In this document: positions 1 to 64,000 of the stretch, piece after piece
Numbering within the stretch: the stretch's first letter is position 1
How the letters are laid out: each line of letters begins with the position of its first letter
NCBI GenBank assembly: GCA_035289905.1
Contig: DATDVT010000045.1
Location: forward strand, 132 to 64,131
Length of the DNA: 64,000 bases
Origin: Candidatus Nanoarchaeia archaeon
GTDB lineage: Archaea > Nanobdellota > Nanobdellia > SCGC-AAA011-G17 > GW2011-AR18
Reading direction: 5' to 3'
The notes under the pieces: model-generated
Databases searched by the model: none
Told to the model about the DNA's origin: nothing
The model's input: the letters and a program-made list of their open reading frames with translations, nothing else
Translations under genes and position numbers: made by a program

Positions 1-267
1 TACGATTATATTCACCGCTATGTTCCTCTATAGTCCTTTCTATCATTAATACTGTACTTAATGTAGGAGATCTCGCTAAAGAGTTAATTTGTTTTTGCAT
101 AACATTTAATATATCAATTGATATATAAATCTTTTTATTACAAAAAATACTCTCAATAGATTTAAATACAAAAATTCAACAAAGAATTATAGATATAGAA
201 ACAAAATCAAGAAATGAGAAAACTGAAGAAAATCTAAATATTTATCTAAAACTAAGAAATAACAATA

Positions 268-798
268 TCACTCTTTATCATAATGTATTAAACTATGTAT
301 ATCATAACCCTTAAATTTTTCTCTAGGATTCAAAAAATCTAATTCTATTAAAAAACACATCCCTTCAATCTTTCCACCTAAAGATTCGATCATTTTAATC
401 ATAGCTTCAACAGTTCCACCAGTTGCAATTAAATCATCTACTATCAAAACATTATCTCCCTTTGAAATAGCATCCTTATGCATCTCAATATAATCTAAAC
501 CATATTCTTTTTCATAAGAACCTGAAATAACTTCATAAGGTAACTTACCTTTTTTACGAACAGGGACAAAACCAACACCTAATTCATAAGCAACTAAGGC
601 TCCAAAAATAAAACCTCTTGATTCAGCGCCAACTACCTTATCAATTCTTCTATTTCTAAACTTATCAGTCATTTCACGAACGGCCTTACGTAATAGATAA
701 CCATCTAAAATTAAAGGAGTTATATCTTTAAACATAATTCCTGGTTTAGGATAATTTGAAATTGTTCTTATTTTTTCTTCATATCTCATTTTGTTCAC
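268..798 (-). CDS. apt: adenine phosphoribosyltransferase
   Basis: 176 aa; PRPP-binding motif VLIVDDLIATGGT and VVGAESRGFIFG typical of type I PRTases/APRT; overlaps upstream MTAP gene by 4 nt (operon). Confidence 0.85.
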   Translation of the reverse strand: MNKMRYEEKIRTISNYPKPGIMFKDITPLILDGYLLRKAVREMTDKFRNRRIDKVVGAESRGFIFGALVAYELGVGFVPVRKKGKLPYEVISGSYEKEYGLDYIEMHKDAISKGDNVLIVDDLIATGGTVEAMIKMIESLGGKIEGMCFLIELDFLNPREKFKGYDIHSLIHYDKE

Positions 799-1577
799 AT
801 TATCGAATTCTTAATAGCTGTTCTACATTCACATTCTAGATAATCAATTCTTGAAATAACATCTAAAATCAATTTGTTAACATTAGAAGCATTTTTTTTC
901 ATAGTAAAAAATATTTCTTCAACATTAACAATATTATCTTTCCAGCAATCATAATCAGTAATCATACACGCTGATACATAACATAACCCTAATTCTCTAG
1001 CTAAAACACATTCTGGAACTAAAGTCATTCCAATAACATCACAACCCCATGAACGAAACAAATTACTTTCAGCTTTAGTAGAAAATCTTGGACCTTCAAT
1101 AACTACAATAGTTCCTTTTCCATGAAATCTCAATCCCAAAGAAGAAGCTGATGCTTTCAATATCATTCTTAGTTTAGAACAAAAAGGTTCAGCCATAGAT
1201 ATATGACAAACCTCTCTACCATAATAGAAACTTTGTTCTCTTTTGGTAGTTCTATCAATAAACTGATCAACAAAAACAAAATCTCCTGGCCTCATATCAT
1301 CTCTTAAAGAACCAACAGCAGATGCAGCAATAACATGTGTAACACCTAATTCCTTTAAAGCCCACAAATTTGCCCTATAATTTACATTAGATGGATTGTA
1401 ACTATGTTTATCACCATGTCGAGAAATAGTAACAATATCTCTTTCATTAATTTTTCCAATATTTAAAAAACCAGAAGTCATCCCATAAGGCGTATGCATT
1501 TTTATAGTTTCAAGAGAATCAAATATTTTGGGATCATCAACACCAGATCCGCCTATCACACCAATTTTCATAAGCAA
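795..1577 (-). CDS. mtnP: S-methyl-5'-thioadenosine (/5'-deoxyadenosine) phosphorylase, PNP/MTAP family
   Basis: 260 aa; N-terminal KIGVIGGSG, NPSNVNYRANLWALKELGV, GMTLVPECVLARELGLCYV motifs characteristic of MTAP. Confidence 0.8.
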   Translation of the reverse strand: MLMKIGVIGGSGVDDPKIFDSLETIKMHTPYGMTSGFLNIGKINERDIVTISRHGDKHSYNPSNVNYRANLWALKELGVTHVIAASAVGSLRDDMRPGDFVFVDQFIDRTTKREQSFYYGREVCHISMAEPFCSKLRMILKASASSLGLRFHGKGTIVVIEGPRFSTKAESNLFRSWGCDVIGMTLVPECVLARELGLCYVSACMITDYDCWKDNIVNVEEIFFTMKKNASNVNKLILDVISRIDYLECECRTAIKNSIM

Positions 1578-1629
1578 AATATTTCCTTTCTAATTTTAAT
1601 AATTATTAAAAAAGAACCTATACATTGAA

Positions 1630-2277
1630 TTATAACCTTTCACATAGAAATAACCAGCCGAATGGTTTTCCAATACCATTCTGTTTTTCAAGTTTATATG
1701 CCACTCTCATTGCTCTTGTTTCAGGAAGCAACTTAAAAAAATATTTAAAAGAATTATACTTAATATAACTTTGAATTTTTAAAATATTAAAACCATTTCT
1801 ATTAATTTCATTCTCAATTATATCTTTAATCTCTTTATCTAAAATATCAAAAACAAATAATCCGTTTTTCTTTAAAACTTTAAAAATTTGTTTATAAATT
1901 AAAAACCTATCAGAAATATCAAATCTATCTATAAAATCAAAAGAATAAGCTAAATCAAAAAATTCCTCTTGAAAGTTTAAATTAAAAACATCTCCTTCAA
2001 CAACAATCCATTTCTTACCAAGCAACTGTCTTGCTACACTTAACATCTCTTGACTAGAATCTAAAGCAACCCCCTGCCTAAAACCAAACAAATCTTGCTC
2101 AACTCTCCCTAAACCACAAGCTAAATCCAAAACCAAATCAGAGTTTCTTTTTAAGATTAAATTATTTAAAAATTCTGCTTGTAATCTTAAAACTAAATTC
2201 TCAAAATATTCTTCAGATTTATAGTACTTAACAACTCTCTCATCCTGATAATATCTCTTAAATTCCGATCTATCCAT
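1630..2277 (-). CDS. class I SAM-dependent methyltransferase
   Basis: 215 aa; motif I VLDLACGLGRV; Rossmann-fold MTase pattern. Confidence 0.6.
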   Translation of the reverse strand: MDRSEFKRYYQDERVVKYYKSEEYFENLVLRLQAEFLNNLILKRNSDLVLDLACGLGRVEQDLFGFRQGVALDSSQEMLSVARQLLGKKWIVVEGDVFNLNFQEEFFDLAYSFDFIDRFDISDRFLIYKQIFKVLKKNGLFVFDILDKEIKDIIENEINRNGFNILKIQSYIKYNSFKYFFKLLPETRAMRVAYKLEKQNGIGKPFGWLFLCERL

Positions 2278-2320
2278 AATCCTTCCGAAAGGGTAGACTA
2301 TTTAAGATTTACCAAAGGAT

Positions 2321-2342
2321 TTCTCTGGTGCATTAACGGGTG
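2321..2342. repeat. left terminal inverted repeat (22 bp)
   Basis: read directly; perfect reverse complement of 5254-5275. Confidence 0.8.
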
Positions 2343-2361
2343 CTGAAAGCACCAAAAAAAT

Positions 2362-2526
2362 TTAATTTTTCTTTTTAATTATTAATTTCCCGTCTTTTAC
2401 TTCTCCATCTAATTCTTGTCCTGATTTCCATTTAAGCAATTCAAGAATTTTATTAGGAATAACTACCCAAGATTTAATATATTCCGTATCTCCTACTTTT
2501 CTGCTCACCTGACTTTGAAGTTTCAT
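2362..2526 (-). CDS. unannotated 54-aa SpoVT/AbrB-like (swapped-hairpin) small DNA-binding protein, divergent from transposase
   Basis: my translation of minus strand: MKLQSQVSRKVGDTEYIKSWVVIPNKILELLKWKSGQELDGEVKDGKLIIKKKN; pattern K-x-G..(I/V)(V/T)IP..I...L....G.EL...V.DGKLII.K resembles AbrB/MazE/VapB-type antitoxin/regulators; below 60-aa ORF-track cutoff. Confidence 0.4.
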   Translation of the reverse strand: MKLQSQVSRKVGDTEYIKSWVVIPNKILELLKWKSGQELDGEVKDGKLIIKKKN

Positions 2527-2533
2527 AGAGTTA

Positions 2534-2627
2534 TTAGATACCTATTACTTATAAATCTTTCGGTTCCTAATTTTATTACTATATAGATATATTTTAGATA
2601 CCGAAAAGTATATAAAGGTTAGATACC
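2534..2627 (+). promoter_or_regulatory. transposase promoter region: three direct copies of TTAGATACC (2534-2542, 2594-2602, 2619-2627) flanking a TATA-like box GTATATAAAGG (2608-2618) about 20-30 nt upstream of transposase ATG (2638)
   Basis: repeats and TATA read directly; imperfect inverted pair CTTTCGGT/ACCGAAAAG at 2556-2563/2602-2610. Confidence 0.4.
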
Positions 2628-2637
2628 TAAATATATT

Positions 2638-3546
2638 ATGAAAAACAAAGAAATAATCTGTCCGAAGTGCAAGAGTAAGGAAATTAAGAAAGACGGCAAA
2701 CGAAAGACAAATAATAGGGGAAAAGTCCAACGATATAAATGTAAATGTTGCTCAAATAGATTTATCACAGACCCCTTCGCAAGAATGAGAAACACCCCAC
2801 AGAAAATAACCTGTGCTTTAGATTTGTTCTTTAGGGGTTTATCTACTCGTGGAGTTCAAGAACATTTTAAGGCGTTCTTCCCACATAATTCTAACCATAG
2901 CACAATTTTAAGGTGGATTAGAAAATACTCTCTTAAAATTTCTGATTATACAGATAAACTTCAAGTTCAATCTGGCTCTTACATAGAAGTTGATGAGATG
3001 GAATTTCATAGAAGAAAAAGCCATAAAGCAAAATTAGGAATAGATAAAAACTGGTTAATAAATGGAATTGATGTTAAAACAAGATTTCTTATTAATTCCA
3101 CTTATGCAAAGAATAGAAATAAAAAAGAATTAAAATCTGTTCTAAATAAAGTAAAAGATAAAACTCAAGATAGAGTAAAAATTGTTACAACAGATGGATT
3201 AACAACTTACACTAATTTAGTTAAGAAAACTTGGGGTTATGATAACAGATTAGGAAAACACAAAATAATTCATAAAGTTGTAACAGCAAGTAAAGGTGAA
3301 GGTTTTAATATTTGGGTTGAGAGAGTTCATAATTCAATAAGACAAAGAACGCATAGTTTTAGAGGATTACACGGCTCAATTAATTCTGCTTATAGTTTAA
3401 TGAAAGGAATTGAGATATATTACAACTTTATAAAAAAGCACGAGGCATTAAACTACAAAACTCCGTCTGAGTTGGCTATTCCTGAATTAAAATTTGAAAC
3501 TCCTAATAGGTGGATGGAGTTGATTGAAAAATCCAAAACCCTATAA
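2638..3546 (+). CDS. DDE transposase, IS6(IS26)-family-like with N-terminal zinc-finger (archaeal type)
   Basis: 302 aa; N-term CPKCKS...YKCKCC Zn-finger; catalytic-region layout EVDEMEF ... TTDGLTTY ... NIWVERVHNSIRQR ... MKGIEIYYNF parallels IS26 Tnp DETY/TDKAPAY/NNVIECDH/IKGIEV. Confidence 0.75.
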   Translation: MKNKEIICPKCKSKEIKKDGKRKTNNRGKVQRYKCKCCSNRFITDPFARMRNTPQKITCALDLFFRGLSTRGVQEHFKAFFPHNSNHSTILRWIRKYSLKISDYTDKLQVQSGSYIEVDEMEFHRRKSHKAKLGIDKNWLINGIDVKTRFLINSTYAKNRNKKELKSVLNKVKDKTQDRVKIVTTDGLTTYTNLVKKTWGYDNRLGKHKIIHKVVTASKGEGFNIWVERVHNSIRQRTHSFRGLHGSINSAYSLMKGIEIYYNFIKKHEALNYKTPSELAIPELKFETPNRWMELIEKSKTL

Positions 3547-3623
3547 GTTAATTATCTTGGAACACAAAAATGCAAATATTTTTTATTAGAAAGAATTATA
3601 AATCAATCTTCAATAATTTTATT

Positions 3624-4226
3624 ATGATAAAAGCAATAATCTTTGATTTGGGAGGAGTATGTTTTGAAATTGATTGGTTGAAAATTAATGATGAGATGGT
3701 TAAAAAGTTTAATATAACTACCCTTGTTAAATCAGCAGGCAATGAGAAAGCCATAACCTATTACAAGGAGGCTCTTGAAGGAAAGAGGCATCCTATTGAT
3801 ATGTTTAGGGAATTAAATAATAGAGATAACGACTTAAATGATATTATCAAATTTTACAAAGAGATGTATAAAAAATATAAGACTCACAATAAGCAGATAT
3901 ATGAATTAATTAAGAATTTAAAAAATAAATTTACCATTGTATGTCTCTCGGATACAAATGTTGTTCATTATCAAGCTCACGAAGAGCAAGGAACAATAAA
4001 GGACTTTCATCACGTATTTACTTCATTTAAAATTGGCAGTATAAAAAGAGACAAAAATACTTTTAAGAAAGTTTTAAATGAATTGTCAATAAAACCAGAA
4101 GAGACTGTTTTTATAGATGATAACGATAAGAATGTGGAAATAGCAAAGTCTTTAGGCATTAATGGAATAAAATATACTAACTATGAAGATTTGATAAAGG
4201 AATTAGAAAATCTTAAGGTTTTGTAG
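3624..4226 (+). CDS. HAD-superfamily hydrolase (subfamily IA-like); ORF-track start 3570 probably too long
   Basis: motif I IIFDLGGV at proposed N-terminus (MIKAIIFDLGGV); C-terminal VFIDDNDKNVEIAKSLGI = HAD motif IV. Confidence 0.65.
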   Translation: MIKAIIFDLGGVCFEIDWLKINDEMVKKFNITTLVKSAGNEKAITYYKEALEGKRHPIDMFRELNNRDNDLNDIIKFYKEMYKKYKTHNKQIYELIKNLKNKFTIVCLSDTNVVHYQAHEEQGTIKDFHHVFTSFKIGSIKRDKNTFKKVLNELSIKPEETVFIDDNDKNVEIAKSLGINGIKYTNYEDLIKELENLKVL

Positions 4227-4287
4227 TGTAACTATAAAATGGTATCAAAAGAAAGATTTATATAGTTTTTATCTTATATGTTACAAT

Positions 4288-5160
4288 ATGGAATTTATGC
4301 TTGATTCAGCAAATTTAGAAGAGATAAAAAAAGTAAAAGATCTTGGTCTATTGGGCGGTCTAACCACAAATCCCATAATAATTCAAAAAGGGTTAACAGA
4401 ATTAGCTTACAAAGGAAACTTTTTTGATTATGCTAAAAGAATACTAGAGTTGACAGAAGATAAACCATGCTTTTTTCAAGTTGCGACACAATTCAAAGAG
4501 CAAATAATAAATCAAGCAAGATCATTATATGAAAGTTTAAAATCTTTTGGAAACGTGCATATAAAAGTTCCCATAAATACTTCATTAGCAGAAGGAGATA
4601 GTGTTTATGAGGGATTTTCTGCAATCAGAGAATTAAACTCGAAGAATGTTCCAATATTAGCCACTGCTATAGTTACTCCGGTTCAAGCTTATCTTGCTTC
4701 TGTAGCTGGAGCAAAATATGCAGTTTTAATGTTAAGGCCATATGATAATATAATTGCTGAAAATTTGGAAATAGGAGATTTAGGAGAGAGCGGATATCTT
4801 ACCAATAAAAGAGTTCTAGATGAAATGACTAAAAGAAATAAGAGTTTGGATAATTACTTGTCTGGAGAAGAGACCTTAAGGAGAGCAGGTAAAATATTCA
4901 AAGATAGGAATTTAGCAACCAAACTTTTAATCGCAGGAATTAGAAATCCCGTTCAAGCGTCTTGGGTAATGGAAACAGGGGGAGTTTCTGCAATAACTAT
5001 GCCTTATAAAGTATTCAGGAGTTTGTTCAGCCATGAAGGCACTAAAAGGTTTGTCATCTTTTCTGCTGTTCAAAATCTGCCCAAATTTGAGATTGAGATA
5101 TCCAAACGGACATTTTTGGAATGCAGGATATTTCTGCTGTTCTGTCGGAGCGGAGTTTGA
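4288..5160 (+). CDS. transaldolase/fructose-6-phosphate aldolase (Tal/FSA) family protein
   Basis: N-term MEFMLDSANLEEIKK...GGLTTNP (Tal signature) and Schiff-base lysine context NVHIKVPINTS; C-terminal Tal-like IAGIRNPVQASWVMETGGVSAITMPYKVFRSLFSHEGTKRF. Confidence 0.7.
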   Translation: MEFMLDSANLEEIKKVKDLGLLGGLTTNPIIIQKGLTELAYKGNFFDYAKRILELTEDKPCFFQVATQFKEQIINQARSLYESLKSFGNVHIKVPINTSLAEGDSVYEGFSAIRELNSKNVPILATAIVTPVQAYLASVAGAKYAVLMLRPYDNIIAENLEIGDLGESGYLTNKRVLDEMTKRNKSLDNYLSGEETLRRAGKIFKDRNLATKLLIAGIRNPVQASWVMETGGVSAITMPYKVFRSLFSHEGTKRFVIFSAVQNLPKFEIEISKRTFLECRIFLLFCRSGV

Positions 5161-5218
5161 ACAAGTTTTTTCATACATAGAAAATCAACAGATGCATCAT
5201 GCGTAAAACTAAAGGACG

Positions 5219-5238
5219 CCTCGCCCTTTAGGGCGAGG
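5219..5238. terminator. GC-rich perfect hairpin CCTCGCCC-TTTA-GGGCGAGG just inside right IR; possible terminator or transposon-end structure
   Basis: 8-bp GC stem read directly; highly atypical composition for this AT-rich sequence; no clear T-tract follows. Confidence 0.2.
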
Positions 5239-5253
5239 AGGATGTCACAAGAA

Positions 5254-5275
5254 CACCCGTTAATGCACCAGAGAA
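5254..5275. repeat. right terminal inverted repeat (22 bp)
   Basis: read directly; perfect reverse complement of 2321-2342; followed by CCAAAGGAT direct repeat. Confidence 0.8.
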
Positions 5276-5385
5276 CCAAAGGATAAGTCTATTGTTCTCA
5301 AAAAGTAATAGAAATAAACCAACAGAAAAAAATTATAAGAAAAAATTTAACAAAAGAATATAAATTACTTATTTATCTATTTTTT

Positions 5386-6522
5386 ATGAAAATTGGCTTT
5401 TTAATCTCTTACTTTTATCCATTTGAGGGTGGAGCAGAAAACAACTGTTTTTATCTGGCAAAAGAATTAGCTAAAAATAATGAGGTTCATATATTTACTT
5501 CAGACAGAAGAGAAAATACTATTCTAAAAAAAGAAGAAATAATCGATAATATTCATATACATAGAAGCAAAACGCTCTATAGATATAAATATTATTTAAC
5601 ATTCAATCCCTCTTTATTAACAAAAATATTGAAAACTAATTTAGATATATTACATGTTCACAGCTTTGGTTTTATTTGGCATGATTTAGTTGTTTTAATA
5701 AAAAAATTAACCTCAAAAACTATTATTTTTAATACTCCACATGGACCATTTATGGCTTTAAGTTCATACACAAAAAAAGAATTAATTTTCAAAACAATTC
5801 TAGAAAACATAGAAAAAATAACAAATAAGTCATATAATAAAATAATTCAAGTAAATCCTTATCAATACAAATGGCTAACAAAAAAAGGAATAAAAAAAAG
5901 TAATATTTTATATTTACCAAATGGAATTCCAAAAGAAACAATAATTCAAGCAAATAAGAAAGAATTTATAAAAAAATATAATTTAAAAGAAAGATTTATA
6001 ATTTCTTATCTTGGAAGAATACAAAAATATAAGGGAATTGACCAGGTCTTAGGGGTTCTACCAAATATAATAAAAATTCAACCAAATATCTTATTTTTAA
6101 TTATGGGCAAAGATGCTGGTGATTTAAAACGAATAAAAGATATAATAAAAAATAATAACTTAAAAGATTATACTATGATTATAGAAAATATAAATGAAAA
6201 AGAAAAACTAGAAGGGTTGAATGCTTCAGAAATATTTATTTTTCCCTCAGAATGGGAAGCATTTGGAATAGTAACTTTAGAAGCAATGGCACAAGGCAAT
6301 GCAATAATAGCAACAAAAACAGAAGGTTCATTATTTCTAGTAGAAAAAAACAATGGCTTACTTTATGATTATAAAAACATAAAACAACTAGAATCTAAAA
6401 TAAAAGAATTATTAAATAATAGAGAAAAACTAAAAATATTACAAAAAAATAATATTAAAAAAGCAAAAAACTTTACTTGGGATAAAATAGCTAAAAAATT
6501 AGAAAATTATTATAAAAAATGA
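5386..6522 (+). CDS. glycosyltransferase family 4 (GT-B, GT1-like)
   Basis: 378 aa; N-term FYPFEGGAE; C-terminal FPSEWEAFGIVTLEAMAQGNAIIATKTEG (E-x7-E motif region). Confidence 0.75.
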   Translation: MKIGFLISYFYPFEGGAENNCFYLAKELAKNNEVHIFTSDRRENTILKKEEIIDNIHIHRSKTLYRYKYYLTFNPSLLTKILKTNLDILHVHSFGFIWHDLVVLIKKLTSKTIIFNTPHGPFMALSSYTKKELIFKTILENIEKITNKSYNKIIQVNPYQYKWLTKKGIKKSNILYLPNGIPKETIIQANKKEFIKKYNLKERFIISYLGRIQKYKGIDQVLGVLPNIIKIQPNILFLIMGKDAGDLKRIKDIIKNNNLKDYTMIIENINEKEKLEGLNASEIFIFPSEWEAFGIVTLEAMAQGNAIIATKTEGSLFLVEKNNGLLYDYKNIKQLESKIKELLNNREKLKILQKNNIKKAKNFTWDKIAKKLENYYKK

Positions 6523-7892
6523 AAATACTTTTAATATATCCAAATATTATAGAATCGCCTAAAGATATATCACATGGTCTTGCTCAATTATCAAGTATTT
6601 TAAAAAAAGAAGATCATGAAGTACAATTAATAGATTATACATTTAAACCCACAAAAAAAGAAATTATAAACAAAGTAAAAAACTTTAACCCTGATATAAT
6701 TGGGGTTACAATAGCAACAAATGATAAAGAAAATGCATTAAATATCTTAAGGTTGATTAAACCGTATACGAATGCAAAAATAATGGGTGGTGGTTTTCAT
6801 GCAACTATAGCTCCAGAAGATCTAATTAAAGAAGAAATAATAAATGGAGTATGTCTTGGGGAAGGAGAACAAGCTTTTTTAGAATTTGTAAATAATTTAC
6901 AACATAAAAAAAAGATATCAAACATAAAAAATCTTTGGTATAAAACCCCACAAGGATTAGTAAAAAATGAAATAAGAAAATTGATTCAAGATCTTGATTT
7001 ATTACCATTTCCAGATAAATCATTATTTTACTATCAAAAATATATAGATCATAATAGGGGTTTAGCAACATTTATAACTAGCAGGGGATGTCCATATCAA
7101 TGCTCTTATTGTATAAATAAAACATTACAAAATATCTATAAAGGAGAAAAATATACAAGATTTCATTCAATAGATTACCTAATTAAAGAAATAAAAGAAG
7201 TGATTACAAAATATAAAGTAAAAGAAATAGAATTTTATGATGATACTTTTACACTAGATAAAGAAAGAATAAAAGAATTTGTTGATGTATACCCAAAAGA
7301 AATTGGTTTGCCTTTCTATATTAATGCAAGAGTAAATGCAGTAACTAAAGAAGATTTTTTATTATTAAAAAAAGCTGGTTGTGTAAGAGTTTCTATAGGG
7401 ATAGAATCAGGAGATGAAAAGATTAGAAATGAAGTTTTAAATAGAAATATGTCTAATGAACAAATTATAGAGACATTTAGATGGGCTAAAGAAGCAAAAT
7501 TAAAAACATATTCATTTAATATGATAGGAATGCCCTTTGAAACAATAAACTCAATTAAAAAAACAATAAAAATAAACCAAATAATCCAACCAGATTTTAT
7601 AGGTGTATCTTTATTTAATGCATTTAAAGGTACAGAAATATATAACTTATGTGAAAAAAATAATCTGATAAAAAATAAAACAGCAAAGTCATATTTTAGA
7701 GAATCCAATGTAAAATCTATTTCAGAGAAAAAATTACAAAAAATTAGAGAATCGTTTGGTTTTCATGTTTACAAGTATAAACGACCATTTAGAGCGACAA
7801 TAGATTTAATAGATAAAAAATTCTCAAAATATCCAGAAATACAAAAAATAAAAGAGTCTTTATTAAAATATGGCATAAGAAAATTCATTTAA
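6519..7892 (+). CDS. cobalamin-binding (class B) radical SAM protein
   Basis: 457 aa; N-terminal B12-binding Rossmann-like region MKILLIYPN...; SRGCPYQCSYC (CxxxCxxC); start overlaps upstream stop (ATGA). Confidence 0.8.
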   Translation: MKILLIYPNIIESPKDISHGLAQLSSILKKEDHEVQLIDYTFKPTKKEIINKVKNFNPDIIGVTIATNDKENALNILRLIKPYTNAKIMGGGFHATIAPEDLIKEEIINGVCLGEGEQAFLEFVNNLQHKKKISNIKNLWYKTPQGLVKNEIRKLIQDLDLLPFPDKSLFYYQKYIDHNRGLATFITSRGCPYQCSYCINKTLQNIYKGEKYTRFHSIDYLIKEIKEVITKYKVKEIEFYDDTFTLDKERIKEFVDVYPKEIGLPFYINARVNAVTKEDFLLLKKAGCVRVSIGIESGDEKIRNEVLNRNMSNEQIIETFRWAKEAKLKTYSFNMIGMPFETINSIKKTIKINQIIQPDFIGVSLFNAFKGTEIYNLCEKNNLIKNKTAKSYFRESNVKSISEKKLQKIRESFGFHVYKYKRPFRATIDLIDKKFSKYPEIQKIKESLLKYGIRKFI

Positions 7893-8907
7893 GAATATAA
7901 TCTATTATTTTTGGTAAAATATCTTCTTTATCTTGATATAATTGCTTTACCCTTTCTTTAGAATCTTTGTTATTAATTAGCTCTTTAACCTTTTCGAAGG
8001 CCTCATTTTGATTTCTATAAGAATAGACTAATCCATATTTTTCTTGCAATTCTCTAAAAACACCTGATCCATGCTTAGTTTCAACTAGACTATTACATCT
8101 TATAGCATAAGTCCCTAACAAACCGGATTCAATAGCCATTGTTTGACTATCTCCAACAAATAAATCAGAATAATATAATAAATGATGAACTTTATTTAAA
8201 TTAATCTTTAATCTATACTGCTCTAATTCTTTAGGTAATTCATCCTCAGCACTAATAAAAACTTTTCCATGTTCTTTCAAAAAATTAACAATCTTAATTA
8301 AACCTTTTCTATCAAAACCAGTACTTTGGTTTAAATCGTGAAGTGCATTCCAAGCAACAGATCTTATTACAAAAAATCTTTCTTTTTCTTTTAGATTCAA
8401 TTCATCTAAAACTCTTCGATCTGGAGCAAAATAATTGGGATGTAAATAAGCCATCTCAAAAAAACCGTTAACTTTTAAATGTTTCTTACCAAAATTATTC
8501 TCTAAAAAATCAGGCGTACAAATATGATTAGATAGATTATAAGCAACAAAACCATTCAAACTAACTGATTCACAATTTGTAAAAGAAAAACTTTTTTTTC
8601 CTAACAATTTAGACACAATAGAAGTAGTCTCGCCCGGAAAACCTAATAATACATCAATATCCCTGTCTTTAACTAAATGATAGACTAATCTAGTTCTAAT
8701 CTGCCATTCATTAAATAAACCAAAAAAACCTTTTCCAAATTCACCTGTTCTTACAAAAGTAAAACCCTCCTCTTCCAAAAGTTTAATTGCCTCAACTCTA
8801 TTTCTACTAACAATAATACAATTATGACTTTTATCTTCTAACTTCTTAATAATATTTTTAAAAAAATGAACATTTCCTGGATGAGTTATATCTATCAAAA
8901 AATTCAT
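7885..8907 (-). CDS. DUF354-like protein (GT-B-fold-like, common in archaeal glycosylation loci)
   Basis: 340 aa; N-term MNFLIDITHPGNVHFFKNIIKKLEDKSH resembles DUF354 N-terminus (IDIT.P..VhFFK.II..LE); recalled from memory, not searched. Confidence 0.4.
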   Translation of the reverse strand: MNFLIDITHPGNVHFFKNIIKKLEDKSHNCIIVSRNRVEAIKLLEEEGFTFVRTGEFGKGFFGLFNEWQIRTRLVYHLVKDRDIDVLLGFPGETTSIVSKLLGKKSFSFTNCESVSLNGFVAYNLSNHICTPDFLENNFGKKHLKVNGFFEMAYLHPNYFAPDRRVLDELNLKEKERFFVIRSVAWNALHDLNQSTGFDRKGLIKIVNFLKEHGKVFISAEDELPKELEQYRLKINLNKVHHLLYYSDLFVGDSQTMAIESGLLGTYAIRCNSLVETKHGSGVFRELQEKYGLVYSYRNQNEAFEKVKELINNKDSKERVKQLYQDKEDILPKIIDYILK

Positions 8908-8929
8908 AAAAAATTAAAATTAAACCTTC

Positions 8930-10045
8930 TTATAAAACTTCCTTTATACTTTTAACAACTAAATCCTGTTCTTTATCTGTCAAACCAACATACAAAGGAA
9001 TTATTAAAGTATTCCTAACCGCATCCTCAGTAACTGGCAAATTATAAGTATATATCTTCTTATAAATCTCACTATCATGTATTGCCATAATCCCTCTTCT
9101 AGTAGCAACTCCTTTCTTAAGCAACTCTTCCATAATCTCTACTTGAGATTTTTTAGACCTAACTCGAATAATGTAAGATTGATAAGAATGTTTAGCATAA
9201 CTAGGCACAAAAGGAACATCAATATTCTCACATGAAGAAAAAAGATCATTATATCTCAAAGCTACTTCTCTTCGTTTATTTAAAATAAAATCTGCCTTTT
9301 TCAACTGTTCTATTCCCAGAGCAGCCTGAATATCTGTCATCTTGTAATTATAACCTATTACTGGAAAATCTTCAATTACAACAGTACTAGCTGAATGTCG
9401 TTTATCACTAGAAACTGAAGCACCATGAAATCTAAATTGTCTAGCTAAATTTGCTATTGATTCCTCATTTGTTGTCAACATACCCCCTTCACCTGTAGTT
9501 ATAGACTTTCTAGGATGAAAGCTAAAAGACGTTGCCCTAGTTAATGAACCAATTCTTTGATCATTATACTCAGAACCCAAAGCACATGCAGCATCATCAA
9601 CTAAAAACAAATTATTTTCTTCACAAATTCCATTAATTTCATCTAAATCTGCACTCAGACCAACCTGATGAACTGGCATAATCGCTTTAGTTTTTTTAGT
9701 AATTACTTCAGAAATCTTTTTAGGATCTATATTATAAGTTGACCTATCAATATCCACAAAAACAGGAGTAGCACCAGCATGCACTACAGAATTGGCAGTT
9801 GCAATATAAGTATAAGAAGGAATTATGACCTCATCTCCTCTCCCAATACCTAAAGCTAATAAAGAAATATGTAAAGCAGAAGTACATGAATTAACAGCTA
9901 TTGCATATTTAGCTCCAACATAATCAGCAAATAATTTTTCAAATTCTTCAACTTTTTTACCCTGAGTAACCCATCCAGATTCTATAACTGGTTTAATTGC
10001 TTCATATTCTTCAATACCCATATAGGGTTTCATTACGGGAATCAT
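8930..10045 (-). CDS. DegT/DnrJ/EryC1/StrS-family PLP-dependent sugar aminotransferase
   Basis: 371 aa; MIPVMKPYMGIEEYEAIKPVIESGWVTQG..., AIAVNSCTSALHISL, SFHPRKSITTGEGG (PLP-lysine region). Confidence 0.85.
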   Translation of the reverse strand: MIPVMKPYMGIEEYEAIKPVIESGWVTQGKKVEEFEKLFADYVGAKYAIAVNSCTSALHISLLALGIGRGDEVIIPSYTYIATANSVVHAGATPVFVDIDRSTYNIDPKKISEVITKKTKAIMPVHQVGLSADLDEINGICEENNLFLVDDAACALGSEYNDQRIGSLTRATSFSFHPRKSITTGEGGMLTTNEESIANLARQFRFHGASVSSDKRHSASTVVIEDFPVIGYNYKMTDIQAALGIEQLKKADFILNKRREVALRYNDLFSSCENIDVPFVPSYAKHSYQSYIIRVRSKKSQVEIMEELLKKGVATRRGIMAIHDSEIYKKIYTYNLPVTEDAVRNTLIIPLYVGLTDKEQDLVVKSIKEVL

Positions 10046-10560
10046 TTTCTCATCCTCAATAATTTAGCAGGATTCCCAACAACAATAGAATAAGGTTCAA
10101 CATCTTTAGTAACAACAGAACCAGCACCGATCACAGAACCTGTCCCAATTCTTACACTTGGTAATATTATTGAACCTACACCAATATCCACATTATCCTC
10201 AATAACTACCTTCTCATAAGTTTGCTCCCTCTCAATTATTGGAGTATCAAGATTATCATCTAAAACATGTTGTAAAGTTAAAATCTTTACACAAGGACCG
10301 ATACCCACATGATTTCCTATTTCAATACCCCCTCCAGAATGAAAAAAACACATTTGACCAATCCAAGTATGACTTCCTATTTTCATATGATTATTATAGT
10401 AGCCCTTCAAATAAGTATCATGACCAACATAAACATGATTTCCAATTTCTAAATTTTCAGGGTGAAAGACTCGAACATCTCTCTCAAAAATAACATTCTC
10501 TCCTAATTTTTTTATTTTATTTACATCTAAAATTCCATCACCATGAGATCTACATAACAC
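10042..10560 (-). CDS. left-handed beta-helix (hexapeptide) sugar N/O-acetyltransferase
   Basis: 172 aa; hexapeptide repeats IGNHVYVG.., GSVIGAGSVV; C-terminus identical to adjacent paralogue. Confidence 0.75.
   Translation of the reverse strand: MLCRSHGDGILDVNKIKKLGENVIFERDVRVFHPENLEIGNHVYVGHDTYLKGYYNNHMKIGSHTWIGQMCFFHSGGGIEIGNHVGIGPCVKILTLQHVLDDNLDTPIIEREQTYEKVVIEDNVDIGVGSIILPSVRIGTGSVIGAGSVVTKDVEPYSIVVGNPAKLLRMRK
10053..10113. repeat. 61-bp perfect direct repeat (copy 1) at 3' end of acetyltransferase gene
   Basis: TCCTCAATAATTTAGCAGGATTCCCAACAACAATAGAATAAGGTTCAACATCTTTAGTAAC identical at 10571-10631. Confidence 0.8.
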
Positions 10561-11024
10561 TATTTTAACCTCCTCAATAATTTAGCAGGATTCCCAACAA
10601 CAATAGAATAAGGTTCAACATCTTTAGTAACTACCGATCCTGAACCGACTATAGCTCCTTCACCAATAGTAATCCCACACAAAATAACTGCACCAGTACC
10701 AATAGAAGCTTTCTTCTTAACATTTGTAGGGATACAATCCCAATCAGATTCATCCATTAGTTTATTATCTTCAGTAACTGATTTAGGGTATTTATCATTA
10801 ATAAAATTAACATTATGACCTATAAAACAATCATCTTCAATATGAACTCCTTCACAAATAAATGTATGGCTTTGAATCTTTACATCACTCCCTATAACTA
10901 CACCCTTCTGTATCTCAACAAATGCCCCAATCTTAGTTCGGTCTCCAATTTTACAGCCATACAAATTAACTAAAGATTCCTGAAAGATCTTAACATCAAT
11001 ACCTAAATCAACATTAACTATCAT
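10560..11024 (-). CDS. left-handed beta-helix (hexapeptide) acetyltransferase, tandem paralogue
   Basis: 154 aa; hexapeptide repeats; shares 61-bp identical 3' segment with 10042-10560. Confidence 0.75.
   Translation of the reverse strand: MIVNVDLGIDVKIFQESLVNLYGCKIGDRTKIGAFVEIQKGVVIGSDVKIQSHTFICEGVHIEDDCFIGHNVNFINDKYPKSVTEDNKLMDESDWDCIPTNVKKKASIGTGAVILCGITIGEGAIVGSGSVVTKDVEPYSIVVGNPAKLLRRLK
10571..10631. repeat. 61-bp perfect direct repeat (copy 2)
   Basis: identical to 10053-10113; flanks diverge immediately on both sides. Confidence 0.8.
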
Positions 11025-11125
11025 AAAAAAATAATAAAAAAATAATTTAAAGGAATATGTATGCTATAAAATATATTATTTATTAATACAATAATCTTAA
11101 TAAATAATCAAAAAATAAAATCCAA

Positions 11126-12103
11126 ATGCCAAAAAATAAAAACATTTTAGTAACAGGAGGGGCAGGATTTATTGGTTGTCATTTAGTTGAAGAATTAATT
11201 AAAGATAATAGAGTCACTGTAGTTGATGATTTCTCAGTAGGTTCAATGGATAATTTAAAAGAATTTGTAAACAATCCTAATTTAAAAGTAATCAAAGAAG
11301 ATATAAGAAATCAAGAAAGAATGATTGAATTAACAAAAGAAATAGATATTATTTACCATATGGCAGTAGTTTGTCTAAGAGTCTCAATAAATAATCCAAT
11401 GATTGTAGACGAAATTAATTCAACAGGTACTTTAAAAATGCTAATTGCCGCACAAAAAAATAATGTTAAAAAATTTATTTACATTTCAAGTTCAGAAGCA
11501 TATGGATCAGCACTAAAAGCTCCAATGGATGAAACTCATCCTTTAATTCCAATAACTCTTTATGGTGCAAGTAAAGCTGCTGGAGAATTATATACTCAAT
11601 CCTTTCATTTAACTTATGGTTTACCAACTGTAATAGTTAGACCATTTAATACTTATGGACCAAAAGAACATTTTGAAGGGGCATCAGGAGAAGTAATTCC
11701 TAAATTTGTAATCAGAATAATGAATAACATCACTCCAGTAATATTCGGAGATGGAGAACAAACTAGGGATTTCACATATGTAAAGGACACTGTTGACGGA
11801 ATTATTCAAGCATCAGATTGTCCAGAATTAATTGGAGAAACAGTTAACATTGCAAGGGGAGAAGAAGTATCAATAAATAGAATATTAAACATAGTTAAAA
11901 GTGTATTAAACAAAGATATACAAGCAGAATACAGAGAAGGAAGACCAGGGGATGTAAGAAGACATTATGCAGATATAAACAAGGCAAAAAAATTCTTTAA
12001 TTATCAGCCAAATACAAGTATTGAAGATGGAATAAAGAAATATATAACTTGGTTAAAAACACAAAACATAGATTTAACTAAAGATAAAACAATTAATTGG
12101 TAA
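11126..12103 (+). CDS. NAD-dependent epimerase/dehydratase (extended SDR; UDP-sugar 4-epimerase/decarboxylase-like)
   Basis: 325 aa; ILVTGGAGFIGCHLVEEL (GxxGxxG), YGASKAAGE (YxxxK). Confidence 0.8.
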   Translation: MPKNKNILVTGGAGFIGCHLVEELIKDNRVTVVDDFSVGSMDNLKEFVNNPNLKVIKEDIRNQERMIELTKEIDIIYHMAVVCLRVSINNPMIVDEINSTGTLKMLIAAQKNNVKKFIYISSSEAYGSALKAPMDETHPLIPITLYGASKAAGELYTQSFHLTYGLPTVIVRPFNTYGPKEHFEGASGEVIPKFVIRIMNNITPVIFGDGEQTRDFTYVKDTVDGIIQASDCPELIGETVNIARGEEVSINRILNIVKSVLNKDIQAEYREGRPGDVRRHYADINKAKKFFNYQPNTSIEDGIKKYITWLKTQNIDLTKDKTINW

Positions 12104-12237
12104 ATATACTCAGGGGTATGTTTGTATGGGTAATTTATGGTATTTCAATTTAAAGTTTAGCTATAGTTGCAACTGATATTTTAGGTACCACTTTAAATAT
12201 ACTCTCAATGAAATATCCCTACAAAAAAGTAAATTAA

Positions 12238-13254
12238 TTATAAGAAATCTTCATGCCCAATTCTCTTTAATTGTTCTAATAATTCATTATGATGATGAAA
12301 TCTACATTCAGTACAATCCTTTATAGGATCTAAATCTAACTTTTTATTCATCCAAACATTCTTGAAACCCTCTTTCTTAACATTACCTAAGGGATAACAA
12401 TTTTTATGCACACAACCGTAACATGTATATAAATTTCCATCTGGAATAATAATTCCTTGAAAATTATAGATATAACATTTATTATAAGATCTTTTTTCTG
12501 CACCATAATAATTAGTTCCAAAATGAGGGACAAAAAGCACACTAATTCTTCTATTCTTAGATTCAGATTCAACTAATTCTCTAACTTCTTGCAAAATATA
12601 ATCTCCCACTGCCAATTTTTCATAACGAGCCGGTCTAAATTGAATATAATCAAAACCAAATTCATCAAATAAATCAATTGCATCTTTTGCACCCATATAA
12701 GATTCTGGACTAATAACATAACCACCCCCCAAGGTAACTTTACTTCCAAATTCTTTTTTATATTTAACTAAAGTTTTACAATTATCAATTACACGATCAT
12801 ATGAGTTACATCGATGAACCTGACTATGCATTTCTCTGTTTCCTGCATCAAAAGTAATTCTAATAAAAGTACAAATTTGAACAAGATCTTTAGCAGTAGC
12901 ATCATCAATTAAAGCACCATTTGTAAATAACCCAACAGAAATTCCCAAAGAATTAGCTAGTTTCATAGAAGGTAAAGTTGCAGGATTTAACAAAGGTTCC
13001 CCCCCACCGCTATATAACAAAGCTTTAAGATTAAATTCTTTTAATTCACGAATTATTTTAGATAGATCTTCCTCATTCATTTCTAAAGTTTTATCAAATT
13101 TATTAAGAATTCTAGGTTCACACCAAATACAATCATAATTACATCTATTAGTTGGATGAAGCTCTATACTAACTGGATCTGGGATCCCTCCTTCTAAAAA
13201 AGTTTTAATTCTATCTGAGTGCCTAAATAATTTAATACCATTCCAATTAGTCAT
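12238..13254 (-). CDS. radical SAM protein with C-terminal Cys-rich SPASM/twitch-like domain
   Basis: 338 aa; HPTNRCNYDCIWC (CxxxCxxC); C-term CYGCVHKNC...CTEC; no N-terminal B12 domain. Confidence 0.7.
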   Translation of the reverse strand: MTNWNGIKLFRHSDRIKTFLEGGIPDPVSIELHPTNRCNYDCIWCEPRILNKFDKTLEMNEEDLSKIIRELKEFNLKALLYSGGGEPLLNPATLPSMKLANSLGISVGLFTNGALIDDATAKDLVQICTFIRITFDAGNREMHSQVHRCNSYDRVIDNCKTLVKYKKEFGSKVTLGGGYVISPESYMGAKDAIDLFDEFGFDYIQFRPARYEKLAVGDYILQEVRELVESESKNRRISVLFVPHFGTNYYGAEKRSYNKCYIYNFQGIIIPDGNLYTCYGCVHKNCYPLGNVKKEGFKNVWMNKKLDLDPIKDCTECRFHHHNELLEQLKRIGHEDFL

Positions 13255-13368
13255 AATTGTTTTTTAGAAAAATTATATAAAAAGATTACTATCTTCAAGA
13301 ATCTATTGTAAAAACAGTAATATTACAAAAGGCATTAATTTTAAAAAAGAGAAATTTAATAAAATGCA

Positions 13369-14472
13369 GTGGAAATTCCTTTAATCAATTTAAAAAGACA
13401 ATATTTGGAAATTAAAGAAGAAATTAATAATTCTATTCAAGAAGTAATAAATGAAAGCTCTTTTTGTGTAGGCAGGCAAATAAAAGAATTTGAAAATAAT
13501 TTTGCAAATTATTTAAATATTAAACATGCAATTGGTGTTGCAAATGGAACTGCAGCTTTACATTTAGCATTAGAAGCAATAGATATAAAAGAAAATGATG
13601 AGATAATAACTACATCTAACACCTTTATAGCCACAGTAGAAGCTATTTGTTACCAAAAAGCTAAACCCATTCTAGTAGATATTGACGAAGAAACATATAC
13701 TATTGATATAAACAAAATCGAAGAAAAAATTACAAATAAAACAAAAGCAATAATTCCCGTACATCTATTTGGCCATCCTTGTGAAATGGATGCAATTAAA
13801 AAAATAGCTAATAAATATAACTTAAAAATAATTGAAGACTGTGCACAAGCCCATGGCGTTGAATACAAAGGACAAAAGGTAGGTACCATTGGAGATATAG
13901 GATGTTTTAGTATGTATCCTAGCAAAATATTAGGTGCTTACGGTGATGCAGGTGCAATAATTACAAATAATTATCTTTTTGCAGAAAAAATTAAAAAGTT
14001 GAAAAACCATGGAGAATCAACAAAATATAACCATGAACTTATGGGCTATAACTATAGACTAGATGGGATTCAAGCAGCTATACTAAATGTTAAATTAAAA
14101 TACCTAAATAAATGGTTAGAGAAAAGAAGAGAAATAGCAAGAATTTATAATGAAGAAATAAAAGAGTTAGTTACTATACCTTCTGAAAAAGCTTTCGCAA
14201 AACATGGATATTATTTATATGTAATAAGGGCTAAAGAAAGAAACAATTTGTTAGAATTTTTAAAAATAAAAGGGATTTCATGTGGAATACATTACCCCAT
14301 ACCCATCCATTTACAACTCGCTTATCAATCTTTAAATATGGGTGAAACAAAACTACCAATAACTGAAAGAATAAGTAAAGAAATATTGTCAGTTCCATTA
14401 TATCCAGAAATGACAAACGAAGAGATAGATTATGTAATAAATTCAATAAAAGAATATTTTAACAAAAAATGA
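13369..14472 (+). CDS. DegT/DnrJ/EryC1-family sugar aminotransferase (second copy); GTG start
   Basis: 367 aa; NFANYLNIKHAIGVANGTAALHLAL, FSMYPSKILGAYGDAGA; GTG at 13369. Confidence 0.85.
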   Translation: MEIPLINLKRQYLEIKEEINNSIQEVINESSFCVGRQIKEFENNFANYLNIKHAIGVANGTAALHLALEAIDIKENDEIITTSNTFIATVEAICYQKAKPILVDIDEETYTIDINKIEEKITNKTKAIIPVHLFGHPCEMDAIKKIANKYNLKIIEDCAQAHGVEYKGQKVGTIGDIGCFSMYPSKILGAYGDAGAIITNNYLFAEKIKKLKNHGESTKYNHELMGYNYRLDGIQAAILNVKLKYLNKWLEKRREIARIYNEEIKELVTIPSEKAFAKHGYYLYVIRAKERNNLLEFLKIKGISCGIHYPIPIHLQLAYQSLNMGETKLPITERISKEILSVPLYPEMTNEEIDYVINSIKEYFNKK

Positions 14473-15380
14473 AAAGATTAGCAATTATTAAGTATACTAT
14501 TAGCATAATCATTTTAGGCTTACTTCTAGTTACAATTAAACCCTCAAAAATTTTAGCAGTATTAAATCTTATAAACTTAAAATTAATTTTAATTATAATA
14601 ATATTAGCTTTTGCATTAATTTTACTTACAACAATTAATTTAAAAATATTTATATCACCCTATATTAAAAAAATATCATTCATTGAATTTTTTAAAAAAT
14701 ATCTAGTAACTTGGTCTATTAGTTCATTCACACCTGGAAAAATAGGAGATTTCTCTCTTTCATATTTATTAAAAGATAAGATTTCCCCTGAAGAATCAAT
14801 AGCTGCATTAATTCTAGATAAATTAATTACTTTAATAGTACTCTCGGTAATAGGAATTATTGGAGTTTTCTACATTCTTCCGAAAGAATATGCATATTTA
14901 GTTACAATAAGTTTAATTTTTATAATAGGCTTAGTAGTATATTTTATTAATTCAAAAAAAATAAAAAATTACATTGCTAATAAGTTCTTTAAAAAATACA
15001 CTATTCAAATAGAAAACTTTGAAAAAACAATTAAAGAATATATTAGAAATCACAAAAAATTAATAATAATTAATGCGATAATAACTCTAATTATTTGGAC
15101 AACAAGCAGCTCAATAATTTATATTTCATTACATTTATTCAATCAAGAAATTCCATTCATAACAACAGTATTTATCACTTGTTTGGGTAACTTAAGTTTT
15201 CTAGTTCCAATAACCATTAATGGACTAGGCTTAAGAGAAGCGATAAATATCTTCTTTTTTGAGAAATATTTTATTCCAAAAGAGTTTACTCTTACAATAT
15301 TCTTACTAATTACTGTACTAAACTATCTATTTGCATTTATATTTATCCAACTTTTTATGACAGAAAAAACAATAAATTAA
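14469..15380 (+). CDS. UPF0104 / LPG-synthase-TM (flippase-like) family membrane protein
   Basis: 303 aa polytopic; signature INGLGLREA (GLGxRE motif of PF03706-type proteins). Confidence 0.55.
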   Translation: MKRLAIIKYTISIIILGLLLVTIKPSKILAVLNLINLKLILIIIILAFALILLTTINLKIFISPYIKKISFIEFFKKYLVTWSISSFTPGKIGDFSLSYLLKDKISPEESIAALILDKLITLIVLSVIGIIGVFYILPKEYAYLVTISLIFIIGLVVYFINSKKIKNYIANKFFKKYTIQIENFEKTIKEYIRNHKKLIIINAIITLIIWTTSSSIIYISLHLFNQEIPFITTVFITCLGNLSFLVPITINGLGLREAINIFFFEKYFIPKEFTLTIFLLITVLNYLFAFIFIQLFMTEKTIN

Positions 15381-16366
15381 TCTTTCTTCCAGTTATATTC
15401 ACCAAATTTTTTATTTAAATAATTTTTAGGAAAAACTCTTAAAATTTTATTCATCACAATATCTGCAGGTCTATGACAATTCAACCAACATAGATTACAA
15501 CTAATATGTTGCTTCCTAAGTTCAATTGCTTCTTTAGAGTTCCATACTTCTTCTAAAGTTTGATTGTATAAATTTCCAATTTTATTACCTAAACCTTGAC
15601 AAAATAAAACATCTCCTGCAGAAGTAATAATAACGTTACCTCTTGTACTTAAACAAGGTAGCTTCAACTTCCCCTTTTTCCATTTATAATAACTTTCTAA
15701 ATATGGATTATAATATTTATCCTTAACATAATAATAATCTTTTGGAACTTCCTGAGTATTAAAATAAGGAACAGTATCATAAAAACTGATCATACATAAA
15801 ACTCCTAATTGATCACACAAATTCATAACATATAAAAAATCTTCATTAGTATTATTATTACTTACAGTATAATGTAATTTGATTTTAGTAAATTTCTTAA
15901 GTTGTTCAACCACATTAACTATCTTACTAACATTATCAATACCCCTTATCCTCTTCTGTGTTTCTGGACGACCATCTAAAGAAATTGCTAAATTCTTAAC
16001 AAAATACTTTTTTACTGTTTCTATTAGTTTTTCATCTAAAATACAATTAGAAAATAAAGTATAGTTTAAACCTCGCTCATTAAATAATTCCAAAATTTTT
16101 TCAAAGTTAGGATGTAACAAAGGCTCTCCGCCAGTAATTCCAAAATTACATCCTTTAACTATATCCTGATCTAATACTTTTCTTATCAAATCAATACTTA
16201 GGTCATACTTAGGCATTTGATTCCAAATAAAACAAATACTACAATTAGAATTACATCTATTAGTAAGTATAAAAGTTACTTCATAAGGCTGATTTTTAAA
16301 AATTCTATAAGCTCTTTTCATATACGAAGATGCTAAATTCAAAGTACGATAATTTAAAAAATTCAT
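15377..16366 (-). CDS. radical SAM/SPASM-domain protein
   Basis: 329 aa; TNRCNSNCSIC; C-terminal CQGLG...CNLCWLNC. Confidence 0.7.
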   Translation of the reverse strand: MNFLNYRTLNLASSYMKRAYRIFKNQPYEVTFILTNRCNSNCSICFIWNQMPKYDLSIDLIRKVLDQDIVKGCNFGITGGEPLLHPNFEKILELFNERGLNYTLFSNCILDEKLIETVKKYFVKNLAISLDGRPETQKRIRGIDNVSKIVNVVEQLKKFTKIKLHYTVSNNNTNEDFLYVMNLCDQLGVLCMISFYDTVPYFNTQEVPKDYYYVKDKYYNPYLESYYKWKKGKLKLPCLSTRGNVIITSAGDVLFCQGLGNKIGNLYNQTLEEVWNSKEAIELRKQHISCNLCWLNCHRPADIVMNKILRVFPKNYLNKKFGEYNWKKD

Positions 16367-16416
16367 ATTTTAAAAGCATCTGTGGCGTTATATAAATATT
16401 ATTATAAAAATAATAT

Positions 16417-17847
16417 TCATAATCTTCGCATATCCATAACATTCATTTTTAAAAAAAAGTACATACCTTTTAAATACCTCTGTATATCCTCCCCGTTCTT
16501 TATTCTAGCAAGCTTTCGTTTAAAGAAACCTAATCTTAAATAACACCTCCGATATGCCTCTTTTTGTAGTTTTACAAGTTCTTCACGGCTATTATACCCT
16601 TTTGAAAGATATATTGGGAATAGACTAGTATAATGACTATAGTCAAAATCTACATTTCCTTCAGCAACAAAATCTTCATAAAGTTTCGTACCTGGATAAG
16701 GGGTAGTAAGTGTAAAAATAGGATAATCAACATCCAACTCAATCGCAAAATCAATAGTTTTTTTCCCCATTTCAGGAGTTTCTCCTGGCAAACCCAACAT
16801 AAAAGATCCTTTAACTTCTATTCCAGCTTCATGTGCCCAATGAACAGCATTTCTTATTTGGAACAAAGATTGACCCTTTTGAAGACTATTCAACAATTCC
16901 TGATTAGCAGACTCTATTCCATAAGAAATACCCCAACAGCCTACAGAAGCCATTTTTTTTAAAAGCTCGAGAGTTACAAAATTTACTTTCGCATAACATG
17001 TCCAAGTTAAGTCTAGATTTTCTGTATGAAGTGCATCACAAAAATTCAATATCCATTCTTTATCCAAAACAAATTCATCATCAAAAAAATAAATTTCTCT
17101 AACCCCATACTGCTTAATTAAATATTTTATTTCTTCAATAACTCTTGAAACAGAATTTCTCCTATAGGTGGTATGCATAAAACTAGACTCATTACAAAAT
17201 TTACACATCCGATAAGTGCATCCCCTACTTGTTATCATATTTATAGTGGGCAGTCTCTTATATTGATTTGGTACTGGAATATATTTATCTATATCAAAAA
17301 ATTTTCTTAATGGAATCGGTAATGTATCTAAATCCGTTATCATAATATCATTTTCAGTTTTTGTAACAACCTCTTTTTCTCTATAATAAATACCACGTAC
17401 CATAGAAATAGAAGTATTAGCTGTTATAGCATTAACAAGATTCAATAATTTATATTCCCCTTCTCCAAAAATAATATAATCAATCTCTTTTATGTCTTCA
17501 AGAATTTTTTCTGCAAAGATACTCGCATGTGAACCACCGCAAATAATAGGTATAGTAAAACTAGATTTCAACACCTTAGCTATAGTATACGCCTCTGGAG
17601 CTTGAGATGTAAGAATACTAATACAAACAATATCTGTTTTAAATTCTTTAACCTCATACAAAAGTTGTTCTTTTGTTAACGGAGTAATAAATAAATCTAT
17701 GACTTTACAGTTATACCCTCCATTCTCTAAAACTGTAGCTAAAGAGGCAATACCTAAAGGAGGAAAAAGACCAGCAATTCTTTTTCTCTTAATATTATCT
17801 ACTAAAAATCCATGCCCTGGTGTAGGATTAATAAATAAAATATTCAT
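16417..17847 (-). CDS. cobalamin-binding class B radical SAM protein (non-canonical Cx4Cx2C)
   Basis: 476 aa; N-term B12-like domain; SRGCTYRMCKFC. Confidence 0.8.
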   Translation of the reverse strand: MNILFINPTPGHGFLVDNIKRKRIAGLFPPLGIASLATVLENGGYNCKVIDLFITPLTKEQLLYEVKEFKTDIVCISILTSQAPEAYTIAKVLKSSFTIPIICGGSHASIFAEKILEDIKEIDYIIFGEGEYKLLNLVNAITANTSISMVRGIYYREKEVVTKTENDIMITDLDTLPIPLRKFFDIDKYIPVPNQYKRLPTINMITSRGCTYRMCKFCNESSFMHTTYRRNSVSRVIEEIKYLIKQYGVREIYFFDDEFVLDKEWILNFCDALHTENLDLTWTCYAKVNFVTLELLKKMASVGCWGISYGIESANQELLNSLQKGQSLFQIRNAVHWAHEAGIEVKGSFMLGLPGETPEMGKKTIDFAIELDVDYPIFTLTTPYPGTKLYEDFVAEGNVDFDYSHYTSLFPIYLSKGYNSREELVKLQKEAYRRCYLRLGFFKRKLARIKNGEDIQRYLKGMYFFLKMNVMDMRRL

Positions 17848-17872
17848 ATAATTTTCTAATAATAAGACTAAT

Positions 17873-19567
17873 TTAAAGATTACTGGCCTCTAGATTTTTC
17901 AATTGATCCTCGGTAATATTATATAAAAAAATAGAGTTTCCAAAATTAACATCTGGTTCAAAATTATCCCTCAACCATTTAAAATTATCCCTATCCTTTT
18001 TATAAAACCCCTCTAAAGTATTCGCATCTAAAACTATAATTCCGCTTTGATGTATTCCTCCTTGCAATTCTTGATAACTAAAATTTAGATTTTTAAGATT
18101 AAAGTTATATACTGACAAATTTACCTTTGCATTTTGAATATTATTCTCATTCAAATAATCCACCATTCGATTAACATCTTGATTTAAATCACAATCAGGT
18201 CCTATAAAAAACTTGTGACTGCTTTCAGGTTCAATTACTTGATTAAAATAACAAACATAATCAGGATAAACAACTAAAGATTCTACAATAAATAAAAACA
18301 ATAACCCTAAAATTATCCACTTAAGGTATTTATTCAAAAAGAATCCAACTAAACCTCCAGCCAAAACAAACAATAAAGGTAAAATAGGCAAAAAATATAT
18401 AAATCCCCCATAAATACGACTAAAAATAAAAGAGAGAACATAAATTAAAGCAAAGATTAAAATAAAATAAACGTTCATTTTATTTTTTTTATCATACTTA
18501 ATTAAGAATAAAGAAAGAAAGAAAATTATTAAAAAAGAGATAGGGTTCTTAACTAAAAACACAAAGATGTACTGAAGAGATTTCAAACCACTAGAATAAC
18601 TCCCATTAAAATAAGAATTAAAACCTGTATCAAGATAATTATTAAAAGTATAAAAACTTTGTAAAAAATGGGGGGCTGGAACTGGAACTTCTGTCAAAAC
18701 AAAATAAATTTTATCTTTAAAAGGAATATCTCCTAAGATAAGATTTAATCGTTCAGGAGACCTAGCATAACCTGCATTTGTATAAATAGGATCATCAAGA
18801 TTATAAATTGGGTGAATCTCATTCAAATTTACAAAAATAAAAACAAAAAATCCAATTAAAGAAATCATAAATAGGATATAAATAACTTTTTTTAAAGGTA
18901 TATATTGTAAACGATTTTTATAATAAATAAATAAATTAAAAATAAAAAAAGAAAATAATAAAACAACAGAAGTTGGCTTAATTAATACTGCTAAACCAAA
19001 AAAAATACCTGATAAAACTAAATACTTTCTACAAGGCTTAAGATAATACTTCCAATAAAAATAAGCAGCAATAAAAAAGAAAGTAGCTAATAAAATATCA
19101 AAAGTCATAAGATCAGTATATGCTAAAATTGCAGGATGAAGAGTATATAGAATTAATGAAATAATTGCACCCTTAAATCCAAAGAGTTCTTTAGACCAAA
19201 TATAAACAAATAACCCTAGTAATGTTGCAAAAAAGAGTAAAACAATTCTTCCAGAAAAAACCATAGAGTTAGCATCATTAGCACCATAGTGCAAAAAAGT
19301 CTCTCTTCCAAAATCCTTGGGACTATTAAATTCATTATATTGAGGATAATCAATATCCATAAACAACAAAGGAAAAGATACTAATGCAAAAGAAAGAATT
19401 GGATGAATATTTGAATTGAAAGAATTCCCATATTTCAGATAAGAATAACCTAAAAACAAAAACTCTCCTTCATGATAGTATAAAGATCTTGTCTGAAGCG
19501 AAGGTAGAATCATATTTAAAAAAATTATCACAAAGATAAACAAAACAAAAAAGTCTTTTTTGTCCAT
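17873..19567 (-). CDS. polytopic membrane protein, GT-C-fold-like (ArnT/PMT-type) candidate glycosyltransferase
   Basis: 564 aa; about 11 predicted hydrophobic helices then soluble C-terminal domain; architecture like lipid-linked-sugar-dependent GT-C enzymes. Confidence 0.35.
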   Translation of the reverse strand: MDKKDFFVLFIFVIIFLNMILPSLQTRSLYYHEGEFLFLGYSYLKYGNSFNSNIHPILSFALVSFPLLFMDIDYPQYNEFNSPKDFGRETFLHYGANDANSMVFSGRIVLLFFATLLGLFVYIWSKELFGFKGAIISLILYTLHPAILAYTDLMTFDILLATFFFIAAYFYWKYYLKPCRKYLVLSGIFFGLAVLIKPTSVVLLFSFFIFNLFIYYKNRLQYIPLKKVIYILFMISLIGFFVFIFVNLNEIHPIYNLDDPIYTNAGYARSPERLNLILGDIPFKDKIYFVLTEVPVPAPHFLQSFYTFNNYLDTGFNSYFNGSYSSGLKSLQYIFVFLVKNPISFLIIFFLSLFLIKYDKKNKMNVYFILIFALIYVLSFIFSRIYGGFIYFLPILPLLFVLAGGLVGFFLNKYLKWIILGLLFLFIVESLVVYPDYVCYFNQVIEPESSHKFFIGPDCDLNQDVNRMVDYLNENNIQNAKVNLSVYNFNLKNLNFSYQELQGGIHQSGIIVLDANTLEGFYKKDRDNFKWLRDNFEPDVNFGNSIFLYNITEDQLKNLEASNL

Positions 19568-19598
19568 AAAAAGAACGAGAAGGATTTATATATAATAC
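19568..19598. promoter_or_regulatory. 31-bp divergent intergenic region with TATA-like ATTTATATATAATA serving two divergent operons
   Basis: read directly; both flanking genes start within ~30 nt. Confidence 0.3.
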
Positions 19599-20672
19599 TT
19601 GCCTCACAAAAAAATGATTAAAACAGTATATAATTTGCTCTTTTCAAAGAAAGAACCGTTTAGCATAGTCCACTTTATAACGAATAAATGTAATGCCCAC
19701 TGCCTTCATTGTTTTCTAAATCTTGATAATCCAGAAATATATAAAGATGAATTAACCCTTGAAGAAATTAAAAAATTGAGTAAAACATTCGGCAACTCCT
19801 TATTTAATATTAATTTAACGGGTGGAGAACCATTTCTAAGAGAAGATATAAACGAAATAACAATAACTTACTTAAAAAATACAACTATTCAATCATTATT
19901 TATTAGCACAAATGGATATTTTACAGGAAAAATAAAAGAGTTAATAGATAGATTTTTACAAGAAAAAATAAATAAAAAATTAATATTTTCAATATCCATA
20001 GACAATTTTGAAGAAGAACATGATAATCTAAGAAAGGTAAAGGGATTATTCAAAAATGCAATACAAAGCTATAAACTAATAAATTCTTATAAAGATAAAA
20101 ACATAATTGCCAATATTGGAATCACAATCACAGATAAAAATTATAATAATGTAATTCCTTTATATAGCTATCTAAAAGAACAAGAAATAAAAGCAATAAC
20201 CACTACAATTATGCGAAAGGAGGGTAGAATTAAAAAAATAGAGAATAAAGAAGCAATTCTTGAATCTTACAAAAAATTATCAAAATTAATAAAAAAAGAT
20301 GCCGATGAAGGTTTTGGAAAAACATTACAAGGAAGGTTAATGAATGCAAAAAATATAATAGCTAATGATATAATAAAAGATATCTATCTAAATAATCAAT
20401 TTAAAGCACCATGCATTGCTGGTTCATTATTCGGAGTAATTTATGCAAATGGAGATATTTATCCTTGTGAAATTTTAAACAGAAACTCAGGTAATTTAAG
20501 AGAATACAACTTAAACTTCTTAGAATTATGGAAAGAAAAAAAGAATAAAGAACTTAAGAAATTTATAAAAACCAGCAAATGTTCCTGCACATATGAATGT
20601 ACATGGTCAATAAACATAATATCAAACCCAAAATTCATCCTGAAACTATTAATGGAATTAATAAAAAAGTAG
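19599..20672 (+). CDS. radical SAM/SPASM-domain protein
   Basis: 357 aa; TNKCNAHCLHC; C-term CIAGSLFGVIYANGDIYPCE...CSCTYEC. Confidence 0.7.
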   Translation: MPHKKMIKTVYNLLFSKKEPFSIVHFITNKCNAHCLHCFLNLDNPEIYKDELTLEEIKKLSKTFGNSLFNINLTGGEPFLREDINEITITYLKNTTIQSLFISTNGYFTGKIKELIDRFLQEKINKKLIFSISIDNFEEEHDNLRKVKGLFKNAIQSYKLINSYKDKNIIANIGITITDKNYNNVIPLYSYLKEQEIKAITTTIMRKEGRIKKIENKEAILESYKKLSKLIKKDADEGFGKTLQGRLMNAKNIIANDIIKDIYLNNQFKAPCIAGSLFGVIYANGDIYPCEILNRNSGNLREYNLNFLELWKEKKNKELKKFIKTSKCSCTYECTWSINIISNPKFILKLLMELIKK

Positions 20673-21661
20673 TAATAATAATTCCTTTCTCAATATTAAA
20701 TAAATTTGTTTTAGAATCTATAAGGGGTTGTTTAAATTTAAATTACCAAAATTATATCATAGTTTTAGGCCCAGACAAAGAAATCAACCTTCCTCAAGAA
20801 ATAAATAAAGAAAAAATAAAAATAGTTTCGACAGGAGATTTTACAATTGCAAAAAAAAGAAATATTTTAATCAATTCAGAAGAAGCGGATTATTATGCCT
20901 TTATTGATTCAGATGCATTTCCAAAAAAAGAATGGTTATCTTCAGGAATAAATAAATTTTCAGAAAAAATAGGCGCGATTGGTGGTCCGAATATTTGTCC
21001 ACCAAAAGAAAAAGTCAAAGAAAAAGCAGTAGGCAACTCATTAAAATCTTTTCTAGTTTCAGGAACTAAATCCTTTAGAAAGAAAATATCAAAAAGTCAT
21101 TATTGTACTGATTTACCCACTTGTAATCTAATTGTAAAAAAAGAAACTATTAAAAAATTAAATGGATTTAATGAAAAATTAATAACTGGAGAAGATATAG
21201 ACTTATGTAATAGAATAATTAAAAATAAAGAAAAGATTTATTTTAACAAAGAAACAATTGTTTTTCATCATAATCGCACATTATTCAAACCATATTTTTT
21301 TCAAAGAGTGACTTATGGTTTGTCTATATTCAGACTATTTAAAAAAGACCCCAGAATAAGTAACTTATACTACTTTACGCCTCTTCTCATGTTATTCTTC
21401 ATAATCTTTGGATTAATATTTAGTTTTATAAATACAACAATCAGAAATATTTGGTTATCTATTTTAATAATATATCTTATAATTAGTTTAATAGAAGCAG
21501 TTAGATATTCATCAAAAATATCTGAAATACCTCACACATTATTAGCATTGATTATAGGTAATCTAGCTCCAGGAATAGGTTCATTAATGATCTTATTGAA
21601 TATCAAAATTAATGTTAAAGAAATATACAAAAACTTTCAAAAGGAAGATAAACTTAAATAG
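20597..21661 (+). CDS. GT2 glycosyltransferase with C-terminal TM helices
   Basis: 354 aa; VVIIIPFS, DSDAFP (DxD), GGPN; paralogue of 29361-30323; overlaps upstream gene about 75 nt so true start uncertain. Confidence 0.65.
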   Translation: MYMVNKHNIKPKIHPETINGINKKVVIIIPFSILNKFVLESIRGCLNLNYQNYIIVLGPDKEINLPQEINKEKIKIVSTGDFTIAKKRNILINSEEADYYAFIDSDAFPKKEWLSSGINKFSEKIGAIGGPNICPPKEKVKEKAVGNSLKSFLVSGTKSFRKKISKSHYCTDLPTCNLIVKKETIKKLNGFNEKLITGEDIDLCNRIIKNKEKIYFNKETIVFHHNRTLFKPYFFQRVTYGLSIFRLFKKDPRISNLYYFTPLLMLFFIIFGLIFSFINTTIRNIWLSILIIYLIISLIEAVRYSSKISEIPHTLLALIIGNLAPGIGSLMILLNIKINVKEIYKNFQKEDKLK

Positions 21662-21681
21662 AAAAAATAAATCAAGAGAAC

Positions 21682-23091
21682 ATGAAAATTTGCATAATCT
21701 ATCTAAAATATTCAGAAGAAGCTCCGAAAAATCAACCCTCTGTAAAAGTAGTAGCTCAAAACTATGGAATTTATCCTTCGGTTACTTTGGGTTATGTAGC
21801 TGCAATAGCTGAAAAAGCAGGTCATAATGTTAAATTTATAGATGCGAATGCCCTTAATTTATCTAATCAAGATGTTATAAAAGAAATAAATTTATTTAAA
21901 CCAAATATTTTAGCTTTCACGATTACGACATATTTATTTCATCAAACAATTGAAGCAATCAGAGAAATTAAACAAAAAACAAACACACCTGTCTTAGTTG
22001 GAGGAGTACATGTAAGTCTTTATCCAAAAGAAACCTTAACTTATAAAGAAATAGATTATGCTCTTATAGGAGAAGCTGAAACATGCCTTCCTGAATTCTT
22101 AGAAGCATTAGAAAAAAATCAAGATTTCTCAAAGGTAAAATCTTTATGTTACAAAGAAAATAATGAAATAAAAATTAATGAATTATCTATTCAAGAAATG
22201 GATATAAATAAGGTTCTGTTTCCAGCTAGACATTTGTTTCCAAATGAAAAATATTACTCGTTTATTTCTCAAAGAAAAAATTTTACAGGAATGATAACTA
22301 GTAGAGGTTGCCCATTTAGATGTATATATTGTGAACAAGGAAGCAAAAAATTTAGATTTGCTGATGCTAAAAGAGTAGTTGAAGAATTCACTGAATGTTA
22401 TAATAACTATAAAATAAGAGAAATAGATATATTTGATTCTTCATTTACAGTTAAAAAAGATAGAGTATTAGACATCTGTAAAGAATTAATTTCGAATAAA
22501 ATAGATATCTCTTGGTCAATTCGTTCTAGAGTAGATTGTATAGATAAAGAAATGCTTAAAGAATTAAAGAAAGCAGGATGTATGAGGGTCTATTATGGAA
22601 TAGAATCTGGTGTCCCAAGAATTTTAGAAACTTTAAGAAAAGAAACAAATATTCAAAGAATAGAAGAAACTATAAAAGAAACTAAAATGGCTGGAATAAA
22701 TACCTTTGGCTACTTTATGCTAGGTTGTCCAGGAGATACTACTGAAACTATTAAAAAAACAATTGAATTTGCAAAAAAATTAAAATTAGATTATGCACAA
22801 TTCTCAAAAGTTAGTCCTCTACCAGGTACTGAATTATATGATAAACTACTTAAACCAAAATTAAAAGAAGATTATTGGTCTAAATATATTCTTAATAAGA
22901 ACTATGAATATAATCTACCAAGACCAGATTGTAATTTATCTGAAGAGGAGATACAAAAGTTAGTAGAAACAGCATATAAAGAATTCTACTTTCGTCCAAA
23001 ATACATAACAAAAGCAATACTGAGGATTAAATCATTCAATGAATTAAAAAGATCTACTAAAGCAGTATTTGAAATGTTAACTAAATTTTGA
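21682..23091 (+). CDS. cobalamin-binding class B radical SAM protein
   Basis: 469 aa; SRGCPFRCIYC. Confidence 0.8.
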   Translation: MKICIIYLKYSEEAPKNQPSVKVVAQNYGIYPSVTLGYVAAIAEKAGHNVKFIDANALNLSNQDVIKEINLFKPNILAFTITTYLFHQTIEAIREIKQKTNTPVLVGGVHVSLYPKETLTYKEIDYALIGEAETCLPEFLEALEKNQDFSKVKSLCYKENNEIKINELSIQEMDINKVLFPARHLFPNEKYYSFISQRKNFTGMITSRGCPFRCIYCEQGSKKFRFADAKRVVEEFTECYNNYKIREIDIFDSSFTVKKDRVLDICKELISNKIDISWSIRSRVDCIDKEMLKELKKAGCMRVYYGIESGVPRILETLRKETNIQRIEETIKETKMAGINTFGYFMLGCPGDTTETIKKTIEFAKKLKLDYAQFSKVSPLPGTELYDKLLKPKLKEDYWSKYILNKNYEYNLPRPDCNLSEEEIQKLVETAYKEFYFRPKYITKAILRIKSFNELKRSTKAVFEMLTKF

Positions 23092-24516
23092 TTTAAATAA
23101 AGCCCAACCTCCAACCAAATACACTTTAAATCTATCAAATGAATTAAGATTCTTTAACTGATTAAAAATAAACTTTCTTCTAAAATAAAAGCTTCGCATA
23201 GCATATTTTTGTAAATATTTTAAATCTTCTTGAGTTCTTCCTTCAGGAACATAAACTAAATCCTTATTAGACCATCCAGCCCAAGTTTGATAATCTTCCC
23301 ATTTATAAGAGATTAAAGAAGGATCAGATTTTGACAATTCAAACAACTTTGTTCCAGGATAAGGAACTGTTATTGTGAATTGTACCCAATCAGGATTTAA
23401 CTCTTTAGAGAATTCAATAGTCTTTAAACTTTCTTCTCTAGTTTCAGTAGGCAAGCCCAACATAAAAAATGCTTTAATTTCAATACCTACTTCTTTTGTC
23501 CATATAAATGCATTCTTAATCTGTTCAATTGTTATGCTTTTATCAATTAAATCTAATAATCTTTGATTACCACTTTCTACACCATAATGAATACTCCAAC
23601 AACCTGCTTCTTTCATTGTTTTTAATAGTTCTAAATCTACTAAATTAACTCTAGTCATACAGCTCCATTCCATTCTTTTATTAAGCCCGTCTTCTTTTAT
23701 TTTTTTACATAAATCAAAAACAAAAGATCTATTTATAGTAAAGGTATCATCTCTAAAAATAATATCTTTAGCTCCATATTCATCTAAAAGAATCTTAATT
23801 TCATTGATCACCCTTTCAATAGAATGGGCCCTATATTTAGTACCTGAGATTTTAGAACAAAAAGCACATCTAAATGGACAACCCCTAGAAGCCAAGATTA
23901 AATAACTTGGTAATTTTTTAAAATATGTAGGTGCTGGTCTATATTTTTCCATAGGCAATAAATCCCGAGCAGGATATGGTATTTCATCTAAATTTTGAAT
24001 AAATTCTTGTTTAGGATTTATTATTATTCTTTCGTCTTTTCTAAAAACTAATCCTTTAATTTCTGATAAATCTAAATTATTTTCTAAATAATTTAAAAGA
24101 TTAACAAAAGAAATTTCAGCCTCACCATATAAAAGAAAATTAGCCTCTGGACAATCCTTTAAACAGGAAGTAAAAAATACTGTTGGATGAGGACCACCAA
24201 TAACAATTTTAACTTGTTCATTCAAGGTTTTTCTAACAATCTTCATTGTTTCTTTAGTTCTTAAATACATAGGAGTCAACATTGAAATACCGACTAAATC
24301 AGGCTTAAAATCATTTAAATAATTAATCAAATCTTCTTGAGAATAATTTAACGCAGCCATATCTAAGATTTTAATAATATCTTCTTTTCTTTTTTCTCTA
24401 ACTACTGCGGCCAAATACGCTAGACCCATAGGTTCACATACTGGACCAACCCTGCCTAAAGAGGTGCCATATCTATCACTTACAGATAAACATGGTTGTA
24501 TTAATAAAATTTTCAT
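23077..24516 (-). CDS. cobalamin-binding class B radical SAM protein
   Basis: 479 aa; SRGCPFRCAFC; paralogue of 16417 and 37951 genes. Confidence 0.8.
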   Translation of the reverse strand: MKILLIQPCLSVSDRYGTSLGRVGPVCEPMGLAYLAAVVREKRKEDIIKILDMAALNYSQEDLINYLNDFKPDLVGISMLTPMYLRTKETMKIVRKTLNEQVKIVIGGPHPTVFFTSCLKDCPEANFLLYGEAEISFVNLLNYLENNLDLSEIKGLVFRKDERIIINPKQEFIQNLDEIPYPARDLLPMEKYRPAPTYFKKLPSYLILASRGCPFRCAFCSKISGTKYRAHSIERVINEIKILLDEYGAKDIIFRDDTFTINRSFVFDLCKKIKEDGLNKRMEWSCMTRVNLVDLELLKTMKEAGCWSIHYGVESGNQRLLDLIDKSITIEQIKNAFIWTKEVGIEIKAFFMLGLPTETREESLKTIEFSKELNPDWVQFTITVPYPGTKLFELSKSDPSLISYKWEDYQTWAGWSNKDLVYVPEGRTQEDLKYLQKYAMRSFYFRRKFIFNQLKNLNSFDRFKVYLVGGWALFKSKFS

Positions 24517-25398
24517 CTAAAATCTCCTCATATCAGCTAAAAATCCAAACAAAATTACCTGAACTCCAATAAGTATCAATAAAACTGCCAAAATAGTCAA
24601 AGGAATATGCCCAACAACATCATATTTTAAAAAAGAATAAACTAAATAAAATCCGATTAATGAACCAATAGAAAAAAAGAACAATCCTATTCTCCCAAAA
24701 AATTTCATAGGATCAAAATCCCTATAAATTCTAAATATATTAATCCAAGCTCTGAAGGCATATGTAAAGGAATTTTTAAATAATCTGCTTTCTCTAGTTT
24801 TATTTGTTTTTATTGGAATCTCAGCTATTCGCATATTATTTTTTCCAGCCCTAATTAATTGCTCTTGTGTATAAGTAAAATTATTAATCAAGGGTAACTT
24901 AGCTACCTCTCTCGTAAAAGCTCTAAATCCAGTCGTTGTATCTGTAATCTTAATACCTAGAATGTTAGAGAACACTTTTGCAAAAGCAATATTTCCCCAT
25001 CGCTTCATAAAAGAACCCTCATAAACTCCATGTTCAAATCTAGAACCTAAAACTAAATCATAACCCTCTTCAATTTTTTTTAGTAATTTTAAAATGTCCG
25101 CGGCTTTATATTGACCATCTGCATCTGTATGCACTATAATATCAGCCCTAAGCTCTAAACATTTTTTCATCTCAAATTTAAATGTCTCTGCTAACCCTTT
25201 TCTTCTATCATGCGAAAAAACAATAGCACCTATTTCTCTAGCTATTTTCGCAGTATTATCCTCACTTCCATCATTCACAACTAAAATACTATAGTCATAA
25301 GAACCCATAATTTCTTTTATCTCCTTAATCACTTCACCTAATGTTTTTTCTTCATTATACGCTGGAATACTAATAATTACTTTCACAATTAAAACCAA
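24517..25398 (-). CDS. GT2 dolichyl/polyprenyl-phosphate sugar synthase-like (DPM1/GtrB/AglD-J-like) with C-terminal TM
   Basis: 293 aa; ISIPAYNEE, VVNDGSEDNT, HTDADGQ; C-terminal hydrophobic helices; abuts rSAM gene with 0-nt gap. Confidence 0.7.
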   Translation of the reverse strand: MVLIVKVIISIPAYNEEKTLGEVIKEIKEIMGSYDYSILVVNDGSEDNTAKIAREIGAIVFSHDRRKGLAETFKFEMKKCLELRADIIVHTDADGQYKAADILKLLKKIEEGYDLVLGSRFEHGVYEGSFMKRWGNIAFAKVFSNILGIKITDTTTGFRAFTREVAKLPLINNFTYTQEQLIRAGKNNMRIAEIPIKTNKTRESRLFKNSFTYAFRAWINIFRIYRDFDPMKFFGRIGLFFFSIGSLIGFYLVYSFLKYDVVGHIPLTILAVLLILIGVQVILFGFLADMRRF

Positions 25399-25487
25399 AT
25401 AACTAAATTTATATAAGTTTTTGTAGCAGTATAAAAGATAGTTTAGAATAGAATATAGGATTTAAAAGAAAAAAATACAAAAATATA

Positions 25488-27095
25488 ATGATAAAAAAAA
25501 TAAATATAATCTTCATACTATTAATCATAACAAAAATGATACTATCATTTAGTGTACTGCCTGTTTTAGGTTTTGCAGATTCTTTAAACTATATTAACGA
25601 AGCTAAAGCATTTCATGACACAAATAGCCTTTCAGAAGTCGCTAAAGCAGGAATTTATCCTCCAATCTATTCAATCATTATCTCTCCTGCTTTCATATTT
25701 AAAGATATGGAGAAAGTGCATTTCTCAATTAAAGTAATTAATGCTATTATATCCTCATCAATTATATTCCCTATCTTCTTCCTAGCGAATAGATTTTTCA
25801 GCAAAAAAAAAAGTCTAATTATAGCAACAATAACAGCATTAGTACCCCCTATATTCGCAGTTAGTTCGTATACAATGAGTGAAAACATATTTTTTCCACT
25901 TTTCATAACTACTCTCTATATAATCTATCTAACAATTAAAGAAAAACAACAAAAACTCTATATTCTTTCTGGGATACTAATTGGATTATGTTACTTGACA
26001 AGAGCTATATCTATATTTCTAATTCTAGTTATCATTATTATATTTTTATTAAACAAAACTAAAATAAAGAATATAATCACTTCAATATCAGCAAGTTTAA
26101 TAACAATTTTACCATGGATATATACCAAAATAAAAATTTATGGATTCAGCCTACAAGGAATTCTAGGGAATAATTATTCATCCTTTGCAATACAATCTCA
26201 ATCTAATATAATACAAAAATTAATATGGGTTATATTCTACACTGATTACTTAATTTTATCAACTGGAATAATATTCTTTATTCTCACAATTTCGTTAATA
26301 TCTAACTATAAAAACATAAATACAAAAATACTCTTCCAACTGACATTGCTTTCTACCATTTTTTCAATAATTTTAGCAAGCAACTTAAGTGGAGCATATC
26401 CCAATTATGAAGAAGGAAGGCTTATTGGTCGATACATAGAACCAATAATTCCAATGTTTATCTTACTTGGATTTATTTCTCTTAAAAAAAGTAAAAAAAT
26501 TACAATATTTACTTTAATCTTTCTAAATGCAATCACTCCATTAATCCTATTTAACAAATTTTTCCCAGTTAACAATATGTCATTAGTCTCTCTTGGTACC
26601 CTAGCATATCTATCAAATTCAACAATTCTTATTGCAATTATAATTATAGTTACAACTATTTTAATTTTAAAAATTAAAGAATATAACTTCAAAAAAATTG
26701 CATATTTCTTTATAATTTACTTCATAATAATAAGTTTATTAAACTCGACAGTAATAATTTATGACTCCAAATTTAAATGGGAAGCAGAAGAGGGTATAGA
26801 ATTAGGAATTTGGATAAATGATAACTTACCCAAAAATAATAAAATTCTAATTGATAAAGATGAACCAAATAAATTTACAGATAAAACTGAAGAAAAAATA
26901 ACAGATTTAGAAAAAAGATCGATTCATACCTTAGAATATTGGATTAGATTTAAATATAAAATTGGTCCAATAGAAAAGTATCCATATTATGAATATATTA
27001 TTACCAAAAAAGACCTTCCTTTAAAAATAATTAAAGAAGGAAAAGAAGGAACTAAAATATATTATAATATAGAGTATTCATACAATAAATATTAA
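25488..27095 (+). CDS. polytopic membrane protein (GT-C-like candidate)
   Basis: 535 aa; >10 hydrophobic segments + C-terminal soluble domain. Confidence 0.35.
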   Translation: MIKKINIIFILLIITKMILSFSVLPVLGFADSLNYINEAKAFHDTNSLSEVAKAGIYPPIYSIIISPAFIFKDMEKVHFSIKVINAIISSSIIFPIFFLANRFFSKKKSLIIATITALVPPIFAVSSYTMSENIFFPLFITTLYIIYLTIKEKQQKLYILSGILIGLCYLTRAISIFLILVIIIIFLLNKTKIKNIITSISASLITILPWIYTKIKIYGFSLQGILGNNYSSFAIQSQSNIIQKLIWVIFYTDYLILSTGIIFFILTISLISNYKNINTKILFQLTLLSTIFSIILASNLSGAYPNYEEGRLIGRYIEPIIPMFILLGFISLKKSKKITIFTLIFLNAITPLILFNKFFPVNNMSLVSLGTLAYLSNSTILIAIIIIVTTILILKIKEYNFKKIAYFFIIYFIIISLLNSTVIIYDSKFKWEAEEGIELGIWINDNLPKNNKILIDKDEPNKFTDKTEEKITDLEKRSIHTLEYWIRFKYKIGPIEKYPYYEYIITKKDLPLKIIKEGKEGTKIYYNIEYSYNKY

Positions 27096-27139
27096 ACAAA
27101 TGCAAATCTTTTTAAGTTATTTAAAAAGTAAAATCAATA

Positions 27140-28660
27140 ATGAATCTAAATCTCATAAAAGAAAAAACAAAACTTTGGTTAAATAAAAAAGAAAATATTC
27201 TTTTATTAATAATAATCGTTTTAGCATTCTTAATCAGATTAAAATATATGACTATAAACTCTGCGGTTTGGTGGGATGAAGCAGACTATCTTTCAGCAGC
27301 AAAAAGATGGGGGGGATTAAGTTATTTAAATGATATCTGGTATTATAGAAGAACTCCCTTATTACCTTTGTTTTGGGCAGGACTATATAAACTGGGTGCA
27401 ACTGAAATAACACTAAGATTTACAGAAGTTATATTCTCAACATTATTTGTATTTGGAATTTATTTACTGGCAAAAGAAATATTCAATAATAAATACGTAG
27501 GTCTTATTGCTGCTTCGTGTGCAATATTCAATAGAATCCATTTATTTTTAACGACTAGACTTATGAATGAAGTACCAGCTACGCCATTTTTAGTCTTTGG
27601 ATTATATTTTTTCTGGAAAGGTTATATAAAAGAAGAAAAAGCAAAATATATGTACCTTGCAACATTCATGCTATCAATTTCAATTATGACAAGAATGGCT
27701 ACTTCTTTAGTTCTTGTACCTATAGGGGTCTATGTTTTATCAAAAGAAAGATTAAACATCATAAAAAACAAAAAAGTGTGGATTTGTTTACTGATGATTC
27801 TTTTAACAATGACTCCTTTTATCTATCTTCACTACAAACATATTGGAGGATTAACTAATTTTATAAAACATTATACCATAACTGAAGATAGTACAGAAAT
27901 TGTAATCCCATCAATCTATCTTGGTTATAAAGGGATTTCTATTTATTTTATGTCTTATTTGCAAAATTTAGGAATTATTTTCTTTATAATTTTCATAATA
28001 GCAATTGGTTACTATTTTTATCCTTTAATCTTAGCCCCAGATTTACTAATTAAAAAAGAAAACAATGAGATCAAAGAAAAACTTCTAGTGGCTTTAATAA
28101 TTTTAGTTCCATTAATTTATCATGGTATCTTTAGTGAATATTTAGAAGAAAGATATCTTCTGTGGTCTTATCCTATAGTTTATGCATTAATAGCATGGAT
28201 CCTATTCAAAATATATACTCCTTTAACAAAATACGGAAAAAATATTGCAATAACTCTCATAATTGTTATTATAATAACTAACAGCTATCTTGTATATCAG
28301 AGTACTGAAGAAATTATAAATTATAAAAAAGATAGTTATTACGAAGAGAGACAAGCTGCAGAATTTGTAAAAAGTATTTCAACAAAAGAAGACTTAATCT
28401 ACACAAATCCAGTTCCCAAGATAGTATATTATTCAGAAAGAAAAACATTAAATTTTAATAGCGCGGGTAGTGCAGAAAATATTAAAGAATCAGCTAAAAA
28501 AAATAATGCTAAATACTTAATATTCTCTCTTATAGAACAATCAAGCCCATGGGCTAAAGAAATGATAACTTATCCTCCTGAATGGTTAAAACTAATTAAA
28601 GTCTTTCCTTCAGAACAAAATCCTGTAGTTTTCGTATTTGAGATACAAAAAGATGTCTAA
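27140..28660 (+). CDS. GT-C-fold membrane glycosyltransferase, ArnT/PMT-like (GT39/83-like)
   Basis: 506 aa; first extracytoplasmic loop WWDEADYLSAAKRW (DE/DxD-type loop motif of GT-C enzymes); polytopic. Confidence 0.5.
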   Translation: MNLNLIKEKTKLWLNKKENILLLIIIVLAFLIRLKYMTINSAVWWDEADYLSAAKRWGGLSYLNDIWYYRRTPLLPLFWAGLYKLGATEITLRFTEVIFSTLFVFGIYLLAKEIFNNKYVGLIAASCAIFNRIHLFLTTRLMNEVPATPFLVFGLYFFWKGYIKEEKAKYMYLATFMLSISIMTRMATSLVLVPIGVYVLSKERLNIIKNKKVWICLLMILLTMTPFIYLHYKHIGGLTNFIKHYTITEDSTEIVIPSIYLGYKGISIYFMSYLQNLGIIFFIIFIIAIGYYFYPLILAPDLLIKKENNEIKEKLLVALIILVPLIYHGIFSEYLEERYLLWSYPIVYALIAWILFKIYTPLTKYGKNIAITLIIVIIITNSYLVYQSTEEIINYKKDSYYEERQAAEFVKSISTKEDLIYTNPVPKIVYYSERKTLNFNSAGSAENIKESAKKNNAKYLIFSLIEQSSPWAKEMITYPPEWLKLIKVFPSEQNPVVFVFEIQKDV

Positions 28661-29405
28661 AATATCTTTAATAGTTCCTGCACATAATGAAGAAAAAAGA
28701 ATTGAAGACACAATAATAAATTTTCAAAAGCTACTTAGCGAATATAAAGATTATGAAATAATCTTCGTTTGCAATAATTGTACTGATTCTACTATTGATT
28801 TAATAAAACAACATAAAGAAAAAAACAATAAAATAAAAATTTTAGAATACTCTGGAATAAAGGGTAAGGGTTATGCTGTAGTCTCTGGTCTAAAAAAAGC
28901 AGATGGAGATATTCTTGGATTCTTAGATGCGGATGACGCCTTTGAACATAAATACATCCATAAGATAATCTCAAAATTTGAAAATGAGCATTATGATTGT
29001 GTAATTGCATCTAAATGGAAAAATCAAGGATTTAAAGATGTAAATGAATCATTTCAAAGAAAATTACTTGCTATAGGATGGAATTTGCTCTCAAAAGTAC
29101 TTCTTGACTTAAATTATACAGATACCCAAGCTGGAGCTAAATTCTTAAGAAAAAAGGCATTTAATAAAATCAATAAAAATTTTACTTGTAATGGGTTTGA
29201 TTTTGATGTAGAACTTTTATTTAAACTAAAACAAGCTAATCAAAAAATAACTGAAATATTTGTGCCTACAAAAGAGAGAAGATTCTCAACATTTCATTAC
29301 AAATATGTTCCTGGAATGGCTTGGAGAATAATAAAGTTATTTACTAAAAGAATAAATAAACTACCATATTTGACTATAAAGAGTAGAATGTCTACTTCTA
29401 AATAA
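28638..29405 (+). CDS. GT2 glycosyltransferase (DPM1-like, soluble)
   Basis: 255 aa; ISLIVPAHNEE, GFLDADDAF. Confidence 0.7.
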   Translation: MRYKKMSKISLIVPAHNEEKRIEDTIINFQKLLSEYKDYEIIFVCNNCTDSTIDLIKQHKEKNNKIKILEYSGIKGKGYAVVSGLKKADGDILGFLDADDAFEHKYIHKIISKFENEHYDCVIASKWKNQGFKDVNESFQRKLLAIGWNLLSKVLLDLNYTDTQAGAKFLRKKAFNKINKNFTCNGFDFDVELLFKLKQANQKITEIFVPTKERRFSTFHYKYVPGMAWRIIKLFTKRINKLPYLTIKSRMSTSK

Positions 29406-30323
29406 ACCATACAAAAATCCAAAGCCATAACTAAAATGCGTTAGAATCAAACCAAAAAAGATACATAGACTTCTTTCTATTTTAAAAAGTAAAGAACTAA
29501 ATAAAACAATAAATAAATAAAGTAATAAGAATGATACATAAATTAATCTAAACCATTCAAAAAAAATACTGATTATAAAACCAAAAAAAACAAATAAAAC
29601 AAATAAACTTAATATTCCATAATATATTTTTTCAAAAGAAAATTGTTCTTTTAATAACCAAGCAATATCTCTCCCATATATCCACATTTGTTTAGCGTGA
29701 TCTATAAATAACTCTCTTCTATGATGAAAAACAATAATATTTGGAAAATACCAAACCTCTTTACCTAAATTAAGAATATCAAAACATAATTTTGAATCCT
29801 CAGCAGTTAGTAAAGTAGTATCAAAACCTTTAACAAAGTTAAATAATTCTTTTCTAATGAATAAATTACATGTGGGTAACTCCCAAACCCTTTTAGGTTT
29901 TTTTCCAATTTGATACCTTATACTGCTAGTACCAGTTAACCAACTAGTTAATACATCACCCCCACATTTACTCCAATAGTTATCTTCTTTCGGAGTTAAA
30001 TTAGGACCACCTACAATACCAATTTTTTTATTTTCAAATGCAATTAAGGCCTTTTCTATCCAATCGGTTCTAGGATAAGCATCATCATCTATAAAGGCTA
30101 AAATTTCGCCTTTAGCTAGTTTTACCCCTAAATTTCTCTTTTCTGCTGGCCTTATTTTCCCTGTAGGAACTATTTTATAATCTTTAAAATGTATTTTTTT
30201 ATTAAAATCTGGCAAGATAATAGTTTCAAAACTTCGATTATTTAATCTAGAAATAGAATCTAAACATCTCTCTAAACCCCTTCCTATCTCCATACAAGGA
30301 ATTATTATAGAAACCTTAACCAT
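29361..30323 (-). CDS. GT2 glycosyltransferase with C-terminal TM region
   Basis: 320 aa; VSIIIPC, DDDAYP, GGPNL. Confidence 0.7.
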   Translation of the reverse strand: MVKVSIIIPCMEIGRGLERCLDSISRLNNRSFETIILPDFNKKIHFKDYKIVPTGKIRPAEKRNLGVKLAKGEILAFIDDDAYPRTDWIEKALIAFENKKIGIVGGPNLTPKEDNYWSKCGGDVLTSWLTGTSSIRYQIGKKPKRVWELPTCNLFIRKELFNFVKGFDTTLLTAEDSKLCFDILNLGKEVWYFPNIIVFHHRRELFIDHAKQMWIYGRDIAWLLKEQFSFEKIYYGILSLFVLFVFFGFIISIFFEWFRLIYVSFLLLYLFIVLFSSLLFKIERSLCIFFGLILTHFSYGFGFLYGLFRSRHSTLYSQIW

Positions 30324-30370
30324 ACACTAAATATAAAACTAAAAAATTAAAAATCTTTGCTTATTCTAAT

Positions 30371-30607
30371 TTATATATTCAAAACCCCATAAGAAGCCCT
30401 TAAAAAAACAATACCATAGTCCTTAGTACCTTGATTATCTGTAATCTTACAATCCTTTAAAACAATGTTCATATAAACGTCAAAAGACTCTAAAATTCCT
30501 GTATAATTTTTACCATTAATCAAATCAATACTTATCTTTTTACCCCTCAATTTCATCAAATCCATTAGTGGTTTACTCATTTGAATTGTATTAATTTCTT
30601 CTTCCAT
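30371..30607 (-). CDS. Sm-like (LSm/SmAP) protein
   Basis: 78 aa; Sm1/Sm2-like pattern GKNYTGILESFDVYMNIVLKD...GIVFLRASYGVLNI. Confidence 0.55.
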   Translation of the reverse strand: MEEEINTIQMSKPLMDLMKLRGKKISIDLINGKNYTGILESFDVYMNIVLKDCKITDNQGTKDYGIVFLRASYGVLNI

Positions 30608-30644
30608 CTTAATTTAAAAAAATAAAAGTATAAAAAAGTTCCTA

Positions 30645-31112
30645 TTAAGAGGATGGGAATACTGTTGTACCTACTGGACCATAGCTTACTGTTATACTTG
30701 TCTCTTGGTTTGAAGGGCCTACTAAATAATAGGTTTTCTGTAAATTTTGACCATCTATTATTTCTATTCTAGGAGTCATTTTTGTCAAATTTGATGGATC
30801 ATAGGGTAACCCCCTTTGAGAATTCAAATTTAAATTCTTTCCTTTTGCACCTATAAACGCATAAGCATTATATCGATCATTACAATTATTAGCACTTACA
30901 AAAGTTTTTTTAAGCTCGTATACATAAAATTCCATATTACAAAAAGTATCTGACATAGAAGATCGAACTAAATCAAGGATATAATATTTATTAGATGGTA
31001 ATTGAACTTCCAAACCGACCCCAGGGGTTACTAATCCCAAATCTTTAACAATTTGACCTGTTGCTCTATCTTTTATTTTAACATACGTATTAATCGTAAC
31101 CGGTTGAAGCAA
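30645..31112 (-). CDS. hypothetical protein (TTG start); possibly secreted if fused to upstream small TM ORF
   Basis: 155 aa; NLT sequon; no recognised domain. Confidence 0.35.
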   Translation of the reverse strand: MLQPVTINTYVKIKDRATGQIVKDLGLVTPGVGLEVQLPSNKYYILDLVRSSMSDTFCNMEFYVYELKKTFVSANNCNDRYNAYAFIGAKGKNLNLNSQRGLPYDPSNLTKMTPRIEIIDGQNLQKTYYLVGPSNQETSITVSYGPVGTTVFPSS

Positions 31113-31260
31113 TACTTAAATTGCCAGTACCTGCAACAAAATTACCAGTATATTCTTCACTTGTACTATTCAAAGTAAACATAGCGACAGCTGCGATGAC
31201 AACAACTAAAACTATTGCAACTAAACTTCCATAAAAATATTTATTTTCTATTTTAATCAC
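31090..31260 (-). CDS. unannotated small single-TM peptide (56 aa, GTG start), overlaps start of 30645-31112 in +1 frame
   Basis: my translation: VIKIENKYFYGSLVAIVLVVVIAAVAMFTLNSTSEEYTGNFVAGTGNLSIASTGYD; hydrophobic helix, NST sequon; RBS-like AAGAGGTG. Confidence 0.3.
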   Translation of the reverse strand: MIKIENKYFYGSLVAIVLVVVIAAVAMFTLNSTSEEYTGNFVAGTGNLSIASTGYD

Positions 31261-31291
31261 CTCTTATTTTAATAAGTAATATTAAACTAGT

Positions 31292-32497
31292 TTATAAACT
31301 TAACCTTATAATATGTTTACCGAATCTATTTATATGCTGTTGCAAATATCCCAAGTCGCCATTAATTTTGAAAGAATTGCTATCTAATATATAACAATAC
31401 ATACATTTAATGCATTTATTCATAGGAATTTTTCCATTTTCAGCCCTTAACTCCATCGGGCAATACTCTTCTAAAATCCGATTATTACCAATCATTTTAA
31501 TTTCTTTTACATTGATTTCATCTAGAATATATACATCTTGTCTAACCTTTATTTTATACAAAAAATCTGGAATCGGACCAGAGGAAAATAAAGGATCAAA
31601 AATTTTCCAGTACCTTGGTCTAACAAATATATTTTTCAATAAAACAGAAGCAGCAAGATTTTTTTTAGGTCTTAAAAAGTTAAATTTGTTTTTAATATCA
31701 CTTAAAATTTTTAAATCTTTTTCAGTAAAATAGTTCTTTTTAAGCCTTAAATATTCAATCTCATCAATATCAAAACCCATTAATTTAGCACAAACAGTAT
31801 CTACAAAAAAACAGTCTTTTCCAGCAATTATACAACCTACTTTTTTAGCAATTCCATCTCCTGGACCATCACCTTCCATTGCTACAATTCCATCAACAAT
31901 ATTCAAATCAACTCTAATCTGTTCACCCAAAGAAACAATATTGGGAAAAAAATTATCATGAATTCTTCTTTTCTCTAATCCTTGTAAACAACCCATTAAA
32001 TTTTTTGTTGCGATAGATATGGTTGCCTCCATATGGGTCTTTAATTTTGGTAAATTAATAACAAAATCAGCTTTAAACAATTCTTCACTAACTTTAACTA
32101 ACTTGTCATCAGCTAACTTTATTTCTCTAAATTCTGTTTTATTCAAATCAATAACATCCACACCTAAAACATTACCAAGATCTTTAATTCTTAACCTTTT
32201 CAAAACATCAATTCCTAAATGACTGATGCCACAGTTACAACCCTCAGCTATTATTATTTTCTTATATCCTCTGCTCCTCAACTCATCTATAATAGAAATA
32301 ATAATCCTTAAGTCTGTACTATTTCCAATCAAAGCATTTAAATCATTATTACAATTTGGTTTTAATAATATTCTAATATTCTTATCTTCAGGTAAATTAA
32401 AAATATTAAAAATTTTATAAATAATTCTCCGAATATCTTTAAACTTAAATATTCCCTCCCCAATAATTACTTGTTTAGATAGGTTATATTCTTCCAT
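31292..32497 (-). CDS. DUF362-family protein with C-terminal 4Fe-4S cluster-binding motif
   Basis: 401 aa; LLKPN, NLPKLKTH, IVDGIVAMEGDGPG (DUF362-like motifs, from memory); C-term CIKCMYC + CPM. Confidence 0.5.
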   Translation of the reverse strand: MEEYNLSKQVIIGEGIFKFKDIRRIIYKIFNIFNLPEDKNIRILLKPNCNNDLNALIGNSTDLRIIISIIDELRSRGYKKIIIAEGCNCGISHLGIDVLKRLRIKDLGNVLGVDVIDLNKTEFREIKLADDKLVKVSEELFKADFVINLPKLKTHMEATISIATKNLMGCLQGLEKRRIHDNFFPNIVSLGEQIRVDLNIVDGIVAMEGDGPGDGIAKKVGCIIAGKDCFFVDTVCAKLMGFDIDEIEYLRLKKNYFTEKDLKILSDIKNKFNFLRPKKNLAASVLLKNIFVRPRYWKIFDPLFSSGPIPDFLYKIKVRQDVYILDEINVKEIKMIGNNRILEEYCPMELRAENGKIPMNKCIKCMYCYILDSNSFKINGDLGYLQQHINRFGKHIIRLSL

Positions 32498-32552
32498 AAA
32501 ATAAACTTATCTCAATAATTTATAAATATTTCATATTATATAATCTATATCT

Positions 32553-32849
32553 TCAACAAAAGCTTTCTAATTCCTTTAATTTATCAATATAATTCCCAGA
32601 AACATCAACCCAAACCTCAGACTCGCTTATATGCATAATTACCTCATCACAAAACTTAATATCAATAACCTTCTCATTTTCATACAAATCTTCTAAAAAA
32701 TCAACTAAATCCTTAACCTCAACCTCTTTTTCACCCAAATCATATTTAACAACTATCTTATTAAAATTTAAAGTATTTATTATTTCATCTAAAACCTCAA
32801 TATAATCAAAATAAGACTCAACAACAAATCTCTTTTCCATTAATTCCAT
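32553..32849 (-). CDS. hypothetical acidic protein
   Basis: 98 aa; ORF only. Confidence 0.3.
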   Translation of the reverse strand: MELMEKRFVVESYFDYIEVLDEIINTLNFNKIVVKYDLGEKEVEVKDLVDFLEDLYENEKVIDIKFCDEVIMHISESEVWVDVSGNYIDKLKELESFC

Positions 32850-32864
32850 AAGAACTTAAAATAT

Positions 32865-33902
32865 TTAAATATATTTGTAACAATCCCATAGTTTCAATTC
32901 TTTAGGAGTCTCAAAATTTGAAATAAACACACCATCCAAATTCTGATAACCGTGCATTCCTTTTATTTTTTCTTTGTTGTAATAGTTTGGCCAAAAAACA
33001 CCGCCATTCTTTAAGCTTATTATCGTTTCTCCATGCTTTCCAGCAGGGGGTAAACCGCTTTTTCTCATCATTTCTTCATCCCAAATAATCACTCTACTAT
33101 CCCCTATATTATCTAGAATTTTCTCTCCGACATCCCAAAACCTACAGATTGTAGAATCAATAAACATTTTTCCTCTAAAATCTCCAACTAAATCCTTAAT
33201 ATCTATAAAAAATTCAACATTGCTCATTCCATGATCACTCCAAATAATTATCTTTCCTTCACCAAAAGCCTTAACAATAAACTTAATTCTATCATCCATT
33301 TCTTTCAAACAATCTTCAAATTCTATAGAATTTACACCGAACTTATGGCCTGTTTTATCCAATTCAACCAAATGAATATAATACACATCAAAATCCCTAT
33401 TAAAATATTTAACAAAAGATTTAGCCTTTTTCCAGTCATTATTAAAAAAGGGTCTAAGTCTATGCTTTCCATTTATAACCAAATGAGGCCAAGAATAACA
33501 TAAATATTTTTTATTTAAAAAATAACTATCCTTAACATCCCAAATATTTCTTTCGGTAGCTACATCAACCCAACCAAAAACATCAAAAGGAATATTATGC
33601 AGCTTACACAAATAACTTCTTCCATCTAAATATTGTTTTAAAGCAAAAAAATAATCTAAAGCGCTTCTAAATCTTTTCAAATATTTTTTATCTTTTAAAA
33701 ATCTAAAATATCCATCTTTCTTAATAAACTCCACCCAAATATCATTTTCTATAGGTTTCTTACCTGTAAAAAAACTAAATTCTATCCCAGTATAACCAAA
33801 AATTGTTTTTAGCCTAGCTTTATTCTGAAAACTAGTTAAAAACTTCATTTTATCTAATTGATCATAACCTAAGGCATCCAAACAAATAATTAATGTTTTC
33901 AT
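32865..33902 (-). CDS. alkaline-phosphatase-superfamily protein (type I phosphodiesterase/nucleotide pyrophosphatase-like)
   Basis: 345 aa; N-term IICLDALGYD, TGKKP, LDKTGHKFG, IIWSDHGM metal-ligand-like motifs. Confidence 0.5.
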   Translation of the reverse strand: MKTLIICLDALGYDQLDKMKFLTSFQNKARLKTIFGYTGIEFSFFTGKKPIENDIWVEFIKKDGYFRFLKDKKYLKRFRSALDYFFALKQYLDGRSYLCKLHNIPFDVFGWVDVATERNIWDVKDSYFLNKKYLCYSWPHLVINGKHRLRPFFNNDWKKAKSFVKYFNRDFDVYYIHLVELDKTGHKFGVNSIEFEDCLKEMDDRIKFIVKAFGEGKIIIWSDHGMSNVEFFIDIKDLVGDFRGKMFIDSTICRFWDVGEKILDNIGDSRVIIWDEEMMRKSGLPPAGKHGETIISLKNGGVFWPNYYNKEKIKGMHGYQNLDGVFISNFETPKELKLWDCYKYI

Positions 33903-34065
33903 AGTTTTTAAAGATAGAACAATAATTTAAACCTTATTTTTTTGCTTAAATCTAATAATTTCTTAATGCCAATATTAAATATATAATTTTAATAAGTATA
34001 ATGGTTATTAATTACAACATTAAACTTTCTCGATAAAAGACATACTTTTTTCTTGGTTTTTTAAA

Positions 34066-34353
34066 TTAATTTGCTTGAGAAAGATTAATTAATCTTGCCT
34101 CTAAAACCGTTCCATTAGATTTAAAATTACTATCTCCATTATCTTCTACCCTTTCATAAAATAATAATTCATAATAACACTCACAATTAGCCCGCCTTAA
34201 GCTATCAAGATACTTACCTAATTCCTCCGTAGTTTTAAAGCAGAAAAGACGATTAGAACCAGTAAAAGCAACAGCATAATTAAAATCAGATATATTATCA
34301 CACCTAACAATGTCTTTACCGTTGACTTCATAATATTCGTTCATAAAGAACAT
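34066..34353 (-). CDS. hypothetical protein
   Basis: 95 aa ORF downstream of NTase gene. Confidence 0.3.
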   Translation of the reverse strand: MFFMNEYYEVNGKDIVRCDNISDFNYAVAFTGSNRLFCFKTTEELGKYLDSLRRANCECYYELLFYERVEDNGDSNFKSNGTVLEARLINLSQAN

Positions 34354-34404
34354 AAAAAAATAACTTATATAAAAAGCTTATTCATTAATTAAAAAATATA
34401 TTTT

Positions 34405-35676
34405 CTAAACTATCTTTTGTAAAAAGAAAGCAACATAAGCATTAGCATAATCTTGGCTTATTGATTCCCAATCATTGCCTTTTACAGGATAGATACTACT
34501 TAAAATCATTCTACCCTTCATCAACATTTCTTTATCTACCCCTTCCTCTTTCAAAGAAAATAATATATAAGGCAGAGCAGAAAATATTACTAAATCCGGC
34601 CCGGAAGAAGAATAGAATATTTTATAGTAATCTTTATTTATTTGTTCTTTAACTCTTAAAAAATATTTATATTTGAAATAATAAGGCAAAGAAAATCGCA
34701 TCACCTTAGGAATTAATTTATTATCTATTCCTCTTAATTTCAAAAACCAATATCCATATTGTTCATAGTATTCTTTTCTCATATTTAAAATAACATTACT
34801 TAAATCATTAATCTCCCTTATTTCTTTTCCAGTAAACTTAGAAAAAAAGTATTTTGCAATCTCATACATATCTTTTCTTGCCTGATGCCAATATTCTAAA
34901 TCACTTAAATTAATATCCCTATCTAAATCTAATTTCCAAGTAGTAGCTTCAACAACTCTATCAACAAGATGGGGTATTAAAGAATATAATTCAGAAAAAT
35001 CTTTTTTATATGTTTCTTTAAAAATTTGCATTCTTTTAAAATAAGTGGGGGCATATTTTTCGCTTAAAATTAACAAAGCAGTACATGCATCAATATAAGC
35101 CTTAGCAACAAAATACTTTAACATCTCAGGATCATGCTTTCCATCTAAAGACATATATTCTACTAAATGGGTCATTCTATTCAACAAAACCCTTGCAGCC
35201 TCGGCTATTGGGATATCTTTAACCTTATAGTCTGGAATTAAATATCTTAAATCCTCACCCCAAACAACAACAGAAGAATTTTTTAATTCATAATACCTTA
35301 GCATAGGAAATAAAGTTTTTAATTGATCAACAGTTAAACATTTAAAATCATAATAAAAATTATCCCCTAAAGTCTGTTTTTTATCAAAAATTTCTAAAGT
35401 AATTCCTTTTTTATTCCATTTTGCAGCAACCAATCTAGCAACCTCTTCTATATATCCATTATCTATTCTTTTATCAGTTATAACATAAACATCATAATCA
35501 TTTGCTGGAAAAAATTTACCATCAATAAACCTACCACTCCCTTCTCCTCTCCCAAAACCTCCATACAAAATAATACTTCTTACTCCTCTAATTCTCTCGA
35601 GAACGATCTTATTAGCCAAATCCATTTGTGTTTGAACTTGATCATCTCCTTTTGAATTAAAACAATATTTACCCAT
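34405..35676 (-). CDS. Pol-beta-superfamily nucleotidyltransferase domain protein with large C-terminal helical region
   Basis: 423 aa; YGGFGRGEGSG...NDYDVYVITD (G[GS]...DxD NTase signature). Confidence 0.5.
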   Translation of the reverse strand: MGKYCFNSKGDDQVQTQMDLANKIVLERIRGVRSIILYGGFGRGEGSGRFIDGKFFPANDYDVYVITDKRIDNGYIEEVARLVAAKWNKKGITLEIFDKKQTLGDNFYYDFKCLTVDQLKTLFPMLRYYELKNSSVVVWGEDLRYLIPDYKVKDIPIAEAARVLLNRMTHLVEYMSLDGKHDPEMLKYFVAKAYIDACTALLILSEKYAPTYFKRMQIFKETYKKDFSELYSLIPHLVDRVVEATTWKLDLDRDINLSDLEYWHQARKDMYEIAKYFFSKFTGKEIREINDLSNVILNMRKEYYEQYGYWFLKLRGIDNKLIPKVMRFSLPYYFKYKYFLRVKEQINKDYYKIFYSSSGPDLVIFSALPYILFSLKEEGVDKEMLMKGRMILSSIYPVKGNDWESISQDYANAYVAFFLQKIV

Positions 35677-35850
35677 AAAAAAAAGAAATATATCGTTTAT
35701 ATTAACTTAATTATGCTAAAGATATTGTATTTATTTAAAATAAGCTGAATTCAAATCAAATATAAACAAAAAAATGATCTAAATATTCAAAAACCAATAA
35801 CTTTAATTTAAATATATTTATAAATTTAATAATATAGGAGAAAAAATTAA

Positions 35851-37236
35851 ATGGATGATATTATCTTCATAAACCCCCCATATTATATTAAAGCTGAAAA
35901 AAAATTAAATCTTGCATTTTATAGAGAGTTAGATATTATTCAACCATTAGGATTATGTTATCTTGCTTCAAGTTGCCAAAAAAAGGGATTGAAAACTAAA
36001 ATAATTGATATGGAAGCAGAAGCAATTAACTTAAAAAAATTAATTTTTAAATTAAAAAAATTACAACCAAGAACAATAGGTATTACCTGTCCATCACCCT
36101 TACTTAAAAACGTACTAACAATTAGTAACGAAATAAAAAAAGAACTTCATATACCAATAATAATTGGTGGACCTCATACAATGATCAATCCAGAAACTTT
36201 AATTAATGATCAAAATATAGATTATGTTATCAAAGGAGAAGCTGAAGATACACTTCCAGAACTAATAAAAGCGATTAATTCAAAAAAAAATCTAGAAGAA
36301 ATTCCAAATTTAATATTTAAAAAAGAAAACAAAATTATATCTACTCCAATTAAAGATCAGGAAAAAGATATAAATGAGTATCCATTTCCAGCAAGAGAAC
36401 TATTAAATAATAAATATTATTTTAGTATTTTTACAAAAGGAAATGTATGCACTGGTATTATAACCTCAAGAGGATGCCCCTACAACTGTATATTCTGTAA
36501 TCCATTATATAAAAAAATAAGAAAAAGAAGTATAGAAAATGTAATTCAAGAAATTAAAGAAGTGATTCAGAAGCATAATATTTTATATTTTGAATTTTTT
36601 GATGAAACATTTAATTTAAATAAAAAATGGTTAATAGATTTTTGCCAAAAAATTATAGATGAAAAAATCAATATGAGATGGAGAATCAGATGTCGCCCAG
36701 ACCTAATTGATGATGAAATTAGTTCTATATTAAAGAAAGCAAACTGTATAACTATTTCATTAGGGATAGAGTCTGCAAACGAAAACACATTAAAATTTTT
36801 TAAAAAAAATTATACTCTAACGGATATTAAAAAGGCTATAAAAAGTATAAAAGAGCACAAATTAAAAATCCATGGATATTTTATTCTAGGATCACCAACA
36901 GAAACAAAAGAAGAAATGTTAAATACAATAGATTTCGCAATTAAAAGCAAAATAGATTATGCAAGTTTTACATTACTTACACCTATTCCAGGAACAGAAC
37001 TATATAAAATTGCTATAGAAAAAGGCTGGTATAAAGATCAAAACAAAACTGACTACTCAGAACAAAGTGGATATATAAAAGCTGTGTTAAAACATCCTAC
37101 ATTAAGCCAAAAAGAGATTGAAGATATCTATGCTCTTGCATACAAAAAATTTTATTTAAGAGGTAACGGTATTAAGGGTTTAATTATGCTAACAAGCCCA
37201 AAATTAATAATGAAAGCTATATCAAGGATATGTTAA
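35851..37236 (+). CDS. cobalamin-binding class B radical SAM protein
   Basis: 461 aa; SRGCPYNCIFC. Confidence 0.8.
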   Translation: MDDIIFINPPYYIKAEKKLNLAFYRELDIIQPLGLCYLASSCQKKGLKTKIIDMEAEAINLKKLIFKLKKLQPRTIGITCPSPLLKNVLTISNEIKKELHIPIIIGGPHTMINPETLINDQNIDYVIKGEAEDTLPELIKAINSKKNLEEIPNLIFKKENKIISTPIKDQEKDINEYPFPARELLNNKYYFSIFTKGNVCTGIITSRGCPYNCIFCNPLYKKIRKRSIENVIQEIKEVIQKHNILYFEFFDETFNLNKKWLIDFCQKIIDEKINMRWRIRCRPDLIDDEISSILKKANCITISLGIESANENTLKFFKKNYTLTDIKKAIKSIKEHKLKIHGYFILGSPTETKEEMLNTIDFAIKSKIDYASFTLLTPIPGTELYKIAIEKGWYKDQNKTDYSEQSGYIKAVLKHPTLSQKEIEDIYALAYKKFYLRGNGIKGLIMLTSPKLIMKAISRIC

Positions 37237-37237
37237 A

Positions 37238-37954
37238 ATGATAAATATCTTTTTACCTATTTACAATGAAGAAAAAATTGCTAAAAAAAATATTTTAGAG
37301 GTATATGAAAATGCTAAAAAACTAAAAGACTTGTTTAAAATAAACATCATAGATGACGGATCAACAGATAAAACCTCAGAAATCTGTAAAGAATTTATGA
37401 AAGAATACGAAGAAATAAATTATTTATATTTTAAAAATGGTCCTTCAAGAAGAGAAAATCTCAGTAAATCGTTTTTAGATGTTCCTGATAATGAAATAAT
37501 ATGTTTTATGGATATAGATTTAGCATCAGATATTACTAGAATTGAAGATTTAGTTAATTATATAAAACAAGGGTTTGATATATCTATAGGAAGTAGATAC
37601 AAAGGAACTAAAAGTGTAAGAAGTTTGAAAAGATTAATAATTAGTAAAACATATAACTCTCTTATAAAAATTTTATTTGGATCAAAGATAAAAGATCATC
37701 AATGTGGATTTAAAGCATTTAAATCAGAAAAAATTAAAGAAATCATTCTACAAATGGACGATGATCCATTATTTAAACGTGGATGGTTTTGGGATGCAGA
37801 AATATTACTTAGAGCACAAAAAAATAAGCTTAAAATTAAAGAATTTCCAGTTAGATGGGAAGCAGGAAAACAAAGTAGTTTTGATTTCAAAAGAGAATTA
37901 AAAATAGTAAAATATATGCCAATCCTATTCAAAAAAATTAAAAGGGTAAATTAA
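37238..37954 (+). CDS. GT2 glycosyltransferase (DPM1-like)
   Basis: 238 aa; IFLPIYNEE, IDDGSTDKT, FMDIDLASD; 1-nt gap after rSAM gene. Confidence 0.7.
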   Translation: MINIFLPIYNEEKIAKKNILEVYENAKKLKDLFKINIIDDGSTDKTSEICKEFMKEYEEINYLYFKNGPSRRENLSKSFLDVPDNEIICFMDIDLASDITRIEDLVNYIKQGFDISIGSRYKGTKSVRSLKRLIISKTYNSLIKILFGSKIKDHQCGFKAFKSEKIKEIILQMDDDPLFKRGWFWDAEILLRAQKNKLKIKEFPVRWEAGKQSSFDFKRELKIVKYMPILFKKIKRVN

Positions 37955-39351
37955 CGACTCATACCAATAGCAAATTTTAAACCCAACCAATACTTCTTAA
38001 TGTCATTAAAATTTTTTACTCTTTTTATATGTTTTATAATATATTTTGGTCTAAAATAAAACTTACGATAGGCCTCTTTTTGAATCCTAATTAATTCATC
38101 CACAGAATTATAACCCTTAGGTAAAAATACTACTTTAAAAACAGAATAATCATTTAAATTTTCATTAATTATTTTTCCTTCTTCTTTACACTGATCATAT
38201 AACTTTGTACCTGGATAGGGTGTTGTAAATAAAAACTGAACATAATCTAAATCTAAATCTAATGCAAAATCAATGGTTTTGTTAGCCATTTCTAGGGTTT
38301 CTCCAGGTAAAGCTAACATAAAAGAACCTCTTACTTGAATACCTGCTTCTTGTGCCCATCTAACCGCATTACGTGATTGTTCTAAAGTAATATTTTTATT
38401 AATTTTATCTAACAATTCTTGATTACCACTTTCTAAACCATAAAATATATTCCAACAACCACTTGAAGCCATTTTTTTTAAAATCTCTTGATTAACATAA
38501 TTAACTCTAGCATAACAACTCCACCTAATCTCAATATTTTCAGACTTTAATAAATCACAAAACTCATTTACCCATTTATTACCAATAACAAATTCATCAT
38601 CCCAAAAACTAATCTCTTTTATTTTATATTCTTTAATTAAATATTTTATTTCTTCAATTGCTCTTTGTGGACTTATTCTTCTATATTTATGTCCTAATCT
38701 TCCTGCCTCAAAACAAAAGGTACACTTTCCATATCCACATCCTCTTCCAGTAATCATATTTGTAATGGGTAAAATGTTATATTGATTAGGCAAAGGAATA
38801 TACTTTTCCATCTCAAAAAAATCTCTACGTGGAATAGGTATTTGATCTAAATCTTCAATAATTTCTCTTAAACCTGCGAAAATAAGATTGCCATTTTCTC
38901 TAGAATAAACTCCTTTAATATCTTTATTAAAAGAAGAATTAATTAATTCTAAAAAACTATATTCTCCCTCTCCCACAATAACAAAATCAACAAAATCATT
39001 TTCTTTTAAAATTTTTTGAGGTATACAAGAAGCATGAGGTCCACCAATTATTATCTTAACTCCTAATTTATCTTTTAAATGTTTTGCGATCTCTATGCCT
39101 TTATTATAAATATTAACTAAAACAGAAATACCTACTACATCTGGTTTAAATTCTTTAACAAACTCACAAATTTCATCTAAAGAAAGATTATTTACTTGCA
39201 AATCTAAAATTTTAACACTGTGGTTATTTTCTTCTAAAACTGTACCTAGATAAGCTAAACCTAATGGGGGCAAATAGCCTCTATCAATCTTTACTTTATT
39301 AGAATATCTATCTTCTAAATCACATTGAGGAAAAATTAAAATGATTTTCAT
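37951..39351 (-). CDS. cobalamin-binding class B radical SAM protein (Cx4Cx2C)
   Basis: 466 aa; GRGCGYGKCTFC; paralogue of 16417 gene. Confidence 0.8.
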   Translation of the reverse strand: MKIILIFPQCDLEDRYSNKVKIDRGYLPPLGLAYLGTVLEENNHSVKILDLQVNNLSLDEICEFVKEFKPDVVGISVLVNIYNKGIEIAKHLKDKLGVKIIIGGPHASCIPQKILKENDFVDFVIVGEGEYSFLELINSSFNKDIKGVYSRENGNLIFAGLREIIEDLDQIPIPRRDFFEMEKYIPLPNQYNILPITNMITGRGCGYGKCTFCFEAGRLGHKYRRISPQRAIEEIKYLIKEYKIKEISFWDDEFVIGNKWVNEFCDLLKSENIEIRWSCYARVNYVNQEILKKMASSGCWNIFYGLESGNQELLDKINKNITLEQSRNAVRWAQEAGIQVRGSFMLALPGETLEMANKTIDFALDLDLDYVQFLFTTPYPGTKLYDQCKEEGKIINENLNDYSVFKVVFLPKGYNSVDELIRIQKEAYRKFYFRPKYIIKHIKRVKNFNDIKKYWLGLKFAIGMSR

Positions 39352-40217
39352 TTCTTCCTTGCAATTAATCTAATTTCATGCTGTAGGTTTAGAATATTAG
39401 AGAACAAGTATAAAAACCTAGCGAAAAACTTTATTATTTTATCCTGTTCAATATTTTCCAAAGGCATTTCACTTTTTTCTTTCCAAATTATTTTAAAACC
39501 ACCATCTTCTAAATATCTATTAATATATTTTAATTTAAAATGATAATTATGATGAATTGGATGTATTAATTTTATAAACCTTTTAAATCTTTTGAAACTT
39601 AATTTATAAGAAAAATCAGCTAACCACCCCATTAAACTATTATCATTAACCGTTAATATAAAAATAATTCCATCTTTTTTTAATAGTCTATTAACTTCTG
39701 CTAATAACTGTTTAGGATCAGGCGCATGCTCAATCAAATCCCACATAGTAATTATATCAAATGAATTGTCTTTTAAATTTAAATCCTCTAATTTACCACA
39801 TTCAACATTTAAATTAAACCAATTCTTAGCACATTTACAGGCATAAGAAGAAACATCAACTCCTTTTACATTAAAACCATTTTTTTTAGCCATATCTAAA
39901 AAAACACCGGTTGCTGAACCAACATCTAATAATATTCCGTTTTTTTTAATCTTTTTAATTCTATTCAAAACTCTTAAAAAATTTTGTAATTTTTTACTTT
40001 TATTTATACAATTTTTATAATCCCTACCACAATCAGCAAAAAAATTAGCATGAATGCTCTTAAAATAATCTATAGAATAAAGATCTTTTTTAATAATAGA
40101 ATCTTGATCTGTAAATAACAATCCACAACCAATACATTTTAATAATTTATAATCTTCAAAATTAGCATATACATAACTCTTTCCTCTACACAGATTACAA
40201 CTTTTCATTATATCCAT
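39348..40217 (-). CDS. class I SAM methyltransferase with N-terminal Zn-ribbon
   Basis: 289 aa; CNLC...CIGC; LLDVGSATGVFLD; 4-nt overlap with downstream rSAM. Confidence 0.65.
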   Translation of the reverse strand: MDIMKSCNLCRGKSYVYANFEDYKLLKCIGCGLLFTDQDSIIKKDLYSIDYFKSIHANFFADCGRDYKNCINKSKKLQNFLRVLNRIKKIKKNGILLDVGSATGVFLDMAKKNGFNVKGVDVSSYACKCAKNWFNLNVECGKLEDLNLKDNSFDIITMWDLIEHAPDPKQLLAEVNRLLKKDGIIFILTVNDNSLMGWLADFSYKLSFKRFKRFIKLIHPIHHNYHFKLKYINRYLEDGGFKIIWKEKSEMPLENIEQDKIIKFFARFLYLFSNILNLQHEIRLIARKK

Positions 40218-40307
40218 TTTAAATATTACAATTCGTTCAATTTAATTCATAATTTTTAAAAATTGATTAGCCAATTCCATTATAAATAATTTATAAACAT
40301 TTAGTTT

Positions 40308-41825
40308 TTAAAAAATAGGCTTCTCATACAAACAAGCCCTTTCCCTTTGGACTATAAATTTAAAATCACATTCTAGTAAAAAATCACAATCCTTTCCATA
40401 ACTAAATACTTGATCTATATCTAATTTATCCAAACCTTTTAAAAAACCATCACAATTTCTATTAAAAAAAGAATCTGTTAATACGTCTAATTTCTTTAAA
40501 TGCTCTGAATTGACCATAATCCAAGCCCACCCCCCTGCACTAATTGCATTATAATAAATAGAGCCATATGATACCATAGCACTAGTAAATAATCTTTCTG
40601 GTGGAAAAGAGCCCATAGTTATATAAGGTTTATCTATAAACTCAAAAATCTCTAAAACAGAGCTTTCATTCATAGTAGGAACGACAAAGAAAGGAGTATG
40701 CCACAAACTAATTAAAATAAAAAGAAGAGGTATAACTACTAAAGAAATATTCCAAGCGATCCTAAGCCATTTATTAGACAGTTTAATACTAAAATAAAAA
40801 AATAAAACAAAAAACATCAAAAACTGTAAAACAGGATCAGGATATAAATGTTTAAACAAAGGGATATATGGAATTAATCTAAATAGATATAATAGAGTGA
40901 ATAATAAAACTGGGAAAAAAAATAAAAATTCATTCCATTTAACTTTTTTATCTTTAAAAATATAAATAAAAAATAAAAATAAAAAAACCAAACAAAAAAT
41001 TAACCCTAAAATATTTGACCATTTAAATCCTCCATAAAAACGGAATAACCAATTAGAAAAAATAAAATCGTCAACAACCAATTCTCTAGAACGAACAATA
41101 AATGTATATAACCAAGGTAAAGATAAAACAATACCTAATAAAGAAGTTAAACCAATATAAATCCAATCTTTTAAGTTTCTTTTAACTAATAATCCTAAAA
41201 TAACTAGACTAGCAAGAATAGTCTCGGCAGAATGTGTAACAATTAATAGGGCAAATACAGGTGCAACCAATAAAAATCTTTTATCTAATTCCCTATTTCT
41301 ATAATAAAACACTATCAAAATCAAAATCAATAAAAATATCCAACCTAACATTTGAGGCAATCTCATTTGTCTTATGTAATCCCCAACAGCCATAGGACTT
41401 ACAAAGAAAAAGAAAAAGAAAATTATAGATTTTAATTTAGAAAACCCATTTAATCTACAAAAATAATAACAAATTATAAACCCTAAAAGAAACATTACAA
41501 TTAGTGTCACAAATGCAGTAATCTTTACATCACCAAATATCTTAAAAAAAGGATATGCAAAAAATATCCATCCAGGAGCATAAACATCAAAGGTTATAAT
41601 ACCCGGAGGATAGTACCAATCTAAAATATGAGTATGATAACCATATTTAGCAAAAAAATGCAACATGTTCATATAACTAGAAATATCATTAATATGATCT
41701 AAAGGAAAAATATAAATTATTTTAGATTGATCTACTAATCTAAAGATTAAATAACCAAATAATAAGATAATAGGTACATAATACAAAATCTTCTTTTTAA
41801 CCATAATTAGATTGCTAACAAACAA
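40308..41825 (-). CDS. polytopic membrane protein with C-terminal soluble domain (GT-C/polymerase-like candidate)
   Basis: 505 aa; many hydrophobic helices; no recognised motif. Confidence 0.3.
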   Translation of the reverse strand: MFVSNLIMVKKKILYYVPIILLFGYLIFRLVDQSKIIYIFPLDHINDISSYMNMLHFFAKYGYHTHILDWYYPPGIITFDVYAPGWIFFAYPFFKIFGDVKITAFVTLIVMFLLGFIICYYFCRLNGFSKLKSIIFFFFFFVSPMAVGDYIRQMRLPQMLGWIFLLILILIVFYYRNRELDKRFLLVAPVFALLIVTHSAETILASLVILGLLVKRNLKDWIYIGLTSLLGIVLSLPWLYTFIVRSRELVVDDFIFSNWLFRFYGGFKWSNILGLIFCLVFLFLFFIYIFKDKKVKWNEFLFFFPVLLFTLLYLFRLIPYIPLFKHLYPDPVLQFLMFFVLFFYFSIKLSNKWLRIAWNISLVVIPLLFILISLWHTPFFVVPTMNESSVLEIFEFIDKPYITMGSFPPERLFTSAMVSYGSIYYNAISAGGWAWIMVNSEHLKKLDVLTDSFFNRNCDGFLKGLDKLDIDQVFSYGKDCDFLLECDFKFIVQRERACLYEKPIF

Positions 41826-41859
41826 TTTATTAATTTGCGCATTTTATAAAATATAGATT

Positions 41860-42795
41860 TTATGATTTAAAATCTTTCCATTTTAAACTAATAAAAAAAC
41901 CAGCTAAAGATGGGATAATTAATACTAAAAACATAGACAAAACAGAGAAAGCAACAACATCAGAAAAAGGTACACCAAACTTTCCAAATAAAAAACCCAT
42001 AGTTAATTCTCTAGTTCCTAATCCATTAATAGTTATTGGGATCATACTTATAAAGGTGACAATTGGGATAATTGACAAAAATGCAAAAAAAGAAATTTTA
42101 AACCCAAAAGATAATGCAACAATATATGCAAAGATATAATCTCCTAACCAATATAATAAAACAATAAAAAAAGAGTTGTAACATTTTCTAATTGGTGGTA
42201 AACTTTCATAAAAACTATCAAAAATTTCTTTTAATTTCTCTTTATATTTTTTAGGTGTAAACATTTCATAGAATAGCCGACAAACCTTAATACTTCTTTT
42301 TTTACTATAAAAAAACCAAAAAGCAATCAAAAAACAAATTAAAAATATAATTAAATAAATTAAAAAATTATTAACAATATTCGCAACAAAAAAAATGGAA
42401 AAAAAAGCTAATCCTAAAATTGCTAAAACATCAAAAACCCTTTCTAAAAAAAAACTTGAAGTACACTTACCTAAATTTTCTTTACAATAATCCTTCAAAT
42501 ATACAGATCTTATAATGGCCCCCCCCCTAGAAGGAGTAATAGAACCATAATATATGCCTATCAAGCTTATTAAAAATAGTCTAAAAAAAGGTACTTTAAA
42601 TCCTTGCAATTTTAAGATTACAAACCATTTATAAGTATAAAGCATTAATAAAGGAACAACCATTAAAACAGCAATTAAAAAATAGAATAAATTTATTTTT
42701 TTAAAACTACTTGTTAAATCAGTCCAACCTATATGCCATAATATATATACAAAAATGATAACTCCAATTAAAGATAACCATTTTTTATAATCCAT
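41860..42795 (-). CDS. UPF0104 / flippase-like (LPG-synthase TM) family membrane protein
   Basis: 311 aa; TINGLGTRE motif. Confidence 0.5.
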   Translation of the reverse strand: MDYKKWLSLIGVIIFVYILWHIGWTDLTSSFKKINLFYFLIAVLMVVPLLMLYTYKWFVILKLQGFKVPFFRLFLISLIGIYYGSITPSRGGAIIRSVYLKDYCKENLGKCTSSFFLERVFDVLAILGLAFFSIFFVANIVNNFLIYLIIFLICFLIAFWFFYSKKRSIKVCRLFYEMFTPKKYKEKLKEIFDSFYESLPPIRKCYNSFFIVLLYWLGDYIFAYIVALSFGFKISFFAFLSIIPIVTFISMIPITINGLGTRELTMGFLFGKFGVPFSDVVAFSVLSMFLVLIIPSLAGFFISLKWKDFKS

Positions 42796-42846
42796 TATCT
42801 AAAAAACTATAAAACAATATATAAAACTTATTATTTAAAAAAAATA

Positions 42847-43572
42847 ATGAAAAAATTGTGGTTAACGTTTGATATAGAAGAATTTGATTTACTTAAGAGG
42901 TATAACAATAAAGAATCTATCTATGAGATCTCAAAAAATGGTACGATTAACATATTAAATCTTTTAAAAGAAACAAACATTCAAGCAACTTTCTTTGTTA
43001 CTTTATCTTTTGCAAAAAAATATCCAGAATTAATACTTAAAATAAAAGAGGATGGTCATGAAATTGGGTCACACGGATACCAACATTCACATGACTATTC
43101 TAAATTAAAAAATCCTATAAAATATTTAAAAATTGCGAGAGAAGAATTAGAAAAAATAACAAAAACAAGAATAATAGGATTTAGAGCCCCAAATTTAAAA
43201 GCCCCAAAGTACAGTATTATTAAAAAAGCTGGCTTTGAATATTCATCTAATCTCCACCCTACATTTATTCCTGGATATTATAATAATTTAACAAAACCAA
43301 CGAAACCATTTATAAAAAACGGAATAAAAGAATACCCAATTACAGTATTCCCTTATCTAAGATTACCTTTATTTTGGATTGCATTTAGATTTCTTCCATT
43401 AATTTACTTTAACCTAGCATATAGACTAAATAAGAATTACTTCATGCTTTATTTTCATCCGTGGGAATTTATTAATTTAAATAAAATAAAACAACTTCCA
43501 TTTACTATAAGATATAATACAGGGAAAAAATTAATTTTTAAATTAAAAAAATTCATTACTGAAAATCCTTAA
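42847..43572 (+). CDS. polysaccharide deacetylase (carbohydrate esterase 4 / NodB-like)
   Basis: 241 aa; LTFDIEEFD (motif 1-like), IGSHGYQHSH (His-x3-His metal motif). Confidence 0.5.
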   Translation: MKKLWLTFDIEEFDLLKRYNNKESIYEISKNGTINILNLLKETNIQATFFVTLSFAKKYPELILKIKEDGHEIGSHGYQHSHDYSKLKNPIKYLKIAREELEKITKTRIIGFRAPNLKAPKYSIIKKAGFEYSSNLHPTFIPGYYNNLTKPTKPFIKNGIKEYPITVFPYLRLPLFWIAFRFLPLIYFNLAYRLNKNYFMLYFHPWEFINLNKIKQLPFTIRYNTGKKLIFKLKKFITENP

Positions 43573-45013
43573 TATGCCCTAATACAGCTTTAACTCCCCT
43601 TAAAGTATATTTAACATCATCGAAACTTCTTATTTTATATAAATGTCTTAGAATATATTTTGGATTCCAAAATATTTTTGTATAAATCATATGACATATT
43701 CCTAATACCTCTTCATTGCTCATATCTATAGTTTTCAAAACAGTCTCTCTCATATCATATCTTTCATAAAATTTAGAATCAAATCTAAACCAACCCCTTT
43801 CTAAAGCTTCTTTATGCAATGGCGTTCCAGGATAAGGTATAACAACAGTCGATTGTAAAATATCTGCATCTCCTCTAAGCATTAATTCTTTAGCTAATTT
43901 CAATGTATTCATAGCATCTACTCTACTTTCCCAAGGATAGCCTATTATCATAGTCAAATGAACAATTAAATTATATTTCTTAATTAATTTACACCCTCTA
44001 ACAATTTGTTCTATTTTAATACCTTTATTTATTCTATCTAAAGTGTCTTGATTGCCACTCTCCAAACCCAATTTCAATAACCTAAAACCTGCTTTTTTCA
44101 TTAATCTTAATTTTTCATCTGATAAAAAATCAAACCTCATATTGCAACTGAATCTTATTTTTTTGCTATACCCCCTATCAATCATACCTCTACAGAATTC
44201 TTCTAACCATTCTCCGCCAGGAAAAGTTCCGCTATCATCAAAGATCTCCTTAATAAAATATTTTTCTATTAGTACACCTATTTCATCTAATACATTATTA
44301 ACACTTCTAGCTCTAAATTTAGGAAATAAAACAGGCCAAGCGCAAAACTTACACTTCCCGTAGGGACAATCTCTTCCAGCCATGATGTACATAAAGGGTC
44401 TTGCAGGGATATTATATTCAATATTATATGAAGAACATCTAGTTAATTCTCTATCAATAAAAGGTAAACTATCTAAATCATTTTTATTAAGATTCAAAGG
44501 TCCAGAATTTTTTACTTTATTTTCATCCTTAAAATAAATTCCACTCTTTAAATAATCTATTTTACCTAAAATATAATCACAAATACTTAATAAAGAAAAA
44601 TCATAATCTCCCCCTGTAATAACATAATCAACTAAAGAGTTATCAAAAGATTCTTCAGGTAAAGCAGTAACATGATCTCCCATTAAAACAACTTTAATAT
44701 AAGGATTAATTTCTTTTAATTTATTAATCCAATTCCAATGTAATTTAACCACTGGAGTTTTAGTTTCTAAAGCAATCAAATCTACTTTTTCTTTAATAAA
44801 AAATTCTAAAAACTCTTCTTCAGATAAACCCTCAACAATTGCATCCTTCCAAATAACTTCATAACCTTTAGAATCTAATAAAGTAGCTGCTGACGCTGGA
44901 ATTATCGGAAATATGTAAGTAGGATTATTAAACCATTGAAACTGACGATTCTGAGTTAATAAAGGAACACCTTTATTACTCTTTAATGGGGGATAAGCAA
45001 TCATTATTTTCAT
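43556..45013 (-). CDS. cobalamin-binding class B radical SAM protein (Cx4Cx2C)
   Basis: 485 aa; GRDCPYGKCKFC; distinct subfamily N-terminus MKIMIAYPPL. Confidence 0.75.
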   Translation of the reverse strand: MKIMIAYPPLKSNKGVPLLTQNRQFQWFNNPTYIFPIIPASAATLLDSKGYEVIWKDAIVEGLSEEEFLEFFIKEKVDLIALETKTPVVKLHWNWINKLKEINPYIKVVLMGDHVTALPEESFDNSLVDYVITGGDYDFSLLSICDYILGKIDYLKSGIYFKDENKVKNSGPLNLNKNDLDSLPFIDRELTRCSSYNIEYNIPARPFMYIMAGRDCPYGKCKFCAWPVLFPKFRARSVNNVLDEIGVLIEKYFIKEIFDDSGTFPGGEWLEEFCRGMIDRGYSKKIRFSCNMRFDFLSDEKLRLMKKAGFRLLKLGLESGNQDTLDRINKGIKIEQIVRGCKLIKKYNLIVHLTMIIGYPWESRVDAMNTLKLAKELMLRGDADILQSTVVIPYPGTPLHKEALERGWFRFDSKFYERYDMRETVLKTIDMSNEEVLGICHMIYTKIFWNPKYILRHLYKIRSFDDVKYTLRGVKAVLGHIKDFQ

Positions 45014-46232
45014 TTTTTAACCTCATAGTATAAATAAATAAAATAACAAACAAGATACTTATTAAAATTACTAAATTTGAAATAACATTTTTTAAACTAT
45101 TATGTCTAAAATAAATCAAAAAAATCTCCAAAATATTAAATAAAAATAAAATAAAAAGGATTTTTGACTTATTCATAATAACTAAAAAATAGCCCAAGGC
45201 TAATAATAAAGCATTAAATGAGATAAAAATACAATATAAACCCAATAAATTTGCAATTGGTAGAAAAGTAGATCCATAAAACAAAGTTAAAATTAAATTA
45301 GGAAATAAAAAATAAAAAATAAGTACAGGTAATAAAAAAATCAAAATCATTCCTAAAGATTTAAGCAATAATAACTTAGCTTCTTTAACTGGCTTTAGAG
45401 AGAGCTTAGGAATCATTACTTGGCTTATAGAAAGAGATCCTGCTAAAATAATTTTTCCTAGAACTGTTAAAGCAATATAATAGCCTGCTTCTTCTAAGCT
45501 AAAATAATGTTTAATCATAAAAACATCTAGTGTATAAAAAGCAGTCAAAGAAAATAGCATAAAAACAAAAGAAAAAGAATCAAAAACTGAAAAATTTATA
45601 GAATTTGAATAGCCTTTTTTAAATAATTTATTAAGAATTAAAATCCCTAAAATAATTGGTAAAAGATTAGATAAAAAAACTGCAAAAACTGCACCAAAAA
45701 CATTAAATCCTAAAAAAAAGAAAATAACTACTGAAAAAAGTTTAATAAAACCTTCAAAAATATAATTTAAACCTAAATATTTAAACCATTGTAAACCCTG
45801 AAGAATTCCTCTTACTAACGCTAATAGAAAAAGAACTATGAAGAATAAACCCATAAGATAAATATAAAAAATATGGATATTCAAATAATCAGCAATCAAT
45901 CCTGAAAACAACAAAAAAATAACCATCAAAAAAAAACCATATAGGATAAATCTTTTTAAAAAAAATTTAAATAAAAGATTAATTGCTTTATAATTTTTAG
46001 AAATACTTAATTCTGAGACTTGTTTAGCAATATTATTTTGTAATGCATAATAAAATATAGCCAATAAAGTCAAGATACTTAACAAAGAACCAAGTAAGCC
46101 GTAATTTGCAGGGCCTAACCAACGCCCGACTAAAAAATGATATAAAAATCCTAAAAAATTTCCTAGATTAAAAGCAAAAAATAATATTAAATTATCTAAA
46201 ATTAATTGATTAGATAATAATTTTTTAAACAA
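44976..46232 (-). CDS. Wzx-type oligosaccharide flippase (MOP superfamily)
   Basis: 418 aa; 12-TM-like hydropathy, Wzx-like N-terminus. Confidence 0.55.
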   Translation of the reverse strand: MFKKLLSNQLILDNLILFFAFNLGNFLGFLYHFLVGRWLGPANYGLLGSLLSILTLLAIFYYALQNNIAKQVSELSISKNYKAINLLFKFFLKRFILYGFFLMVIFLLFSGLIADYLNIHIFYIYLMGLFFIVLFLLALVRGILQGLQWFKYLGLNYIFEGFIKLFSVVIFFFLGFNVFGAVFAVFLSNLLPIILGILILNKLFKKGYSNSINFSVFDSFSFVFMLFSLTAFYTLDVFMIKHYFSLEEAGYYIALTVLGKIILAGSLSISQVMIPKLSLKPVKEAKLLLLKSLGMILIFLLPVLIFYFLFPNLILTLFYGSTFLPIANLLGLYCIFISFNALLLALGYFLVIMNKSKILFILFLFNILEIFLIYFRHNSLKNVISNLVILISILFVILFIYTMRLKNENNDCLSPIKE

Positions 46233-47228
46233 TCAAATCACCCATATTAACAAAGCAAAAAATAATTCAATTAAAATAAAAAACCGCATTATTTGTTTTT
46301 CAGTATATTCTCCTTTATTCGTAAATATATGCATTAAAGAATATATTTTATTATAGTCTGTTTTAATTCTACCATTAACCCACCTTCCATAACACTGAGC
46401 TTTAAAATTACTTCTTAACTTTAGAATAAATTCTAAGATGAATGGTATTGACACAATAATAGCTGCTTTTTCAAGATTTCCAACAATAGCAATCACTGCT
46501 AAACCCCCACCCATAAAATAAGTTAAAGAGTCTCCTGGGAAGATTTTTGCAGGATATTTATTATACAAAAAAAAACCCAATAAAGCTGAAAACATCATTA
46601 AACTAATTAAAGCAGCAATATAACTTTGATTAACAAATGCAAATAAACCTAAAGAGCCGATGTAAATAATTCCCATACCGACTTCTAAACCATTAATTCC
46701 TCCTAGCAAATTAACCATATTAGAAGCACCAACAACGCCAATAGGAACAAATAATAAAGGATATAATATCCCAAAATTAAATCTACCTAAAAAAGGAACC
46801 CATACTACTTCTTGTCCAGCGCTTATAACAATTAAAGGAATTGCAGCAAATAAGGTCAATAATGGCTTTTGCCATTGGGTTAAACCATAACTTCTATCTT
46901 TTTCTTTATTGATTATCAAATCATCAAAAAACCCTACAAAAGTAATTATAATAATAGATAACAAAGAAGCAAATAATACAATAAGATTCTCTTTTGTTAA
47001 GATTATAGTCTGAAGAAGAAAAGTTCTAAAAAAAATAAATATAAAAACACCAACCAACATACCAACTACAACAATTAAGCCTCCAGATTGTGGAACTAAA
47101 GGTTTATCTTTCTTATTCTGATCTTTAACAACTAAATTAAGTTTCTTTAAATAAATAATTAACTTAGGTGTACCTAAATAAACTATTAGAAAACTCATTA
47201 TTGCACAAAAAAGATTAAAATAATTCAT
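46233..47228 (-). CDS. polyprenyl-phosphate HexNAc-1-phosphate transferase (MraY/WecA/AglH family, GT4-PNPT)
   Basis: 331 aa; FFDDLI (DD motif), ASNMVNLLGGINGLEVG (NxxNxxDGxDGL-type motif). Confidence 0.75.
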   Translation of the reverse strand: MNYFNLFCAIMSFLIVYLGTPKLIIYLKKLNLVVKDQNKKDKPLVPQSGGLIVVVGMLVGVFIFIFFRTFLLQTIILTKENLIVLFASLLSIIIITFVGFFDDLIINKEKDRSYGLTQWQKPLLTLFAAIPLIVISAGQEVVWVPFLGRFNFGILYPLLFVPIGVVGASNMVNLLGGINGLEVGMGIIYIGSLGLFAFVNQSYIAALISLMMFSALLGFFLYNKYPAKIFPGDSLTYFMGGGLAVIAIVGNLEKAAIIVSIPFILEFILKLRSNFKAQCYGRWVNGRIKTDYNKIYSLMHIFTNKGEYTEKQIMRFFILIELFFALLIWVI

Positions 47229-47348
47229 ATTGTAAAAATAAAAAAAAGAATTATAAAGCTTTCTAGTTCTAAAAATAGAATTTATAATTAATGTAAAGCA
47301 TAAATAGAAATCAGAGTTACTAAATCATTAAAAAATATTTAATATATT

Positions 47349-48503
47349 TTATTTGGAGATTTTCTTTTTTTCACTTTCATAGATTTTCAATGTTTCTTCA
47401 GCAATCTTATCCCAAGTATAGTCTTTCACTTTTTTAATATTGCTTTTAGAAAATTTCTTAGATAGATCAGAATCATCTAATACCTCTAAAATTCTTTTCT
47501 TCTGTTCTTCTAAGTCACCATATCTTACTAAATATCCATTTACTCCATCTTTCACTTCATATGGAACCCCATTACAAGGTGTAGCAATTATAGGCAATCC
47601 AGAAGCCATAGCCTCAAAAAGTGTCAAAGGTAGTCCTTCCCTATAAGACGGTAAAACATACAAATTAGAGGCCTGATACATCTCGTTTATTCTTTCGTGA
47701 GGCCAAGTTCCAAGAACATGAATCATTGGATGATTATCAACAATTCTTTTAACTTCATCCATCAAACCTTCATCAGGGCCAACAATAGCAAATTCAATAT
47801 CATTCCTTTCCTTTAAAATCATTTTTGCTAGTTTAGCAAAGTGATCAGGCGCTTTTGTTGGATTTAACCTACCAAAAAACAAGACTAGTTTATTATTCGG
47901 ATCTTTCATAATCTCTTTTCTAAAAGAATTACTCTTCACCTTTTTAAATAAACTAGCATCCATGCCATTATGCAAAACAGTAATTTTACTTTCATTAACC
48001 CACTTTTTAAGAATAGGGACCTCCCAAGGAGTAATAGCAATAATCCTATTACATAAATTAAAACTTAAATAATTAAAAAAGTTGTCAGTAAAAAATAAAG
48101 CAAACCTAACTGGCCAAGGTCTAAATTTATCAGTCCATGGACAATGTGTTGTATGAATATGTGGCTTGCCTTTTAATTTTGCTATCAAACCTGTAAATAA
48201 AATATAATCGTGTGCACCAACATGTGAATGAACAATATCAAATTTATATTTTAATAACATCCAAATCACACCTGGAAAAATATGTGTATTCAAAGAAAGC
48301 CTCAACCAATACCTAGCTCTATGGACCCTAATATCATCAATAACTTCATATTTTTTCTTTATTCTTTCATGCTTATCCCCATCACAACAAAAAACATCAA
48401 CTTGGTGACCTTGTTGGACATATCTAGTAGCTAATTTTTCTATAACCTTTTCAACTCCCCCTATAGTGGGTTTATAAAACATACTAACCATAGCGATTCT
48501 CAT
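47349..48503 (-). CDS. glycosyltransferase family 4
   Basis: 384 aa; EGLPLTLFEAMASGLPIIATP. Confidence 0.75.
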   Translation of the reverse strand: MRIAMVSMFYKPTIGGVEKVIEKLATRYVQQGHQVDVFCCDGDKHERIKKKYEVIDDIRVHRARYWLRLSLNTHIFPGVIWMLLKYKFDIVHSHVGAHDYILFTGLIAKLKGKPHIHTTHCPWTDKFRPWPVRFALFFTDNFFNYLSFNLCNRIIAITPWEVPILKKWVNESKITVLHNGMDASLFKKVKSNSFRKEIMKDPNNKLVLFFGRLNPTKAPDHFAKLAKMILKERNDIEFAIVGPDEGLMDEVKRIVDNHPMIHVLGTWPHERINEMYQASNLYVLPSYREGLPLTLFEAMASGLPIIATPCNGVPYEVKDGVNGYLVRYGDLEEQKKRILEVLDDSDLSKKFSKSNIKKVKDYTWDKIAEETLKIYESEKKKISK

Positions 48504-48580
48504 AAAAAAAAGAAAAGAAAAAAGAATATAAATATTACTTATTAAAAAGATATTTAAAGGAAAAAAGATATACTAAAAAA

Positions 48581-49771
48581 ATGAACATATTATTTACAAA
48601 CTCAAAGGGCTTAGGATATGGTGGTGCTGAAGTAAGTATTTCTCAATATGTTATAGAATTAAGAAATAGGGGCCACAATATAATTATTGCAGCATCTCAA
48701 GAATTTCCAGATATTAATACTGAAAAAATAAAATTTGTTGAAAAATGGCCTTATTATATAAAAAATTTCTATCTGAAAAGAAAATTTAAAGAGTTAATCA
48801 AAAAATATTCAATTGATTTAGTTAGTCCACAGGATCATACAACAACAGAAGCTGCAATCTTAGCTGCAAAACATTTTTCTTTACCAACGGTAGTACATAT
48901 AAGAGATTTTTGGTTTGCGTGCCCAAAAAGCACGTGTTTAAAACCGAATGCAACAGAATGTGAACATTGTAGTTGGAAAAACTTAAAATCTTGTTCAAAA
49001 AATTTAAGATATATTATTGACCTATATAAATGGATTCATTTAAAAAAAATTGCAAAATTAATAGACTCTGCAGATGTAAAGGTCTGTGTTAGTTCGACAG
49101 TAAAAAATAAATTAGCAAAATGTGGTATTAAATCTAATGTTATTATAAATCCTGGGGCAAGAATTTTAGAAAAATTTGAAAATATTCATGGAATAGATGA
49201 ATTCAAAAAAAAATATAATTTAAATAAAATAGTTGTGACATTTATCGGTAGTTTTTTTTACACAAAAGGAATCTTACAAATTTTTAAATTTATGCCTGAG
49301 ATTCTTAGAAAAAATCAAAATGTATCTTTGTTATTGGTGGGAGATGGACCTCTCTATAATAAAGTTTTAGAAATAATAAAAAAAGAGAAATTAGACAATC
49401 GAATAGTATTAACAGGAAGACTACCCTTTAAAAGAATTCCATTGTGTTATAGTGCATCTGATATTCTTATTGCACCCCATCTTTGGTCTGCTCCATTGGA
49501 TGCTACAATTATAGAAGCTTCAGCTGCCTCAAAGCCATTTATTATTAGCAGTAGGGGGGGTACTTCTGATTTTATTGAGAGATATAACTATATATTACCA
49601 CCAGAAGAAATTGATCTCTGGAAAGAAAAAATTAATTTTTTAATTGAAAACCCTGAGGAAAGAAAAAAAATAGGACAAAACTTAAGAATAAAAGTAGAAG
49701 AAATGTCAATGAAATCATATGTAGATAGAATAGAAAAAATTTACTCTAAGGTTTTTGATAAAATTCTTTAA
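48581..49771 (+). CDS. GT-B glycosyltransferase (GT4-like) with N-terminal Cys cluster
   Basis: 396 aa; C-terminal GDGP...APHLWSAPLDATIIEASAASKPFIISSRGG; CPKSTC...ECEHCSWKNLKSC. Confidence 0.5.
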   Translation: MNILFTNSKGLGYGGAEVSISQYVIELRNRGHNIIIAASQEFPDINTEKIKFVEKWPYYIKNFYLKRKFKELIKKYSIDLVSPQDHTTTEAAILAAKHFSLPTVVHIRDFWFACPKSTCLKPNATECEHCSWKNLKSCSKNLRYIIDLYKWIHLKKIAKLIDSADVKVCVSSTVKNKLAKCGIKSNVIINPGARILEKFENIHGIDEFKKKYNLNKIVVTFIGSFFYTKGILQIFKFMPEILRKNQNVSLLLVGDGPLYNKVLEIIKKEKLDNRIVLTGRLPFKRIPLCYSASDILIAPHLWSAPLDATIIEASAASKPFIISSRGGTSDFIERYNYILPPEEIDLWKEKINFLIENPEERKKIGQNLRIKVEEMSMKSYVDRIEKIYSKVFDKIL

Positions 49772-50855
49772 TCTTCTGGATTATATAATTAACTTCCTCG
49801 TCAGTTAACCAAGCATGAATAGGTAATGAAATCACTTCTTTTTTAATTTTATTTATTACATTTAAACCTTCAGCTCTAAAAATAAAATTTTCAAAAAGTT
49901 TATTTTCTAGCAAGGCTTTATCATAATGAATCATACACCCTATATTATTTTCAATTAACCATTTTTTTAAATCATTTCTTTTCTCGGTTCTCATTACAAA
50001 TTTATGATAAACATGTCTTGTTTCTCTTCGATTTAATGGCATTTTCAATTGCGAAATGTTAGATAATCCCCTAAAATACATATCTGCTATTTCTCTATGC
50101 CTTCCAATCCAAAAATTCAAATTATCTAAATTAAAGCTTAAGATCGCTGCTTGTGCAGAAGATATTCTTGAATTAAATCCTAAAATTTCAAATTCTCCTA
50201 TTTTGTTCTTCCCATGATATCTTAATTTACAAAGAGTTTCATAAAAATCAAAATCATCTGTAAGAATTATTCCACCATTGCTTTGAGCAGATAATATTTT
50301 AGTTGGATCAAAACTTATACAACTACACAAACCTAAACTACCTACTTTTCTATCATTATATTTACTCCCAATTGATTGAGCTGCATCCTCAATAATAGTT
50401 AACCCATATTTTTTTCCAATTGCTTCTAATTCAACGATATTCAATGCATCTCCAAAAATATCAACCGCTAAAATAAATCTGGTTTTATCAGTAATTTTAT
50501 TTTCTAAATCCTTTGAATCCATCATATAAGTTTTAGGATCAATATCAACAAAAACAGGACTACCTCCCGCCCTTAAAATGCAAGTAACCGAAGCTATAAA
50601 CGAGAAACCTGTAAGTAATACTTCATCATCTTTTTTTATACCTGCTGTTAAAAAAGAAAAGTACAAAGCATCAGTACAACTACCTACTGCCACCCCATAC
50701 TTTCTATCGCAATATTTAGCAATTTTTTTCTCAAAATCATCTACTTCAGGGCCCATAACCACTTTACCATGTAAATACACTTTTTCTATGATCTTTAAGA
50801 TTTGATCTTTATTATCTTGATAATATCTTTCTTTTCCAAAAAAAGGAATTTTCAC
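49746..50855 (-). CDS. DegT/DnrJ/EryC1-family sugar aminotransferase (third copy; PglE-like)
   Basis: 369 aa; YGVAVGSCTDALYFSFL, SFDPTKILSAQSNGG. Confidence 0.85.
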   Translation of the reverse strand: MKIPFFGKERYYQDNKDQILKIIEKVYLHGKVVMGPEVDDFEKKIAKYCDRKYGVAVGSCTDALYFSFLTAGIKKDDEVLLTGFSFIASVTCILRAGGSPVFVDIDPKTYMMDSKDLENKITDKTRFILAVDIFGDALNIVELEAIGKKYGLTIIEDAAQSIGSKYNDRKVGSLGLCSCISFDPTKILSAQSNGGIILTDDFDFYETLCKLRYHGKNKIGEFEILGFNSRISSAQAAILSFNLDNLNFWIGRHREIADMYFRGLSNISQLKMPLNRRETRHVYHKFVMRTEKRNDLKKWLIENNIGCMIHYDKALLENKLFENFIFRAEGLNVINKIKKEVISLPIHAWLTDEEVNYIIQKIKEFYQKP

Positions 50856-51484
50856 AATTTTCCCTCCCTTGCTTTTGCTGGTACACCGAAAACAACTGAA
50901 TCATCAGGTATATCCTTCAACACAAGTGAACCTGCACCAATAATAACTCTTTTCCCTATTTTAACCTTTGGAATAATAACAGATCCTGTATAAACATAAC
51001 TTTCCTCACCGATTTTTACATTGCCTGCTGTTGAAACCATAGGAGCAATATTAACAAAATCACCAAGTTCATTATCATGCTCAATTACTGAACCGGAATG
51101 GATTATTACGTGTTTACCTATATTCACATTAGGCAAAATTGTGACATTGGGATTAATTATTGTTCCCTCCCCTATATCTACAAATGAAGAAATATAAGCA
51201 TTTTTACTAATAATTGTTGCAAATTTATATCCTTTTGCCTCTAATCTAATTACAATCTCTTTTTTAATTTGATTATTCCCATAAGCAACAATAACTTCTC
51301 CATCTAAATTATTAACTAAATTTTCAAAATCTTCTATGAAATAAATTACCTTTACACCATTAATTATTTTTCCAATATGTTCTCTACTTAAGATATCAAT
51401 TAAACCCTGAATATGATAATCTTTACAAATTTCTATAATATATTTTGCCTGCGCACCAGTACCGATTATATACAAATTTCTCAT
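50852..51484 (-). CDS. PglD/NeuD-family sugar N-acetyltransferase (N-terminal Rossmann-like + hexapeptide)
   Basis: 210 aa; MRNLYIIGTGAQAKYIIE; hexapeptide C-terminal half. Confidence 0.7.
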   Translation of the reverse strand: MRNLYIIGTGAQAKYIIEICKDYHIQGLIDILSREHIGKIINGVKVIYFIEDFENLVNNLDGEVIVAYGNNQIKKEIVIRLEAKGYKFATIISKNAYISSFVDIGEGTIINPNVTILPNVNIGKHVIIHSGSVIEHDNELGDFVNIAPMVSTAGNVKIGEESYVYTGSVIIPKVKIGKRVIIGAGSLVLKDIPDDSVVFGVPAKAREGKL

Positions 51485-51520
51485 TTTATTTATTCCAATT
51501 AAAATACATATTTTTCTACA

Positions 51521-52549
51521 CTACCTTTTATTTGAATTTAATAAAGTACTCTTAACAAATTCAATATACTCTTTCATACCATCCTCCAAAGAATATTTAG
51601 GTTCATATCCTAAAAGATTCTTCGCCTTAGAAATATTTAATGTACCCCTGTTAGGTCTATAAACACTAACATTTTTAATAACTAATTTACATCCAGGATC
51701 TGGATTTAATTTCATTAATATCTCAGCAAGCTCCTTAATTGTTCTTCCTTCTCCTCTTGTTATATTAAAAGTTTGGCCTAAGGCTTTTTTAGATGTAGAC
51801 GCTAATATTAAACCTTGTATCAAATCCTTAACATACGTAAAATCTAATTGATGTAAACCACCATTATCCAAAACAAATTCTCCACCTGTTAAAGAATCCA
51901 TAAGAAATAGTTCTGTAACTCTTCTATTGCTATCAGTGGGACCATAAACTGCTGAAGGCCTTATTATAACAAAAGGCAAACCAAATCTTTGATTATAAAC
52001 CTTAACTAATGTTTCGCCACATAACTTCATCCCACCATAAATACATTTTGGATTACATTCCCAACTTTCTACAGCAGGTAAAATACTCCCTAAGCTATCT
52101 CTTTTAAAATCTCCATAAACCATTGAAGAAGAGATATAAATAAACCTATTAATTTTATAACTTAAGTTTCTAATTACATCTATTAAGGTCATTGTCGCCA
52201 TAAAAAGGTCATGAAAAGCCTCTTCAGGATGAGTATGAGAAACATTTGCAATTGATAATCCTGCTAAATGAAACATAATTTCAGGCCTATATTTCTCTAA
52301 CGTTTCCTTAAGTAAACCTCTACTATTCACATCCCCTCGTACCCTTATTAATCTAGAATTTTGTAGGCATTTAACCCTATAATTTTGATAGAAACACCAA
52401 TTACTTTCAGTCAATGGAATAACATGTTTTAAAACATCATAACTTATTACAATATTTTCTTGATTTTTTAATAATTCAGTACACAAATGATACCCTATAA
52501 AACCTTCACCACCAGTAACAAAATATGTAGTCATGAAAATGACCAACAA
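51521..52549 (-). CDS. NAD(P)-dependent sugar epimerase/dehydratase (extended SDR; PglF/4,6-dehydratase-like candidate)
   Basis: 342 aa; YFVTGGEGFIGYHL, YGGMKLCGE (YxxxK). Confidence 0.7.
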   Translation of the reverse strand: MLVIFMTTYFVTGGEGFIGYHLCTELLKNQENIVISYDVLKHVIPLTESNWCFYQNYRVKCLQNSRLIRVRGDVNSRGLLKETLEKYRPEIMFHLAGLSIANVSHTHPEEAFHDLFMATMTLIDVIRNLSYKINRFIYISSSMVYGDFKRDSLGSILPAVESWECNPKCIYGGMKLCGETLVKVYNQRFGLPFVIIRPSAVYGPTDSNRRVTELFLMDSLTGGEFVLDNGGLHQLDFTYVKDLIQGLILASTSKKALGQTFNITRGEGRTIKELAEILMKLNPDPGCKLVIKNVSVYRPNRGTLNISKAKNLLGYEPKYSLEDGMKEYIEFVKSTLLNSNKR

Positions 52550-52569
52550 AGAGTGATATATAAATTTTC

Positions 52570-53331
52570 TTATAATTTTTTATTAGCTAAAAAAATATAA
52601 TGGGCAAACAAATAACCATTTAAATAACTAAAGGGAAATAGATTAATTAATTTATATTTTAGATTATATTCTGGAATAATTGATAAAAATTTGATACTGA
52701 AACCGCTTTTTTCAAAAAAATTTGTCCATTCACTTTTGGTATATATCTTTTCAGTAACACCTAAAGATCTTTCATGTAAACCAAAATTTTTTCTTGAACT
52801 TGGTCTAAATAATGGAATTATTGGCTCCCTAATAGCAACCAATCTTCCATCTTTCTTTAAGACTTTTTTTATTTCTTTTAATGCGGTATTCATATCATCA
52901 ATATGATGTAAAGCGGCGTCTACAACAACCATATCAAAAGAAGCTTCAGGAAAATCTAAATTATAAAAATCCCCTACAATTCGTTTCATTTTATTCTTAT
53001 TGGCTTTGAATAAATCCATAACCTTTGGAACTATTTCTATCATTAATTTTTCTGAGAAATCTAAACAATATACCTGTTCAACAGAATCTAATTTTGATAG
53101 CTGACAACTAAACCAACTAGATCCTGCACCTATTTCTAAAATTTTACCAGAAAATTCTAACTTTTTAATTATTTTCTTCAAATAATCAACCCTTCCATCT
53201 TGCAATCTTACACACCATTTTTCAAAAGTATCATATTCCTCTTCTTTTTGTTGTATATTCTCTCTGTACTCTAATTCTTTTTTATTATATTTAGAAGATA
53301 AATTTAATTTTACAATACCAGAAGCTTTCAT
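52570..53331 (-). CDS. class I SAM-dependent methyltransferase
   Basis: 253 aa; ILEIGAGSSWF motif I, VVVDAALHHI. Confidence 0.65.
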   Translation of the reverse strand: MKASGIVKLNLSSKYNKKELEYRENIQQKEEEYDTFEKWCVRLQDGRVDYLKKIIKKLEFSGKILEIGAGSSWFSCQLSKLDSVEQVYCLDFSEKLMIEIVPKVMDLFKANKNKMKRIVGDFYNLDFPEASFDMVVVDAALHHIDDMNTALKEIKKVLKKDGRLVAIREPIIPLFRPSSRKNFGLHERSLGVTEKIYTKSEWTNFFEKSGFSIKFLSIIPEYNLKYKLINLFPFSYLNGYLFAHYIFLANKKL

Positions 53332-53404
53332 ATAAATTTAATAAATGGTTAGCTTATAAAACTTTTCAATAAATCATTTAAATAAGCTCTTTCTAAATAA
53401 AATT

Positions 53405-54865
53405 ATGAAATTTGCTTTAATATCTCTACAACAAAATACAACTGATCCCCCTCTGGGGTTAGCTTATTTATCTGCATATCTTAAAAAATATAGTAAGAAT
53501 AATGAAATAAAAATAATTGATAAAGAAGATATTTTAGAAAATATAAAAAACAATAATTACGATTTAATTGGGATTAGTGCAATGACTACTGATTTCAAAA
53601 GAGCTAACTCATATGCAAAAGAAATTAAAAAAATCTCAAAGGCTAAATTGATTATAGGTGGGGTGCATATTACAATAATGCCACATCATCTAGAAGAATC
53701 TGAATTTGATATTGGGATTATCGGTGAGGGAGAAAAAACAATTTTAGAACTAATAAATCTGTTTAATAGAGATAATGAACTAACTGAAGATAATTTAAAA
53801 AATATCAAAGGCTTAATTTTCAAAACAAAGAACTATATGTATACAACCCCACCCAGAGAACTAATCACAAATTTAGACGAAATTCCTTATCCAGATAGAA
53901 ATTCTTTGAAAATGAAAGAAATCTATTTATTGCCTCAGATTAAAGCTGGAAGTGACAATATCGGAATCTTTACAACAATATTTACTTCTAGGGGTTGTCC
54001 ATATAACTGTCCATTTTGTTCCTCAAGTAGCTATTGGAATAAAAAAATTAGATTTCATTCAGCAAATTATGTCATAAATGAAATTGAATTATTATATAAA
54101 AAATATAAAGTAGAAGGCATTCATATTTCAGATGATTTATTCATTGCCGATAAAAAGCGTGTTAAAGAAATTGCAAATAAATTAGAAGAAAACGGACTAA
54201 ATAAAAAAATTAGATTTAGCTTATTACTTAGATCTAATCTTGTGGATGAAGATTTAATTAAAGATCTTAAAAAAATGAACGTTACCCATGTTGGTTTTGG
54301 ATTCGAATCTGGGTCTACAAAAATATTAAAATATCTTAAAAAAAATACCTTAACCGTTGAAGATCATAAAAACGCTGTAAAATTATGCAAAAAATATAAT
54401 TTTCAACTAAGTGGTTCTTTTTTAATTGGTTGTCCAAACGAAACAAAAGAGGATATCTTAGAAACATTCAATTTCATAGAAGAACTAAACCTAAATCAGA
54501 TGAATGTAAATCAATTAATTCCTATGCCAAAAACAGATATATGGAATTATGCAAAAGAAGAAGGTTTAGTTAATGATTCTTTTGAATTTACTATAAAAAA
54601 TTTATCAGATTTATTTGTACATAATTATAATCCCTCCTTAAGATTATCTAAAGAGATTAAGGAGAGTGAATTCAAAGAATTATTCGATAAAATTCAAGAA
54701 AGAATAAAAAATAAAAAATCTAATAATTTTTCATTAAAATTAACTTATCTCAAATATCTTAAAAATCCTAGATTTATCTTAAAATTATTTAAAAGACGAA
54801 ATAGGATTTTATTCTTGTTAGGTATAAAGAAAAAAGATATAGAGTATAAAACAGAGAATAGTTAG
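53405..54865 (+). CDS. cobalamin-binding class B radical SAM protein
   Basis: 486 aa; SRGCPYNCPFC; divergent from MTase 52570-53331. Confidence 0.75.
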   Translation: MKFALISLQQNTTDPPLGLAYLSAYLKKYSKNNEIKIIDKEDILENIKNNNYDLIGISAMTTDFKRANSYAKEIKKISKAKLIIGGVHITIMPHHLEESEFDIGIIGEGEKTILELINLFNRDNELTEDNLKNIKGLIFKTKNYMYTTPPRELITNLDEIPYPDRNSLKMKEIYLLPQIKAGSDNIGIFTTIFTSRGCPYNCPFCSSSSYWNKKIRFHSANYVINEIELLYKKYKVEGIHISDDLFIADKKRVKEIANKLEENGLNKKIRFSLLLRSNLVDEDLIKDLKKMNVTHVGFGFESGSTKILKYLKKNTLTVEDHKNAVKLCKKYNFQLSGSFLIGCPNETKEDILETFNFIEELNLNQMNVNQLIPMPKTDIWNYAKEEGLVNDSFEFTIKNLSDLFVHNYNPSLRLSKEIKESEFKELFDKIQERIKNKKSNNFSLKLTYLKYLKNPRFILKLFKRRNRILFLLGIKKKDIEYKTENS

Positions 54866-56388
54866 CCTTTCTTTAATTTCTTTTTAATCAAACTTAAAAT
54901 ATAAATATCGTTTTTGTCAAAAGAGCTAGTTATCAGTAATAAAATAAATACAGAAAATAAAAACAAAATTGAAAAAATTACAAGGAGATAGATATTGGAA
55001 ATCATTACATATTTTTTAATATTAAAAAATAAAACTGAAATAATTAAAGTAATAAATAATACTTTTAAATAAGAACCCTTGAATGGTGTTGCTTTCAAAC
55101 AAATATAACTTTGAATAAAATTCAATAATCCCCACAAAACAAGAACAAAGCTTGTAGATATTGCAGCTCCAATTATCCCATATTTAGGAATCAAAAGAAA
55201 ATTCAATACGCCATTAATTAGAAGAGCAATTATAGAATTATAGAAAATTAATTTTGACTTTTTAAAAATTAATAAAACATTTTGTGCCGGATGAAAGATT
55301 AAACTTATAAAAAAGCCAACCAATAAAATGATTAAAGCTAAATAACCAGAAGCATATTCAGCACCAAAGAATATTGATAAAACTTCTTTTGAGTATATAA
55401 TAAATAATGTAACAAGAACCAAATTAATTATAAATATCCATTTTGTTACTGTTTTATATAAATCAATAAATTCTTCTCTTTTGTTTCCTATATATAAGGC
55501 CATCAAAATCGGTAAAAATAAAGCAAGAATAGAAGAAGGTGCAGTAAACATAAGCTGTGCAGTTGGAGATGCAGCATTATAAATACCAACATCGGTTTCA
55601 GTTTTATAATGGCCTATCATAAACGTATCAAGAGATAAAGTTAAAGTAAAAAATAAACTAACAAAAACTAAAGGAAAAGAATATCTTAAAATATCTTTAA
55701 AAATTCCTTTTTTATCTATACTTACTTTATATTTTCTCAAAATAGTTTGTAATAAAAGATATCCAATTAACATGCTAATCACAATAGAAATAGTGTATGC
55801 TAAAGAGATTGCCAAAATTCCAAAACCAATTGAAACAAAAATAAAAGCAAGAATAACTTTGGAAAAAGGTTCTGCGATATTTTTAGTATAAACTTCATAT
55901 TTAGGGATTTGAAAAGCCCTAAATGAAGCATAAAACATCCTTGAAATAGTAACAAATGGAATTGTAATTGAAACTATCCTAATAATTGCACTTAACTTTT
56001 CTTGGTTTAAATTTGGAAAAAATTGCGCACAAATAAAATCTGAGAAGATAAATAATAATACAGAAACTAAAAATGCTAAAATAAAAGTAATTTTCATAGA
56101 AGTATAGATTACCATCTTAACTTTACTATAATCATTTTTTTCTTTAAAATAAGAAACATACCTTAAAACACCATGATCCAAACCAATAGTAATAAAAACA
56201 GAAATAAAAACAGTTAAAGAAACTCCCAATGTTAAAAGACCATAATCAGCCATTCCAGAACGTGCAGCAATAATTCTAAAAATATATGAAAACAATTTAG
56301 ATAAAAAAGATCCAATAAAAATTATACCTGTACCAATAGTCAAATTTTTTACAGAGTCTTCAGTGTTCATCTTAAACTTAAAAATCAA
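54862..56388 (-). CDS. Wzx-type polysaccharide/oligosaccharide flippase (MOP superfamily)
   Basis: 508 aa; polytopic; N-terminal region like PF01943-type proteins. Confidence 0.55.
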   Translation of the reverse strand: MIFKFKMNTEDSVKNLTIGTGIIFIGSFLSKLFSYIFRIIAARSGMADYGLLTLGVSLTVFISVFITIGLDHGVLRYVSYFKEKNDYSKVKMVIYTSMKITFILAFLVSVLLFIFSDFICAQFFPNLNQEKLSAIIRIVSITIPFVTISRMFYASFRAFQIPKYEVYTKNIAEPFSKVILAFIFVSIGFGILAISLAYTISIVISMLIGYLLLQTILRKYKVSIDKKGIFKDILRYSFPLVFVSLFFTLTLSLDTFMIGHYKTETDVGIYNAASPTAQLMFTAPSSILALFLPILMALYIGNKREEFIDLYKTVTKWIFIINLVLVTLFIIYSKEVLSIFFGAEYASGYLALIILLVGFFISLIFHPAQNVLLIFKKSKLIFYNSIIALLINGVLNFLLIPKYGIIGAAISTSFVLVLWGLLNFIQSYICLKATPFKGSYLKVLFITLIISVLFFNIKKYVMISNIYLLVIFSILFLFSVFILLLITSSFDKNDIYILSLIKKKLKKG

Positions 56389-56593
56389 AACTAATTAAAT
56401 GTTTCTTTTTTAAAATAGAATGTAATGAGTATTTGGAAAAATTTATTTAAAATGTTCATAATAGGATTTCTATAAATATTAACATTCTAATTTATCGATG
56501 CTTTTACTAACTCTTTTTAAAATATACTTCCATTAAATGCTTAGGTTTTCCATAAATAAGAATCAAAATTAAAAGTAAATAAAGCTTGCCCTG

Positions 56594-59233
56594 TTAAAAA
56601 CCTGGTAAAACTTTTTCTACACCTGGGTCAGGTAATTTAGTATCTCTCATCCATGGCTTGTCTATTTGATCAGCTGGATAATTAACCTTCCATATTTTAA
56701 TTGGCCCTATAGTTCCTCCTTGATAGATTATTAAAGGGACAGTATTTGAACCATCATATACTTTTTCAAAATAAGAATTAACTTCATCATATAGATATAG
56801 ATGCGCAAACAAAGATAATCTAACATCTTTAGAGAGATATAAACCAGCACCAACAGAATTACCACTTCCATCGGCATTAACTGAGGGTAGTATCCTTAAA
56901 CAACCTTCTAAACCTTCTCCATCAAAAGTAAATTCACGATCTTTTATAAAAATACAATTTAAAGGAATTTGATATAATTGATTATTATAAACAACATGTG
57001 CTAAAGGCTTACTAATGCTATTATTATCCAAAGTATCAGCACTTAAAGCTCCTTTATCAACAGGAACTTGAATACCAATAATCCCTGCTTGTGTTCTAGG
57101 AAACATAATACCTTGATAAAGAAAATCATCATCTAAAGCATATGATCCAGAATAAGTATACACCATAGAATTATTTAATTCAAAACTCTTAGAAAGATCT
57201 AAGTTAAAAACAGTGATCCAACTAAATCTATCATAATACTTATCAGCTCCTATAGAAGAGAAAGCAGGATATTTACCAATCTCATCACCAATCATAAGAA
57301 TATAACTTACATTATTGGCATATGTTAAATCTAAAGCATCAGTATAATTTTGGGCAGTCAATAAATATCTACCAACAAAATGGTTTATTGCGTATCTAGC
57401 ATTTCCACCATCACTAATTGTTGCTCTCTCTCCACCAACCTGAACCCAATATCCATAATCCCACCAATGTGCAAAAACAGCATTTTTAGGGGTATTCTCT
57501 CTAACCCATTGCATAGCAAATTGCCATTGAGCATTATAACTCGGTCCAGTAGCTGAAACCTCTGCTGCTGCAACGTTATACATATTCCACCATAGTGGTA
57601 CAAACAAAATCAAAATCAAAAGATAGACAACTTTTTTAACAATATCTATTTTTAACAAAGAAGCCTTCAAAAATAGAGTGTAAATGACATAACCTAAACC
57701 AATAACAACAATTGGAGCTAAAAACATAAGCAAACGTATAGCACTCCTAGCAGAAACAAAAGAGACTAACCCCCAAACTAAGAAAAATAAAATCCCAAAA
57801 TCAATCCTATTAAAATCATATATTTTATTTAAGATATCTCTCCGATAGACTCCATAAAATAGAACAAAGATAAGACTAGACAAAGATAAAAAATACAACC
57901 ACAAAGACTGAGAAGAAATTCCATTAAAAACAGAATCAGGACTATAACGACTGTATAATATTCCAACTAAAGCAAAGGCATAAAAAAAAGCGCAGATATA
58001 ACCTGTAATCTTATTTAGCTTTCTGAACTGTTCATAAACACAATAAATTAATCCAAAAAACAAAATATAAAAAACAAATCTATTAAGTTCACCAATTATA
58101 TCTCTTAGATAAGGTTGCTTAGACTCAGCAACAGTCAAAGCCCATCTTGTTTCACTAAAAGGAGAAACTAAACTAGAAAATAAGGTATTAAATAAAGATG
58201 ATAATCCATTAAAACCCCTAATTATAATAAAAAGAAAGAAAATAAAACAAAGACTAAAAATAAAAGACCAAAAAACATTAGGTAATTTTTTCTGATAATT
58301 CCCTAAAAAGTTAAACCGATTTTTATCTTTACTAACAAAATGAATTGTAGCCCCTAAAAAAACAAAAAAAATCGCTTGTGAAGGCAAGTCATTTAAAAAA
58401 GAAAGTATTTGAAATTTGTGTGGGGCACCTATAAAACGAACAAAATAAAATATTAAAAACCATAACCAACTACAATATAATAATTTTTTGTCTAATCTAT
58501 TCCATAAAGCTAAACATAAAAAATATAGGGTAAAGGCGTAAAGTAAAATTCCTATTCCACCCCAAACTGCACCCATTAATCCTAAAAATAAACCAGAAAT
58601 CCCAGCATATATTAAAGATTTTCTAAAGTTTTCTTCTTTGAAGTAACTAACAAAATAATACAAACTAATAAACATTAAAGTAAAAGCTAAAGCTTCCTTA
58701 TCTGAAAAACCTGAAAGAGTTCTATGTAAAAAAGATGGAATCACTGTTAAAAAAGCAGTAGCTATTAAAGCTATCCATTTATTAAATACCTTTCTAACTA
58801 ATAAAAAGAAAAAAATAGACCCTAAAGCAAAAGCGATTGGGGGATAAATCACATCTACGTATTCTATAGTAATATTAACACTAAAAAAATGTAAAATTTT
58901 ATATAAATATGCAATAAAATAAGAAAGTAATCCAAATTCTCCTGTAGGATTATAACCTATAGGAAAATATCTTGCCCAATCATATTGCATCATACTTCCA
59001 TGTTCAACAATATAACGAGCATACTTCAAAATAACAAAAGAATCTAACTCCATAGGAATATATTTATTTGTAGTTACATCAATTAATAACTTTAAATTTA
59101 GAGTTCTAATATAATAACCAAGACCAATAATAAAAGCTAAAATTCCATAAATAATCCAATCTATTTTATATTTACCTTTAGTAATATAATTTTTTATCTT
59201 TTTTATTCTCTCCTCAATAACCTCTTCGCCCAT
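56594..59233 (-). CDS. aglB: archaeal oligosaccharyltransferase AglB (STT3 family)
   Basis: 879 aa; 13-TM-like N-terminal region; WWDYG motif (AHWWDYGYWVQ); large C-terminal extracytoplasmic domain. Confidence 0.9.
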   Translation of the reverse strand: MGEEVIEERIKKIKNYITKGKYKIDWIIYGILAFIIGLGYYIRTLNLKLLIDVTTNKYIPMELDSFVILKYARYIVEHGSMMQYDWARYFPIGYNPTGEFGLLSYFIAYLYKILHFFSVNITIEYVDVIYPPIAFALGSIFFFLLVRKVFNKWIALIATAFLTVIPSFLHRTLSGFSDKEALAFTLMFISLYYFVSYFKEENFRKSLIYAGISGLFLGLMGAVWGGIGILLYAFTLYFLCLALWNRLDKKLLYCSWLWFLIFYFVRFIGAPHKFQILSFLNDLPSQAIFFVFLGATIHFVSKDKNRFNFLGNYQKKLPNVFWSFIFSLCFIFFLFIIIRGFNGLSSLFNTLFSSLVSPFSETRWALTVAESKQPYLRDIIGELNRFVFYILFFGLIYCVYEQFRKLNKITGYICAFFYAFALVGILYSRYSPDSVFNGISSQSLWLYFLSLSSLIFVLFYGVYRRDILNKIYDFNRIDFGILFFLVWGLVSFVSARSAIRLLMFLAPIVVIGLGYVIYTLFLKASLLKIDIVKKVVYLLILILFVPLWWNMYNVAAAEVSATGPSYNAQWQFAMQWVRENTPKNAVFAHWWDYGYWVQVGGERATISDGGNARYAINHFVGRYLLTAQNYTDALDLTYANNVSYILMIGDEIGKYPAFSSIGADKYYDRFSWITVFNLDLSKSFELNNSMVYTYSGSYALDDDFLYQGIMFPRTQAGIIGIQVPVDKGALSADTLDNNSISKPLAHVVYNNQLYQIPLNCIFIKDREFTFDGEGLEGCLRILPSVNADGSGNSVGAGLYLSKDVRLSLFAHLYLYDEVNSYFEKVYDGSNTVPLIIYQGGTIGPIKIWKVNYPADQIDKPWMRDTKLPDPGVEKVLPGF

Positions 59234-59241
59234 CTTAACAC

Positions 59242-60114
59242 CTAAAATAATTGCGGGGTAATAAATACTTCTACTAAAGCACCCACCAATAATAAACCAA
59301 CCGCAATTAATAATAATACTAATGCATCAAACATTATATTCTTAAATTTTTTGGTGTTAGCGCCATGGTTTATAATACCAACAGAAATAATTCCACCTGC
59401 TAAACCTCCTATAAAATAAGCAACAATCTCAAATACACCGTGGACCATATATCTCATTAGACTTAGAGAAAAAATATGCAAATAAACAGCCACTTTATTA
59501 AAACCAAAAAAACCTGCATAATTCCCTAACAAATTTCTAAAATAGGTTCCCATAGCAGCTGAAATAACAGATGCATTCCAAGTTAAAATAAAAATAGAAC
59601 CAGCACCAAAGAAAAAGGCAAAAAATACACAAAAAATCAATACTTTAACATTATTACTCAATATACTTAAAAAAGTATCTAAGCCAAGTCCATAGTTTAT
59701 AGTACCAGCAGTCATTATTTTAATAACATTAGAATTAATTGATTCTATAGTAGCTAATTGTGTATTAAACATCATATTTACAGTATTTTGAGGCAAAAAA
59801 ATAAACCACATTGAAAAACTAACAACGAAACCTAAAAATAAACATGTTAAAAATAATATTGCTTTACTATGTTCTACAAGAATAGTTTTCTCAGAATCTT
59901 CTCTCCAATCTTCTTCTTCTTCTTCTTCTATAGTAGCATACATCAAAGGCACAGAAACAACAACGGTTAAAAAAACCATTATTAAAGAAGTCTGTGCTTT
60001 AAAAACCCATAAACTAAACAATACAGCCATACTTGAAAATAATAAACCTAAAAGAAATAACTTCAAAGGCTTTTGTTTGGCTGTTTGTGGATCAATTAAA
60101 GATTCTAAAACCAT
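59242..60114 (-). CDS. polytopic membrane protein (unknown; SpoIIM/DUF95-like?) with poly-Glu loop
   Basis: 290 aa; EEEEEEDWRED encoded by (GAA/GAG)n tract near 59905-59930; 8-nt gap to aglB suggests co-transcription. Confidence 0.35.
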   Translation of the reverse strand: MVLESLIDPQTAKQKPLKLFLLGLLFSSMAVLFSLWVFKAQTSLIMVFLTVVVSVPLMYATIEEEEEEDWREDSEKTILVEHSKAILFLTCLFLGFVVSFSMWFIFLPQNTVNMMFNTQLATIESINSNVIKIMTAGTINYGLGLDTFLSILSNNVKVLIFCVFFAFFFGAGSIFILTWNASVISAAMGTYFRNLLGNYAGFFGFNKVAVYLHIFSLSLMRYMVHGVFEIVAYFIGGLAGGIISVGIINHGANTKKFKNIMFDALVLLLIAVGLLLVGALVEVFITPQLF

Positions 60115-60269
60115 AATAACTAAATCTAAAATACTTATTTATAAAAGTTGTCTAAACTTTCCTAAATAGTTCTGAATCTGCCCAATACGTTAGGGGTAAG
60201 TATTCTTCTATAAGTTGGAATTCAATAACAAACAAAACATTTATAATAAAACAAATTAGAAATCAATCA

Positions 60270-61073
60270 ATGGAAAAATTTGAATTGATTTGTAATAATA
60301 TAAAGAACCTTAAGATACAAGGAGCGCGAAACATAGCTATTGCTGGACTTAAAGCCCTAAAAATTGACTCATCAGAAAAAGCAATAAACCACTTGTTATC
60401 TTTAAGAGCTACAGAACCAACATTAAGAAATGCAATTAATTATGCAAAAAAGAATGGAATTGATGTTGCATTAAACTATTTTGACAAAACATCTCAGCTA
60501 GTGCATAAAAATGCTGCTAAATTAATAAAAAATAATTATATTATTTATACCCATTGTCATTCTTCTATGGTTATTGAATCATTAAAAGAGGCACTACCTA
60601 AAAAATTTATAGTAAATAACACAGAAACAAGACCAAAATTTCAGGGAAGAATTACATCATTGGAATTATCTAAATTAAATATTCCAAATAATCATTTTAT
60701 AGATTCTGCAATGAGACTAGCAATAAAACACGCAACAATTGCTATGTTGGGCTGCGATGCAATTACATATAATTGTAAAATAATAAATAAAATTGGATCA
60801 GAACTAGTAGCTGAAACTTGTTATACTTCTGGTGTACCTTTATATATAATTACAAATTCATGGAAGTATGATAATCAATCTTCAGAATTTAAACCAACAA
60901 TTATTGAAGAAAGGCCTCCAAAAGAGATATGGGGCAACCCACCAAAAAATATAAAAATACATAATTATGCATTTGAAAAGATAAATCCCGAAATAGTAAC
61001 TGCAATAGTCTCTGAATTTGGGATATTAAAACCAAAACAATTTGTAAAATTAGCAAGAGAAAATTTAAGATGA
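60270..61073 (+). CDS. eIF-2B alpha/beta/delta-family protein (aIF-2B subunit / MtnA- or R15P-isomerase-like)
   Basis: 267 aa; IQGARNIAIAGLKAL and GCDAITYNCKIINKIGSELVAETCYTSGVPLYIITNS match family motifs IRGAPAI / GAD.I..NG.V.NKIGT...A......PFYV. Confidence 0.6.
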   Translation: MEKFELICNNIKNLKIQGARNIAIAGLKALKIDSSEKAINHLLSLRATEPTLRNAINYAKKNGIDVALNYFDKTSQLVHKNAAKLIKNNYIIYTHCHSSMVIESLKEALPKKFIVNNTETRPKFQGRITSLELSKLNIPNNHFIDSAMRLAIKHATIAMLGCDAITYNCKIINKIGSELVAETCYTSGVPLYIITNSWKYDNQSSEFKPTIIEERPPKEIWGNPPKNIKIHNYAFEKINPEIVTAIVSEFGILKPKQFVKLARENLR

Positions 61074-61282
61074 AAGCAACACAAAAATTGAAAAAAAAGG
61101 CCAAAGAGACAGAAATAAAGATTAAAATTAAAGCACGAATAACTAGTAAAAAAATAAAAAATACAGTACAAAGAATAGATCATAAAAAAATTGCATTAAG
61201 AGCTGCATTTTTATTACTCCTTCCTTTAGGGATTATAATAAGCTCTGCATATCTAATATGGAATTATCTACTAAAAAAATGA
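61070..61282 (+). CDS. small lysine-rich protein with C-terminal TM helix
   Basis: 70 aa; ORF only. Confidence 0.25.
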   Translation: MKATQKLKKKAKETEIKIKIKARITSKKIKNTVQRIDHKKIALRAAFLLLLPLGIIISSAYLIWNYLLKK

Positions 61283-61912
61283 ATCAATTACTTTGTTTTG
61301 ATTTAGATAATACCCTTATAAATAGTTCAAAAACCCATATTCTTTCTTATAATGCAGCTTTTAAAAAAATGAATCTGCCTGAAAAGTCAGCTAAAGAAAT
61401 AACTTCCTTGCTAGGCCTACCAAAAAAAGAAATGATTAAAATATTACAACCAAATATTAAAAATATAAAGAAAATAGCTTATCTTCATTCTTATTATCTC
61501 CAAAAAAAATATTATAAATATACAAAAATAATACCTTATGTAAAATCAACATTAAAAAAATTATTTTATAGCTATAGTAACTAATATGAGCAATAAAAAA
61601 AATTTAATTTGTTTGTTGAAAAATGCGAAACTAACAAAGGATTATTTTGATGTAATAATCACTGCGAACCACGTAAAACATCCAAAACCAAATCCTGAAG
61701 AAGTATATTTAGCAGAAAAAATAATAAAAGCAAAAACAAAATATGTTATAGGGGATTCAGTCTATGACATATTAACTGCAAGAAATGCAAAAACCAAATC
61801 AATAATTATTTTAGGAGGTTCTAATACACCAATAAAAGAATTAAAAAGATTAAGACCCACCTATATTTTTAAAAGTTTTAAAGAATTAGAATTTTTAATT
61901 AAATCCCCTTAA
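61258..61912 (+). pseudogene. HAD-superfamily hydrolase split by +1 frameshift at ~61584
   Basis: ORF1 carries motif I FDLDNTLI; ORF2 (starts 61586, other frame) carries motif III/IV (K...IGDSVYDILTARNA); together about 216 aa = normal HAD size. Confidence 0.5.
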
Positions 61913-62193
61913 CTATGAGCACCACACCTATTAAAATAAAGATTATTGTAGAATATGAATCTAAATAAATACCTACAAGGGGAACTTTATTCACAAAACC
62001 TGCAAATGGCATTAGTACTAAACCTACACCAAAACCCATTAAAAATTTACTTGTCATATGAAAAGTAAATATTTGAAATTAAAAAACCTTTCGGTATATA
62101 TTTATAGACTTCATCCAAGATTCACAGATTAATCTATCCTTCGATCAAAAGAAAATATTTATGTACGAATATTAATTATTAAATTAAAAAGGA

Positions 62194-62928
62194 GTGTATT
62201 CTATGAAAAAAACAAATGTTTTAAAAGAAAATTTTTCAAATAAAAATAGAATATATTTAACGATAATTGTTCTACTTGGTATTATTGTAATAGCTTTAAC
62301 TATTAACAGTACTATAACCGGAAAAGCATTATTTGGGGGAACAGTTGATCCTACACCATGTGGATTGGTTGGATAAACCTGTATGGGTGGAGATACTTAA
62401 GGTTATAGTGGTGGAATTCCATCAAGTTCTGGTGGTGATCAAATATTCTGTACTGATAGTGATGGTGGAATGTTTGAAGATAGAGGAGGTCATACTACAG
62501 GTCGAATTCCATCATATGGTTTTTTAGTAGATACTGTAACTGATTATTGTATAGGCAATGCTGTTTATGAATACTTTTGTGAGGATGATTATACAGTAGG
62601 TTCTAATAAAATATTTTGTGCTACGAATAGAGAGGCATGTGTTATGACTGAAGATGGAGCAGAATGTATTGGGAGTACAACAGATACACCAGATGGAGAT
62701 GTTAATTTTGGGAATGTAGATCAATGTTATATATTAAGATTACAGTATACTATAAATGGAATAGATACTACATTTGGGGATACAACCTGTTTAGCTGGAA
62801 CAACAAAAATAAGAGCTGAAATCAAAAAAGATTCTAGTAGTGCGAATTTAATAACAATAGCTCCATATCCAAATAATATAGCAAAGGATGCAACTAAACT
62901 AACAGTAACCTATTGTTGTAAACAATAA
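62194..62928 (+). pseudogene. secreted Cys-rich protein gene interrupted by two in-frame TAA codons (62374-62376, 62398-62400)
   Basis: 62194 ORF (signal-peptide-like MKKTNVLK...IIVLLGIIVIALT) and 62401-62928 reading frame are the same frame; downstream part has about 12 Cys and no signal peptide. Confidence 0.35.
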
Positions 62929-62980
62929 TTTTTTATTTTTTTAAATAATATTTATAAAGATTAAGCATATTCATCCTATA

Positions 62981-63961
62981 ATGACAGAAGATATTCATAA
63001 AAAAATTGGGTACATCGCAGCATTAGCCATCTTATTCTATATATCTTATATTATAATAAAACCTTTTATTTCAGCAATATTGGCTAGTTTTTTCTTAGCA
63101 CTTTTATTTTATCCATTACATATTAAATTACAAAAATATGTTAAAAAACCAGCTATTAGTGCGTTTATAATCACAATTTTAATATTACTAATTATTGTAA
63201 TTCCTTTAATTTTTATTGCGGAAGTGATAATAAAAGAATCAATGCTACTTTATAATACATTAGACCTAACAATTATAAAAACATCGGTAGATAATTATAT
63301 TTCTAGTTATGAAAATATAGGAAAATTCATTCCTTCTGCAATAGAAAAGGGGCTTAATTACATTATCTCTGTTGCGTCAAATTTTTTAGTCTCTATACCT
63401 CAAAAGATATTTGCTTTAATTATTATTTTGTATTCAACGTTCTATCTTATATCTGGAGGAGAAGAAATAAGAAAAACAATAAAATCGTTTTTACCTTTTA
63501 AAAATAAAGAACATCTAATTCAAAATGTTTCATCAACAACATTCTCAATAATTTATGGGATTTTCTTAATAGCATTAATAGAAGGAGTAATTACTGTAAT
63601 CGGATTTTCAGTATTGGGAATACACTCTCCTTGGGTATGGGGATTAATTATAGCTTTTTTAGGCCTAATTCCTTTTATAGGGCCTGCAATAATCTGGATA
63701 CCTTTTTTTATATATAAGTTAGCAGAACAAGAAATATTTATAGCAATAGGTTTATTAGTAATTGGTATCATATTAAGTTTTATAGATACGTTTACAAGAC
63801 AAACTGTAATCTATAAAAAAACAAAACTACACCCAGTAATAATTCTAATAGGCCTATTGGGTGGAGCTAAAATGATAGGAATTGTTGGTCTTTTAGTAGG
63901 TCCAATTATTCTCTCAACAGTAATAATTTTATTAGAAACCCATTTTAAAGATGAAACTTAA
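62981..63961 (+). CDS. AI-2E (UPF0118/PerM-like) family transporter
   Basis: 326 aa; 7-8 TM; N-terminal IKPFISAILASFFLALLFYPLHIKL characteristic of the family. Confidence 0.5.
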   Translation: MTEDIHKKIGYIAALAILFYISYIIIKPFISAILASFFLALLFYPLHIKLQKYVKKPAISAFIITILILLIIVIPLIFIAEVIIKESMLLYNTLDLTIIKTSVDNYISSYENIGKFIPSAIEKGLNYIISVASNFLVSIPQKIFALIIILYSTFYLISGGEEIRKTIKSFLPFKNKEHLIQNVSSTTFSIIYGIFLIALIEGVITVIGFSVLGIHSPWVWGLIIAFLGLIPFIGPAIIWIPFFIYKLAEQEIFIAIGLLVIGIILSFIDTFTRQTVIYKKTKLHPVIILIGLLGGAKMIGIVGLLVGPIILSTVIILLETHFKDET

Positions 63962-64000
63962 AACTAAAATAACAAATCTAACTACTGGTGGCCCCTTAGT

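Follow-up and report, generated by a model that had tools for sequence, protein, structure and literature searches.

We assign a probability of about 0.8 to the reading that positions 2321 to 5275 of the window (the whole 64-kb stretch of DNA analysed here) hold an intact unit transposon of a DPANN-archaeal clade, in which a fragment of an operon encoding a HAD phosphatase and an aldolase has been joined to a remnant of an IS200-type element. Judged by its sequence, the transposon itself is real and intact: one pair of repeats and one duplication lie around a transposase and genes unrelated to transposition, which is the layout of a unit transposon. Its features are listed in Table 1.

Table 1. 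Features of the transposon and its immediate flanks (window positions).
Feature	Position	Strand	Basis or remark
Left target-site duplication, 9 bp, CCAAAGGAT	2312..2320	.	One of the two window copies; abuts IRL
IRL, left terminal inverted repeat, TTCTCTGGTGCATTAACGGGTG	2321..2342	+	Same termini in 20 related elements
AbrB/SpoVT/MazE-like small DNA-binding protein, 54 aa	2362..2526	-	Divergent from tnp; PF04014 5e-5, TIGR01439 AbrB 8e-5
Divergent intergenic region, 111 bp, presumed promoter/operator	2527..2637	.	Position only
Transposase (tnp), 302 aa: N-terminal 4-Cys Zn-finger, HTH, DDE domain	2638..3546	+	PF13610, NCBIfam
Captured host chromosomal operon fragment: promoter-proximal region, HAD, aldolase	3586..5054	+	DNA homology to L089-L091 operons
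YihX-like HAD phosphatase, intact	ORF 3570-4226, likely start 3624	+	
TAL/FSA-family aldolase, cut after codon 256 of about 277	from 4288	+	
3' remnant of IS200-type Y1 transposase gene	5055..5206 (ORF 5033-5206)	+	Pfam Y1_Tnp, NCBIfam IS200
GC-rich hairpin, CCTCGCCC-TTTA-GGGCGAGG	5219..5238	+	Fold, centroid structure, z=-2.2
IRR, right terminal inverted repeat, exact reverse complement of IRL	5254..5275	-	
Right target-site duplication, 9 bp, CCAAAGGAT	5276..5284	.	Abuts IRR

The element has precise ends and a target-site duplication

The original prediction was of a complete transposon with perfect 22-bp terminal inverted repeats and a 9-bp target-site duplication, and all of these features were confirmed. 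The two repeats are perfect and enclose 2,955 bp, as predicted; with up to 3 mismatches allowed, the repeat sequence had exactly 2 matches in the 64 kb and none in 100 shuffles. Rather than being a common genomic word, the 9-mer occurs in the window in exactly two copies, in direct orientation, each abutting an inverted repeat. Two copies of it at any position were obtained in 16 of 100 shuffles, and the chance of its exactly abutting both ends is about 1e-5 (our own estimate from base composition); this exact abutment to both repeats is the significant feature of the 9-mer. A chance repeat and a common 9-mer were rejected on these grounds.

A shorter true IS, with its right repeat just after the transposase gene, would be expected to leave an internal copy of the terminal repeat. 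The window was scanned for such copies with up to 3 mismatches and none was found, so this objection fails; in the related elements, too, no repeats tightly flank the transposase gene. The perfect repeats and the intact duplication also fit the recent insertion that had been proposed.

Related elements carry mostly defence genes

The same termini were found on 20 related elements from Pacearchaeota, Woesearchaeota and Nanoarchaeota. Their target-site duplications (17 perfect at 9 bp, two matching at 8 of 9 positions) all differ in sequence. The members of the DPANN clade that were examined, 20 with both ends located and 9 with one end, were all long and cargo-bearing; the related elements span 2,391-7,341 bp, with terminal repeats of 22-24 bp across the clade, and not one is transposase-only. 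The window's element had been seen as a cargo-carrying derivative of an IS6 element of normally about 1 kb, a view we revise: length and cargo characterize the whole DPANN clade, not a one-off derivative.

The cargo of the relatives consists mostly of restriction-modification genes, DNA methylases and GmrSD, and one related element contains a complete CRISPR-Cas locus. Defence genes are thus the rule in the clade and metabolic cargo is the exception. In the closest distinct relative (transposase 94-96% identical), the same 3.1 kb of content occupies two different sites; the two copies are 98.3% identical across 3,077 nt, and homology begins exactly at the left repeat. In relatives, therefore, the cargo moves with the element. 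Within the window, no further copies of the transposase, HAD, aldolase or IS200 sequences were found. Carriage by viruses was considered and rejected, as the sole IMG/VR match was 57% identical and lacked a recognisable repeat. Literature searches on DPANN transposons and Pacearchaeota IS found no published description of the family to which the window's element belongs.

Homologues of the AbrB-like gene adjoin the transposase gene at 9 DPANN and 7 distant archaeal loci, and RHH-like or Zn-ribbon genes take its slot in other clade members. The small AbrB-like gene originally noted inside the element is indeed present but is not cargo: since its homologues recur beside the transposase gene, we take it to be a conserved core partner of the transposase, and its product a presumed regulator.

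The insertion site and possible exchange of cargo in place

The element has a SAM-methyltransferase gene on one side and a glycosylation cluster on the other, and the window allele was found on at least 16 contigs. Contigs with an identical transposase, methyltransferase or glycosyltransferase either show this site occupied in the same way or break close to it, many of them at 2612-2638 and 5111-5267; L106 has a different junction, at 5346 and not at the duplication. Empty sites, for which a search had been proposed, were found neither among contigs with an identical methyltransferase or glycosyltransferase nor with an exact 26-mer in the JGI metagenomes (0 matches), and a window-specific 36-mer of the right junction, used to look for a second insertion site, returned 0 matches. 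Both k-mer negatives are weak because L102 contains the 36-mer but was not returned, the collection thus missing at least one relevant record. The window's exact element is known from a single insertion site.

The duplication is proof that this site received an element with these ends; it is no proof that the HAD and aldolase genes were already inside. The element could have arrived with another load, such as the L012/L093 restriction-modification fusion, the HAD/aldolase/IS200 segment being swapped in later by homologous recombination with another copy of the element, or illegitimately, in which case the metabolic genes never transposed. Contig L093 has the same site and left part, being identical to the window over 1461-3247 (1 mismatch), and matches the 3' end of the L012 transposase gene and the L012 restriction-modification gene at 100% identity from 3250 onwards; if real, it would indicate replacement in place. 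Mosaic identity patterns among the other clade transposases point in the same direction, and the contig breaks described above are expected of polymorphic or repeated junctions. However, the switch in L093 falls within 76 nt over which the two parents do not differ, which makes an assembly chimera just as possible, and the hybrid transposase is limited to this one contig; L093 was downgraded as proof of replacement for both reasons. With three sequences and two segments, a single event would make L093 the recombinant and not the window allele, which is the common one, and in the closest relative the cargo travels with the element. We consider replacement in place unlikely and favour a transposon that inserted with the operon fragment and the IS200 remnant inside it.

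The cargo is a truncated operon fragment joined to an IS200 remnant

In L089-L091, the HAD and aldolase genes open an operon of 6-7 genes, and DNA homology to these operons stops exactly at 5054. The cargo comprises the first 1.9 genes of the chromosomal operon, as a 1.47-kb 5' fragment in which the aldolase gene lacks its last ~21 codons. In protein alignment the aldolase diverges from its homologues after residue 256, and the last 34 codons of its ORF are read-through into the IS200 fragment in another frame, as far as 5160.

The IS6/IS26-like gene had been taken for the only transposase inside the element, but ORF 5033-5206 is a second transposase sequence, encoding the C-terminal ~50 residues of a Y1 transposase (Pfam Y1_Tnp, profile positions 69-121 of 121, E=2e-10; NCBIfam IS200, positions 75-126 of 126, 3e-9). 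This remnant has a GC content of 42%, versus 27% for the window, and is dead, since both the HUH/Tyr catalytic core and the left end are absent. A complete Y1 (HUH) transposase with two end hairpins is not present; the one hairpin left probably marks the right end of that dead IS200-type element. Positions 5132-5257 gave a weak, full-length match to the HgcC-family RNA (Rfam RF00062, 23.2 bits against a gathering score of 50), in which the terminal hairpin and the motif GGAGGAxGUCA were near-exact. A literature search on HgcC found nothing relevant.

The predicted gene content, a HAD hydrolase and a TAL/FSA aldolase, was recovered with the qualification that the aldolase is 3'-truncated; similarly, the cargo is unusual, as had been remarked, and atypical for the family, but is a truncated operon piece with an IS200 remnant and not a neat metabolic module. 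In a true "metabolic" transposon, a functional, selected phosphatase and aldolase would supply a step of a sugar-phosphate pathway. Such a role would agree with a HAD gene that is intact in most contigs, with the FDLGGV motif (YihX-like) and a TIGR02247/glucose-1-phosphatase-like profile, and with an aldolase that retains the residues invariant among its homologues, including the HIKVP lysine; in L050, a distant relative, a TAL/FSA gene likewise lies next to the transposase gene. Against it stand the small part of the operon that is present, the 34 foreign residues in place of the aldolase C-terminus and the finding that no other family member carries HAD and aldolase genes. Moreover, the HAD gene has a 41-bp frameshifting deletion in one metagenome (L102), indicating that the cargo is dispensable. 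The HAD of the window had no defence match in PADLOC. We regard selection for metabolism as distinctly unlikely; the cargo of the window copy was probably acquired by accident and is under weak or no selection.

The transposase is related to IS6 but divergent

The transposase is encoded by one uninterrupted 302-codon ORF and has 908 homologues, the named ones being from DPANN archaea. Residues C8, C11, C35, C38, D119, D186, E228 and R235, which include the CxxC...CxxC and DDE signatures, are invariant in 34 homologues. In IS6 transposases a K or R lies seven residues after the E of the DDE triad and an HTH precedes it (PMC7986276), and in the window protein R235 follows E228 at that distance and the HTH precedes the DDE domain. 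The protein matched PF13610 (DDE_Tnp_IS240) at 5.7e-8 in Pfam, and its top match was the IS6 model NF033587, aligned over positions 1-202 of 202, with 77 bits, which does not reach the curated cut-off of 125 bits. Along a gradient of relatives, IS6 was the top model with 202, 144, 126, 106, 101 and 77 bits.

The repeat starts with TTCTCTG, and all 20 elements have G at position 7, as IS6 does. It shares C3, C5, T6, G7, T9, G10, C11 and A12 with IS26, whose end is GGCACTGTTGCA, and thus resembles it at positions 3-12, whereas its tips are TT and those of IS26 are GG. IS6 terminal repeats start with GG (PMC6807381); in the DPANN clade the ends instead begin with TTCTCTGG (TT, TA, occasional variants). 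More distant archaeal relatives have GG-tipped ends, beginning with GGTTCTGT or GGTACTGT, with 8-bp duplications, and are also long and cargo-bearing. The duplication is 9 bp in the window element and in 19 of the 20 DPANN elements, not the 8 bp of IS6, and neither the length of the element nor the extra genes of its clade fit the 0.8-1.8 kb, transposase-only format of IS6. IS6 elements move by replicative cointegrate formation; in the sequences examined here, the insertions seen were all simple ones with duplications. On the basis of the 77 versus 125 bits, the TT tips and the 9-bp instead of 8-bp duplication, we read the element as belonging to a divergent IS6-related clade and not to standard IS6. 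The label "IS6/IS26-like Zn-finger transposase" therefore survives in that IS6 is the closest known family, but not as strict membership; the clade appears to be DPANN-archaeal and a distant relative of the IS6/IS26 group's Zn-finger branch.

Could the element instead be a single-ORF archaeal member of the IS1 family that has passenger genes and is unrelated to IS6? A 9-bp duplication is typical of IS1, versus 8 bp for IS6; the N-terminal Zn-ribbon resembles that of InsA/IS1-IS1595; the IS1 model NF033558 matched the protein at E=5e-16 (59 bits, NCBIfam); and NCBI names the L012 homologue "IS1/IS6 family transposase". Yet the curated cut-off of the IS1 model (100 bits) was never reached, IS1 scored below IS6 in 6 of 6 proteins (that of the window and five relatives), and it is the IS6 model that aligns end to end. 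The Zn-ribbon has four invariant Cys residues; against InsA-type models it scored 17.6 bits (PF03811, cut-off 26.1) and 23.8 bits (NF050000, cut-off 28), and the same domain was found in Zn-finger IS6 relatives. The programmed -1 InsA/InsB frameshift of IS1 is absent, the distant relatives with GGTTCTGT-type ends have duplications of IS6 length, and clostridial relatives match the Zn-finger IS6 clade h/VII. An IS1 origin is, in our view, very doubtful, and we retain the placement in a divergent, IS6-related clade.

A compound transposon, or a remnant of two IS copies around captured DNA, is the usual cargo route in IS6/IS26 (as compound or pseudo-compound structures) but is extremely improbable here, given a single transposase gene, no second repeat pair or transposase remnant in the element or the 64-kb window, inverted repeats at the outer ends, only one duplication, and the same single-copy architecture in the 20 relatives.

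Proposed history of the unit transposon

As expected of the DDE family, the transposase would bind the 22-24-bp terminal repeats through its Zn-finger, HTH and DDE architecture and join them to target DNA cut at a stagger of 9 bp, whose repair would leave the observed duplication. The divergently transcribed AbrB-like protein most likely represses or tunes the shared promoter region, and the DNA between this core module and the repeats would be passive load. An IS200-type element may have lain just inside the right repeat, the operon fragment then being joined to its 3' half by illegitimate deletion or recombination. The whole unit would subsequently have inserted at its present site.

Possible role of the family in DPANN archaea

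The genomes of DPANN archaea are tiny, few mobile elements have been recognised in them, and little is known of the ways in which these organisms acquire and exchange defence genes. We tentatively suggest, at somewhat less than even odds, that the clade is a large, apparently undescribed archaeal family of unit transposons from the Zn-finger IS6 lineage that is never cargo-free, and that it may be the main shuttle of DPANN defence genes, with cargo swapped by recombination in the transposase gene. Such a family would be characterised by its transposase, a small DNA-binding regulator that can be swapped, ends of 22-24 bp and, in DPANN archaea, a duplication of 9 bp; the defence genes concerned are restriction-modification, GmrSD, orphan methylases and the complete CRISPR-Cas locus, which is type V-like and has an array. 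With its precise ends and duplications, the clade offers a concrete, testable vehicle for DPANN defence-gene flow. For IS classification, it is a lineage that bridges Zn-finger IS6 elements and features like those of IS1, its duplication length being shifted and its tips altered, and it adds to published doubt about the family membership of archaeal and long "IS6" elements. The window's own copy is less important, and shows how such elements may accidentally pick up fragments of housekeeping operons.

Comparison with known systems

The long Zn-finger IS6 clades of Clostridia (ISCbo1, ISCpe7, ISTps1), which correspond to clade h of Varani et al. 2021 (PMC7986276) and clades VII/VIII of Harmer & Hall 2019 (PMC6807381), share the N-terminal CxxC Zn-finger, the HTH, the DDE domain and the basic residue 7 after E; a relative from Clostridium neonatale is 25% identical and scores 202 bits on the IS6 model. 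These clostridial ISs are 1.2-1.8 kb long and transposase-only, with 8-bp duplications, whereas the window's clade has the 77-bit score, TT/TA tips, 9-bp duplications, lengths of 2.4-7.3 kb, DPANN hosts and always a small DNA-binding gene with cargo. ISDsp3 of Dehalococcoides, the sole member of the IS6 family for which a passenger gene is on record (PMC7986276), likewise has an IS6-type transposase and an extra gene within its terminal repeats, but it is 1,456 bp long, contains a single hypothetical gene and gives an 8-bp duplication. It stands alone, while cargo occurs throughout the window's clade.

With IS200/IS605, the remnant at 5055-5253 shares the C-terminal Y1 motif region and a GC-rich subterminal hairpin that matches the 3' hairpin of Rfam HgcC, but keeps only the last ~50 codons. 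The IS1 family has in common with the window's element a possibly InsA-like Zn-ribbon, duplications of 8-9 bp and possible passenger genes; the element nevertheless scores lower on IS1 than on IS6 and lacks the frameshift. Single-ORF archaeal IS1 elements of the ISMhu11 subgroup are reported to reach about 4.6 kb with passenger genes; a literature search on ISMhu11 found no papers. Bacterial unit transposons and transporter IS (tIS) with defence or restriction-modification genes have the same single transposase, repeats and duplication around passengers, and the window element's relatives carry comparable genes (restriction-modification, GmrSD, orphan methylases, CRISPR-Cas). The resolvase and res site of Tn3 are absent from the window element, which differs from the bacterial systems in its transposase lineage, its archaeal host and its truncated housekeeping-operon cargo.

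The transposon and its contents

The left end of the element, TTCTCTGGTGCATTAACGGGTG, is answered by its exact reverse complement at the right end, and the 9-mer CCAAAGGAT abuts both ends on the outside. Internal copies of the repeat, or a 9-mer that is a common word, had been named as findings that would speak against the ends and target-site duplication of the original prediction; both were absent from the window, and this part of the prediction stands. With up to three mismatches allowed, the 22-mer gave no third match in the 64 kb (0 matches in 100 shuffles), and the 9-mer had no copies in the window beyond the two at the element ends. ORF and profile searches also recovered the gene content that had been proposed, namely an AbrB-like gene, a transposase, a HAD hydrolase and a TAL/FSA-family aldolase. 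The transposase had been taken for the only one inside the element, but a fragment of an IS200-type Y1 transposase had been overlooked; it overlaps the 3' end of the aldolase ORF in a different frame. The window finding is real, and it is a transposon. In the best-supported mechanism, the whole repeat-bounded unit would move by DDE transposition with a 9-bp stagger, the transposase and the small regulator would form the core module, and the cargo would be passive.

Features of the transposon, with positions in the window
Feature	Position	Strand	Detail
Target-site duplication, left copy	2312-2320		
Left end	2321-2342		
AbrB/MazE-like gene	2362-2526	-	54 aa
DDE transposase gene (tnp)	2638-3546	+	302 aa, 4-Cys N-terminus
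HAD hydrolase ORF	3570-4226		
TAL/FSA-family aldolase ORF	4288-5160		
IS200-type Y1 transposase, C-terminal ~50 residues	5033-5206		Pfam Y1_Tnp 69-121 of 121, E=2e-10; NCBIfam IS200 75-126 of 126
Right end	5254-5275		
Target-site duplication, right copy	5276-5284		

A family of cargo-bearing elements in DPANN archaea

For the transposase, 908 homologues were found. Those that are named belong to Pacearchaeota, Woesearchaeota and Nanoarchaeota, and their source annotation is the generic 'DDE-type integrase/transposase/recombinase' and nothing more. Genomic contexts of relatives were fetched and then scanned for end-like sequences, and both ends were found for 20 elements, the window's own included. 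The 9 bp outside the ends were identical in 17 of the 20, matched at 8 of 9 positions in two and were mismatched in one; the duplication sequence differed from element to element, no two being alike. These elements are 2,391-7,341 bp long, with tnp lying 188-5,017 bp from the left end and 43-4,531 bp from the right end, distances so variable that cargo is possible on either side of tnp. Nine more DPANN loci showed one end only, the second being cut off by the contig boundary or too diverged. The window's copy had been presented as a cargo-carrying derivative of an IS family that is normally transposase-only; it is a member of a family and no isolated case. Ends tightly enclosing tnp alone were seen in none of the 20 two-ended elements or the 9 one-ended loci.

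The closest distinct relative (transposase P0149, 94-96% identical) occurs at two sites, L112 from 5726 and L113 from 134 (JGI 3300024995 / 3300025036), with left flanks CTTAGATGT versus CAGTATCCT. Across 3,077 nt, the copies share 98.3% identity, and the homology begins exactly at the left end. The shared content of ~3.1 kb, a captured region without the right ends, includes a minus-strand cargo ORF of 612-624 aa with faint Big_13/Y_Y_Y matches. P0149 at two sites thus demonstrates that cargo travels with the element in the window's clade.

AbrB-like homologues adjoin tnp in 9 DPANN loci and in 7 distant loci (Nitrososphaerota, Thermoplasmatales). The small gene adjoining tnp was compared in 17 elements, of which 7 have an AbrB-like gene, 5 an RHH-like one and 4 a mini Zn-ribbon with the motif CxxC...CPKC. 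The position is constant but its occupant varies: it holds a small DNA-binding protein of one of three unrelated folds, a putative regulator of the divergent promoter region (111 bp in the window's element, 2527-2637).

Cargo of the relatives was annotated by Pfam and PADLOC. It included GmrSD, an MvaI/BcnI endonuclease plus methylase, Eco57I/MmeI-like type IIG enzymes, a fusion of methylase, S and HsdR-N, an EcoRI methylase together with GmrSD-HNH, several orphan N4/N6 methylases, an HNH nuclease and a Schlafen/AlbA protein, alongside non-defence cargo consisting of radical-SAM pairs with DUF5680, aaRS-like genes and Lrp/AsnC regulators. One 7,341-bp family member (L024 2984-10324; Nanoarchaeota MAG226, JBFMDT010000003.1), with the perfect 9-bp duplication AAATAATGG, has an 8-repeat CRISPR array as cargo (repeat GTTGCATTCCTTAATCCCTTTATTCTAAGTATGAAAT; 3230-3787) and encodes a 579-aa Cas12f1-like_TNB protein, Cas4, a 98-aa ORF that is possibly Cas2, Cas1 and an N4/N6 DNA methylase; its cargo thus amounts to a complete type V-like CRISPR-Cas locus. 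The existence of an IS6-related, always cargo-bearing, mostly defence-carrying DPANN transposon family is a result of greater interest than the window copy. The searchable literature, ISfinder aside, yielded no description of this family.

Origin of the window's cargo

The HAD and aldolase genes are the first two of an operon conserved in three relatives, in which the aldolase is followed by a pair of unknown genes, then by genes for a polyprenyl synthase, in some cases a B12 radical-SAM protein, and an aldo-keto reductase. DNA homology between the window and the three operons starts at ~3586 (3619 for L089) and has the same endpoint, exactly 5054, in each comparison. Homologues of the aldolase measure 270-283 aa, and the window protein tracks them to ...SHEGTKRFV (residue 256), then departs. 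Past 5054 comes the IS200 remnant, then a GC-rich hairpin (5219-5238), with the right end a few bases on; the IS200 part has a GC content of 42%, against 27-30% in the rest. The stop in homology, with the remnant and hairpin beyond it, shows the cargo to be the first 1.47 kb (5' part) of a host operon, fused mid-gene to a dead IS200-type element; that element would already have sat just inside the right end.

The hairpin and the downstream GGAGGAxGUCA are a nearly exact match to the 3' hairpin of Rfam HgcC. Window 5132-5257, which overlaps the IS200 tnpA remnant, gives a weak full-length match to this RNA family (23.2 bits, gathering score 50). These matches suggest that HgcC-type RNAs are right ends of IS200-type elements.

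In one population (L102, JGI 3300025311), a 41-bp deletion in the HAD gene (window 3660-3700) takes out sequence just past the catalytic motif and causes a frameshift, indicating that the cargo is dispensable. The HAD and aldolase genes are available from 16 or more metagenomic copies. Elsewhere in the 64-kb window there was no further copy of the HAD gene, the aldolase gene or the IS200 fragment. The cargo of the window copy is most likely an accidental capture. Separately, an IS5-type DDE_Tnp_1_5 gene lies just upstream of the native HAD-aldolase operon of a relative (L090 3360-3920, GCA_023246445.1), and mobile elements may land repeatedly on the 5' side of this operon.

The insertion site and its variants

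Contigs with an identical transposase, methyltransferase or glycosyltransferase were all occupied, or broken near 2612-2638 or 5111-5267, and none of them held the empty site (GATTTACCAAAGGATAAGTCTA). Two exact-match scans of the metagenome collection returned no matches, a weak result, as L102 holds the queried 36-mer yet was not returned.

Compared over window 1461-3528, one contig (L093, ERZ28563660 scaffold_77927) has the insertion site and left part as in the window, with 1 mismatch in 1,787 nt; the match covers the methyltransferase, the left end, the AbrB gene and, within tnp, the initial 610 nt. From 3250, it is 100% identical to the tnp 3' end and 823-aa restriction-modification fusion of another locus (L012). 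This contig is either an assembly chimera or a real recombinant allele, whose cargo would have been replaced through recombination inside tnp. Against a real recombinant, the switch falls within 76 nt over which the two parents do not differ, and the hybrid transposase is confined to this one contig.

In one metagenome (L106 1-1317), the glycosyltransferase side meets unrelated DNA with a MiaB-like radical-SAM gene at window 5346, 70 bp past the right repeat. Read inward, the junction starts GGTGATGCAACTGCAACAG, resembling a GG-tipped IS end, and could reflect either another element or a rearrangement.

Relationship to the IS6 family

The top NCBIfam model for the window transposase was IS6, with an end-to-end alignment scoring 77 bits (curated cut-off 125); the IS1 model gave 59 bits, under its cut-off of 100. 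On the IS6 model, relatives scored 202 bits (Clostridium neonatale; 340 aa, multi-copy), 144 (Methanocellaceae), 126 (Patescibacteria), 106 (Thermoplasmatota) and 101 (Nitrososphaerota), and in all six proteins the IS1 score was below the IS6 score. The published definition of IS6/IS26 comprises GG tips, G7, an 8-bp duplication and a length of 0.8-1.8 kb (Harmer & Hall 2019, PMC6807381; Varani et al. 2021, PMC7986276), and the sole member on record with a passenger gene is ISDsp3 (PMC7986276). The window's element departs from IS6 in four of the seven membership features listed; Harmer & Hall already question the family membership of archaeal and long IS6 clades (PMC6807381).

A de novo search for ends and duplications in distant archaeal relatives (~30% identity; L039, L042, L043, L047, L049, L054, L055 and L067), from Thermoplasmatota, Euryarchaeota, Nitrososphaerota and Micrarchaeota, revealed ends GGTTCTGT or GGTACTGT and 8-bp duplications; a Micrarchaeota element (L067) combines GG tips with a 9-bp duplication. 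Their ends resemble those of canonical IS6, whereas their length, 2.4-10.4 kb, does not, which argues that cargo-carrying is older than the DPANN clade. In a Thermoplasmatales locus (L050 9295-9927), a TAL/FSA-family gene follows directly downstream of a distantly related tnp; it shares 25% identity with the window's aldolase, and its position may be coincidence or a recurrent association.

Residues C8, C11, C35, C38, D119, D186, E228 and R235, among others, are invariant in 34 homologues. As in IS6, the DDE triad of the window's transposase family has a basic residue seven positions past E, and the Clostridium neonatale relative fits the Zn-finger IS6 'clade h / VII' of the literature. The window's element would work as an IS6/IS1-type DDE element. 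Window-clade ends have positions 3, 5, 6, 7 and 9-12 in common with the IS26 end, GGCACTGTTGCA, but start with TT instead of GG. In our reading, the Zn-finger IS6 lineage has a divergent branch in archaea to which the window's element belongs, and tips and stagger changed within the DPANN sub-branch.

Follow-up and report, generated by a model that had tools for sequence, protein, structure and literature searches.

AprD4, a radical-SAM enzyme that dehydrates an aminoglycoside sugar, does not bind cobalamin according to a 2026 review (PMC12931638). HpnJ, for which ring contraction of lipid-linked glucosamine has been proposed, and BchE are not methylases. Among solved folds AprD4 is the closest to one of the class-B-type radical-SAM proteins considered here, and HpnJ and BchE are the family models that score best with these proteins; no description of their present arrangement with glycosyltransferase (GT) genes was found in the published literature. 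The arrangement occurs in a 64,000-nucleotide stretch of DNA (the window) from an uncultivated DPANN (Nanoarchaeia/Woesearchaeota-like) archaeon, within what is probably a composite cell-surface glycosylation locus.

The segment 5386–60114 (~55 kb) holds 46 genes, a quarter of which (11; Table 1) encode radical-SAM proteins, giving a binomial P of 1.4e-9 against an assumed background of 2%. The preliminary description had listed eight class-B and three SPASM genes together with AglB, an AglH-like phosphotransferase and two Wzx flippases, and Pfam recovered every one of them in place. The eight class-B-type proteins score above the gathering scores for both the B12-binding and Radical_SAM domains, the B12 domain of 43556 being marginal (33.9 bits versus a cut-off of 32.1), and CX4CX2C replaces CX3CX2C in three of them. 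The tally of about nine GT2/GT4 genes comes down to five GT2 and three GT4, that of at least four GT-C-like genes holds with three PMT_2 and one GT-C-like member, and one of three claimed SAM methyltransferases (1630–2277, minus strand) falls outside the segment, leaving two. Seven of the eight class-B genes share a strand with a GT, Wzx or methyltransferase gene that they overlap or approach to within 25 nt; apparent operons that include a GT, flippase or methyltransferase gene take in almost all of the class-B genes and one SPASM gene (15377) or more. Misassembly is unlikely, since 46.6–64 kb of the window matches contigs of several independent metagenomes at 99.7–100% identity and the exact 37951 protein is recorded on 15 contigs.

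Table 1. Genes of the segment 5386–60114 and the evidence for their assignment
Feature	Coordinates	Strand	Evidence
GT4 (GT-B) glycosyltransferase	5386..6522	+	Glycos_transf_1 111 bits, Glyco_transf_4 63 bits; 4-nt overlap with 6519 gene
Class-B-type radical SAM, CX3CX2C (residue 191)	6519..7892	+	Pfam; NCBIfam HpnJ 137 bits (cut-off 578)
DUF354 protein, possible GT-B-like enzyme	7885..8907	-	Pfam DUF354 51 bits; no NCBIfam match
DegT-family sugar aminotransferase	8930..10045	-	Pfam DegT_DnrJ_EryC1 405 bits
Hexapeptide-repeat acyltransferase	10042..10560	-	Pfam Hexapep
Hexapeptide-repeat acyltransferase	10560..11024	-	Pfam Hexapep 70.7 bits
SDR nucleotide-sugar dehydratase/epimerase	11126..12103	+	Pfam GDP_Man_Dehyd 201 bits, Epimerase 181 bits
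Radical SAM-SPASM, among nucleotide-sugar genes	12238..13254	-	Pfam Radical_SAM + SPASM
DegT-family sugar aminotransferase	13369..14472	+	Pfam 416 bits
PF03706 flippase-like membrane protein, 8 TM	14469..15380	+	LPG_synthase_TM 121 bits; TIGR00374 66 bits (> cut-off 43)
Radical SAM-SPASM, last in run GT-C / class B / SPASM	15377..16366	-	Pfam Radical_SAM + SPASM
Class-B-type radical SAM, CX4CX2C (CTYRMCKFC)	16417..17847	-	Pfam; 49% identity to 37951 protein
GT-C (PMT_2) membrane glycosyltransferase, 12 TM	17873..19567	-	Pfam PMT_2 44.8 bits
Radical SAM-SPASM	19599..20672	+	Pfam Radical_SAM + SPASM; NCBIfam best NirJ2 98 bits (cut-off 500)
GT2 with TM segments	20597..21661	+	Pfam Glyco_trans_2_3 / Glycos_transf_2
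Class-B-type radical SAM	21682..23091	+	Pfam; HpnJ 200 bits, < cut-off
Class-B-type radical SAM, directly downstream of GT2 24517	23077..24516	-	Pfam; HpnJ 217 bits, < cut-off
GT2, AglJ / dolichyl-phosphate-hexose-synthase type	24517..25398	-	NCBIfam AglJ 166 bits (cut-off 325), Dol-P hexose transferase 111, PpgS 79
GT-C (PMT_2) membrane glycosyltransferase	25488..27095	+	Pfam PMT_2 48 bits
GT-C (PMT_2/PMT) membrane glycosyltransferase	27140..28660	+	Pfam PMT_2 62.6 bits, PMT 35.4 bits
Short soluble GT2	28638..29405	+	Pfam Glycos_transf_2 97.8 bits
GT2 with C-terminal TM segments	29361..30323	-	Pfam
DUF362 protein, C-terminal CP...CxxCxxC motif	31292..32497	-	Pfam DUF362 142 bits; also kept in relative L088
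Alkaline-phosphatase-superfamily phosphodiesterase	32865..33902	-	Pfam Phosphodiest 46 bits
Soluble 423-aa protein, nucleotidyltransferase-like GGFGRGEG...DYD motif	34405..35676	-	Sequence
Class-B-type radical SAM, 1 nt upstream of GT2 37238	35851..37236	+	Pfam; BchE 205 bits, < cut-off
Short GT2, polyprenyl-phosphate-sugar-synthase type	37238..37954	+	NCBIfam partial: PgfS, ArnC, AglJ, Dol-P hexose transferase, all < cut-offs
Class-B-type radical SAM, CX4CX2C, anchor of conserved module	37951..39351	-	HpnJ 249 bits (cut-off 578)
Class-I SAM methyltransferase, 4-nt overlap with 37951 gene	39348..40217	-	Pfam Methyltransf_23/11
GT-C-like membrane protein, 10 TM, Cys-rich C-terminal domain	40308..41825	-	hhalign vs PMT_2 set
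PF03706 flippase-like membrane protein, 8 TM	41860..42795	-	Pfam 153 bits; TIGR00374 121 bits (> cut-off 43); HpnL 37 bits, < cut-off
Polysaccharide deacetylase	42847..43572	+	Pfam Polysacc_deac_1 70 bits; weak ArnD match, E 6.7e-4
Class-B-type radical SAM, CX4CX2C, last in run AglH / Wzx / radical SAM	43556..45013	-	Pfam; HpnJ 192 bits, < cut-off
Wzx-type flippase, 13 TM	44976..46232	-	Pfam Polysacc_synt 49.5 bits
AglH/WecA/MraY-family polyprenyl-phosphate sugar-1-phosphate transferase	46233..47228	-	Pfam Glycos_transf_4 (PF00953) 115 bits
GT4 glycosyltransferase	47349..48503	-	Pfam
GT4 glycosyltransferase	48581..49771	+	Pfam
DegT-family sugar aminotransferase	49746..50855	-	Pfam 313 bits
NeuD/PglB/VioB-family sugar N-acetyltransferase	50852..51484	-	NCBIfam TIGR03570 200.6 bits (> cut-off 160.8)
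SDR nucleotide-sugar dehydratase/epimerase	51521..52549	-	Pfam Epimerase 137 bits
Class-I SAM methyltransferase	52570..53331	-	Pfam Methyltransf_11 69 bits
Class-B-type radical SAM	53405..54865	+	Pfam; BchE 153 bits, < cut-off
Wzx/MATE-type flippase	54862..56388	-	Pfam Polysacc_synt 96 bits
AglB oligosaccharyltransferase	56594..59233	-	Pfam STT3 63.7 bits; WWDYG at residue 590; 13 hydrophobic segments
SpoIIM-like membrane protein, conserved upstream neighbour of AglB	59242..60114	-	Pfam SpoIIM 46 bits

The assignment of AglB is also supported by conserved columns in an alignment. For the GT-C-like protein 40308, comparison with the PMT_2 set gave a probability of 78.7% (E 1.7e-5), Pfam PTPS_related stayed below its cut-off (E 7.7e-4), and D43 and D47 near the N-terminus are invariant in an alignment. 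The 423-aa protein 34405 had no family match in Pfam or NCBIfam.

Functions unrelated to glycans would be an alternative for the radical-SAM genes. All eleven proteins stay below the cut-off of every curated family, be it a lipid, cofactor or RiPP family, and this includes the best-scoring models for the class-B proteins, HpnJ and BchE. The AlphaFold2 model of the 37951 protein (pLDDT 90) is closest among solved folds to AprD4 (TM 0.77), followed by TsrM, MgmA, OxsB, CysS and TokK. Cobalamin synthesis is not generally expected of DPANN archaea. Considering this together with the cobalamin-free AprD4 fold, the cobalamin binding ascribed earlier to the class-B enzymes is doubtful, being read from the domain assignment. 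C-methylation, put forward as the first example of their chemistry, is not favoured, because the best-scoring family models are non-methylases; by analogy with AprD4, HpnJ or OxsB, dehydration, ring contraction or oxidation, none of which adds a methyl group, would be about as likely.

The 37951 protein has homologues at 39–53% identity in 79 GTDB species, spread over many phyla of Archaea and Bacteria; DPANN, ANME, Omnitrophota, Elusimicrobia and Scalindua are among the groups represented. By raw count, 66 of the 79 loci carry at least one GT gene; in the 42 that span 15 kb or more, one or more GT genes occur in 39, two or more in 30, and two or more class-B genes in 25. It should be mentioned that neighbours were annotated by phmmer with the window's own proteins and one Pfam scan on crude ORF calls, and that, since GT genes are common in genomes, part of this co-occurrence is expected by chance. 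In the Pfam scan, the 135 immediate neighbours most often belong to PMT_2 (21), class-I methyltransferase (18), GT2 (13), B12-radical-SAM (10), PF03706 (7) and GT1/4 (7), and a methyltransferase of the 39348 type adjoins the radical-SAM gene in 19 loci. The ordered module GT-C / methyltransferase / class B / PF03706 / GT2 recurs in four loci (L043, L046, L061, L064), and the same partners appear in Pfam-annotated contexts of a Woesearchaeote, a CPR Pacebacterium and an Omnitrophica bacterium. Natural fusions reinforce the association, although the giant fusions among them were predicted from metagenomes and could contain errors of assembly or gene calling: B12-radical-SAM with a GT (P0211), two B12-radical-SAM domains with two methyltransferases and two GT2 (P0226), class B with SPASM (P0227), radical SAM with methyltransferase (P0189, P0092), and two B12-radical-SAM domains with DUF362, Fer4 and three GT4 (P0197). 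The SPASM enzyme 12238 belongs to a rare family: no more than 10 homologues turned up, of which the next best is 31% identical, and distant homologues sit among sugar genes. The module GT2 / flippase-like / GT-C / methyltransferase / radical SAM at 37238–42795 is likely to be the central, conserved part of a pathway that is widespread and uncharacterised.

The SpoIIM–AglB adjacency is kept in most of 80 related loci. AglB lies near the 37951 family in L010, L013, L054, L056 and L075, which are among the loci of that family, and in 17 of the 80 AglB-anchored loci. Of 42 related AglB loci that are 12 kb or longer, 13 have a class-B gene within 10 kb; as two thirds lack one, radical tailoring would be an accessory rather than a core feature. 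One relative, L088, keeps the AglH / Wzx / radical-SAM order of the 43556 run and the 423-aa protein beside a radical-SAM gene, and lacks the 35851 gene by blastn. The phosphodiesterase 32865 and the 423-aa protein occur together in L088, L102, L108, L144 and L150.

The preliminary description held that the radical-SAM enzymes serve the synthesis of a glycan or lipid-linked glycan in a system with no described likeness. Family assignment, strong co-conservation, fusions and the literature agree with this, and of the two observations named there as counting against it, membership in glycan-unrelated families and a lack of co-conservation with the GT genes, neither was made. The implied uniqueness is not supported, nor are cobalamin and C-methylation as written: the pairing of radical-SAM and sugar-transfer genes is widespread and recurrent in uncultivated archaea and bacteria, with up to eight class-B genes in 20 kb in one locus (L082).

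The most likely role of the radical-SAM enzymes is tailoring of sugars during assembly of the N-glycan or lipid-linked sugars; their presumed substrate, product and acceptor are all read from gene neighbours. Homology identifies a supply of nucleotide sugars, in which N-acetylated amino-deoxy-hexoses are made by SDR dehydratases, DegT aminotransferases and acetyltransferases of the NeuD/PglD type, and an N-glycosylation core. In this core the AglH-like enzyme begins a glycan on dolichol, which GT4 and GT2 enzymes lengthen on the cytoplasmic face; Wzx-type proteins flip it for transfer to Asn by AglB. Lacking any predicted TM segment, the class-B and SPASM proteins are placed in the cytoplasm, where the eight B12-domain and three SPASM enzymes may alter unactivated C-H positions of nucleotide sugars or lipid-linked sugars, with class-I methyltransferases presumably acting beside them. 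The DUF362/Fe-S protein (31292) is a candidate redox partner that may supply electrons, in view of its C-terminal Cys motif and the DUF362 and Fer4 domains fused to class-B radical SAM and GT4 in P0197. Family type and gene order suggest in addition a decoration route at the outer face. A short GT2 would load a monosaccharide on polyprenyl phosphate, the PF03706 flippase-like protein would carry the loaded sugar over the membrane, and a PMT_2 GT-C would attach it to an external glycan, protein or lipid. Such modules would follow the logic of ArnC/ArnT or GtrA/B.

The gene content between 5386 and 60114 was established from a six-frame ORF listing combined with a Pfam scan of every ORF of at least 100 aa in that interval, in a window with a G+C content of about 27%. 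Eleven of the 46 genes found there encode radical-SAM proteins, a density far above chance at an assumed background of 2% (binomial P 1.4e-9). Eight of these are class B proteins, in which a B12-binding domain precedes the Radical_SAM domain, and three are SPASM proteins. The coordinates given in the preliminary description were borne out by the ORF listing and the Pfam scans, and one of its counts has to be corrected: only two of the three SAM methyltransferases that it placed in the locus lie inside, the third being outside this range at 1630-2277.

Features of the locus and its borders; a gene given by a single number is named by its start in the window
Feature	Coordinates (strand)	Evidence
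Class B radical SAM (8)	6519, 16417, 21682, 23077, 35851, 37951, 43556, 53405	N-terminal B12-binding and Radical_SAM (Pfam)
SPASM radical SAM (3)	12238, 15377, 19599	Radical_SAM and SPASM (Pfam)
AglB	56594-59233	STT3 63.7 bits (cut-off 24.5); WWDYG at residue 590; 13 hydrophobic segments
SpoIIM-family membrane protein	59242-60114 (-)	
AglH/WecA-type phosphotransferase	46233	PF00953, 115 bits
Wzx-type flippases (2)	44976, 54862	Polysacc_synt
GT2 (5) and GT4 (3)	within 5386-60114	Pfam
GT-C (3)	17873, 25488, 27140	PMT_2 above cut-off
GT-C-like 10-TM protein	40308	hhalign against PMT_2 set, 78.7% probability
PF03706 flippase-like proteins (2)	14469, 41860	TIGR00374 above cut-off
Five-gene module	37238-42795	GT2 37238, class B 37951, methyltransferase 39348, GT-C-like 40308, PF03706 41860
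423-aa protein	34405-35676 (-)	
Phosphodiesterase	32865-33902 (-)	
98-aa ORF	32553-32849 (-)	
DUF362 protein	31292-32497 (-)	
IS240-like DDE transposase	2638-3546 (+)	
Sm-like (LSM) gene, 78 aa	30371-30607 (-)	annotated LSM in the L088 counterpart
Insertion, about 660 nt	30645-31260 (-)	missing from L088
HAD-family hydrolase in two 108-aa ORFs	61258-61584, 61586-61912 (+)	different frames

The remaining genes of the locus encode a polysaccharide deacetylase, two class-I methyltransferases, a DUF362 protein, a phosphodiesterase and a 423-aa protein without a family. There are also two apparent amino-sugar gene sets, each with a dehydratase, one or more aminotransferases and one or more acetyltransferases, and one acetyltransferase scores above the NeuD/PglB/VioB cut-off of NCBIfam. 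With an STT3/WWDYG AglB, an initiating transferase, cytoplasmic glycosyltransferases (GTs) and a flippase candidate, the locus has the predicted components of archaeal AglB N-glycosylation; the AglB scores 113 against the cut-off of 450 of the narrower NCBIfam subfamily archaeo_STT3. Seven of the eight class B genes overlap, or lie at most 25 nt from, a GT, Wzx or methyltransferase gene read in the same direction. The host is a DPANN archaeon, a placement that follows the NCBI name of the source of an identical 37951 protein, "Candidatus Nanoarchaeia archaeon". The exact AglB is present on 11 metagenome contigs, and the retrieved contigs are 99.7-100% identical to the window over 46.6-64 kb, showing that the assembly is reproducible. 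No tRNA and no Rfam family was detected within the window. It should be mentioned that the HAD-family hydrolase beyond the locus is split in the same way in four independent metagenome contigs (L001-L004), and the split is therefore not a sequencing error in the window. At the other border, a HAD hydrolase and a transaldolase separate the DDE transposase from the first glycosylation gene, which starts about 1.8 kb downstream of it.

The eight class B proteins share pairwise identities of 25-49%, which marks them as old paralogues and not recent duplicates. All eight carry the Pfam Radical_SAM domain (70-101 bits) and a B12-binding domain above the gathering score, marginally so in 43556 (33.9 against 32.1). 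The three-cysteine [4Fe-4S] motif is CX3CX2C in five of them and CX4CX2C in three (16417-17847, 37951-39351 and 43556-45013; for example CGYGKCTFC), and both forms occupy the same alignment columns. The longer spacing is kept in the sub-clade nearest to 37951 and 16417, including its bacterial members (such as the homologous proteins P0088 and P0107), and family members farther from this sub-clade have the canonical CX3CX2C. The GTDB representative set contains no homologue of 37951 above 53% identity. A viral origin of the 37951 family was considered and rejected, as a profile scan of viral contigs gave only two distant matches of 25% identity.

The preliminary description had held that placement of the radical-SAM proteins in families of glycan-unrelated function would speak against its reading. 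No such placement was obtained, since none of the 11 reached a curated cut-off in an NCBIfam scan that covered them and 20 other proteins. HpnJ (TIGR03471) was the top match for five of the eight class B proteins, with full-length alignments, the best score being 248.7 bits for 37951 and the others 137-217 bits, against a cut-off of 577.6. The best class B scores for the other models were 205 bits for BchE (cut-off 481), 158 bits for the ladderane model rSAM_ladder_B12 (360), 127 bits for the MCR glutamine methylase MJ_0865 (360), 130 bits for the RiPP C-methylase rSAM_ocin_1 (282) and 121 bits for HpnR (650). The SPASM proteins reached about 45 bits for Tes (cut-off 450) and at best 98 bits for NirJ2 (500) and 86 bits for the tungsten cofactor oxidoreductase maturase (380). 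Scores of the radical-SAM proteins against BzaD, PhpK, KedN5 and TsrM were likewise well below the cut-offs. Direct assignment to an HpnJ, BchE, methylase or maturase family was rejected on these scores.

The AlphaFold (AF2) model of 37951 (pLDDT 90.3) has the Rossmann and TIM-barrel architecture of class B enzymes. The nearest solved structure is AprD4 (TM 0.77-0.79, E 4e-24), followed by TsrM, MgmA, OxsB, CysS and TokK, and a profile search of PDB sequences agrees, with AprD4 as the best match at 127 bits. AprD4 is a radical-SAM 1,2-diol dehydratase whose structure has the sugar substrate paromamine bound; it has a Rossmann-like domain and yet binds no cobalamin (PMC12931638). HpnJ and BchE form a cluster and are both non-methylases (PMC9204698). 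The class B label used earlier for the eight proteins thus stands as a statement about architecture, by Pfam and the AF2 model, and their use of cobalamin and transfer of methyl groups stay putative. Family scores and fold matches lean toward the non-methylase relatives HpnJ, BchE and AprD4 by margins that are not decisive, and, if these enzymes tailor sugars, methylation and non-methylating radical chemistry are about equally likely. A PterinBD-DUF4346 domain occurs in four of 135 immediate neighbours of a radical-SAM gene in related loci (L009-L082); a partner that binds pterin could be a hint that a corrinoid receives a methyl group.

The SPASM domains score 26.4, 38.6 and 24.0 bits (cut-off 21.5), with 8-12 cysteines per protein. 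The gene 12238 (12238-13254, minus strand) sits between a dehydratase (11126-12103) and an aminotransferase (13369-14472). Its family is rare, with 10 matches and a next best identity of 31%, and its distant relatives are found among cytidylyltransferase, TylF-type methyltransferase, DegT, GT and class B genes. The gene 15377 is the last of a GT-C / class B / SPASM run. None of the three genes has an adjacent precursor-peptide gene or falls in a curated maturase family. On its two sides, 12238 is separated from its neighbours by 135 and 115 nt; 15377 overlaps one neighbour by 4 nt and lies 50 nt from the other, and 19599 lies 31 nt from one neighbour and overlaps the other. With at most 135 nt on either side, there is no room for a precursor gene.

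To evaluate co-conservation, a profile of the 37951 family was scanned over one genome per GTDB species, giving 534 confirmed matches, and the best 79 of these loci were taken with 10-kb flanks, their ORFs being annotated with the window's own proteins. The sources of these best 79 are archaeal (Woese-, Nano-, Pace-, Aenigm-, Iain- and Altiarchaeota, ANME/Methanosarcinales, Thaumarchaeota) as well as bacterial (Omnitrophota, Elusimicrobia, Scalindua, Nitrospinota, Deltaproteobacteria, Lentisphaerae). The preliminary description would have been undermined by a lack of co-conservation with GT genes; at least one GT-type gene accompanies the radical-SAM gene in 66 of the best 79 loci. Among the 42 of these that span at least 15 kb, 39 have at least one GT and 30 at least two, and at least two class B genes are present in 25 and at least three in 12. 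One related locus, L082, holds eight class B genes and a SPASM gene within 20 kb. Pfam scans of the 135 immediate neighbours found PMT_2 (21), class-I methyltransferase (18), GT2 (13), B12-binding radical SAM (10), PF03706 (7), GT1/4 (7) and SDR (5), and the same partners appear in the annotated contexts of three distant genomes, from Woesearchaeota, CPR Pacebacteria and Omnitrophica. The ordered set GT-C / methyltransferase / class B / PF03706 / GT2 found in four loci (L043, L046, L061 and L064) is that of the five-gene module of the window. A strict count of the five-part module with a crude gene caller gave three loci, fewer than the ordered pattern seen by locus annotation, so its frequency is only roughly known. 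Asparagine-synthase-like amidotransferases were seen near methyltransferase and radical-SAM genes in a Woesearchaeote (L006, 6145-8097), a CPR bacterium (L007, 8141-10153, directly adjoining) and an Omnitrophica bacterium (L008, 2778-4652); the window has none.

The relative L088 keeps most of the cluster at 74-82% DNA identity, with a 37951 homologue that is 82% identical in protein sequence. The 35851-37238 segment is missing from it and an SDR gene is additional, indicating gain and loss of modules of the kind seen at other surface-polysaccharide loci. Two overlapping ORFs in different frames, of 56 and 155 aa, lie in the insertion missing from L088, the shorter one having a hydrophobic segment at its N-terminus; the insertion may represent a frameshifted gene, or code for a small protein that is secreted or anchored. 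Neither the 155-aa ORF nor the 423-aa protein gave a Pfam or NCBIfam match even at E 0.1. The Sm-like gene lies beside the insertion, in the middle of the cluster. The minus-strand block comprising the 423-aa protein, the phosphodiesterase, the 98-aa ORF and the DUF362 protein is kept in L088, and four further loci (L102, L108, L144 and L150) likewise pair the 423-aa protein with the phosphodiesterase. The 423-aa protein is soluble and has a nucleotidyltransferase-like GGFGRGEG...DYD motif; the block may add a phospho-substituent to the glycan.

An AglB profile scan of metagenome contigs gave 80 loci, with AglB identities of 28-43%. A class B gene lies within 10 kb of AglB in 17 of the 80. Among the 42 loci of at least 12 kb, 13 have at least one class B gene within that distance and three have at least two. 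The predicted radical-SAM tailoring is therefore a frequent, though not universal, accessory of these DPANN N-glycosylation loci. The arrangement is not peculiar to the window, which stands at the rich end without being the record holder. A sub-module of PF03706, GT2, class B, deacetylase, 423-aa protein and phosphodiesterase recurs in five loci (L102, L108, L114, L144 and L150). The order SpoIIM-AglB-AglH-Wzx-GT2 is common to many of the 80 loci, and its SpoIIM-AglB-AglH-Wzx core seems specific to this DPANN group. The gene directly upstream of AglB encodes a SpoIIM-family protein both in the window and in most of the 80 loci (L094-L173), which suggests an unrecognised partner of AglB in this lineage.

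An HMM search with the 37951-family profile over 1.84 billion representatives matched 32,954 clusters (E <= 1e-30), the clusters being defined at 50% identity, and many matches were very long. Fusions were read from Pfam scans of six long matches and of P0092. P0197 (2633 aa) combines two B12-binding radical-SAM units with DUF362, Fer4 and three GT4 domains, P0226 (1879 aa) two such units with two methyltransferase and two GT2 domains, and P0211 (1467 aa) two units with a GT; P0227 (1696 aa) joins class B to SPASM, P0189 (701 aa) radical SAM to a methyltransferase, and P0092 (774 aa) a methyltransferase to radical SAM. The fusion partners are exactly the partner types present in the window. 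As predicted domain architectures, these fusions are the strongest argument that the class B enzymes and their partners act in one pathway. The fusion of DUF362 to a class B unit suggests a role for the DUF362 protein of the window, which carries CP...CxxCxxC at its C-terminus and is a candidate Fe-S redox partner. The giant predicted proteins (P0197, P0226, P0227 and P0211; 1,467-2,633 aa) could be real multi-enzyme proteins or gene-calling artefacts. Other long matches extend to 2,331 aa, with eight radical-SAM-like stretches in P0132.

We propose that the radical-SAM enzymes probably tailor sugars within the biosynthesis of a glycan or a lipid-linked sugar. Homology shows proteins for nucleotide-sugar supply, for the AglH-initiated assembly of a lipid-linked glycan, for its flipping and for its transfer by AglB. 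Several Arn/Gtr-like modules would operate in addition, as judged from family type and gene order: a short GT2 (24517, AglJ/Dol-P-hexose-synthase-like) would charge polyprenyl phosphate with a sugar, a PF03706 protein would translocate the charged carrier, and a PMT_2 GT-C would transfer the sugar outside. The radical-SAM enzymes and methyltransferases would act on the cytoplasmic side, on the nucleotide sugar or on the carrier, as their neighbours, their fusions and their lack of TM segments suggest. The acceptor may be an N-glycan, another surface polymer or a glycolipid. The nearest precedents are HpnI/K/J/L, ArnC/D/T, aminoglycoside tailoring (AprD4, GenK) and the archaeal Cds. We also raise, as a tentative and rather doubtful extension, that the five-gene module may be a new cross-domain pathway in which a sugar is radically rearranged or C-branched on a lipid carrier to yield, for example, a carbocycle of the cyclitol type, a deoxy unit or a C-methyl unit, before it is flipped across and fixed to the surface.

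The cross-phylum neighbours and the fusions are fitted less well by the alternatives than by sugar tailoring. It is improbable that the targets are instead lipids, namely the dolichol or polyprenol carrier or host-scavenged membrane lipids, which would be methylated, cross-linked or remodelled at the head group, with the PF03706, GT2 and GT-C genes making glycolipids and not glycoprotein glycans. The best family models do belong to lipid-pathway enzymes, HpnJ and rSAM_ladder_B12 (up to 158 bits); the PF03706 proteins resemble lipid flippases, with weak HpnL and GlcN-PG flippase matches; the methyltransferase 39348 scores best against UbiG/UbiE, enzymes of prenylated substrates; and the precedents Cds and HpnJ act on lipid-linked head groups. 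However, all scores for lipid families (HpnJ, ladderane, Tes, HpnR) are far under the cut-offs, the Pfam scans found no isoprenoid or lipid biosynthesis gene in the cluster, and the fusion partners are GT2, GT4 and methyltransferases and no lipid enzymes. Since HpnJ and Cds act on the sugar moiety, lipid targets and sugar tailoring overlap for any substrate that is a lipid-linked sugar.

SPASM enzymes are typically peptide maturases, and partial matches to WgkB, PapB, the mycofactocin maturase and rSAM_ocin_1 (up to 130 bits), together with the possible TM-anchored or secreted protein of the insertion, could point to C-methylation, epimerisation or thioether linkage of surface or S-layer proteins, pilins or a RiPP precursor, the glycosylation genes merely sharing a surface-biogenesis island with the radical-SAM genes. 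Peptide targets are quite unlikely, as the cut-offs of RiPP families are not reached, the SPASM flanks are too short for a precursor gene, the fusions join GT domains, and the neighbours in the best 79 of 534 loci are GTs, methyltransferases and sugar enzymes, not peptidases, transporters or precursors. That the locus is only a variable island of unrelated accessory genes, radical-SAM genes included, with no shared pathway is disfavoured and very unlikely. The transposase by the cluster edge, the Sm-like housekeeping gene within the cluster and the modules gained or lost relative to the 74-82%-identical L088 would agree with such an island, but in both domains, and in phyla far apart, the radical-SAM genes have the same partner families around them, operon spacing is tight in the window, and covalent fusions join the same partner set.

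No description of radical-SAM-rich glycosylation clusters was found in the literature on DPANN, Woesearchaeota, Omnitrophota, AglB, polysaccharide or cobalamin contexts, and a search combining radical SAM, AglB and N-glycosylation in archaea returned no paper. One preprint on Omnitrophota goes no further than noting giant proteins that contain both radical-SAM and GT1 domains. The substrates listed in reviews of this enzyme class are confined to natural products, cofactors, lipids and proteins, and the words glycan, polysaccharide and sugar are absent from a 2026 review of B12-dependent radical-SAM enzymes (PMC12931638). Judging from the gene content of the surveyed loci, the arrangement is common in uncultivated lineages. 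If the enzymes do tailor glycans, a biological setting would be at hand for tens of thousands of "B12-binding radical SAM" sequences that lack annotation, and protein and surface glycosylation in prokaryotes would be seen to include radical C-H chemistry. The genomes of DPANN archaea are very small. A 55-kb surface-glycan locus is thus a large investment, which a possible need for scavenged cobalamin would enlarge, and the surface glycan is therefore probably central to the host-associated lifestyle. Should the five-gene module be such a pathway, stacked modules would give unusual and highly variable surface glycans in the ultra-small, host-dependent DPANN, CPR and Omnitrophota, where these would matter for host attachment or virus evasion. 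The module is compact enough for heterologous reconstitution.

We have compared the locus with known systems. The hopanoid pathway brings together HpnI (GT2), HpnK (deacetylase), HpnJ (B12-domain radical SAM) and HpnL (PF03706 membrane protein), and the same protein types stand side by side here as GT2 37238, HpnJ-like 37951, PF03706 41860 and deacetylase 42847. HpnJ has been proposed to rearrange a sugar that is already on the lipid. In contrast to that pathway, scores in the locus are far too low for HpnJ (249 against a cut-off of 578) and HpnL (37-42 against 196), the host is archaeal, and no hopanoid gene (shc, hpnH, hpnG etc.) is found in the window. The deacetylase 42847 is a PF01522 protein, which we take to be a different family from HpnK, and to our knowledge the GT-C transferase and class-I methyltransferase present in this locus are not part of the hpn set.

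The logic of the Arn (ArnC/ArnD/ArnE-F/ArnT), Gtr and haloarchaeal AglD/AglJ/AglS steps is also shared: these steps use a GT2 polyprenyl-phosphate-sugar synthase, for which the locus has candidates, a GT-C transferase and a small flippase, and optionally a deacylase that acts on the lipid-linked sugar. The GT2 24517 matches AglJ with 166 bits (cut-off 325) and the Dol-P hexose transferase with 111 bits (cut-off 375); 37238 partially matches AglJ, the Dol-P-hexose transferase and ArnC, and both 37238 and 28638 are weaker than 24517. The deacetylase 42847 matches ArnD weakly. Small multi-TM flippases (TIGR00374) and GT-C proteins of the ArnT-type family PMT_2 are encoded alongside. Compared to Arn and Gtr, no curated cut-off is reached, and the flippase-like protein is PF03706, not ArnE/F or GtrA. 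We know of no radical-SAM step in the Arn, Gtr or Agl outer-face systems. Radical-SAM enzymes do act on sugar C-H bonds in the pathways of AprD4, GenK/GenD1, BtrN, DesII and OxsB, and these aminoglycoside and deoxysugar pathways share DegT aminotransferases, SDR enzymes and class-I N/O-methyltransferases with the locus. The dehydratase / SPASM / aminotransferase order at 12238 resembles the DesI-DesII-DesV logic of desosamine biosynthesis, its match to DesII being weak (47 bits, radical-SAM core only). The AprD4-type enzymes differ in belonging to actinomycete secondary metabolism of soluble small molecules, whereas here the context is an AglB/Wzx/GT-C surface glycan with up to eight paralogues, and identity is only about 20%. 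The Sulfolobus calditol synthase Cds, likened here by description, is likewise an archaeal radical-SAM enzyme and has been proposed to turn a lipid-linked hexose head group into a carbocycle; it belongs to membrane-lipid biosynthesis in thermoacidophiles and not to an AglB cluster. The agl clusters of Haloferax volcanii, Methanococcus and Sulfolobus share with the locus a WWDYG AglB, an AglH-type initiator, GT2 and GT4 enzymes, flippase candidates, methyltransferases and amino-sugar pathways, and no radical-SAM protein is known to us among the characterised Agl enzymes, against 11 of 46 genes here. The locus is of a known kind, a surface/N-glycosylation cluster, to which an undescribed and widely conserved layer of probable radical-SAM tailoring is added.

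Follow-up and report, generated by a model that had tools for sequence, protein, structure and literature searches.

A nanoarchaeal cassette for a putative diamino sugar, with a twitch-type radical SAM enzyme and no Gfo/Idh/MocA oxidase gene in its glycan island

A 64-kb stretch of DNA (the window) was analysed here, and we tentatively propose that its 7.9-15.4 kb region is a conserved cassette for a nucleotide sugar with two N-acylated amino groups, in which a radical SAM enzyme (rSAM) supplies the 3-keto sugar to the second of two DegT-family aminotransferases (DegT2). Among the single hypotheses for this rSAM, we favour that of a radical C3 dehydrogenase, although with caution. Pfam searches of positions 7885-15380 identified two DegT aminotransferases, two hexapeptide acyltransferases (Hexapep), an extended SDR and an rSAM with a truncated, twitch-like SPASM domain (Table 1). 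These were the genes given in a preliminary description of the window, and all its coordinates agreed with the gene calls.

Table 1. Predicted genes of the cassette and two further rSAMs (positions in the window)
Position	Strand	Predicted product	Evidence
7885..8907	-	DUF354 protein	Pfam PF04007, E 1.3e-13, full length
8930-10045	-	DegT1, PLP-dependent sugar aminotransferase, C4 type	Pfam DegT, E 3.6e-121
10042-10560	-	Hexapeptide (left-handed beta-helix) acyltransferase, WcaF-like	Pfam Hexapep
10560-11024	-	Hexapeptide acyltransferase, NeuD/PglB/VioB-like, short form	Pfam Hexapep, E 5e-20
11126..12103	+	Extended SDR, NAD-dependent nucleotide-sugar oxidoreductase	Pfam Epimerase/GDP_Man_Dehyd
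12238-13254	-	rSAM, twitch-like single-cluster C-terminal domain	Pfam Radical_SAM + partial SPASM
13369-14472	+	DegT2, PLP-dependent sugar aminotransferase, C3 type	Pfam DegT, E 2.1e-124
14469..15380	+	LPG_synthase_TM / flippase-like membrane protein	Pfam PF03706, E 6e-35
15377-16366	-	Radical_SAM+SPASM protein	Pfam
19599-20672	+	Radical_SAM+SPASM protein	Pfam

The host is a member of Candidatus Nanoarchaeia, a DPANN archaeon. The cassette lies in a 54-kb glycan island of 44 genes, 11 of which encode rSAMs (8 B12-type and 3 SPASM/twitch-type). The island terminates within the window, and the genes beyond the window's right edge are unrelated (two proteins with Glycos_trans_3N/Glycos_transf_3/PYNP_C domains, and DUF58). 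None of the 57 ORFs of at least 100 aa in the window contains a Gfo/Idh/MocA domain, and when five Gfo/Idh/MocA proteins of related cassettes were compared with its six frames by tblastn, there was no match (best E 0.64). Neither a Gfo remnant nor a cupin 3,4-ketoisomerase was found in the window. A Gfo gene may lie elsewhere in the genome, outside the 64 kb searched. The module had been described as lacking an NAD-dependent oxidoreductase; this is correct for a Gfo-type oxidase but not overall, as the SDR is itself an NAD-dependent sugar oxidoreductase.

The rSAM and DegT2 are divergently transcribed from either side of a 114-bp spacer, as previously noted. Because 11 of the 44 island genes encode rSAMs, finding one beside any given gene is unremarkable: when the gene order of the island was permuted, some DegT adjoined a SPASM-type rSAM in 35% of cases and any rSAM in 83%. 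The adjacency of DegT and rSAM is therefore not significant by itself.

On the C4 side, the SDR has a glycine-rich GGAGFIG motif and, further on, SSSEAYG...YGASK, in which none of S121, S123, E124, Y146 and K150 varies among 25 orthologues (53-62% identity). From its sequence, this S-S-E...YxxxK motif is of the dehydratase/decarboxylase type. The best NCBIfam matches were the LegB 4,6-dehydratase (217 bits) and RmlB (189 bits), both under cutoff, while the top solved relative was the 4-epimerase-like 6dnt (243 bits), in which Ala stands in place of the Glu of the SDR. DegT1 most resembles perosamine synthase (254 bits) and ArnB (252 bits) among solved structures. It retains the PLP lysine (FHPRK), as do all the DegTs. 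The SDR is likely to supply a 4-keto sugar to DegT1, so this half of the module needs no additional oxidase.

The C3 side is different. DegT2, which also retains its PLP lysine (MYPSK), is classed by sequence as C3-type, in the QdtB/DesV/WbpE clade (7b0d, 430 bits; QdtB, 375; WlaRG, 335; DesV, 275; WbpE, 255). No supplier of its keto sugar could be recognised in the island, and it is the sole enzyme of the module without a keto source.

Of the acyltransferases, the one encoded at 10042-10560 matched the WcaF family best in NCBIfam (82 bits, under cutoff), and the one at 10560-11024 matched NeuD_NnaD (73 bits, under cutoff). Both lie upstream of DegT1 in a minus-strand operon (Hexapep-Hexapep-DegT1-DUF354). 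The DUF354 gene that ends it has no NCBIfam match and is retained in every copy of the contig. On the plus strand, DegT2 shares its last 4 bases, at the stop, with the start of the membrane protein gene, suggesting that the two are translationally coupled; the product of the latter exceeded the cutoff for the flippase-like domain TIGR00374 (66 against 43.2 bits).

Is the missing oxidase real? A Nitrospirae operon (L166) has counterparts of all five enzymes (two DegTs, two Hexapeps and the SDR; 37-58% identity) together with a Gfo/Idh/MocA gene, in the order Gfo/Idh/MocA - Hexapep - DegT (48% identical to DegT2) - SDR (56%) - DegT (58% to DegT1) - Hexapep - GT2. Each DegT there is paired with a separate Hexapep, and no rSAM occurs in 15 kb. 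The Hexapep at 10042-10560 is 37% identical to each of the two L166 Hexapeps, and that at 10560-11024 is 34-38% identical to the Hexapep adjoining the C3-type DegT in L014, L020 and L166. In L014, Gfo is followed by a Hexapep and then a DegT with 52% identity to DegT2, L020 includes a DegT 44% identical to DegT2, and in L080 a DegT that is 47% identical to DegT2 immediately follows a Gfo/KijD10-like ORF. L167 has the order Gfo - SDR (59%) - DegT (49% to DegT1) - formyltransferase; here Gfo is present without a C3-type DegT, so that even its role in the cassette is presumptive. A Gfo-like gene thus accompanied relatives of the SDR or DegT2 in the same operon or cluster in 4/4 clusters whose neighbours were seen, which makes it unexpected that a complete 54-kb island has none. 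As judged by sequence, the archaeal module is orthologous to the bacterial Gfo-containing cassette. Together with the other Gfo-bearing clusters, L166 indicates that the missing 3-oxidase is real for this island, in which the rSAM occupies the cassette. The argument for gene displacement draws on one fully orthologous cassette, L166.

The rSAM (338 aa) carries the cluster motif CX3CX2C at C38/C42/C45, and its SPASM match covers profile positions 1-49 of 67. Of four C-terminal Cys, C278, C314 and C317 do not vary in the family, while conservation of C260 is at least 90% (CX12GX4C...CX2C). Such a pattern is that of a single-cluster twitch domain and not a 7-Cys SPASM domain, which bears out the earlier assignment as twitch-like; Cys other than these cluster ligands are not conserved in the family. 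The AF2 model (pLDDT 91.8) gave SuiB as its first Foldseek match, with DesII, SkfB, viperin and BlsE also among the top matches. Against solved structures, the family profile scored highest with SkfB (84 bits) and CteB (76 bits), whereas the best single-sequence match was DesII (E 1.5e-7; Foldseek TM 0.65-0.71).

The rSAM belongs to a large uncharacterised family (3,917 50%-identity clusters at E<=1e-30, with no NCBIfam model) that is linked with nucleotide-sugar genes in anaerobic organisms and in phages. The closest members are at most 31% identical to it, a level that does not allow its function to be read from theirs. Over 106 family loci, the commonest neighbours were SDRs (extended or RmlD-like) and UDPG/GDP-Man dehydrogenases (NDP-sugar 6-dehydrogenases), each in 26; B12-rSAMs (13) and DegTs (10) were less common, and heptose genes were also found. 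Phages carry tight rSAM-DegT operons, and in L017, L030 and L053 only 3-25 bp separate the rSAM from short RmlD-like, reductase-type SDRs (SSADVY...YGFHK). Such partners, together with the other sugar enzymes, are those expected for a ketone-producing enzyme. However, with a nearby DegT in only 10 of the 106 loci, the C3-dehydrogenase reading is weakened.

The pair had been likened to BtrN and BtrS. BtrN is the twitch rSAM of butirosin biosynthesis, a 2-deoxy-scyllo-inosamine dehydrogenase, and the DegT-family BtrS acts next. The window rSAM resembles BtrN in combining CX3CX2C with a truncated SPASM domain whose four Cys would bind one auxiliary cluster, and in adjoining a DegT-family aminotransferase that needs a ketone; the domain profile also aligned to BtrN residues 168-237, although weakly (E 0.047). 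By analogy, the chemistry would also be shared: abstraction of the carbinol-carbon hydrogen, with an electron passed to the auxiliary cluster. In contrast, it is not a member of the BtrN family. BtrN scored only 43 bits with the family profile, after at least six other rSAM types (SkfB, CteB, DesII, anSME, MoaA and BlsE), and was not in the Foldseek top 50 of the model. BtrN is also shorter (about 250 aa), and comes from an aminocyclitol antibiotic cluster rather than an archaeal nucleotide-sugar/glycan context. The Gfo-bearing orthologous cassette, the twitch Cys and the sugar context speak for the comparison, but many other rSAMs are as close to the window protein as BtrN is, or closer. The suggestion that the other two SPASM rSAMs (Table 1) do likewise found no support, and the interpretation as a whole was partly supported.

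Similarly, the layout had been read as Wbp-type. The Wbp enzymes make UDP-2,3-diacetamido-2,3-dideoxy-glucuronic acid, also in Methanococcus maripaludis. The DegT2 half fits, with a C3-type DegT and a hexapeptide N-acyltransferase as in WbpE/WbpD, and the bacterial orthologous cassettes (Gfo - Hexapep - DegT) include the oxidase that matches WbpB. However, DegT2 is nearer to QdtB and WlaRG than to WbpE, and the window lacks not only Gfo/Idh/MocA but also a UDP-GlcNAc 6-dehydrogenase and a recognisable 2-epimerase. The reading fails for DegT1, which is of the C4 type and probably served by the adjacent SDR; this second branch (SDR, DegT1 and Hexapep) is missing from Wbp. It rather resembles the PglF/E/D, LegB/C/H, GDP-perosamine (GMD/Per) and ArnA/ArnB routes, which share an S/T-x-E...YxxxK SDR, a C4-type DegT and an acyltransferase. 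A further likeness is that the orthologous SDR-DegT pair of L167 precedes a formyltransferase gene and adjoins PMT_2 (ArnT-like) and GT2 genes. In contrast, the NCBIfam matches of the corresponding window proteins are all under cutoff, and the SDR is closest overall to 6dnt. The cassette also has no NeuB-type synthase, which ruled out a nonulosonic-acid pathway.

It is quite possible, if short of probable, that the rSAM is an independent tailoring enzyme with no role in amination (for example a radical epimerase, or some other enzyme that modifies a nucleotide sugar or a lipid-linked glycan), and that DegT2 uses a conventional oxidase encoded elsewhere or a keto sugar made by the SDR. The abundance of rSAMs in the island and the high chance of adjacency favour this, as do the relatives found with both Gfo and a C3-type DegT. 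In L014, a relative (29-30% identity) shares a cluster with a Pfam-confirmed Gfo and a DegT2-type aminotransferase, and in L020 a relative (25%) occurs with a DegT2-type gene and a truncated Gfo-like ORF (phmmer only), so the family is not a general substitute for the oxidase. Moreover, DegT is missing from most family contexts, which include heptose pathway genes (in L010 and a cyanophage), a phage locus with a GMD-like SDR and GTs, and GT/MT/NodB cassettes between capsid and tail genes; SDRs directly adjoin relatives of 24-31% identity in L005, L010, L012 and L014. Against it, with a Gfo-like gene in 4/4 related clusters, finding none in this island is unexpected, and the chemistry of the rSAM is left unspecified. 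Known twitch epimerases, as in work on HygY and NeoN, use a Cys hydrogen donor, and the family has no conserved non-ligand Cys for that role.

Could the rSAM instead dehydrate a vicinal diol to a keto-deoxy sugar, for reduction by an SDR or transamination by DegT2? In apramycin C3' deoxygenation, AprD4 (an rSAM dehydratase) and AprD3 (an NAD(P)H reductase) form such a pair, and the family recurrently pairs with SDR-type reductases: SDRs are joint commonest neighbours, directly adjacent in 14/106 loci, and include the reductase-type genes of L017, L030 and L053. In L010, the rSAM and an SDR are accompanied by a zinc-type alcohol dehydrogenase and a thiamine-diphosphate enzyme, a combination that resembles branched 3,6-dideoxy-sugar pathways. 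We nevertheless consider this unlikely. The catalytic motifs of the partner SDRs are heterogeneous, and the window SDR is widespread (many orthologues at 55-62% identity) with no rSAM in the two orthologue operons sampled, so it is not a dedicated rSAM partner.

A route like that of TDP-desosamine (DesI/DesII/DesV) seems decidedly improbable. Here the SDR would make a 4-keto-6-deoxy sugar, DegT1 would add the C4 amine, the rSAM would eliminate it to give a 3-keto-4,6-dideoxy sugar, and DegT2 would aminate C3. Every enzyme type is present within 6 kb (dehydratase-motif SDR, C4 DegT, rSAM, and a C3 DegT with its DesV match), and DesII is near the top of both searches. However, DesII has a six-helix domain at its N-terminus and only one cluster, with none in its C-terminal domain (PMC11434129), whereas the window rSAM has four auxiliary Cys and no such N-terminal domain, and it scored 47 bits with the DesII model TIGR04426 (cutoff 450). 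The Hexapep per DegT in L166, which has no rSAM, implies that both amines are kept and acylated; the window also has two Hexapeps, and its cassette logic likewise retains both amines.

Finally, that the rSAM is a peptide-modifying SPASM maturase, in the island by happenstance, is scarcely credible even though RiPP maturases lead the profile scores (SkfB, CteB) and Foldseek (SuiB), as those scores are at the general superfamily level, it has four C-terminal Cys where seven are expected, neither RiPP-type genes nor a recognition domain was seen for it, its flanking spacers (114 and 134 bp) are too short for a small ORF, and ~150 related loci have glycan or nucleotide-sugar contexts wherever neighbours could be identified, with no recognisable peptide-maturation gene beside a family member in the loci examined.

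Under the C3-dehydrogenase reading, the SDR, with its tightly bound NAD, would carry out a 4,6-dehydration or an oxidative decarboxylation that leaves a 4-keto sugar, DegT1 would put an amine on C4, and a hexapeptide transferase would acylate it. DegT2 would require a 3-keto sugar, presumably made in the bacterial cassettes by the Gfo/Idh/MocA oxidoreductase of the same operon. In the archaeal cassette, where the twitch-type rSAM lies between the SDR and DegT2, its 5'-deoxyadenosyl radical would take the C3 hydrogen and the second electron would pass to the four-Cys auxiliary cluster. DegT2 would transaminate the resulting 3-keto sugar, and the second hexapeptide transferase would acylate the new amine. 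In this scheme, the sugar acted on, the carbon that is oxidised and the assignment of the rSAM, and not some unlinked enzyme, as the supplier of DegT2 are inferences. This would be BtrN-type chemistry carried out by another rSAM family. If true, the NAD-dependent oxidase step of a conserved cassette has been taken over by a radical enzyme, and the product would be a doubly aminated, acetylated cell-surface sugar.

Every gene named in the preliminary description of the segment was found, with its coordinates unchanged (Table). The twitch-type radical SAM gene (rSAM) is divergent from the aminotransferase gene DegT#2 (114 bp spacer) and convergent with the SDR gene (134 bp spacer). The window also lacks a Gfo/Idh/MocA-type (Gfo) 3-oxidase, as had been described: none of the 57 ORFs scanned contained a Gfo/Idh/MocA domain, and tblastn of five Gfo proteins from related cassettes against all six frames of the window gave nothing (best E 0.64). 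Nor was a cupin ketoisomerase found in the window. However, to call the module free of any NAD-dependent oxidoreductase was too broad, because the SDR is predicted to be such an enzyme and could feed a 4-keto sugar to the other aminotransferase of the segment, DegT#1. Only DegT#2 is without a supplier of its keto sugar.

Table. Features of the window discussed in the text; empty cells, no entry.
Feature	Position	Strand	Remark
DDE transposase	2638-3546	+	IS240-like; just outside left edge of island
B12-binding rSAM	6519-7892		
DUF354 protein	7885-8907	-	
DegT#1	8930-10045	-	C4-type aminotransferase
Hexapep acyltransferase	10042-10560	-	
Hexapep acyltransferase	10560-11024	-	
SDR	11126-12103	+	
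rSAM	12238-13254	-	twitch-type
DegT#2	13369-14472	+	C3-type aminotransferase
SPASM rSAM	15377-16366		
B12-binding rSAM	16417-17847		
SPASM rSAM	19599-20672		
B12-binding rSAM	21682-23091		
B12-binding rSAM	23077-24516		
DUF362 protein	31292-32497	-	
B12-binding rSAM	35851-37236		
B12-binding rSAM	37951-39351		
B12-binding rSAM	43556-45013	-	
WecA/AglH-like GT4	46233-47228		near second cassette
DegT#3	49746-50855	-	second cassette
PglD-like acetyltransferase	50852-51484	-	second cassette; PglD_N domain
SDR of second cassette	51521-52549	-	motif SSSMVYG...YGGMK
B12-binding rSAM	53405-54865		
STT3/AglB oligosaccharyltransferase	56594-59233		archaeal
HAD_2 hydrolase, N-terminal half	61258-61584	+	108 aa
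HAD_2 hydrolase, C-terminal half	61586-61912	+	108 aa

The prediction for the SDR comes from its catalytic motifs (GGAGFIG...SSSEAYG...YGASK). GGAGFIG corresponds to GxxGxxG, S122-S123-E124 to Ser/Thr-x-Glu and Y146-GAS-K150 to YxxxK, and these catalytic residues are invariant in 25 orthologues (53-62% identity). When aligned on YG, the SDR has Glu at +2 from the catalytic Ser. Glu at this position is diagnostic of RmlB (T-D-E), GMD, UXS and ArnA (T-S-E); in GalE-type epimerases, the place of the Glu of these dehydratases and decarboxylases is taken by Thr, Ser or Ala. NCBIfam scores were all below cutoff (LegB, 217 bits against 475; RmlB, 189 against 365; GalE, 151 against 262), and the nearest solved relative, 6dnt, is epimerase-like with Ala at the +2 position. 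More than 7,000 homologues were found at E<=1e-40, of which the top matches were 53-62% identical.

The PLP lysine is kept in all three DegT proteins of the window, so these are aminotransferases, not dehydrases. The nearest solved relatives of DegT#1 are the C4 aminotransferases perosamine synthase and ArnB. Those of DegT#2 are 7b0d (a literature search on PDB 7B0D found nothing relevant), QdtB, WlaRG, DesV and WbpE; the last four are C3 aminotransferases, and DegT#2 scored 255 bits against WbpE and higher against the other three. We consider it likely that the segment is a two-branch cassette for a nucleotide sugar with two acylated amino groups. The C4 branch would run from the SDR to DegT#1 and on to one of the Hexapep acyltransferases, and the C3 branch from an oxidant to DegT#2 and on to a Hexapep. 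The layout of the Wbp pathway, which had been recognized here, is present in part: a WbpE-type C3 DegT and a WbpD-type Hexapep are found at the family level, but the WbpB-type Gfo, WbpA and WbpI are absent (the window has no UDPG_MGDP_dh domain for the 6-dehydrogenase WbpA, or Epimerase_2 domain for the 2-epimerase WbpI).

What, then, would supply DegT#2? We read the contexts of two of the top SDR homologues, L166 (Nitrospirae) and L167 (CPR); a metagenome scan with DegT#2 gave 10 further loci. The L166 operon, Gfo/Idh/MocA - Hexapep - DegT - SDR - DegT - Hexapep - GT2, contains the exact five-enzyme set of the window plus a Gfo gene, and has no rSAM within 15 kb. Its proteins are 48% (DegT#2), 56% (SDR), 58% (DegT#1) and 37-38% (Hexapeps) identical to those of the window. 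A Pfam-confirmed Gfo gene is followed by a Hexapep and a DegT 52% identical to DegT#2 in locus L014, in L080 a Gfo/KijD10-like ORF immediately precedes a DegT that shares 47% identity with DegT#2, and a truncated Gfo-like ORF, detected by phmmer only, ends the L020 cluster. L167 (5967-10059) has Gfo - SDR (59%) - DegT (49% to DegT#1) - formyltransferase, where the SDR orthologue begins inside the Gfo gene and PMT_2 and GT2 genes adjoin. We conclude that the canonical cassette includes a Gfo/Idh/MocA oxidoreductase. Unlike L014, L166 and L167, the archaeal copy has no WbpB-type Gfo within the window, and rSAM sits between the SDR and DegT#2. This comparison, in which L166 is the single fully orthologous cassette, supports the central idea of the preliminary description, that rSAM stands in the place of the oxidase, and argues for gene displacement. 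Within its family, the Gfo protein of L166 is generic; its best solved matches are uncharacterised oxidoreductases (DgpA, 63 bits). The L167 cassette contains no C3-type DegT, with only the C4-type DegT and the formyltransferase following the SDR; the role of Gfo in the cassette is therefore one that we infer, and the assumption that it is a C3 oxidase is weakened.

The DUF354 gene is the last of the Hexapep-Hexapep-DegT#1 operon and has no counterpart in the L166 or L167 cassettes. Candidate functions for its product are glycosyltransferase and nucleotide-sugar hydrolase/epimerase.

The best single hypothesis for the oxidant of the C3 branch, though a tentative one, is rSAM acting as a radical dehydrogenase. 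Its predicted four-Cys auxiliary cluster would be the electron acceptor, and the chemistry would be of the BtrN type in a different family. The radical SAM motif CX3CX2C (C38-X3-C42-X2-C45) is invariant in 60 family members, as are the auxiliary C278, C314 and C317, while C260 is at least 90% conserved (pattern CX12GX4C...CX2C). The Pfam SPASM match covers only profile positions 1-49 of 67. From this pattern, the C-terminal part is a single-cluster, twitch-like truncated SPASM domain with a predicted auxiliary [4Fe-4S] site. The proposed likeness to BtrN held for CX3CX2C and for the four-Cys single auxiliary site in a truncated SPASM, which the two share by sequence pattern, but BtrN is not the closest relative of rSAM by sequence or by fold. 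Among solved structures, the family profile scored 84 bits with SkfB, 76 with CteB, 75 with DesII and with anSME, 72 with MoaA and 65 with BlsE, followed by viperins and BtrN (43 bits, E 3e-10). The AlphaFold model (pLDDT 91.8) was most similar to SuiB, DesII (TM 0.65-0.71), SkfB, viperin and BlsE, and BtrN was missing from the best 50 Foldseek matches. A profile of the C-terminal domain matched anSME (E 0.019) and residues 168-237 of BtrN (E 0.047) about equally, and both weakly. The adjacency of rSAM and DegT#2 is by itself weak evidence: in 35% of shuffles of the 44 island genes, some DegT gene came to lie beside a SPASM-type rSAM. Nothing was found in support of the suggestion that the other two SPASM rSAMs do likewise, and the one at 19599-20672 is nearest to NirJ2/AhbD-type models (98 bits).

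It is also quite possible, and the next reading in rank, that rSAM is an unrelated tailoring enzyme and that the oxidase is encoded elsewhere. Relatives of rSAM (25-30% identity) occur in L014 and L020 together with a Gfo-like gene and a DegT#2-type aminotransferase, so the family does not replace the oxidase in general. An AprD4-like dehydratase is improbable. A DesII-like lyase, more improbable still, would fit the presence of both C4- and C3-type DegTs in the cassette, and DesII is the best single-sequence PDB match of rSAM. It is disfavoured because in L166 each DegT has its own acyltransferase, the cassette being complete without rSAM, and because the architecture differs. DesII has an N-terminal helical domain, a single cluster and a C-terminal domain without a cluster (PMC11434129), whereas in the window rSAM the cluster motif starts after only 37 residues and four auxiliary Cys are conserved; rSAM scored 46.8 bits against TIGR04426 (cutoff 450), and only the radical SAM core aligned. 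A peptide maturase is barely credible: SPASM RiPP maturases have seven Cys and two auxiliary clusters, whereas rSAM has four C-terminal Cys, no CX2CX5CX3C, no precursor-peptide ORF in the 134-bp and 114-bp spacers beside it and no RiPP-type neighbours in the window, and among about 150 related loci no peptide-maturation context was seen, the identifiable neighbours being sugar-pathway genes.

Two other genes of the window have counterparts in L014 and L020. The B12-like rSAM at 43556-45013 is 49-50% identical to bacterial proteins at L014 33-1266 and L020 1536-3119, whose genes immediately precede the Hexapep - DegT (C3-type) pair; the twitch rSAM is far less conserved across these loci. The B12-like enzyme may be what truly works with the 3-acetamido branch, by methylating it for instance, and the similarity suggests that the cassette was transferred horizontally. 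The DUF362 protein (counterparts at L014 6728-8014 and L020 4893-6161, 31-36% identity) recurs in clusters that hold a DegT#2-type aminotransferase and a twitch rSAM. The L014 protein, encoded directly upstream of the rSAM relative there, also has 4Fe-4S ferredoxin domain matches. A literature search on DUF362 found nothing relevant; the protein might serve as a partner in electron transfer, or might itself modify sugars.

An exhaustive profile search placed 3,917 clusters (50% identity, E<=1e-30) in the rSAM family. Most members are about 350 aa and match over their full length; among all members, identity to the window rSAM is 31% at most. No NCBIfam model covers the family, and a literature search for a characterised member found nothing relevant. 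We drew contexts from 66 genome loci, 72 viral loci and individual look-ups, and counted neighbours within 3.5 kb at the 106 loci where a good member of the family was present, using coverage filters and community detection. Extended or RmlD-like SDRs were found at 26 of the 106 loci (directly adjacent in 14), as were UDP-glucose/GDP-mannose dehydrogenases (adjacent in 19; about 365-aa bacterial clade), followed by SAM methyltransferases (17), B12-rSAMs (13), DegTs (10), cupins (8, in viral loci) and heptose-pathway genes (7). DegT is thus an occasional partner of the family, not a defining one. Given these nucleotide-sugar and glycan neighbours, we regard the family as putative nucleotide-sugar or glycan tailoring enzymes. 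A wider proposal has two parts: that rSAM took over from the NAD-dependent Gfo/Idh/MocA 3-oxidase in a DPANN diamino-sugar cassette, and that the whole ~350-aa twitch family, with thousands of clusters across archaea, phages and anaerobic bacteria, consists of nucleotide-sugar radical oxidoreductases whose keto products are captured by aminotransferases or SDR reductases. We regard it as possible but less likely than not; if it holds, BtrN-type chemistry would extend beyond antibiotic pathways and become part of the mainstream biosynthesis of cell-surface glycans. A strict two-enzyme module of rSAM and SDR, adjacent in L005, L010, L012 and L014, was rejected: the catalytic motifs of the partner SDRs are unrelated, and the 55-62% identical orthologues of the window SDR lie, in two sampled operons, without rSAM.

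In the ~365-aa clade (L021-L064), which includes members from Desulfovibrio, Geobacter, Synergistaceae and Planctomycetes, the dehydrogenase-family gene comes next after the rSAM relative in 19 of the 26 loci, often with a methyltransferase, which suggests that this clade acts on NDP-uronic acids. About 50 full-length relatives are encoded by phages (IMG/VR contigs L092-L163; MW202801.1, 19640-24303; MT408532.1, 160922-169749), often in small glycosylation cassettes between capsid and tail genes or beside heptose-nucleotide genes. One podovirus has an rSAM-GT-PhyH-MT-NodB-GT set between capsid and tail genes, a cyanophage has heptose genes, an rSAM relative, a methyltransferase and a GT together, and one phage group has the operon GT47-like - rSAM - (170 aa) - DegT. 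Annotation of the phage neighbour families (308 aa and 170 aa) gave nothing useful beyond a marginal GT47-like match. These cassettes hint that phage-made glycans undergo radical tailoring.

The segment belongs to a single glycan island, which spans the genes from about 5.3 to 59 kb of the window (G+C about 27%). Nucleotide-salvage genes and a transposase lie to its left, and past the right end of the window are two Glycos_trans_3N/Glycos_transf_3/PYNP_C-domain proteins and a DUF58 protein; from these flanks, the island is complete within the window. It encodes GT2, GT4 (including the WecA/AglH-like protein) and GT1-type glycosyltransferases, three PMT_2 (ArnT-like) proteins, two LPG_synthase_TM flippase-like proteins, two Wzx-like flippases and three DegTs. 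The rSAM richness of 5386-56388 is exceptional, with eight B12-binding and three Radical_SAM+SPASM proteins set amid the GT2/GT4, PMT_2, LPG_synthase_TM and AglB genes, and suggests that surface glycans in this DPANN archaeon undergo much radical tailoring, of which C-methylation would be one example. The second cassette for an amino sugar (49746-52549) stands apart from the first and resembles a bacillosamine-type (PglF/E/D) set. Elsewhere, the transposase gene is flanked by nucleotide-salvage and HAD/transaldolase genes, and an IF-2B-family protein is also encoded. The two adjacent ORFs for the halves of one HAD_2 hydrolase look like a gene broken by a stop or frameshift; ORF lengths at this site differ in a related contig.

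The building blocks of the pathway are already known. What is new is the possible radical replacement of a WbpB-type oxidase, together with a very large uncharacterised twitch rSAM family tied to nucleotide-sugar metabolism in anaerobes and phages. Should the 3-keto sugar come from rSAM, this would be the first radical SAM dehydrogenase to act on a nucleotide sugar in the primary biosynthesis of glycans, and a clear case of non-orthologous displacement of the WbpB-type oxidase. In anaerobes, in DPANN/CPR organisms and in many phages, the family is consistently found among genes for nucleotide sugars and glycosylation. Once its reaction is known, thousands of genes would gain an annotation, and unusual sugars in the glycans of archaea and phages might find an explanation.
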